Positions 1-64,000 of a stretch of 64,000 bases of DNA are shown piece by piece; position 1 is the first letter of the stretch; every line of letters begins with the position of its first letter. This DNA comes from Raja brachyura (lineage: Eukaryota). Both the position numbers and the translations under genes were made by a program. The stretch is taken from the NCBI GenBank assembly GCA_963514005.1, contig OY740805.1:30194001-30258000 (forward strand). The letters run 5' to 3'. Below the pieces are notes generated by a model. The model ran no database searches and was not told the DNA's origin. It saw nothing but the letters and a program-made list of their open reading frames with translations.

Positions 1-392
1 ATTTATCACATTTCAAGATAGTCTTTGAATAAAAGATACAGATGTATTCTACGCGAGTTAAACTCTGAGATATTGCACAGAATATCCAGCTCCACGAAAG
101 CAAAGTCTGAAACACACAAAAGCAATGTAGAACGCTTTAATTCCAGAAGATATGTCTGTCTACGATTTCGCGTCGCAGGCTCTGAAATTAAATTGTGTTA
201 ATAATCAAATGCAGTGACAATAGGCCCGACTGCTCTGGGTGGACATGGGGATGGGAACTGGCCTTTGTGCCATCCCCACAGTGGGAACCATTGTGGGGGG
301 ATGTTTTCATGTTTTAATGTTAAATTTCTTTAATGGTATGTTGTATTTTTATTAGTGTGCTGCAAGGACAACTGAATTACCGCTGAATAAGG

Positions 393-541
393 NNNNNNNN
401 NNNNNNNNNNNNNNNNNNNNNNNNNNNNNNNNNNNNNNNNNNNNNNNNNNNNNNNNNNNNNNNNNNNNNNNNNNNNNNNNNNNNNNNNNNNNNNNNNNNN
501 NNNNNNNNNNNNNNNNNNNNNNNNNNNNNNNNNNNNNNNNN
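393..541. other. Assembly gap (N run)
   Basis: Run of N in the sequence. Confidence 0.99.
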
Positions 542-1060
542 AATGCATTTGGTCGATGTTTAAAGACGATTGCCAAGATACAATTTTTAGCAATTGCACT
601 CACAAAGTGGGCGGGCGCGACTCACGTTGCAGCGGCCCCTACAGCCTGTCTATCTTTTTTTTATTTTTTGTCTAGTTAAATGTAGTTGTTCGTGTTTTTT
701 TTGTATTGTTTGTAACTGTGTATATGTGGGGGGTGGGGGTGGGGGAAGAGGGGGAAACTTTTAAATCTCTTCCCTGCACGGGAGACCCGACTTTTTCCCT
801 GTTGGGTATCCGTTGTCGTTGGGGCCTAGCACCGTGGAGCGGCCTCCGACCGGGACGACCTGGGTGCTCCAGTCACGGAGCTGCGGACTCACCGTCATGG
901 GGCTGGCTGGCCTCGGAGCGTGGGGAGCGGCGGTGGCTCGCCGCTGCGGTTCGACCCCGGAGCTCCAGCTCCAGCAGCAGCTGCAGACCAGTGGACTATC
1001 GGGAGCTCGCGGGTCCGGGTGGGAGACCGCTTTCCGGAGCACCCGCAACACAGCTTCTCC

Positions 1061-4000
1061 ATACATAGAAACATCGAAACATAGAAATTAGGTGCAGGAA
1101 TAGGCCATTCGGCCCTTCGAGCCCGCACCGCCATTCAATATGATCATGGCTGATCATCCAACTCAGTATCCCGTACCTGCCTTCTCTCCATACCCTCTGA
1201 TCCCCTTAGCCACAAGGGCCACATCTAACTCCCTCTTAAATATATCCAATGAACTGGCCTCAACTACCCTCTGTGGAAGAGAATTCCAGAGACCCACCAC
1301 TCTCTGTGTGAAAAAATTCCTTATCATCTCGGTCCTAAAGGATTTCCCCCTTATCCTTAAGCTGTGACCCCTTGTCCTGGGCGTCCCCAACATCGAGAAC
1401 AATCTTCCTGCATCCAGCCTGTCCAACCCCTTAAGAATCTTGTAAGTTTCTATAAGATCCCCTCTCAATCTCCTAAATTCTAGAGAGTATAAACCGAGTC
1501 TATGCAGTCTTTGTTCATAAGACAGTCCTGATATCCCAGGAATCAGTCTGGTGAACCTTCGCTGCACTCCCTCTATGGCAATAATGTCCTTCCTCAGATT
1601 TGGAGACCAGAACTGTACGCAATACTCCAGGTGTGGCCTCACCAAGACCCTATACAACTGAAGTAGAACCTCCCTGCTCCTATACTCAAATCCTTTTGCT
1701 ATGAAAGCTAACATACCATTGGCTTTCTTCACTGCCTGTTGTACCTGCATGCCTACTTTCAATGACTGGCGTACCATGGCACCCAGGTCACGCTGCATCT
1801 CCCCTTTTCCTAATCGGCCACCATTTAGATAGTAGTCGGTTTTCCTATTTTTGCCACCAAAGTGGATAACCTCACATTTATCCACATTATACTGCATCTG
1901 CCAAACATTTGCCCACTCACCCAGCCTATCCAAGTCACCTTGCATTCTCCTAGCATCCTCCTCACAGCTAACACTGCCCCCCAGCTTAGTGTCATCCGCA
2001 AACTTGGAGATATTGCCTTCAATTCCCTCATCCAGATCATTTATGTATATTGTAAATAGCTGGGGTCCCAGCACTGAGCCTTGCGGTACCCCACTAGTCA
2101 CTGCCTGCCATTGTGAAAACGACCCGTTAACTCCTACTCTTTGCTTCCTGTTTGCCAGCCAGTTCTCTATCCACATCAATGCTGAACCCCCAATGCCATA
2201 TGCTTTAAGTTTATATACTAATCGCTTATGTGGGACCTTGTCGAAAGCCTTCTGGAAGTCCAGATACACCACATCCACTGGTTCTCCCCCATCCACGCTA
2301 CTAGTTACATCCTCGAAAAATTCCACAAGATTCGTCAGACATGATTTACCTTTCGTAAATCCATGCTGACTTTGTCCAATGATTTCACCACTTTCCAAAT
2401 GTGCTGCTATCCCATCTTTAATAACTGACTCTAGCAGTTTCCCCACTACCGATGTTAGACTAACTGGTCTGTAATTCCCCGTTTTCTCTCTCCCCCCATT
2501 CTTAAAAAGAGGGGTTACGTTTGCTACCCGCCAATCCTCAGGAACTACTCCAGAATCTAAAGAGTTTTGAAAGATTATCACTAATGTATCCACTATTTCC
2601 GGAGCTACTTCCTTAAGTACTCTGGGATGCAGCCTATCTGGCCCTGGGGATTTATCGGCCTTTAATCCATTCAATTTACCCAACACCACTTCCCGACTAA
2701 CCTGGATTTCACTCAAGTACTCCTTTGACCTGCGGTCCCCTGCTATTTCCGCCAGATTATTTATGTCTTCCTTAGTGAAGACGGAACCAAAGTAGTTATT
2801 CAATAGGTCCGCCATATCCTTGTTCCCCATGATCAACTCACCTGTTTCTGACTGCAAGGGACCTACATTTGTTTTAACTAATCTCTTTCTCTTCACATAT
2901 CTATAAAAACTTTTGCAGTCAGTTTTTATGTTCCCTGCCAGTTTTCTTTCATAATCTATTTTTCCTTTCCTAATCAAGCCCTTTGTCCTTCTCTGCTTGT
3001 CTCTGAATTTCTCCCAGTCCTCTGGTATGCTGCTTTTTCTGGCTACTTTGTACGCATCATCCTTTGCTTTGATACTATCCCTGATTTCCCTTGTTATCCA
3101 CGGATGCACTACCTTCCCTGATCTATTCTTTTGCCAAATTGGGATGAACAATTTTTGTAGTTCATCCATGCAGTCTTTAAATGTCTTCCATTGCGTATCC
3201 ACCGTCAACCCTTTTAGAATTGATTGCCAGTCAATCTTGGCCAATTCACGTCTCATACCCTCAAAGTTACCTTTCCTTAAGTTCAGAACCATTGTTTCTG
3301 AATTAACAATGTCACTCTCCATCCTAATGAAGAACTCGACCATATTATGGTCACTCTTGCCCAAGGGGGCACGCACAATAAGACTGCTAACTAACCCTTC
3401 CTCATTACTCAATACCCAGTCTAAAATAGCCTGCTCTCTCGTTGGTTCCTCTACATGTTGATTTAGATAACTATCCCTCATACTTTCCAAAAAATCCTCT
3501 TCCTCAGCGCCCCTGCCAATTTGATTCACCCAATCTATATGTAGATTGAAGTCACCCATTATAACTGTTTTGCCTTTGTCGCACGCATTTCTAATTTCCT
3601 GTTTTATACCATCCCCAACTTCACTACTACTGTTAGGTGGCCTTTACACAACTCCCACTAGCGTTTTCTGCCCCTTAGTGTTTCGCAGCTCTACCCATAC
3701 CGATTCCACATGCTCGAAGCTAATGTCCTTCCTTTCCATTGCGTTAATCCCCTCTCTAACCAGCAACGCTACCCCACCTCCTTTTCATTTCTCTCTATCC
3801 CTCCTGAATATTGAATACCCCTGGATGTTCAGCTCCCAGCCTTGGTCACCCTGGAGCCATGTCTCCGTGATCCCAACTATATCATACTCATTAATAGCTA
3901 TCTGCACGTTCAACTCATCCACCTTATTACGAATACTCCTTGCATTGAGACACAAGGCCTTCAGGCTTGTTTTTACAACGCTCTTACCCCTTTCACTTTT

Positions 4001-4205
4001 CATCTTGCTCCCTATTTCTTCGACCCTCGTTTTACACCCACCTGCCTCTCTGCTCTTGTACCCATCCCCCTGCCACATTAGTTTAAATCCTCCCCGACAG
4101 CACTAGCAAACACTCCCCCAAGGACATTGGTTCCATTCCAGCCCAGGTGCAGACCGTCCTGTTTGTACTGGTCCCACCTCCCCCAGAAATGGTCCCAGTG
4201 CCCTA
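1061..4205 (-). mobile_element. CR1-clade LINE, 5'-truncated, young
   Basis: 3' tail reads (CATAGAAA)n on the + strand at ~1061-1088. ORF2 motifs: APE endonuclease (LNARSIRNK, GITETW, GDFN, SDH) and RT ([26 protein letters not shown]). The ORF1 esterase C-terminus (DGLHL) is at ~4080-4200. Confidence 0.95.
1163..4078 (-). pseudogene. CR1 ORF2 (endonuclease + reverse transcriptase) with two premature stops
   Basis: ORFs 3785-4078 and 1163-3559 share one frame. The stops are TGA at 3785-3787 and TAA at 3644-3646 (in VVY-RPP). The 798 codons downstream are open. Confidence 0.9.
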
Positions 4206-4756
4206 AGTGCTCCAGTGTCCCAGTGCTCCAGCCCGTGTCGCGGGGTTGGAGCGACCTGGAGCGGGGCCATACATCGCCCGGCGCGGCTTTAATGGCCGCG
4301 GGACATTCCAGCGCCCGCCGGGGGCTCCAACTGTGACCTTTGGGCCTAGAGCGGGGCCGTATATCGCCCGGCGCTACCTCAATGGCCGTGCGACTTAACA
4401 CCGCCCGGCTGCAGCTTCGACCTCGGGAGAGAAATGGTGCGGGGGAGAGAGAAGACTTTGCCTTCCATCACAGTGACGAGGAGATTCACTGTGATGGATG
4501 TTTGTGTGAATTGAATTGTCTGTGTATTTTTTTTTTATGAATTGTGTATGGCTTGTAGAAACCGAGTTGCGTTCGAGCCTCTCTGAGGTTCGAATGACAA
4601 GTAATAAAATCAAATCAAATCAAATCAAATCAAATCAAATCAATTTTTAGCAATTGAATGGCATTTTATACTTCGTCATTGCCGGTTTCAAAATGTGTAT
4701 GTGATCGACTGGTGGCATTGACTCTGAAGCCTTATCACGTGTTTTTAACATTACAG

Positions 4757-4792
4757 TTCCAAGAGAAAAGACTTCTGTTGGCGGCCAATCAG
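4757..4792 (+). other. Candidate 36-nt phase-1 micro-exon (xPREKTSVGGQS)
   Basis: ttttaacattacag|...tcag|gtatat. Confidence 0.45.
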
Positions 4793-5104
4793 GTATATTG
4801 ATTATATTTTAATGTATGTGCCAACTAAACAAAACCTCGCCGCACAATGACGTTCCGTTAACAGCCTGAACGATCACCAAATAAAGCACGTTGGCAAAAA
4901 TGCAATTTTCTATTCATAGAATGAGCCGCCTTTGTACTTTGTACACAATGAAACATGTTAATTTGCTCATGACCAATGAATAACCGAAGACGGTAAAAAC
5001 ATCCGAGCGGATAGTGTTGCATTTAGGCATATAATCGAATTTTCTAAATTAATCATGCGTTTTATTATTTCCGTGGGAAATTATTTGAACATCTTGAAGT
5101 ATAG

Positions 5105-5530
5105 TGCTAACTACATCAATGAGCTCCCCTGTCGAGACCAATCGAATTTCTAGAATTTTCACGTTAATTCGAACATGGAAGGAAATATTTCAACTATGAA
5201 CTTAAAGATAGAAAGGGGGAAGGCGGGCAATTTCCAATTCGACCATGCACTGCCTGAGGCGAAATAAATGCTTCCATTCAGGGAGATAGAGGAGAACTTT
5301 ATGTGGGAATAGGAAATAACAAACAATATTGCGTAGCATTGTGAGTGTGAAAGTGACAGTTATGTATAGTAATTTGCAAACGACAGGTGAACTAATCTAA
5401 CCCAGTTTCAAGTTTGCGCTTGGGAATTGCAATGTTGTCGATCTTGCACACCCTCCACGTAACTGGTTATGTTTATACCGGTTACTCTCGTTTCATCAGA
5501 CATCCGAGAGACAGGTTAATTATAAATGAA
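5105..5530 (+). pseudogene. Possible highly decayed B30.2 (PRY-SPRY) exon
   Basis: Mixed-frame fragments FRPC, CFHSGR*, LYVGIGNNKQYCVAL and PPR..LLSFHQ. They follow the order of the SPRY motifs RFDxxPCVLG, GFxSGRHYWEV and RVGVYLDY..LSFY. Judged by eye only. Confidence 0.3.
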
Positions 5531-7104
5531 ACACACAGAATAATTAAGTAACTCAGCAAAACAGGCAGCATATCTGGGGAGAAGCTATTGGTGACGTTGT
5601 AGCGGCGCCTGCTGACGCACGTAGCTATCGAACCCGGCGTTCGGAAGCCGCGGTCACGTGGCTCGGGAGGGGCTGATAGGGGCTACTATCACGCGGTAGG
5701 AGCTCTGCCACAGACTCTGCCTCGAGGCTGTTGCCTTATATCAGAGACCCGCTGACGATCGCTAAGTACGATGGTTTGAAGGCATTCCTGCTCCACACCT
5801 TCGGTATCAGCAGTAGAGACAGGGCGGCGAAGATCCTGCGCATGGACAGTGTCGGGGACTCTCATCTACCATCATGGCAAATATGCCAGACCTGACGGAC
5901 GGGCACCACCCATGTCTGCCCAGACGAAGTCCGCCTGATGCTCGGCGGGGCTGATTTCTGCGATACCCAACATCTCGCAGAGAGAGTCGACGAGTTGTGG
6001 GCCACAGACGGCGGGAAGTTTATGCCTTCACCCACTCCCGTCACGGTGCGGGTGCAACAGAGACGAAATCGGAAGAGCAAGTCCAGCCCAGCGCCGAGGA
6101 AGCACCGACACCGCCGGACATGTGCAGCCGAGGACGTTGGTGCTACTGCCATCGCCGCCACAGTGCCGAACCCCGAAGATGCCGAAGCCCCTGTTCGTTT
6201 CAGGGAAATGCCTCGGCCGATCGCCCATAGATGCTAACGCGATCGGCAAAAACGAACGGCTCGACCTCCTTGATAGCCACATCGTCCACCATTTCCTGGT
6301 CGACTCCGGTGCACATCCAGCATCCTTCTACCGACCGCCCGAGATATCCGCGTCCGAATGGTAGGACCCGTCCTCTCGGCCGTCAACGTGAGTGACATTC
6401 TCACTTACGGAACGCGGAACCTGGACTTATATTTCGACACCCACCCGTATAGGTGAACATTCGTATATGTGACGTCGCCCAGCCGATATTGGGGGACTGA
6501 TTTCCTGTGCACGTTCCCCATGTTAGTCGGTGTGCGAGGCGGCATCATGGTTCCAGTGTCCGACCTGAGCCCTGCCATGCCGTGCAACCCGTCCACGCGC
6601 CAACAGCAACTCGACGAGGTAGTTGAGATCCAGCAATCTTTCGCGGCCCTTCTGACTGAATTTCCAGGGTTGCTCACGCCTCGGTTCGACGGGGCCGCGC
6701 CCCGTCATGGCGTGTTCCACAACACACCCACCGAGGGCCCATCGGTTCACGCCCGCGCGCCGCCTGCTGCCCGATAAACTGCGCATCGCACGAGACGAGT
6801 TCCAGCTCATGGAAGGCATGGGGATTGTCGGATAACCTTTGGGCTTCCGTTCTGCAAATGGTGCCCAAAGCGTTCGGGGGTTGGATAACTTGTGGTGATT
6901 ACAGGCGTTTCAATGCCGTAACCTCGACAGATCGGTACCTAGTCCCGAACATCCTAGAATTCTCGGCTCATTTGGAGGGCGCAACCTTCTTCTCGAAGGT
7001 TGACATCTTCCGCGGATATAAGCAGATTCCGGTCCATGCCGACGACGTCCCTACGACGGCCACCATCAACCCTTTCGGTCTTTTCGAATGGCTAAGAATG
7101 CGTG

Positions 7105-7230
7105 GTGGACAAAAGTGCTGGAGAAACTCAGCGGGTGCAGCAACATCTATAGAGCGAAGGAAATAGGCAATGTTTCGGGCCGAAACCCTTCTTCAGACTG
7201 ATGTAGCGTGGGAAAAAGGGTACGAAAGTC
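7105..7230 (-). mobile_element. Penelope-like repeat fragment with a minimal hammerhead-like motif, inside the Gypsy RT
   Basis: The - strand at 7171-7197 reads CTGAAGA-A-GGGT-TTCG-GCCC-GAAAC. Confidence 0.55.
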
Positions 7231-7239
7231 AAAGTCAAA

Positions 7240-7940
7240 GTCCCTTGAAGGCAGTCACGGGTGAAATTATTAAGGGCAACAAGGAAATGGCAGAGGATTT
7301 GAATTAGGTACTTCGGATCTATCCTCACTAAGGAAGACACAAACAATCTGCCAGATGCACTGGAGGATCTAACGGGCTAGAGGAACTGAAATAAATTATC
7401 ATTAGGCGAGAAATAGTATTGAGTAGGCTAATGGGACTGAAGGATGATAAATCCCCTGGCCTGATGGTCTGCATCCCAGGGTGCTCAGGGAGGTGGCGCT
7501 CGAAATAGTGGACGCATTGGTGTTCCTTTTCCAATGTTAAATAGATTCAGGATCAGTTCCTGTGGATTGGAGGATAGCTAATGTTATCCACTGTTCATGA
7601 AAGGAACGAGAGAGAGAAGGGGGAATTAAATAAACCTGACTTCCGTGGTGGGAAAGATGGTAGGGTGAATTATTAAAGATCTAATAATGGAGCATTTTGG
7701 ATAGCAGTAAAATGATTAGTCCAAGTCAACGTGGATTTATGAGAGAGAAATCATGCGTGACTAATCTTTTGGAATTTTTTGAGAATGTGACAAGTAAAAT
7801 GGATGAAGGGGTGCTAGTGCATGTAGTGCATCTAGCCTTTCAGAAAGCCTTTGATAAGGTCCCGCACGGTAGTGTGCTGACTAAAATTAGAGCACAAGTT
7901 ATTGGTGGTAGGGTATTGACATCGATAGAAAATTGGTTAT
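7240..7940 (+). mobile_element. Internal CR1 ORF2 fragment inside the Gypsy RT
   Basis: [30 protein letters not shown]. Confidence 0.85.
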
Positions 7941-10710
7941 CAGAAAGTCGCAAGCACGGGTCGGTGATCAACCCTGTGAAGTGCCAGTTCGGATTGCGCT
8001 CCATCTCATTTTTGGGACACAACATTACCTGCTACGGCGCACTGCCGCTGGCCGAGGAGGTAGACGCAATTCGTCGCTTCTCGAGGCCACTATCCGTCAA
8101 GGGCCTGCAAACATTAATTGAAATTGTCAATTTCTACCACCGATTCGTCCCGTCAGCAGCCGCCATCAGGCGGTTGTTGTTCCAGTGTCTAGCAGGCATG
8201 CCTAAAGACCTGGTCTGGTCCAAGGAGGCTGCGATAGCTTTCCAGGGAGCTAACACAGCGTTGGCCAACGCCACCATGCCGGAACACCTTGGAGAACCGC
8301 CAGTAACGGCCCTCACCATGGACGCATCTGCCGTCGCGGTGGGTGCTGTCCTTGAGCAGCGGGGAGGTAGCTGCTGGGTGCCGTTGGCGTTTTTCAGCGG
8401 GCAGCTGCGGGCCTCGGAGTTCGAGTACAGGGCTTTCGATCGGGAGCTCCACGCGCTTTGCCTGGCGATCCGCCGGTTCCTTTATTTCCTGGAGGGGCGC
8501 GCGTTTACCGCATCCACAGACAACCGCATTCACGTTCGCTTTGAATAAGGTGTCCGATCCCTGGTCCGCCATGCAACAGTGGCACCTCGCCTATATATCC
8601 GAGTTCACGACTGAATTTCGGTACATGGCGGGGAAGCTGAACGTTGTGGCTGACGCGTTGTGGCTGATGCGCTGTCCCTGAGGTTTCCGCGTCAAGCATC
8701 GGTGTGGATTACGCGGAGCTGGCCGCTGCCCAACGGTCTGATTCCGGCATAGGCGATTACAGTAATGCTGAATCGGGCCTTAAATTGGCTGAGATTCCCT
8801 GCGGCGCCGCCGGCGTGCGTGTCCTTTGCGATGTGTCAACGGGCAAAGCCCACCCTATTGTCCCGATTGCCTGGAGGCGTCCGATTTTTGACACCACCGA
8901 CAGTCTGGCTCTCCCATCCATTCGCGCCACCTCTGCCCTGGTCGCAGTTAAGTTTGTCTGCCGCGGGTTACGAAAGCAGGTCGCAATATGGGCCCGCTCT
9001 TGTATCCCCTGTCAAACTTCCAAGGTGCAGAGGCATGTGCGCCCGCCCGTGCAGGATTTCGCTGTTACAGACGGCAGGTTCCTGCACATCGATGACGACC
9101 TGATGGGTCACTTGCGTGTTTGCGTGGGGCCACTCACTAACTAACTATTGTAGATAGGTTCAGCAGGTGCGCCCTCCGCTGATGCTTTCGCATGGGTCAT
9201 TGTCTCCCTTTGGATCGCTTGTTTCCGGGTAACTTCAGATATTACTATCGATTGTGGGGACCAGTTCACGTCCTCCCTGTGGTGTGGTATGGTGTAACTG
9301 TACGGCGCGAAGCAGCACCAGACAATTACGTACCGTTCGGAATCGAACGGTTTACTTGAGCGTTTCCACAGACACATCCAGTCGACGTTGAAAGCCCGGC
9401 TCACCGACCCCAATTGGGTTTATCAGTTGCCCTGGGTTCTCCTAGGCATCAGAACTATGCTTAAGGAAGACCTCAACGCCTCCTCGGCTGTGCTGGTTTA
9501 TGGCTCGTTTTTGCGGATACCTGGGGATTTTCTGCCCGCCACCCATGATCAAGAGGTCCCGGCTTCGGCGTTGCTAGCTGACCTTCGCTAACGGGCGTGC
9601 GCGTTAGCCCCGGTTCCCACTTCCCGACACGGGTCAGCGGCGGTGCATGTGCCTACTATGTAATGGGATTGTGCTTATACTTTCCTTCGTAGGGATGCCC
9701 ACGGCTCGTCGTTACAGCGGGTGTACGAAGGTACATCGACATTTACGTTGGACATGGGTGGCAGGGAGGAGTTCGTCTCCGTCAGCCGCTTTAAGCCATC
9801 CCACGGTGATGAAGATAGCCCGGTGGTGGTGGCCACTCCGCGGCGTAGTGGGCGCCCCCCGGCCGTTTAGCCGCCCTCTGTACCTGTTACCCCCGGTGAT
9901 GTTCCACCGACCCTTTATGTTACGCCCGTCCATCCTTGGCGTTTGTCGCGTCCCCCCCGGTTCTGTTTAGCGGCCCCAACTTTTACAACCGCCCCGGGAC
10001 CTCGGAATACGCGTTGCGGTCGAACCGTACGGTTACCCGTGCGTTTCCCTGCCGCGGATTCTGGGAGGGGGGGGGGGGGGGTGGTGGTGGTGGGTGGGGC
10101 ATGTAGCGGCGGCTGCTGGCGCACGAAGCTATCGAACGCGTTCGGAAGCCGCTGTCACATGACTCGGGAGGGGCTGCTGTTTTCGCGCGGTTTCGCTTTC
10201 GCGCGGCAGTTGTGTGTTGACCACCTTTGTGGCCAGAGGTGTTTGTGAGGACCTGTATATCAAGGAGTTGTTTCTGAAATAAATAAGTGCATAAAAACTT
10301 GGTTGCCTTTCTTACATCCACCAAAACGTTACGGTTCGTGACCTATTTTTCCGATACGAAACTCACCCATTCCTTCTCAGCGGAAATGTTGCCTGTTCCG
10401 CGAATTACTCCTGCATTGTGTGTATATGCTTGGGGTAAACCAGTATCTGCCGTTACCTCCGAAAAAAAGGTAAATGAGTCCGTGGTGCTGGGAAGGAGCA
10501 AGTAAATCACTGGCAAGCGGATGTGCTTGCGAGGTGAATGAGCTGCATTGTTGCAAGACATAATTAAAAGGGGAGCTACAGGTGGAATTGCTGTGGAAGG
10601 GGAGGCGGCCTGGACTCCTTGGTGTTACTAACCTCCTACTGAGTCACAGTAAGGAACAAAATGTTTTCAGTGTGTTTTGGAAACTTAAATTTGGATTAAT
10701 TTATTTTCAG

Positions 10711-10737
10711 ATTTTCGGAGACTATTCAAAGTTTTAA
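10711..10737 (+). other. Candidate 27-nt phase-1 micro-exon (xFRRLFKVL)
   Basis: ttattttcag|...|gtaagt, consensus splice sites. Confidence 0.5.
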
Positions 10738-11050
10738 GTAAGTAACAGTGTATCCATATGTTGGACAACGTGTTAACATAGTACTGATAAGTAAGATGCA
10801 AAATGCGTAATGCATTGATCAAACAATCATAGATTTGAACGTTCAATTCAAAATCGTATAACGTGACATGTTATAATTATAGGGAAATACTGCATTTGAT
10901 AGTAAATTTCTTGAGAAATAATTAAAATATTTCGCGCCATTAGGAGTACAATCATCACTCTGGAATAGCATTCCATAAAAAAAGTAATTTCCAACCACGT
11001 TTGGTTTTCAAGTTGGCCTATGTATTTCATGCTCACAGCTTGGCAAGAGT

Positions 11051-11325
11051 GGCAGCAAGGTGGCGCAGTTGCAAATTTGTCGGATTCGATCGCCACTTGA
11101 GTGCTGTCTGTACGGAGTATGTACTTTCTCTCCGTGATCTGCGTAGAATCTCCGGTTTCCTCCCGCACTCCAAAGATACACAGGTGTGTAGGTTAATTGG
11201 CTTTGTAAATGTTTTTAAAATTGACCCTTGTGGGGATAGCATGGTGTTATTGTGTGGGGATCGCTGGTCGGCGCGGTCTCGGTGTGCCAAAATGGGCACT
11301 TTCCGCGTGGTATCTCAAAACTAAC
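11051..11325 (+). mobile_element. tRNA-derived V-SINE (HE1-like)
   Basis: A-box GGTGGCGCAG, B-box-like GGATTCGATC, and V-domain core CTCCGGTTTCCTCCCGCACTCCAAAGA..GGTTAATTGG. Confidence 0.8.
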
Positions 11326-11947
11326 ACGGTTTTAAGATCTGACTATATTCCTGAGCAAGACATTCAGTTACATTCTTATATTGAGTTAATGCACAAGGAA
11401 ATCAATCGTACGTCAGACGAAGGATGAATGCGTGCCATTGATATCGGTCAGTTGTTGGACCTTCCCTGTTGTTTCCGTTCACACGCTTTTCGCCAATTTA
11501 TGAATGGACGTGAATAGACTGCGCCATATGTATGCATAGGCTTGATTTTTGGACACGTTGAGCGCTGTTGGTGGAGTTTTAAAGGGAAGGCTATCTTACT
11601 ATTGGTGTTAATTAATTATTGGATGTTGAATCCATGTTCATGATTACTAGCGCCAGTGGTCTCCAGTAGAGTTCCTGAATATTTTCTTATGTAGCTTTTT
11701 AAATGGTTGTGGGACCGAAGCGAACGTTTGCAGTTCTTCTTTGTTGAAAATCGACAAAACAGGTTGTCCAACAATTATCAATAATATAATGACATTGGAT
11801 TTGGAGTATTCTCGCCCTCGAAATATTATATTCACTAATGCAGGCAATACAAGGAACTGGGTCCTGAACATGAACGTCTAACTGACCTGGATATTAGTCG
11901 TGTCAATGCTATACTTTAGGTAATTTGTGAGGATGACTTGATTTTAG

Positions 11948-12223
11948 TTACCTTGCATTGCAAAGCCCTCCCCAAAATTGCGCATTGCCTGATTTCGAAC
12001 GGAGTGTAAAACAACAAGTGCAAATGGGAAATTGTTTAACCCATGCTACATCGATCAAGAAGCAAGCTCACTTCAATTTCAATAATCAGTGTGAATCCGG
12101 CAAAAGAGTAGAGACCGGGATTCAAGCCATCGCCAGCTTAATCATTGAAATCCACGACAAAGTGATGATATATTTTGTTGTCACAGAACCAACCTGTGCC
12201 TCCTCTCAAATTTCTCATAGAAA
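11948..12223 (+). pseudogene. Possible decayed IgV-like exon
   Basis: ttttag acceptor; fragments VTLHC, KW, KRVE..ASLII and SDDIFCC in mixed frames. Confidence 0.25.
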
Positions 12224-12249
12224 GTAAATGTGTATTTATTTAATGTATT

Positions 12250-38835: not shown

Positions 38836-40574
38836 ATATGACCAATTACGTCGTAGATAAAAATTGGCCATGAAAAATGAATACAAGACGAGGCTGGCGT
38901 TTGGTTTGCGTACGTGTTTATACAACATGTCTCAGAATACACTAGAAAACAAGGGGTATGGGGACGGGTATATTAATGCTGTTGTTAAGATTCCTCAGAC
39001 AAAATGTTGATGAGGATTTATTTTCTTAAACTGTCAGCATAGCACCTAACATTGATTTTACATGACATTTGCTTGACCTGGTGCTAGCGATCAAATTCAA
39101 TTGATCAATCTCTCAAGATTGCAAAGCTACTTGTTGTGATCAAATGGTGGTGGCACAAGGGTGTGTAGGCGGGATGGGGACTAGGTGAGTTGCGAGTGAC
39201 GAACGTTTAGAGGGATACGCCCAGGAATCATAAGTGCAGGGTTTGCAAACAATTGGTATCTGAAGGGACGAATGACATGTGCGGTTATTTTTTCCTTTTC
39301 CAACCGCCATCTATAAATTAATTTGCGGAATCTTATCGACTAATTTATCCCATATGACAGACACCATTCTTGCAAATAGTCAAAATAGGATGAGTGCATT
39401 CAGTCATCATGGCACTGACAAATCGCTCTTACTGGAGGAGAACCAAGATCAACTGCCCAATTTTATCTTGTATTCTATGGCATCACGATCGTTCAAACCT
39501 ATCATACATATTGCATTTCCTACACTAGCGATAATGAACTAGGCCAACCCACACATTATGGATTTCTGAAGTAGATGAAATTAATCCTGCGTTCAATGAC
39601 ACACCTTCTGGCACGTTGCAGTCTTTCCATCGTTCTTGACCCGAAAGTCTAATGTGTGACGGGATATTGCCATGTACTTGAAATAATGCAACTGTGACAA
39701 CACACTAAAAAATAGATGGCATACAGCATTTTGAATGACACCATACAACGTGAATTATGAGAGAGTGGTGGGTGGACGCATCACCACCTGCATCATATCA
39801 TTCGCACACATCATATCATTTGTTTTTTTTGTTTTTGTTTTTATGCATTATGCGTTTCGGTGGCAGTGACAACTAAAAGTGTGCCGCCCTTCATTTTTTC
39901 AGCACTGCAAACACTGCTAGATGTGTATATCGAAACAGGTATTATTTGGCTCCTCAGATTTGCTGCGAAACATTTTTAATTACTTATCCATACGCTCCGC
40001 TGTTACTTAAGGTCAATCGTCGTTCGGCGACCAATCATTCAAAGTAGAAATGTGAATTGCGAGATTCCTAATTCTGGCCTTTGAAACCTCGATACTTTAG
40101 GGACCCACGTGTGACGTGCTACATTATTGGCGTGTGGCGTTGATCAGCCAAAACGGTGTTATTCAGGCCTTGAAACGAATTATTTGATTGTGCTGTCACC
40201 TTGATGTCGACATGTGTATCCATCTGATCCAAAGTTGCAAGTTCACAAGTTATATTCGCATGATTAGGCCATCCGGCTCATCGAGTCTGCTCCGCCATTC
40301 AATCATGGATGATCGCTTCCTCCTATTCCAATTTCCGTGTCATCTCCCCATAACCTTTGCCACACGCTTTAATCAAGAATGTGTCTCTCTGCTTTATAAA
40401 TATCCACGCACCCCTACATTATTCGAAACTTTTGAGGTTGTTGCATGACACCATATCAATATAACATTAATATGTAATTAATATGTGCCAATATTTGAAA
40501 TGATTTGCAAATAAGGCAGTTAGGAAACTACACAATCTGCGCATATTCCTCTTCTCATATTCATAACAGTCAAT

Positions 40575-42700
40575 TTAGAACATAGATCATACCGCACAGG
40601 GACGATTCTTTGCCCCACACTGATTTTGCCGCACATGATGCCATATTAAACTGATCTCATCTGCCTGTATATGTTGCATATACCTTAATTCTCTGCACTA
40701 CCATGCGCCTCACGAAAAGCCTCCAAAACGCCAGTCCACCACCACCCGCAGCTGTGCATTCCAGGAGCCCACTACTCTGTGTAGAAACAAACTTGCCCAC
40801 TCATCGCCATTAAACATTATCCCTCTCTTCCATGTAGCTACGTCTTCTAGTGTTGGGCCTTCCTGTAACGGGGCAACCCGAGCTGCACGCATTCTTCCAA
40901 ATGCAACATGACCAAAGTCCCGTAGATGGACACTTGGAATCAATGCCGCCAGCAATGAAGGCAAGCATGACATACGCCTTTCCTGCCATCCTATCTCTTT
41001 GTGCTGACACATTGAGTGAGCTATTTACATGGCCTCCCAGAACCCTGGACACTGCTGTATAGGGTCTTGCCATTAACTGTATACGGTCATCAAAAATTCA
41101 GCCTCCAAATCAAGCAATCGAACAAACTTTATCGTGATTTAGAAATACATCGATAAATGCAATTCCAAACGAAATTCCGTTGTATTTGGCTCCCCGTGCA
41201 ACACGATAACAAACAGAAGGATAAAGTGGATAAAATGGATAAAAAGATGAAATGGATAAAAATATAAAATAGACAATGGTGGCAGCCCATTACATGGCAT
41301 TCAGGAGTCTGATGCCTCTTGGAAAGAAGCAGTTGCAAAACCTTGACGTTCAGCTCCTTGTGCTACGATATCGTTTGCCAGAGGGCTGCAGATTGGACAG
41401 TCCATGATGGAGATGTGTGGGGTCCTTTATAATATAGCTGGCCTTAGATATGCAACGTTTGGTTGCAATGTCCCCGATTGAGGAGAGATAAGTCCCTATG
41501 ATTTTCCCGCTGTCCTCACCACTCTTTGCACGGACTTACAGTCGGAGGCTTTACAGTCCCCAAACCAGACAGAGATGAAGCTGGTCAGAATACTCTCTAT
41601 GGTGCCCCTGTCGAAAGTGATGAGGACGGGATGGGGGAGGTGAGCTCTCCCCATCCGGCGCAGAAAGTGCCACCGCTGCTGCGCTCTCTTAACTATTGAT
41701 GTGATGTTATTTGACCACGTCAGACTGTTAGTGATCTGCACCTCCAGGAACTTAGTGCTGCTGACCAACTCTACATCGCTGTCATTCATGGGAAGTGGTG
41801 TGTGACTACCGTTTTTTTCCTGAAGTGGACGAAGACCTCTTGATTTTTCGACATTCAGAATCAGATTGTTCGTATTGCACCAGTCCACCAGTTGTTTCAC
41901 CTCCTCCCTGTAAGCCAGCTCATTGTCGCCCCGGATGAGGCCCACCACTGTTGTGTCATGTGCGTACTTCATGATGTGGTTTGTACCAAACCTGGCACAA
42001 CAGTCGTGGGTCATCTGGGAAAACAGCAGTGGACTCAGGACACAGCCCTGAGGGAAGTCGGTGCTCAGAGAGCTGATGTTAGATGTGTTGTTTCCAACCC
42101 GCACTGACTGGGGTCTGGCAGTGAGGAAGTCCAGTAGCCAGTTACACATGGGGGTGCTGAGGCCCAATGGACCCAGTTTGCTTATCAGGTGCTGAGGGAT
42201 GATTGTATTGAATGCTGAACTAAAATCCACGAAATGCATTCGCACATAAGTTTTATTCTCCGCTAGATGTTCCATGCTCAGATGGAGTATGGATGATAGA
42301 GCGTCGTCTGTGGAGCAGTTTGGCCTGTAAGCAAACTGATATGGGTCACGTGTGGAGGGGAATCTGTAGGTAATATGTTCCCTGACCAGCCTCTCGAAGC
42401 AATTCATCTTTGTGGGAGTGAGTGCTACAGGGCGGCAATCGTTGGGACAAAGTGTAGCACCTTACACTTGCTCGGGTTAAACACCATTGACAGTTTATCT
42501 GCCGGTTTATCCAGCTGTCCTGAAAGTTTTAGAGACATGCAGCTTTAGGGACATTGGGAAACTTACCAACTCATCTACATTTCCGTCCATATAATTAATT
42601 TATATCACAATCAACAGATATCCTAGCACAGATCCTTACGGGAATCCACTGGTCGTTAATCCAGAAAATCTATCTTCGTCCTCGACCCATTGCTGTCCTC
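40575..42700 (-). mobile_element. Old CR1 3' portion split by a Rex1 element
   Basis: CR1 RT C-terminus remnants (KAYVMLAFI, RVVGSWNA) at 40575-41120 continue at ~42455-42700. Confidence 0.65.
41125..42450 (-). mobile_element. Rex1/Babar-clade LINE, 5'-truncated RT fragment
   Basis: ORF 41496-42407: [49 protein letters not shown]. 3' end AATTTCGTT-stem-ATAAA. Confidence 0.9.
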
Positions 42701-43459
42701 TTTAGCCAGCATTACTATTTATACTATTTGCCCTACCTTCAACAATATAATTCGTCACTTACAAAAAAATACTCGGTCGTTCGTAAATCAGTCAGTAATT
42801 CGTTTATGTTAATTGTTACCGTCCCTTAGCATACAGAAACTATGGTGCAAGTTTTACAGACTACATATAGGAAATTATCAGCAATAATGACTGGGTAGAA
42901 AAGTAACTGGACTTCTATGGTCTCATATCATATGGCAATATCATTAATGTTGTGTCTTTTAATACCTTTCCTTATTTTCCATAAATTCCTCTCTCTCCAT
43001 TTCACCAAAAGCTCAATCGAAGTTAGTATGAATGCTGCGCAATATTTTGCCATATTTGCTATGCTGCTCATAACGTCTGAGACTTGCTATTAAAAGGGGG
43101 ACTGTTACAAGCTTGGATTTTTGCTCCTGGAGTGAGCGGTAATTTATATTGTGTAATTTTGAATGTCTGGTATTCGCAGACATTTGCAAAACGTTGTTAC
43201 AGCAAATATCCAACAAGTTAAATCGCACTACAGAATTATCTCATTTAAGTTAGAGATATCAAATAAATATATCAAGGAAATATATAAATAATCAACGCTG
43301 CGCAAATATGTTAACCTGTAGGTGAATTAGGTTGCTCTATCGGGCTGTGTGGTTGGACAACCTTTCACACTCAGTAATGACGTGTTAATTTACGCATCAT
43401 ATTTGGTTCACTTGTTCACTGGAAGTTTAACGAAAAATTGTTTATCATGTGCTTTGCAG

Positions 43460-43486
43460 AGGATGATATGGAGAAGTTAGAAAAGG
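43460..43486 (+). other. Candidate 27-nt phase-1 micro-exon (xDDMEKLEK)
   Basis: gtgctttgcag|...agg|gtaggc. A hydrophobic stretch YFAIFAMLLITS lies upstream at ~43040-43080. Confidence 0.55.
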
Positions 43487-45164
43487 GTAGGCACATGTGT
43501 TTGTAATCTCTCACAAATTAAAACGTTGAGATAATGTTATTTTATTTTTTTCCTTCTATTTTATGTGTTGTGTTATAGTGCTAAAATGTCATCTCTAGGC
43601 AACTAAGCCCGAATCCGAACGTTTAGGGTTATGACTATGACAAATAAATCAATTCCTCTAATCGGTTCCCATCTAAATAGACATAAAAATCCGAGAGGAA
43701 GTGTTGTTTTCATGCTCCAAATATGGGCAAGTCGGGCCGAAGTGCTATGTCCACACGGTGTCACTCAATTACTCAATGAATATATACATCTGATATTAAC
43801 TCGTAGCATTTGAATGGAGTACGTCACAATGAAAAAGCAGTGTGAGGCTTCTTCCGCTCGTAAGCTTGTGTAACCATTCAATCTATAAACAGTGTGGGGG
43901 AATTAGATGCCTTATGCTATGACCAGGTTATGGCAAACAAGGCAGTCCAACAACAAATCAGAGTGACTCGTATATATGCAAATGTTTCGCAATCCATATA
44001 GATTCATGGCCATATTTAAAATTCCAAACGCGACAAAACAAACTTTCCAGTCACTGTATCTCCCAAAATACAATGCATTTAACTATAATATGAACGTTTT
44101 CAATTTAACATGCCTCGGAGATTGAGGGAAAGAGCAACGCCTTGAAATTTTAGCTGATTATTTTTTATTGATGATATACCATTCACCGACCTTATGACTT
44201 GTTTTGATGTATAGATGATTTGATATTATTGAATGTGTTTCATAAATAGCCTTATCACCGTGTTAGCTCCATTGCTGATTCATTCAGACGGCGCAGATGT
44301 CATAAGAGATATTGTGAAAAATAGCCAATATTATGACTGGCGTTCCGCATTCCCAAGACACTACCCCACCCTGTATTCTTCAGAATGCATTTACCTTCAC
44401 ATTCTGCGTACATGACAGAGGTTGGCTTGCGCTGGAAAACAGCTAGCATTTGCAACACCAACACTCTTCTGGGATGCCCACTTCTACCCTGCCTTGACCT
44501 CCAACTGCCGCCGCGATACCGACGTTCTCGACTAATCCATCCCGACTTCCCATTCAAATTTCACCTCCTCCCATTGTGTACCACTATTCGCAATTCTCCA
44601 ATGAAATCCGCATACAATATAATATGATAGTTCTGGCTCATTAACATCCACTGTGCTGAGGAATACGGACAGGTCGCGAAAACCACCTTGTAACTGCACG
44701 TTGGCGATGAGTCCTCTGACGAGCACCAGGCCACAACTTCCCAAACCTTTAACGGGTCTAGTCCGTCCGCAGCTGATCCATTCTCTATATGCACATGTAC
44801 ATAGGTAAAAGCGTTTTAAATGGCATTATCGTTCCTGTCTCTTGCACTTCTCCGTCATCACGCTGCAGGCATCCGTTATTTCATGTGTAAAACTTCTTTT
44901 CCGCACATTTCGGTTAAAATTTGTCCCTCCCACATTAATGCTCTATCCTGGAGCTCTTGACATTTACTGCCTGAGAAAAAGGTTCTGAGCACGCCCTCTA
45001 TCAATGCAACTCCTAATTGTATAAACATTGCCTTTCACGCACTGGTGTTCTGGAGAAATCAATCCACGTTTATTAATCTCTTACACTTAATACGCTCTAA
45101 CCCAGATAGCATTCCGTTAATACTGTGCAGATCCTCCATCATCATGGAATGCAACTGCACACTG

Positions 45165-48100
45165 ATTTAATCCAAAAAATTAATACGGGAGGGAATTTTA
45201 TCAGATGGGTTAAATTATTTTATGATAAACCTACGGCAAGAATATTAACTAATAATATGTTATCTCCAAACATGTTTTTATCATGGGGTAATAGGCAGGG
45301 TTGTGCCTTATCACCATTGCTATTTGCCCTTATGATAGACCGCTGGCTGACAGTATTAGAAAGCATCCGAATATTCACGGATATAATACTAAGGACTAAA
45401 AGAATAAAATGTAATTATATGTTGACGATATTCTTTTATATATTACTATTACATAAACGAGTATCCCCACCTTATTAACACTAATCGAGGAATTTGGAAT
45501 TTTTCAGGATGTAAAATAAATTGGAAAAAAAGCGAAATTATGTCTTTGAAACCAGGGGATGCGAGACGCTTATTAAAATTCCCTTTCAAAATTGCAACAG
45601 AAAAATTCAAGTATTTGTGTATTGAAATTACGAGAAGACACAAATCATTATTTAGCGCCAATTTTATGCCCCTATTGAATAAACAATGTTATGATTAAAT
45701 GTTGGAAAACGCGACCGCTTTCATTGATAGGTAGAATTAACGATATAAAAATGGTTTTCTTACCACAATTAATATATTTGTTTCAAGCGATCCCAATATA
45801 TATTCCAAAATATGTTTTCAATACAATAGATTCTAATATCGCTAATTTTACTTCGGAGTCACGTGAGTGGCTACGCGAAGAAGTCCCGCCAGGCGCATGC
45901 GCGATATTACGTCCGCGCATGTCGCAGTGAATGGGCTGTAGGGCACAGTTCCACCAGCGTTAAGTAGAAACTCTCAGGTAAGTGATTCTAAAAACTTTGC
46001 CTGAGAGTATTTAACTCCGTAAAGCTGGCTCGAGAAGTCAGTAGGAGTTGGTGGTATGGTCAGGTAGGAAAGTTCGCTGGCGTGGGTCCACGGATTCACT
46101 AAATCGATCGGGTCGGGAAGTTAGCGCGGCAACGCTGGTTCCGATACCGGGTGCCGTTTACCGACAGCAGTTTCATTAGGAAGTGAACTTTCCACACCAG
46201 TTCCAGTTACTGAGGAGGCTGAGGCCACCGACAGTCTTAGAAAGGCAAAAACGAATATCTATTAGATCCAGGTTGTTAGACGAGTGTGAAGAAAATGTCA
46301 CTCCCCTGCAGATAATACAAAATGTGGGGGGGGGGGGGGGGGGATGCAGAATTCGGAGAAGATGTTCCAAACTCTGATAAAATAAGGGTCTAAGGGCCCA
46401 GTGATTCCCCAGCCAGCTCTTCAATAAGGCCCATATCAAGAGGAATTCATGGACTATCAGCAAGGGGATTTCCTTCCAGCGCCGTGTTTAGTGCTGGGGG
46501 ATGCCTCCCTAATATACGACTTGGGAGAAGCGGGGAAGGATGCGGCTGACCCATGCCTGGTGTCCCTGGTTATGTGCAGACACCAGAGCCCAAGAGCCAC
46601 GCTCCGGGTGTTCCGGATATTGCAATGAGTTTGCTTTTCCGGAGGGGACTGGTGAGGGAATGGAGGTATACCTTGCCAACAATATCAATTATTTAGTGTC
46701 TCACCAGCTCCAGCAATTATGATACAAGAAACTACCTATAAATATAAGACACCTGTTTACTGTGCATCACTGAAAATGCCCACGGTGAACCCAGTAAATC
46801 TGGGCACCCATGAGTCCTTCTATGAGAGGACAGGAGGTTCGGCATTAATGCGTCCTCCAACTGGTGGCTGAAGCAGTTACTGCATTTGGCACTATGGACA
46901 AAGTGACCATGATTACTCAAACTCGATAAAACATGTTGGCTCTATTATGCAATGCATTCTTTGAAGTAAATTGCATTAGAAATATCGCCGTCAGGTCAAT
47001 TGTCAATCAAAAGTTTTGCTGCACTATGTAAGGCGACAAATATACAAACGCCTGAGTTCCTGTTTGGAACGGACCTTGTCAAAGAAATACGTGATATTGA
47101 GGATGAGACGAAACAATTGATTTGATGTAGCCAATCATATCACGGCCACCTATTCGCAAACCATGGTTTGTGTACTGAAGGGCGGATCCAGGTGCTGGAC
47201 CGAGCAGGGGGAGGCCAGTGGGGCAACGAGGTTACCCACTAAGACAAAGCGGCTTCAACCCCAATATGAGCAGACAGAAAGCTTGCAGGCCAACTGCAGA
47301 GGTACAGGGAACTTTTGTTTAAGGTTCCGATGCACAACCTCCAATTGGAGGTAGATTACAATTGTTTTACAATGAATGGTGCTGCATAACATCTGATATG
47401 TTTATACTAAATACTGGGTCAGGTTCTACCATTGAGTTTATCTCAGGGATAGATCCACCTCAGCAGCACAAGCCAAATAAAATGTTGGTGTTTTTCAGCT
47501 CCAAAGACTGAACAGGTTAACGATGAGATTAAGAATTTATGCCAAAAAGGAGTGATTGAGAAATCACTCAAATATTGGAAACAGTTTGTGTCCAATACAT
47601 TTCTCAGACCTAAGAAAGATGGGGGTTGTAGAGTTATTCTGGACCTCACCCTCTTACATTCTTCACTTCTCTATAGGCAATTTAAATGGACACTTCGTTA
47701 CTGCAAAACAGCTGGTCTCACAAGGTTGTTATATGGCAACTATACATTTGCAAGATGCGTATTATTAAGTAACAATTCATGCTCATTATCGCAGGTACTT
47801 CAAATTTAATTGGATGGGACAGCTGTGGCAATATAAAGCATTGCCTAATGGATTAACTTCAGCACCTAGGCTATTTACTAATTGTCAAAACCTGTGCTAG
47901 GGCTATTGAGGGCCCATAATCACATTATCATGGCTTATTTAGATGATATCTTAATTATCAGCAACACCAAAGATTCAGCTGAGGAGTTGGTTGCAGTAAT
48001 CAAAAATGTGTTTGAAACATTAGGATTTTTGATCCATCCAACTAAGTCTAAATTACAGCCAATCCAAAATATTGAGCATTTGGGTTTTCATATTGATTCA

Positions 48101-51100
48101 GTTGATATGACAGTAACATTCCCAACAGCCAAGGTTGTGGATGTTGCTGATGTCTGTATTGCCGCACACAAAAAAAATATATACCTCCATCCGAGAAGTT
48201 GCTAAAGTCATTGGGAAATTGGTAGCAGTTTTCCCTGCAGTATAGTTCGGCCCCTTGCATTATCATATTGCAAAGAGCAAGAGAACAAGCACTAAAAGAG
48301 CATGCAGGCCATTTTGATTGGGTTATGCAGTTAACAACCACAGCTCTAGCAGAATTGCAGTGGTGGATTGCTAATGTCAGTCAAGCTCCCAATAACATGT
48401 TGGTGCAGGGACCTTCAATGATTTTACAGACTGGTGTAAGTGCTGTCGGATAGGGAGGCAATGGACATTGAGTCTGTGGGGGGTAGATGGAATGAACAAA
48501 AAGGTTTGATTCTACACACACAAGGAATTACTGGGGGCATTTTATGGGTAAAAGGCATATTGCTCCACAAAAAAAATAATTTACACGTTCATCTCCAGAT
48601 TGATAACACCACGGGAGTGGAATATATCAATCATATGGGAGGAGCAAGATCAGTTTCATGTGATAGCATGGCTAATCTTATATGGCATTGGTGTATTTCG
48701 AGAAACATCTGTCTTCAGCCATCTACCTACCAGGGGTAGACTATGTGGTGGCAGCCCATAGGTCACGAAAATTTTATGACAATTTAGAATGGGTGTTGAA
48801 TTCTAAGGTTTTCAAACAATTGTCACTCGATTGGGTTGCCAGACTTTGATCTGTTTGCATCCAGACTGAATCACCAGTTGCCTAAATATGTTTAATGGAG
48901 CCAGATCCAGGAGCAGTAGCTGTGGATGTTTTTTTCCTTTACATTGGGGGTACTCATGCTTTTATGCTTTTCCTCCATTTTGTCTGATTACGAAATGTCT
49001 AAACAAAATACCGCGTGACTCCGCCACAGGCGTTTTTGGTGGTCCTAGATTGGCCAACACAACCATGGTTCCCATTGATACTCAGAATGATGGTTCAGCC
49101 ATTCATGAGATTCCCAGCTGCAGTAATTTGTTGGTGCATCCGGTTACAGGAGAAAGTCACCAATTATATGACCGTATCAATTGTTGGTCTGCAGGTTCTG
49201 AGCAGACCATTCGAAGGCTTTGGATTGTCGAACAGGACCATGGAGGTTATCACTGCAACCTGGAGGAATATTACTAAAAACAATATGTGGTTCACATAAA
49301 GAAGTGTGAAATGTTTTGTGTACAATCAAATATATTTTACCATACTGCAAGCATAAGTGATGTGTTGGAGTTCCTTGCTAAATTGCATTTTGATGAGCAC
49401 TTGAGTTACAGTGCTATTAACAGTGCTCGGAGTGCTTTGTCCTCCTATTTTGGACAGTCCTCAGGACAACAAAGGATTGGGGCTCATCCGTTAATATCCC
49501 GATTTATGAGAGGAATTTTAACAAAAACCCTCCTATACCTACATATACAGAAATCTGGGATATCAGTATGGTTCTCACACGGCTTCGGCAATGGGCTCCA
49601 ATTACGTCATTGTCTATGCAGAGATGAACTCTGAAAGTGGTTATGCTAATGGCGCTGGTTTCAGCACAACGTGTACAAATATTACAATTGTTACGAGTAG
49701 ATTGTATGCATTTGTCTGTAGATGACATTACATTTTATGTCTATGATTTAATCAAACAAGGCAGGCCAGGTATGGCAGGAACCAAGGTGACGTTTAAAGC
49801 ATATTCTGTTGACCAAATGTTATGTGTAGTTAAACACTTAAGCCAATATATTGAGATAACAAGGAGTCTCAGAGGTTCTGAGACAACACTGCTCATCAGT
49901 CACAAAAGGCCATATAAAGAGTGTCAGTACAATCTATTTCTAGATGGTTGAAACAGGTTGCAAATTATGATGGAGTCAACACTCATGTGTTTGAATCTCA
50001 CTCCACCAGGGCGGCTTCAACATCCGTGGCGAAGGCTCAGGATGTGCCGCTGGACCAAATCCTCGCGGCCACATGATGGTCTAGAGAGTCGACATTCTCA
50101 CAATTTTATGATAAACCTGTGCAGACAGTGCCACGGTTTGGGCATGCTGGTTTTGGGTTACATTTACTTCATTTGCTTTGTTTATATCATTGTTTGTAAT
50201 TTCCTCCTGCGATAGAGAGGTTATTACTGATTTTTGTTATTATTGTTATTTAAAAAATAGTTATTGAATAATTTGAAGCAAAGTTCAATATATTATTCAT
50301 TCACCACTGTGGCAACCGAAGCAGTTTGCGTATGGAGTGCATCTACGGCATGTAAAAACAAAGCTTTGAAATATTCACGTAGTCACTCACGTGACTCCGA
50401 AGTAAAATAGTAAGATTAAACGAGAACCTACCAGTTCGAAGTTTGATCCTTATTTTATGAGGAGTTACGTTGAGGGATTACGTGCCCTCCGCTCCCACCC
50501 TCATAATCTAAGAGATCATCTGGTAGTTCTAGTCTTCTTACAGCCTCACTATGTTACTTCGGCTACATGTGTTTTCTGTGTTTCCACGCCGCTGCTTTGA
50601 AGTATGACGAGCATGCGCCTGGCGGGACTTCTTCATGTAATCCCTCAACGTAACTCCTCATCAAATAAGGATCAAACTTCGAACTGGTAAATTCTCGTTT
50701 AATATCACTATTTTATATGGGGTTATAGAGCACACAGAATTCAACGAACGCATCTGTGTAAAGCAAAAGAAGTAGGGGGTTTATCATTACCTAACTTTAG
50801 TTATTACTACTGGGCAGTGCACATAAAGAACATAATGTACTGGTATAGGAAAGATCTTGTTCTCACCGATAAAATTGAATAGTATAACATAAAAAATAAC
50901 CCAATTATTCACAATACAATAAGAATTTGGAAACAAATACAATTATCCATGAAATTAAAAAATCTATTTGTGCTATACCCAATATTGAATAATCCTGCAT
51001 TCAAAACATCTCTTATCGAAAAAACATATAAACATTGGGAAAGACTGGGAATTAGGAAAGTAGGAGATATGTATGAATTAGGAACATTGTTATAATTTCA

Positions 51101-51900
51101 ACAATTACAATCAACATTTTAACTGAATGATAATCAATATTTTAAATATTAACAGATATGTGACTTCATGAAGAAATATATACATTGATTTCAAACTATA
51201 GTTTTAGAACATTTAGAAGAAGCAATGAATATTAAGGCCCATTTACAAAAACGAATATCATATTTTTATAATAGTATATTAAATAGAGAAATACCCTCAA
51301 TAGAGTCACTAAGAGAAGATTGGGAACATTCACTAATGATAAAGATTCCGAAAAATAGATGGGAAAAGTATCTGATGAACACACATAATTGTCCCATTAA
51401 TGCAAGACATAATTTAATTCTATTTAAATTGTTACATAGATTATATTATTCAAAAATGAGGTTGAATAAATTCCACTCAAGCTTCTCTACTAGATGCAAT
51501 ATATGTTTGTTTCAAAATGCCAATATAACACATTCATTTGTAGGATGTATAATGTTGAATACATTTTGGAGCGATGTATTTGATATACTTACAAAGCTCT
51601 TCAAGTCACGAATAGAACCAAATACGGAATGGATTATATTTTGAATAATAGTAGAAGATATCAAGTTAAACAAAGACCAAAAAGTATTCTTTAATTATCG
51701 GTTAATAATTGGAAAGAAATAGATACAAACATTTTGGAAAAATACAGCTGTACCAACTATTAAAATGTGGATTAGTAAGTAATATGACGGACATAGCACA
51801 CCTTGAAGAAATGAGACTCCGCCTAATAGATAAATATGACAAATTCTTAATGTTGGTCCCCTTTTGTCGACTTTTTGGAATCATGTGATGCAGCACTACC
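45165..51900 (+). mobile_element. Decayed L1-clade LINE ORF2 (45165-45845 and 50716-51900) split by DIRS
   Basis: Before the DIRS: GNRQGCALSPLLFAL and PLSLIGRINDIKMVFLPQLIYLFQ. After it: FIWG..GGLSLPNF..YYWA and FKLLHRLY..C..C..H.F..C. Confidence 0.9.
45846..50715 (+). mobile_element. DIRS1-type tyrosine-recombinase retrotransposon, structurally complete but decayed
   Basis: Inverted termini (GAAGAAGTCCCGCCAGGCGCATGC at ~45876; complement at ~50611). ICR at 50374-50484 complementary to both ends. RT: FLRPKKDGG.RVILDL, AYLDD. RNase H: IDNTT..YINHMGG. MT-like: DLFASRLNHQLP, YAFPPF. YR: YSAINSARSALS, ALVSAQRVQ, HSTRAAS. Confidence 0.95.
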
Positions 51901-52204
51901 GTAAGATTACTGACTTCAAGTCAGGTCGTGGGTGGAATTGTCTTAAAGTAATTTTCAGCCATGGAAAATTTGAACATTTTGACTTATATCGGAGATGGAT
52001 AAAGGATTTCCTGCCAGAGAGAACGCACCATTTGACGTGAATTTCGACGTATATTAAAAGAGAAACCGAACGTTAAATACATTTGCAGCGAAAAGAATGG
52101 TAACATACAAGAGGGGTTGTGGATTGCTGCCTCAGTCTGCAGTCTGTTTGTCTTTTTATCTTTTTTTTGTTGTATACATTTAAAAAAAAAATATTTTCAA
52201 AAAA

Positions 52205-53800
52205 TATCCGAGCCATTGCGGACCACAGCTCCGGTGTGAACTGGGAAGCCCGGTCGGACGGGATGTGCAGCGGTACACCTAAACGGGAAATCCAATAGGG
52301 CACCAGGGCACGCGGAGATTAGAGGGCCGAGGTATGAAACGGTCCTCCACCGTAAACTGATGTGACATACCGCGCGACGGAGGCAGCGGCTTCTTGATGT
52401 CCACGTGAACCTGGTCGAAACATCGTCGATATTTGACATAGAATGCATGTGCGGGACCAATGACGGACTAGCTTCAGCAAACCATTGCATATGAATTTTG
52501 CATCAGCCAACGCCACCGTCGCGCGGACAGATGCCTGAACTAAACCATGATTGGCGTCGAAAACCGACGACGCCAGGCCGCCGGAACAATAGTTTGCGGC
52601 TGGGCCGGTGGAATTATCACACACGGCAGTGATGCCGGCGGACCCAAAGGATTTTTCCCGAACACCAGTCCTGTGATGGCAGTTTGGTACGCCTTCATTT
52701 CCACGTCCGCCAGCTGCGTCGCCGCCAAAACGGAGTAATCAATGCGCGGGGCCATGTCGAAAACGGCTACTTCAGCCGGGTGCTATAAGGCGTCCGCAAA
52801 CAGGTTACCTTTCCCGGCGATGTCGTGGATGTCCGTGGCAAATTCAGATATTGCCGTGAGGTTACGCTGCTGCCCAGAAGACCAAGGTTCCGCAACCTTG
52901 GCGAAGATGAGGGGCTTATGGTCTGTAAATGCGATGAAGACCCGTTCTTCCTGAAAATAGCACAAACGCATCACCGCCAGGTATAAGTAGAGCAGCTCCC
53001 GGTCGAATGCGTTGTATTTACGCTGCGCCGGGCTAAATTGGCAGTGAAAAAGGCGAGAGGTCGCCAGTGACAGTCATAGACTGCTTCCGAATGCGACCGA
53101 GGCATCCACGGTTAGTGCAGTGGGGACGTCATCCCGCGGATGTACTACCATCGTCGCCCAAGCCAATGCATATTTCGCCCCTTCGAAGGCCGCTGCGGCG
53201 ACGTCCGTCCACTGCACGTCTCGCCGCTTGCCCGACAACAGGTGGAATACAGGCCTCAATATTCTTGCCGTCGACGGGACAAGTCGGTGGCGACATTGGA
53301 ACATGCACACAAATTCTTGCAGGCCCAGCAGTGAGGAAGGCCTTGAAAACCGGCGAATTATCCAGGTTGATTATGAGCCGTAAATCGTTGAGGCGCTGGC
53401 ACAAGAGACGGAATTCGACATTATGCTCCTGCCGCGAACTACACGCCAGCAGGATGTCATCCATATGAATGAAGATGACATCGAGCCCCCACCCCACGGT
53501 GTCCTTCCCAGGCGTTGGAATGCCTGTGCGACGTTCTTAAGGCCGAAGGGTATACGCAGGAATTCGAAAAGCGTGATGATGGCAATCTTTGATACATCTT
53601 CCGGTCGCACAGGGAATTGATGCTAAACCCTGATCAAGTCGATTTTCGAAAATAATTCAGCCCCAGCCAGGTGTGCAGTGAAGTCCAGAACGTGCGGGAT
53701 GGGGTCCTCGTGCTTAATTGTGCCGTCAATCAGCGGCGCTAGTCGTCACAAGTCTTCCTGCCGCCGGAGAACTGGGGCACCAAATGTACTGGAGAAGCAG
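52205..53800 (-). mobile_element. Gypsy pol fragment (RT-RNase H-integrase), related to 5598-10325
   Basis: FEFLRIPFGLKN..QAFQR, HMDDILLA, LTVDAS, FTDHKPL, GKGNLFADAL, SDRASQFT. Confidence 0.9.
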
Positions 53801-54461
53801 AAGAGAAATATACTGTCTCGTAACTGAAGTTCCTCTGGTTCTTCCTCTGCAGAGTTCTTGACCAACATTTTATCTGAAAGTGATGCGTTGAAGTGAGGAT
53901 TGTGGAATGTTGAGTGGAGACACGCGATTAGTACTTATGTAAAGCTCGGCACACGTGTATTGATGTTTTGTGTAAACTAATTAAATACAATCAGATAATC
54001 ACTTTATCTGATAAGTTAAAATTAGTTAATGGTTTATCCTGACTTTCGATCAATTCGTTGTCCTCTGACTTTTCCAGCTGCGAACTATTACCCGTTTTCA
54101 ATTTATTATTTTGTTTTCCTCTATAGCAACAGGCATTTTTTATGTTCCTTAATCGGTCTTTGCGATTATCGCACAATCTAAAATCAAAACCCAACGTTTC
54201 TTCATTATGCTGCAGCATATACCAATCTCACACTATGGTAATTTCCTTTTTAAGTGGGCCAAAATAATTGTGTGCAATCCCAGCATCCGTTTAAAGTACC
54301 ATGATACTTTTTTTTCGGTGATGAATATGACAGAATTCATTGCCATTTGTGACAGTCATGGTGTCCGACGCTGCCTCAACTTTAATCAAATGTTACAATA
54401 AAATTGACAGAATAAAATACAAGAACGTGAATCGGAAATCATCAATTATGTTCCTTTCCAG

Positions 54462-54497
54462 AAATCAAGAAATTGGGAAAAAAAATAGCTGATTTGG
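54462..54497 (+). other. Candidate 36-nt phase-1 micro-exon (xIKKLGKKIADL)
   Basis: ttcctttccag|...tgg|gtttgt. Confidence 0.4.
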
Positions 54498-54949
54498 GTT
54501 TGTACAACTTCAGACGCTTCCCAAAACGATGAAAGAATAACATGTACGAAAATAATGAGTAGACATTTAAGTAATCAATTGGAATTATTGTGCGCGCTTT
54601 CTTTCATTTCTAAAATCAATACCTCAATATATAAATCGGCATGCAATATCTGCGGAGTGGGAATCCATTCAATACAATAAATAAATTATCGCTCTCAGTT
54701 TTGTTCATGTTCCCAAATATGATGTCGATTTCCATGTTTTACGATTATTATAAATCATAGATGTGCTAACTGTCGGGCATTTTCAAATGTGCGATTCCAA
54801 TCTTCTGCAAGTTTACGGTAGGGAAAGCTATCGCGTGTACACCATTGAACACTTGCTATACGTGGACATGAAATCGAATGCAAGGATCGTCGTCCACTGT
54901 CTCCGCCCCATATGATACATGCCGATGGCTTGCCACACAATACACAATA

Positions 54950-56750
54950 GCCAACATGTGTAGGAGCAGGCCACTCGGCCCTTCGAGCTAGCACCGCAAT
55001 TCAATATGACCATAGCTGATCATCCACAATCAGTATCCGTTCCTGCCTTCTCCCCATTTCCCCTGACTCCGCTATTTTAAGAACCCTATCCAGATCTCTC
55101 TTGAAAACAACCAGATAACCTGCCTCCACCGCACTCCGAGGGAGAAAATTCCACAAATGCATCACTCTCTTTGGCGACAAATGCATCTTCATCTCCGTTC
55201 TAAATGGCTTAATCCTGATTCTTAAACTGTGCCCATTGGTTCAGGACTTCCCCAACACCGGGAACATGTTTCCTGTCTCTAGCGTATCGAAACCCATAAC
55301 AATATTTTATGTTTCAATGAGATCCGCTCCCATCCTTCTAAATTCCAGAGTGTACAAGCCCAGCTGCTACATTCTCTCAGCATATAAGAGTCCCGCCATC
55401 CCGGGAATTAATCTTGTAAACATACGCTGCACTCCCTCATTAGCAAGAATGTCCTTCCTTAAGTTAGGGTACATTGACTGCAGACAATACTCCAGGTGTG
55501 GACTCACTAGGGTTCTGTAAAACTGCAGAAGGACCTCTTTGCTCCTATATTCGATTCCACGTGTTATAAAGGCCAACATGCTATCGCTTTCTTCACTGCC
55601 AGCTGTACCATCATGATCACATTCATAGACAGGAATGACAATGTCCTCCAGAACCCGTTGTACTTACACTGTTCCCAACTTGACGCCTTTAGATAGTAAT
55701 CTGCCTTCCTGTTTTTGCTATCAAAGTGGATAACCTCACATTTATTCGCACTAATCTTCATCTGCCATTCATCTCCACACTACGCCAACCTGTCCAAGTC
55801 ACCCTGCATTCTCATAGCATCCTCCTCACAGTTCACACTGCCACCCAGCTTTATGTTGTCTGCAAATTTGCTAATGTTACTTTGAATCCCTTCATCCAAA
55901 TCATTGATGTATTTTGTAAATTGCTGCGGTCCCAGCACCGAACCTTGCGGTACCGACTAGTCACTGCCTGCTATTCTGAAATGGACGCTTTAATCCATAT
56001 TTTTTGTATCCTGTCCGCGAACCACTTCTCTGTCCATGTTAGCACTATACCCCCAATGCCATGTGCCCTAATTTTGCCTACTAATCTCATATGTTATCAA
56101 ATGCTTTCTGAAAGTCCAGGTACAATACATTCATTGGCTCGCCCTTGTCCATTTTCCAAGTAACATCTTCAAATAATTCCAGAAGATAAGTTAAGCATGA
56201 TTTCCTCTCCGTAAATCCATGCTGACTCGGACCGATCCTGTACTGCTATCCTAATGTTCGGCTATCTCATCTTTTATAATTGACTCCAGCATTTTCCCCA
56301 CCACCGATATCAGGATAACTGGTCTATAATTCCCGGTTTACGCTCTCCAGCCTTTCTTAAAAAGTGGGAAAACATTAGCTACCCTCCAATCCGCAGGAAC
56401 TGATCATGCTTCTATTGAGCATTGGAAAATTATCACTAATGCATCCACGATTTCTAGAGCGACTTCCTTAAGTACACTGGGGTGCAGAACGTCAGGCCCT
56501 GGGGATTTATCAGCCTTCAGTCCCATCAGTCTATCCAACACTATTTCCTACCTGATGTGGATTTCCTGCAGTACTTCAGTCACCCAAGATCCTCCGGCCA
56601 TTCCCATATCAGGACAATTGTTTGGGTCCTCCTTATTGAAGACAGATCCAATGCAGCTATTCTATTCATCTACCCAGTTCCCCATAATAAATTCACCCTT
56701 TTCGGTCCTCAAGGGTGCAACTTTGGTCTCAACTATATATTTTCCCCTTC
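54950..56750 (-). mobile_element. Old decayed CR1 ORF2, 3' half
   Basis: MLAFITRGIEYRSKEVLLQ..PHLEYC, with the 3' UTR at ~54950-55050. Confidence 0.9.
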
Positions 56751-57159
56751 CTTGACAGGCGGTGGGCACTCGGCGGGAAGAATGCCTCGGCAGAGTCGTG
56801 AAACAATGTTCCAGGAATAACCTAACCAGATGGCGCAGCTGCTAAATCTTTAGAAAGAAATAGCAAATGCTGTTGTAAACCGAATGTAGACGCAGAAGCG
56901 TGAGTAACTCAGCAGGGTAGGCAGCATCTCTGAAGTGAAGGGACGGTTGACGTTTTGGGCCACAGCCTTCTTCAAAAGAAGGCATTCGTGCGGAAAGGAC
57001 ACCCATTGCCTCTACCCAGGGATGTTGCTTGGCTCGCTGACTTAGTCCAACTTTTTGAACAGCTACTTCTGGCAACAGATGAAAACTTGCGTTCTCTGGC
57101 ATTTTACAATTATTTTAAATAGGCCAGCATTTGAAAATTAGTTTTGTTAATTCAGTACA

Positions 57160-57401
57160 AGCAGGAGATGTTAATGATTTGAAAAAAAATACGATTTATT
57201 AAGACATTCTCGTGCGATCTTCAATTTCGTTAAATTGTAATTCCACAGTTAAGGGAATACACAGTAATAGTTACATTTCGCATTCGATAGACGTGCACTT
57301 CAGATTGAAAAGAATGCATTCTTGGATCACATGCCAGGCCCACGTGCATAAGATGAGTTGTGACAATCGCCATTCGATTGATCTCCATCAATGGATCATT
57401 G
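57160..57401 (+). pseudogene. Decayed Ig C1-set exon, SIRP/NCR3LG1-like
   Basis: SYISHSIDVHFRLKRMHSWITCQAHVH..SIDLHQWII ends at a phase-1 donor g|gtgaag. Resembles SIRP C1 SIHSTAKVVLTREDVHSQVICEVAH (recalled from memory). Confidence 0.4.
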
Positions 57402-57487
57402 GTGAAGGTGATAATGCCTGTTGCCTGTCAACTAAAAACATTGTAATTTTTTGCACAATGCTTTATTCTATTTTCCTTTGTCATTAG

Positions 57488-57511
57488 AGGCATGCGGTGG
57501 CAGCCGTTCCG
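57488..57511 (+). other. Candidate 24-nt phase-1 micro-exon (xACGGSRS)
   Basis: ttttcctttgtcattag|...ccg|gtaaat. Confidence 0.45.
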
Positions 57512-59629
57512 GTAAATGTTAAACCAAATGATATAGAGTCAATTAAGTACAAGAAACAATTGACAATTTAATTCCAGTTGTTGTGGTTGTATATAGAATG
57601 CTCGTAAATATAAACGATTGAATTGCACATTTATCAAGGGAACGAATGTGTTGTGTAAAACAAAATACAGTATAAGTTGGAGTCACTTAAACAACGGGGC
57701 AAATATGCTGGCGAGCAGAAAAAATAATCGCCAGACGTCTTGCTAATAACAAAACATCTGCCACAAGGAAGCAGGGAATTGGGAACGATACATTCCTGAG
57801 ATACTTATCTTCTGAAAGTAGAGAGCGAAGAGATGGATTTGGCTTGTCATTGGTAACTATTCCAGAAAACACTGGAACTGAAATTAAGCAACGAAAAGGA
57901 TCGACACAGTTTTTCATCAAAAATAATAATGTGCGCACGATTTGCACTTCAAGTATAAACATTTAACCACCGATTTGTTGCGAGAAAATGCAAAACAAAA
58001 TGTCTGAAATGTTGATTCTGAATATCATGTAAAGAAAACTGAAATATATGCTAAAATTCCTATGGATTCCTGAGGCAAATGGATGTGGAGACTGCGATAG
58101 GATTGACCTGGAGAATTGACTGGCAAGGATTTCCCATCAGATTTACACGTCCCCTAATCTCTATTGCGTATGCATCGCAAAGTTGGAGATTAGATGTGAC
58201 ATTACTATTACCTTTTATCACATGTGGACCCTGCGTGATCCAATCAAAATCTTGGAGAATGTACTATAAATAAACTGGATATGCTTTCATAAAGAAAAGA
58301 TAGACAGGAATTGCTGTGGTAACACAGCAGGCGAGTTAGAATATCTGCATCTAATGGATAGGTGATTTGTAGGGTCGGGGCAGGTCTTCCGACTGATTAT
58401 GGGGGTTGGTCTGAGGTTGGGGTTAGGAATTGAAGAAAGAATAGACCAGGACAAATCAGGCTGGTGGCACATGACATCAAGCAGGGAGTTTATCTGTTAT
58501 GCGATTGATGTCAAGGAGCAATGTGATGCCGATAGATACATAGTTGCGAACAGTGGAACTGATTAACTGACCTTTAGTAAAGTGGGCAAGATGGGAAAGA
58601 GCGAGAGCTGGACTCCAGTTCGGCACCACGGCGGTACGTCCAGGCGAGATGAGGGGAGGTTTTATATGTTCTGCCATTAATAGAATAAACAATATTAAAC
58701 GCTCCGTCAATAATAGAAAGAATGCTCAACTGTGCGATTAGTAGTGATTGTCTGGAGTGGAGATTTCCTAAGATTCGCGGCCGGTAGCTGCATAATTGCC
58801 CTCTCATGCTTTACCTGAATGGCACATCCCGGAAACTGAGAATGTGTCCGTAGGAGATAGACGCCCTAGTCAGAACACAGCACCTAAGTACCATACCAAC
58901 ACCATATCATCCTAAAGTATATGCCTGCGTCTATTCGGTCTGTCTTCGAGTATCAATCACGTTCCATTATTTGCTGTTCTGCGCTTACGTCGATGTGTTC
59001 GAGATACACAAGGAACATGTTCAGAAAAATGTCTTCACTTTGAAGCTGCTAACTGCATCAGAAATCTATCAAGGCTACGCCCGCCCATATAACACTCCAC
59101 GCAAGCATCAATGACATGTTTCGTGCGTTGTTAAGAGATTGCGTTCAGATAAGATCCAGTTACAAACATTTATTTTGTAATAAATCATTGCATTTTACGT
59201 GTTATGGTTGTTATTATTATCTTATATATAACGTTTCAAGGAAGTCTGATGTTTCGGGCAGTACTGATTAGTAATCCAATATGTTTTCTTTAGTAAGAGA
59301 TATCCGACAAAACTTTTGACAGATAATTATCCTGTACAATTAACTACCAATTGTACTTATTGAATCAATTGGCGTTTTCCATGCCCTTTCCTGAAATGCG
59401 TTCGTCATTTAGGCAATTAAAATGAACGCCTACTCCAAATTTAACTGAAAATATATACAGTCTGAAAGGTGATCAATATTTTAGATATCTTCAAATTCGA
59501 GGTTATTTCAAAACATATAGCCACGAATACCAAACGCTGGTGCCAGATATATAAGATGAAGGTATGTATAGAAGCGCAGAGACAAATAATTTAATATCAT
59601 ACTTGTACAATATCATTGTAAATATAGAA

Positions 59630-60235
59630 ATTCCGTCGCCAGATGTCATTTGAAGAGAGTGGAGCAGGAATTAAGCCTAAAAATCCCGAAAGACAGATGG
59701 GAAAAAATATCACATATATATATATATACAGAATGGTTCGATTAATGTAAGACATACTCTAATCTAATTTAAAATACTGCACAGACTAAGTTACTCAAAA
59801 ACTAAACTGAATTATTTATTTTTCCAAATGTATCCCCTATCTGCGACAAATGCCTATCTCAAGAAGCAACTATAACACACTCCTTTGCCTCTTCTATAAA
59901 ACTTCATAACATTTGGAAAGGAATCTTTGAAATCTTCTCAAATTTATTAAAAACAAAACTGAATTCCCTACAGAATTTATTATTTTTGGAATAGCAGGAG
60001 TCTGCTCTTTGTTATCAATATTTCAAAGACGTTTCCTCAATTATGGCCTAATAATTGGCAAAAAAACATACTTACATTTTGGAAAAATGCTTCTTCCCCA
60101 AATCTTAAAATGTGGATTGCAAGCATGTCCGAGACGCTACATAGTCAAGATATGAGACTCGTCTTAGAAGGAAAATCAGAGCAAGTTTTATAGATATGGT
60201 CTCCTTTGATTGATTAATTGCAAGTATAGCATGGT
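59630..60235 (+). mobile_element. Decayed L1 ORF2 3' fragment
   Basis: Similar to 51290-51890 (FKILHRL..CDKC..HSF). Confidence 0.8.
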
Positions 60236-60350
60236 GCAACACAATTTTGGAATTAAACCGATTCACGGACAGGGTGATGGGCGTGGTGAGAAATGAAGCT
60301 GGTTATTGATATCTAATTATTGATATCCTTCATACTTTTTTTCTTTTCAG

Positions 60351-60589
60351 TGAAACAGCTGAAAAGAGGTAAAATGATATTTAAGCATTTCAATAGGTTG
60401 CCATACTTGATCATGCTTATATGAGAAAACAATTTGAATGGGTTTAAAACAACCAACTTGAAAATCCGCATATTTTGTATTTTTCTCCATGAAAATATTA
60501 TTTGTAATATTGATTTAAAATTAAAATACTCATTGTTTCCTTTACATTTGATTTGATAACAGAGAACGAAAATCTTCTAAAATTACTTC
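60351..60589 (+). other. Two candidate phase-1 micro-exons: 60351-60368 (18 nt) and 60563-60589 (27 nt)
   Basis: ttcttttcag|..gag|gtaaaa and ttgataacag|..ttc|gtaagg. Spliced together they read KQLKR-E-NENLLKLL. Confidence 0.55.
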
Positions 60590-60623
60590 GTAAGGCATCG
60601 GCATTCAACTTGTTGAAGTACGG

Positions 60624-60861
60624 NNNNNNNNNNNNNNNNNNNNNNNNNNNNNNNNNNNNNNNNNNNNNNNNNNNNNNNNNNNNNNNNNNNNNNNNNNNNN
60701 NNNNNNNNNNNNNNNNNNNNNNNNNNNNNNNNNNNNNNNNNNNNNNNNNNNNNNNNNNNNNNNNNNNNNNNNNNNNNNNNNNNNNNNNNNNNNNNNNNNN
60801 NNNNNNNNNNNNNNNNNNNNNNNNNNNNNNNNNNNNNNNNNNNNNNNNNNNNNNNNNNNNN
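60624..60861. other. Assembly gap (N run)
   Basis: Run of N in the sequence. Confidence 0.99.
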
Positions 60862-61368
60862 CTCTGCAGTTGAGAAGGATTGGAGCAGCCTTTCCAGGAT
60901 TTTGCCGTTGGAGAGGGCACAGACCCAGGGGGGCTTCATAGTTCAACTTATTGTTGGGCTGTTGAAGCTTTTCTCTGGTCTGGGGAGCCTCCATCTGTGT
61001 GAAGATTCCTGAGTTTCTCCACATTGTCGAGGGTGCGGTTGGCGTTGGCGGATTGCCAAGAGTGCCTGTGATCTCAGTGGGCTGAAGTTGTGCGGTGTCT
61101 TTGTCGTTTTTGGCTCCGCTTCTCTGCCCTAAAGTCATTTTGTCAGTGCGGCTGCCTGGCTTAATGTGAAGAAGGTACTTTTGCGTCCAGCGCGACTGGG
61201 ATCGAGTTTCCCGTAAGCTGCTCTTGGCTGTGGACGAACCTGGGGACTTTCCTGCTTCAGCTGGAGGTTTCTGTTTTCTGCTGCCTGTCTTTGACTGTGA
61301 CTGTCTCTGGGACTTAACTTGGAGCTGTGCTGCTGAGGGGCTTGGAGCTGGTTTGTGCCTCTGTGAGG

Positions 61369-63723
61369 ATGGCGATGGAAGGGGCGCGGCCGAAGGTCCG
61401 GACCTACGCAGCGACGGCATCAGTGGCGGGTGCGAGGCCATCTGAGCTTGAGCCTCATGTTGACTTGGATGGGGACAGTTTTGGTATTTCTGTTCAAACT
61501 GGGCCTATGATGTCTAGGGGGGTAATTACGAAGGCCATGAATGAACTTCTTGGGAGGGGGGCTATTGTCTCTTCTGAGCTCGAAAGGGGAAAGGTGGAGA
61601 TGATACTTAAGACCCGGGAGTGTGTGGCCCGAGCGTTGGAGGAGGGGATCTCAGTGGGGGGGGTCCACGTACAGGTGGATCCGTGGGTATCCAGGGTGAG
61701 ACCGGTTCTCCTGCGGAGCTGCCCCACTTATTGTTCGGATGCAGTGCTTATTCCACACCTGTCCAAGTTCGGGGAGGTGCGGTCTAAATGTTTTCGTCTC
61801 TTGCATCCCGGGGGGGACCCGGAGGAAAAAGGGGTCTTCAGTTTCAAGAGGAGGGTGTTCATGAAGGTGGGTGAGGGGGATGGTGCCGAGGGGAGTTTTG
61901 AGGTGGTGCATAAGGGTGTACCCAGAACCGTGCGTTGGAGTTGGGGAAAGGCACGGTGTCATGCGTGCGGCGAATTTGGACATCTCCGTAGGGAGTGTCT
62001 TTTTCGCGGGGGCACTGCTAGAGGTTCTAGTGCAGTGGCCCAGGAAAGCGCTGCTGGCCCATCTGGGGTGGCTGGTCAAACCTCAGCGGCGCGGGGTGGT
62101 ACTGCTGACCCGGCTGAGGTTGCCAGTTCTGCCTTGGTGACCCGGGGCGGCAGTGCTAAGCCTTCTGGGTCCAGAGGTTCCGCTTTGGGGACCCTGGGCA
62201 GTGAGAGCCCAAGTCCCCCACGTCCCCTACGTCTTGCGCCTGTGGCGGTGGATGGAGGTGGGGCGCAGGAGGAGGGGAGTGTTGAGGGGGGGTTTTGGGA
62301 GAAGCAGGGGAAGCATAATAAGAAGAAGGAGAGGGATAGGGCTGCCCGAGCGAAGAAAGTGCAATCGGGTGAGTTTAGCTCCAGTGTGGTGCAGACTGCA
62401 CCTGCTGGGGCCCAGGGGGGAGTTGTGGTGGCTCGGAAGGGGGGAAAGAAGTCTAAACGTGTGGGTGGCAAAGTGGTTGGGGGTAATGTGGAGGCGGATG
62501 ACCCTTCCCTTATGGAGGTTACCGCACCTCCGCATGCGAGTGGGACTAAAAGCAGGCATTTGCCTGGTGAAGAGGAGGAAGGGCGTGGGTCCAGAGCGAA
62601 GGGGATGTCTTTCTCCGGGCTTTCCACCACTGAGGTGGCTGAAAGTGGTCTTGACCCGGTGTCTTCTGGGTCGGTGGTTGGGCCTTCTCTTCATGGATCT
62701 ACAGCGGGTGTCACCGGACTGGGTGCTGAAGTTGATTCCGGTGGAGTTGTGTCCACTGGGCGGGAGTCTGTCCCTTCATCTCAGGGGCCCTCTGAGGGAG
62801 TTATCTCGGCGGATGCTGTGGTTAGCTCCCTTGGGTGTGTACCCTCTGGGTCGGATGAGGTCCCCTCGTTTCAGAGGCCTACTGAGGGTGCTAGCACGGT
62901 AGGTGACGTGGTTGGCTCCTCTGGTAGTGTGCCCTCTGTGACGGGGGATGTGCAGAGTCAGGCTGAGGGGGGAGTTTCGGGGGTGTTGTCGTTCAAGTCT
63001 GTGCTCCATATCAGTGCCAGTGGAGGTGCTGGGGGGCGGGATGCCTCACCGGATGAGTTGTCTGGGGTGAGGTTAATGGCAGGTGGTGATTCTCTGGGTG
63101 ATGCCTGTGGAGAGGGCACTCTGGATGATGTGGAGGTCAGGGCTGTTATGGGACGTGATCCTCTTTCAGACTCCGAGGGTGCCAGTGTTCCACAGGCCCT
63201 GGGGATGCCTCTTGTTGTTGCTTCCCCAGGCCCAGAGGAGGAGGGTGATGGTAGCGTGCAGGAGCCCAGCCATTCAGAGGGCTGCGAGTCTCAGGTAGGG
63301 GTGTTGGGACCCACCCCCAGCATTGATCCGGGTGGTCGTGTCATGGCTGTGGAGGAGGATAGCGATGCGGCCAGTGGGGGGGGCTCAGAGTGTGATGTGT
63401 CAGACAGTTCTGGTCTTTCTGAGGTTGTTGATTCAGGTGCGAGCGGGTTGGCTGAGAGCCCAGACTCCAAGGCCGTGTCTGAGGCGAAGCTTATTGTTGA
63501 GGTGCGAGAGTTGTTAAAAATAAGTCGTGCTCCCAAAACATTATGGTGGGCCGTTACAAGGAGATGGGAGGATTGGCTAGATGTGCGGGAGAGTCTCGAG
63601 GCTATCCTTAGTAACAAGGATAGTGGTCTTTCTGACTCGGATTTGGGGCAGTTTTGGGGTTTGTTGAAGGTCCTCAGAAAAGGACCTCCTGTGACTACAG
63701 GGAGTGTGAGGGTCACAATCTAA
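61369..63723 (+). CDS. Tx1-like ORF1 protein, 784 aa from the first ATG: RRM-like region, CCHC knuckle, long Ser/Gly-rich acidic region
   Basis: Uninterrupted ORF containing RTYAAT, LSKFGEV and CHACGEFGHLRREC. Confidence 0.88.
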   Translation: MAMEGARPKVRTYAATASVAGARPSELEPHVDLDGDSFGISVQTGPMMSRGVITKAMNELLGRGAIVSSELERGKVEMILKTRECVARALEEGISVGGVHVQVDPWVSRVRPVLLRSCPTYCSDAVLIPHLSKFGEVRSKCFRLLHPGGDPEEKGVFSFKRRVFMKVGEGDGAEGSFEVVHKGVPRTVRWSWGKARCHACGEFGHLRRECLFRGGTARGSSAVAQESAAGPSGVAGQTSAARGGTADPAEVASSALVTRGGSAKPSGSRGSALGTLGSESPSPPRPLRLAPVAVDGGGAQEEGSVEGGFWEKQGKHNKKKERDRAARAKKVQSGEFSSSVVQTAPAGAQGGVVVARKGGKKSKRVGGKVVGGNVEADDPSLMEVTAPPHASGTKSRHLPGEEEEGRGSRAKGMSFSGLSTTEVAESGLDPVSSGSVVGPSLHGSTAGVTGLGAEVDSGGVVSTGRESVPSSQGPSEGVISADAVVSSLGCVPSGSDEVPSFQRPTEGASTVGDVVGSSGSVPSVTGDVQSQAEGGVSGVLSFKSVLHISASGGAGGRDASPDELSGVRLMAGGDSLGDACGEGTLDDVEVRAVMGRDPLSDSEGASVPQALGMPLVVASPGPEEEGDGSVQEPSHSEGCESQVGVLGPTPSIDPGGRVMAVEEDSDAASGGGSECDVSDSSGLSEVVDSGASGLAESPDSKAVSEAKLIVEVRELLKISRAPKTLWWAVTRRWEDWLDVRESLEAILSNKDSGLSDSDLGQFWGLLKVLRKGPPVTTGSVRVTI

Positions 63724-64000
63724 CGTGTCTACACATTCACAGTAGCTACATTAAATTTAAATGGGAGTAGAGCGAGTTTTCGAAGATTTCAGCTCTTATC
63801 AGCCCTAAGGGAGGGGAGATTTGCAGTTTGTTATCTGCAAGAGACACATACCGTTGCTAGTGATGAACCTACCTGGCAACTGGAGTGGGAAGGGAGGGTT
63901 TATATGAGCCATCTCAGCTCAAATTCGAGTGGGGTGGCTTTTCTGTTGGCCCCAAATTTTCTGCCAAGCATTTTAAAAGTGCAGGAAGTGGTGCCAGGAC
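63724..64000 (+). CDS. Tx1-like ORF2 N-terminus (APE endonuclease), partial
   Basis: RVYTFTVATLNLNGSR..CYLQETHT..WQLEWEGRVYMSHL..SSGVAFLL..EVVPG, open to the end of the window. Confidence 0.9.

What the first reader, a model, noticed from the sequence alone, without database searches (positions are those of the whole stretch)
4757..60589. Chain of symmetric phase-1 micro-exons on the + strand across the whole window
Seen: 11 AG..GT-bounded segments in unique DNA, at 4757-4792, 10711-10737, 30021-30041, 32991-33005, 33401-33427, 34629-34655, 43460-43486, 54462-54497, 57488-57511, 60351-60368 and 60563-60589. Lengths are 36, 27, 21, 15, 27, 27, 27, 36, 24, 18 and 27 nt, all multiples of 3 and all open in phase 1. 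Joined, they read PREKTSVGGQSDFRRLFKVLIPRRLKRATPEEEAEAILRRSESEWSNLSTEDDMEKLEKEIKKLGKKIADLEACGGSRSVKQLKRENENLLKLL, which is partly coiled-coil-like. Known: 21- and 27-nt heptad exons encode the cytoplasmic coiled coil of butyrophilins and chicken BG proteins. Inference: either one live micro-exon gene missed by ORF finders, or the tails of several BTN/BG-like paralogues. The segments were chosen by eye, so selection bias is possible.
Basis: partly seen in the sequence, partly recalled or inferred. Interest (0 to 1): 0.75.

Follow-up and report, generated by a model that had tools for sequence, protein, structure and literature searches.

The report
Skate micro-exon coiled-coil rod gene
At least 14 tiny splice-site-bounded segments of 15-36 bases lie in one reading frame across 56,000 bases of transposon-filled, probably skate DNA; they are likely exons of a very long rod-shaped protein, probably an immune-type protein of cartilaginous fishes, which ordinary gene finders would miss.

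Summary
All 11 segments are AG..GT-bounded, multiples of 3 and open in phase 1. A blind splice-site scan of mechanically masked DNA found 14 of 20 top + strand candidates symmetric and phase-1-open, against 1 of 10 on the - strand; 0 of 300 shuffles reached that. The strand contrast vanishes without the GC-based mask. Four consecutive exons (27+36+27+36 nt) give six heptads in register, and only alternating 27/36 orders score top. The chain is not BG-like: 3 of 14 exons are 18-24 nt, they are not copies of each other, and no Ig or B30.2 exon lies in the window. Related organisms hold the locus at about 3% divergence, and a roughly 83%-identical second copy exists. The scan noted 27/36-nt micro-exon coiled-coil genes ending in B30.2 in other chondrichthyan genomes (unchecked notes); this is most likely another member. 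Splicing, gene ends and family identity are untested. Nine literature searches listed no paper on such genes.

The parts
4757..4792 (+). micro-exon, 36 nt, phase 1-1, Gly/Ser linker-like
   Evidence: blind score 4.1
   Evidence: blind score 4.9
10711..10737 (+). micro-exon, 27 nt, hydrophobic residues at codons 2,5,6,8,9
   Evidence: (5.1)
30021..30041 (+). micro-exon, 21 nt, ends in an R-x-K-R motif
   Evidence: 8.2; bridged by an organism C contig
32991..33005 (+). micro-exon, 15 nt
   Evidence: 11.0; bridged by organism B contigs
33401..33427 (+). micro-exon, 27 nt
   Evidence: 11.7; bridged by organism B contigs
34629..34655 (+). micro-exon, 27 nt
   Evidence: 4.7; bridged by B and C contigs
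   Evidence: (3.3), heptad register
   Evidence: (5.9)
43460..43486 (+). micro-exon, 27 nt; first half of module 2
   Evidence: (5.7)
54462..54497 (+). micro-exon, 36 nt; second half of module 2; weak donor
   Evidence: (2.3)
57488..57511 (+). micro-exon, 24 nt, Cys/Gly/Ser linker-like
   Evidence: 8.8
60351..60368 (+). micro-exon, 18 nt; strongest sites in the window
   Evidence: 13.0
60563..60589 (+). micro-exon, 27 nt, hydrophobic residues at codons 5,6,8,9; weak sites under my model
   Evidence: (0.4)
29063..29083 (+). uncertain candidate: 21-nt hydrophobic segment with a good donor, about 0.9 kb before the 30021 exon
   Evidence: 4.1; T-rich, unlike the core exons
11039..11059 (+). uncertain candidate: 21-nt purine-rich segment
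   Evidence: (4.5)
12187..12227 (+). uncertain candidate terminal exon (acceptor followed by a short phase-1 frame and a stop)

Best explanation
The 14 segments are likely internal coding exons of one large protein-coding gene that runs past both ends of the window and would splice into a segmented coiled-coil rod, probably a member of the cartilaginous-fish family of giant micro-exon rod proteins that reportedly end in a B30.2 binding domain. Shown: the sites, symmetry, phase, open frame, + strand excess in masked DNA, and the 27+36-nt (21-residue, three-heptad) module. Inferred: each exon is recognised on its own between introns of 0.2-19 kb swollen by transposons; all are phase 1-1, so any skip keeps the frame, but only skipping or gaining a 27+36 pair keeps the heptad register, so rod length would be tuned in 21-residue steps; Gly/Ser/basic exons (4757, 30021, 57488) would break the rod into segments, each followed by a 15/18-nt and a Leu-rich 27-nt exon. 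Inferred from unchecked notes and from TRIM/BTN biology: the rod dimerises and holds terminal B30.2 domains at a distance for multivalent target recognition, most likely in innate immunity.
For: Blind enrichment 14 of 20 vs 1 of 10, 0 of 300 shuffles; 16 of 21 vs 2 of 11, 0 of 200. The 20 blind 3n candidates are open in phase 1 in 20, phase 2 in 16, phase 0 in 11 cases. The 14 exons give 120 residues without a stop; 0 of 91 possible skip junctions create a stop. Heptad contrast over the four-exon run 0.64; 0 of 5000 residue shuffles and 1.7% of random four-exon joins reach it; the 8 alternating 27/36 orders are the top 8 of 24. Core exons are 62-67% purine with about 63 GAA/kb against 43% and 13 for the eight weak candidates. 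All 7 core exons in 29500-45000 are bridged by contigs of related organisms at 2.4-3.0% difference, and a second, about 83%-identical contig lies in the best-matching run. Leads only: notes e1-8791414, e1-8669071, e1-8844160 describe the same 36/27 alternation and 15-36(39)-nt range in genes ending in B30.2; I had found the module before reading them.
Against: No junction read was seen. No sequence link to the B30.2 family was tested, and no B30.2, Ig or other non-transposon Pfam family reaches its cut-off in 164 + strand open frames. The strand contrast depends on masking. The alternation covers only 4 of 14 exons; the genomic order is one of 8 equally good orders of 24, and whole-chain order permutations give p=0.04-0.32 depending on window size. 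The first seven exons show no heptad signal (scores <=0.28). A blind purine test was not significant (p=0.08-0.09). Branch-point motifs occur at 6 of 14 exons against 31% background. Exon density (14 in 64 kb) is lower than in the notes (20-37 in about 60 kb). Exon-level conservation is untested: only 40 of 1562 difference rows were shown.
Confidence: 0.6

Rival explanations
1. The exons are real but belong to two tandem paralogous genes with a boundary in the 19-kb gap (10738-30020); the second would encode a secreted precursor with a hydrophobic leader, a furin-type R-x-K-R site at the end of exon 30021-30041 and a mature coiled-coil protein.
For: Longest gap of the chain, 19,283 nt; a candidate terminal exon at 12187 and a good donor at 29083 closing a hydrophobic 21-nt segment; R-x-K-R at an exon end (furin consensus recalled); the linker + 15/18 + 27 pattern occurs on both sides of the gap; note e1-9985459 describes tandem micro-exon coiled-coil genes, one possibly secreted, 1.24 Mb away on the same piece (unchecked).
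Against: No convincing ATG/signal-peptide first exon in the low-repeat blocks scanned; most of the gap is transposons and a recent 3 x 2156-nt duplication; R-x-K-R arises easily in K/R-rich sequence; the candidates score no better than chance-level ones.
Confidence: 0.2
2. The chain is a decayed or silent gene fragment, or partly pseudo-exons picked by eye.
For: No expression evidence; strand contrast absent without the GC mask; several sites are weak; the locus is dense in transposons.
Against: 0 of 300 and 0 of 200 shuffles reach the observed count; 14 of 14 exons keep GT/AG and an open frame although they are not recent copies of each other; heptad register across four exons spread over 19 kb. 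Chance is very unlikely; recent pseudogenisation elsewhere in the gene cannot be excluded.
Confidence: 0.12
3. The exons encode the cytoplasmic heptad tail of a classical Ig-bearing butyrophilin or BG-like membrane protein whose Ig and transmembrane exons lie upstream of the window.
For: Phase-1 symmetric heptad exons are the BG/BTN pattern (PMC5938342); butyrophilins occur in cartilaginous fish (PMC12841164); a note places a skate butyrophilin 11.9 Mb away on the same piece (unchecked).
Against: Only 1 of 14 exons is 21 nt and 3 of 14 are 18-24 nt; mammalian BTN tails have only a few heptads before B30.2 (PMC5938342), while this chain has >=14 exons with no B30.2 in 56 kb; half the chain is not heptad-like.
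Confidence: 0.08

Closest known systems
Chicken BG genes (PMC5938342, 12 passages read; PMC4046983, 12 passages and section 8 part 1 of 2)
   Same: Many small symmetric exons with a split first codon (one base from the previous exon) building a heptad coiled coil; heptads span exon borders.
   Different: BG exons are 21 nt (a few 18 or 24), one heptad each, behind Ig-V and transmembrane exons; here sizes are 15-36 nt, the unit is a 27+36-nt pair (three heptads), linker exons interrupt the rod, and introns reach 19 kb.
Butyrophilins (BTN) with heptad exons and B30.2 (PMC5938342; PMC12841164, 5 passages)
   Same: Phase-1 heptad micro-exons; probably a terminal B30.2 (lead only).
   Different: Only a few heptads between membrane anchor and B30.2; no Ig or B30.2 exon in this 64-kb window.
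Chondrichthyan giant micro-exon coiled-coil + B30.2 genes (scan notes e1-8791414, e1-8669071, e1-8844160; unchecked; said to exist as automatic database models)
   Same: 15-36-nt exons, alternating 27/36 nt, 21-residue repeat, transposon-filled introns.
   Different: Alternation covers only 4 of 14 exons here, density is lower, linker exons are frequent; B30.2 end and gene size not seen.
Schistosome micro-exon genes (MEGs; PMC4350168, 12 passages)
   Same: Coding region made of very small symmetric exons that can be skipped in frame.
   Different: MEGs carry a signal peptide and appear restricted to platyhelminths; here the host is a vertebrate and the heptad register would constrain skipping to pairs.

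Membership tests
Chicken BG genes | Tail exons of 21 nt (a few 18 or 24) | tested here: not met
   Lengths 36,15,27,21,15,27,27,27,36,27,36,24,18,27: 3 of 14 fit (definition)
Chicken BG genes | Symmetric exons with split first codon (phase 1) | tested here: met
   14 of 14
Chicken BG genes | Heptad coiled coil along the whole tail | tested here: not met
   Clear over four exons (0.64) and the last two (0.55); absent over the first seven
Chicken BG genes / butyrophilins | Ig-V (and Ig-C) plus transmembrane exons upstream of the tail | tested here: inconclusive
   No Ig family hit in 164 + strand open frames >=45 aa; upstream DNA not held
Butyrophilins | Only a few heptad exons followed by B30.2 | tested here: not met
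   >=14 micro-exons over 56 kb with no B30.2 hit
Chondrichthyan giant micro-exon coiled-coil B30.2 genes (scan notes) | Exons of 15-36 nt, symmetric | tested here: met
   14 of 14
Chondrichthyan giant micro-exon coiled-coil B30.2 genes (scan notes) | Alternating 27/36-nt exons giving a 21-residue repeat | tested here: met
   Four consecutive exons; shared hydrophobic positions 4/7 and 2/5/9/12; alternating orders are the top 8 of 24. Only 4 of 14 exons.
Chondrichthyan giant micro-exon coiled-coil B30.2 genes (scan notes) | Terminal B30.2 exon; gene of 0.5-1.5 Mb; sequence similarity to database models | not testable with these tools
   No genome held; no long coding stretch to search with; a single-exon frame found nothing at E<=10
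Schistosome MEGs | Signal peptide | tested here: inconclusive
   No convincing first exon in the blocks scanned; hydrophobic candidate 29063-29083 uncertain
Schistosome MEGs | Platyhelminth origin | tested here: not met
   Transposon content and scan notes point to a skate; recognition of the LINE types is recalled

The most novel reading that the evidence does not exclude
Cartilaginous fishes carry an unpublished family of very large genes written almost wholly in 15-36-nt exons, in which a two-exon 27+36-nt cassette is the unit of a length-tunable coiled-coil rod and linker exons, one ending in a furin-type site, divide the rod into cleavable segments; paired exon skipping would give a vertebrate counterpart of schistosome micro-exon variation, producing many rod lengths for an immune-type B30.2 head.
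Probability: 0.2. Interest if true: 0.8.

Novelty: new variant of a known kind. Interest (0 to 1): 0.55.

Why it matters
If spliced, this is a vertebrate gene class that ORF-based and homology-based annotation cannot see: 363 coding bases in 56 kb, no exon longer than 36 nt. It extends the BG/butyrophilin habit of writing coiled coils in micro-exons to a different unit (a two-exon, three-heptad cassette) in the oldest jawed-vertebrate lineage. It poses a direct splicing question: how long runs of 15-36-nt exons are defined across transposon-filled introns, and whether they are skipped in register-keeping pairs. The function is still an inference.

Tried and rejected
No RNA holder listed for 30000-39999; this says nothing on expression. 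No whole genome held. The search for homologous proteins with the contiguous open frame around exon 39903 (residues 30-72, longer proteins): 7 candidates, none at E<=10; an 11-residue match would hardly reach that threshold, so it is uninformative and I ran no more. Pfam on 31 long ORFs gave only transposon domains; on 164 + strand frames only zf-RVT passed its cut-off, five further hits were below cut-off. Rfam 0, ARAGORN 0. Recent exon duplication rejected: 19 same-length pairs, best p=0.03 uncorrected; no exon-centred similarity among flanks. The 3 x 2156-nt tandem unit holds no + strand exon candidate. Larger open exons of 61-700 nt in low-repeat blocks: four weak + strand readings at two acceptors, none phase 1-1. 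Eight weaker 3n candidates (282, 10381, 11039, 29063, 30193, 32636, 33057, 34908) were left out of the core: as a set they are T-rich and GAA-poor. Branch-point and blind purine tests were not significant. Low-depth-bin mask points the same way but is too small (6 of 10 vs 1 of 7, p=0.13). Scan look-ups near the window, by sequence and for relatives found nothing. A recalled lead (mammalian TSBP1/C6orf10 as a micro-exon analogue) got no support in the listing or and is not used.
Full report
Setting. The window is transposon-rich vertebrate DNA (GC 34-58% by 2-kb bin, CpG observed/expected 0.78 overall). Long ORFs carry only reverse-transcriptase, endonuclease, RNase H and integrase-type domains. 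About 19.5 kb is repeated within the window. Rfam and ARAGORN find nothing.

Observation. All 11 segments are present as stated: AG before, GT after, length a multiple of 3, open in phase 1. To remove selection by eye I scored every AG..GT pair of 9-60 nt with approximate, recalled vertebrate splice matrices, keeping the best donor per acceptor. With a mechanical mask (self-BLAST repeats, Pfam transposon ORFs, local GC above 45%), 14 of 20 + strand candidates at score >=4 are 3n and phase-1-open, against 1 of 10 on the - strand; local dinucleotide shuffles give a mean of 2.1 and a maximum of 7, with 0 of 300 reaching 14. At score >=6 it is 7 of 9 against 0 of 2, and at >=2 17 of 31 against 7 of 34. 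A hand-drawn mask, made with knowledge of the exons, gives 16 of 21 against 2 of 11 and 0 of 200 shuffles. The result against: with no mask or the two weaker masks the strand contrast is not significant (for example 25 of 60 vs 17 of 49), and only the 3n excess on + remains (p 0.002-0.05). This is expected if transposon ORFs supply open pseudo-exons on both strands, but it means the signal rests on AT-rich low-repeat DNA.

Missed exons. The blind list holds three further segments with the same purine- and GAA-rich make-up as the claimed ones: 5500-5514, 35648-35674 and 39903-39938. I chose them from the blind list partly by their peptides. Eight other 3n candidates were set aside; as a set they are T-rich and GAA-poor. 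The core of 14 exons totals 363 nt over 55,833 nt, with introns of 194-19,283 nt, gives 120 residues without a stop, and none of the 91 possible skip junctions creates a stop.

Protein anatomy. The best heptad signal lies on four consecutive exons, 35648 (27 nt), 39903 (36), 43460 (27) and 54462 (36): 42 codons, six heptads. The a/d contrast is 0.64; 0 of 5000 residue shuffles and 1.7% of random four-exon joins reach it. Both 27-nt exons have the core positions at codons 4 and 7 (position 7 is polar in the first), both 36-nt exons at 2, 5, 9 and 12 (position 12 is polar in the first). The eight orders that alternate 27 and 36 are the top eight of 24, the genomic order among them. So the unit is a 63-nt, 21-residue, two-exon cassette. 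The last two exons form a further short zipper (0.55). The first seven exons show no heptad signal, and permuting the whole chain gives only p=0.04-0.32. A second pattern, by eye, occurs three times: a Gly/Ser/basic exon (4757, 30021, 57488), then a 15- or 18-nt exon, then a 27-nt exon with hydrophobic residues at codons 5 and 6 (and 8, 9 in two). The exons are not recent copies of one another (19 same-length pairs, best p=0.03 uncorrected). Exon 30021 ends in R-x-K-R, a furin-type motif (consensus recalled).

No larger exon. None of 164 + strand open frames of 45 or more residues outside the main transposon spans matches an Ig, B30.2 or other host family at cut-off. No phase 1-1 exon of 61-700 nt scores well, and no convincing ATG/signal first exon was found in the blocks scanned. 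Weak hints of a gene boundary in the 19-kb gap exist: a possible terminal exon at 12187 and a hydrophobic 21-nt segment ending at a good donor at 29083.

Related DNA. Six runs hold 30000-39999: two of organism A (shares 0.91 and 0.81, possibly the source sample and so not independent), three of organism B and one of organism C (0.32-0.36). Laid on 29500-45000, contigs of B and C differ by 2.4-3.0% and bridge all 7 core exons in that stretch (table 8). The organism A run also holds a second contig with 152 other letters and 42 gaps over 43661-44580 (about 83% identical), and table 3 shows second contigs at 35335, 39565-40023 and 43226-44833, with two or three contigs in B and C at most of these places. 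I read this as a paralogous copy older than the split of the three organisms (inference). Only 40 of 1562 difference rows and 12 of 155 indel rows were shown; none lies in an exon or splice dinucleotide, which is uninformative at that sampling. Exon-level conservation remains untested.

Comparison. Chicken BG tails are built of 21-nt exons with a few of 18 or 24 nt and a split first codon, behind Ig-V and transmembrane exons; mammalian butyrophilins have only a few heptads before B30.2 (PMC5938342, passages; PMC4046983, passages and section 8 part 1). Butyrophilins occur in cartilaginous fish (PMC12841164, passages). This chain works like a BG tail in phase and in spelling heptads across exon borders, but fails the BG size test (3 of 14) and the BTN layout, so I do not file it under either. 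Schistosome MEGs share the symmetric micro-exon build but carry signal peptides and appear restricted to flatworms (PMC4350168, passages). After my own analysis, a word search of the scan's notes returned three reports from other chondrichthyan genomes of very large genes with 15-36(39)-nt exons, in two cases alternating 36/27 with a 21-residue repeat, said to end in B30.2 and to exist as automatic database models, and one of tandem micro-exon coiled-coil genes 1.24 Mb away in this genome. These are unchecked. They changed my family assignment; the architecture match is tested here, the B30.2 link is not. TRIM coiled-coil/B30.2 proteins are regarded as receptors for higher-order oligomers (PMC4455283, search listing only), which is the basis for the functional guess.

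Literature. Nine searches (at most the top 20 listed in each, titles and abstract starts seen) listed no paper on chondrichthyan micro-exon coiled-coil genes. Subscription journals are largely missing from the library and no supplements were read.

Verdict. The feature is real: about 0.85-0.9 that these are exons rather than chance. One large micro-exon rod gene of the B30.2-tipped chondrichthyan family is the most likely reading (0.6); two tandem, possibly secreted paralogues 0.2; dead or chance 0.12; classical BTN/BG tail 0.08. It is a new variant of a known way to encode coiled coils, apparently unpublished, already noted by this scan on other DNA. Interest 0.55, limited by the lack of RNA evidence and of a direct family link.

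Noticed in passing
window 14499-20972: Three tandem copies of a 2156-nt unit, 99.4% identical; the unit ends inside a LINE fragment and the two breakpoints share a short imperfect microhomology. A very recent duplication or an assembly artefact; it holds no exon candidate.
   Followed up: partly
window 1163-3643 (-) and 24310-27224 (+): CR1-type LINE with an open 826-residue endonuclease/RT frame; an 88%-identical broken copy lies inverted about 20 kb away.
   Followed up: no
window 5598-10176: Decayed LTR retrotransposon (RT/RNase H/integrase hits, short direct terminal repeats) with a LINE fragment nested at about 7100-7940; it sits in the intron right after the 5500-5514 exon.
   Followed up: no
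window 45845-50715: Decayed element with RT frames and split inverted terminal repeats (50403-50484 / 50634-50715), DIRS-like by recalled pattern.
   Followed up: no
window 61318-64000: Open 801-residue ORF1-like frame followed directly by an endonuclease-like ORF2 start running off the window (Tx1/L1-like by recall; no Pfam hit), right after the N gap at 60624-60861; further exons may be hidden in or beyond that gap.
   Followed up: no
whole window: CpG observed/expected is 0.78 overall and near 1.0 in several 2-kb bins, high for vertebrate intronic DNA by recalled norms; possibly a low-methylation region.
   Followed up: no
window 35335-44950: A second, about 83%-identical copy of the low-repeat DNA around the exons appears in organisms A, B and C, with a third contig in places.
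   Followed up: partly
window 36399-36604: 22-nt minisatellite of about 9 copies beside a GC-rich repeat.
   Followed up: no
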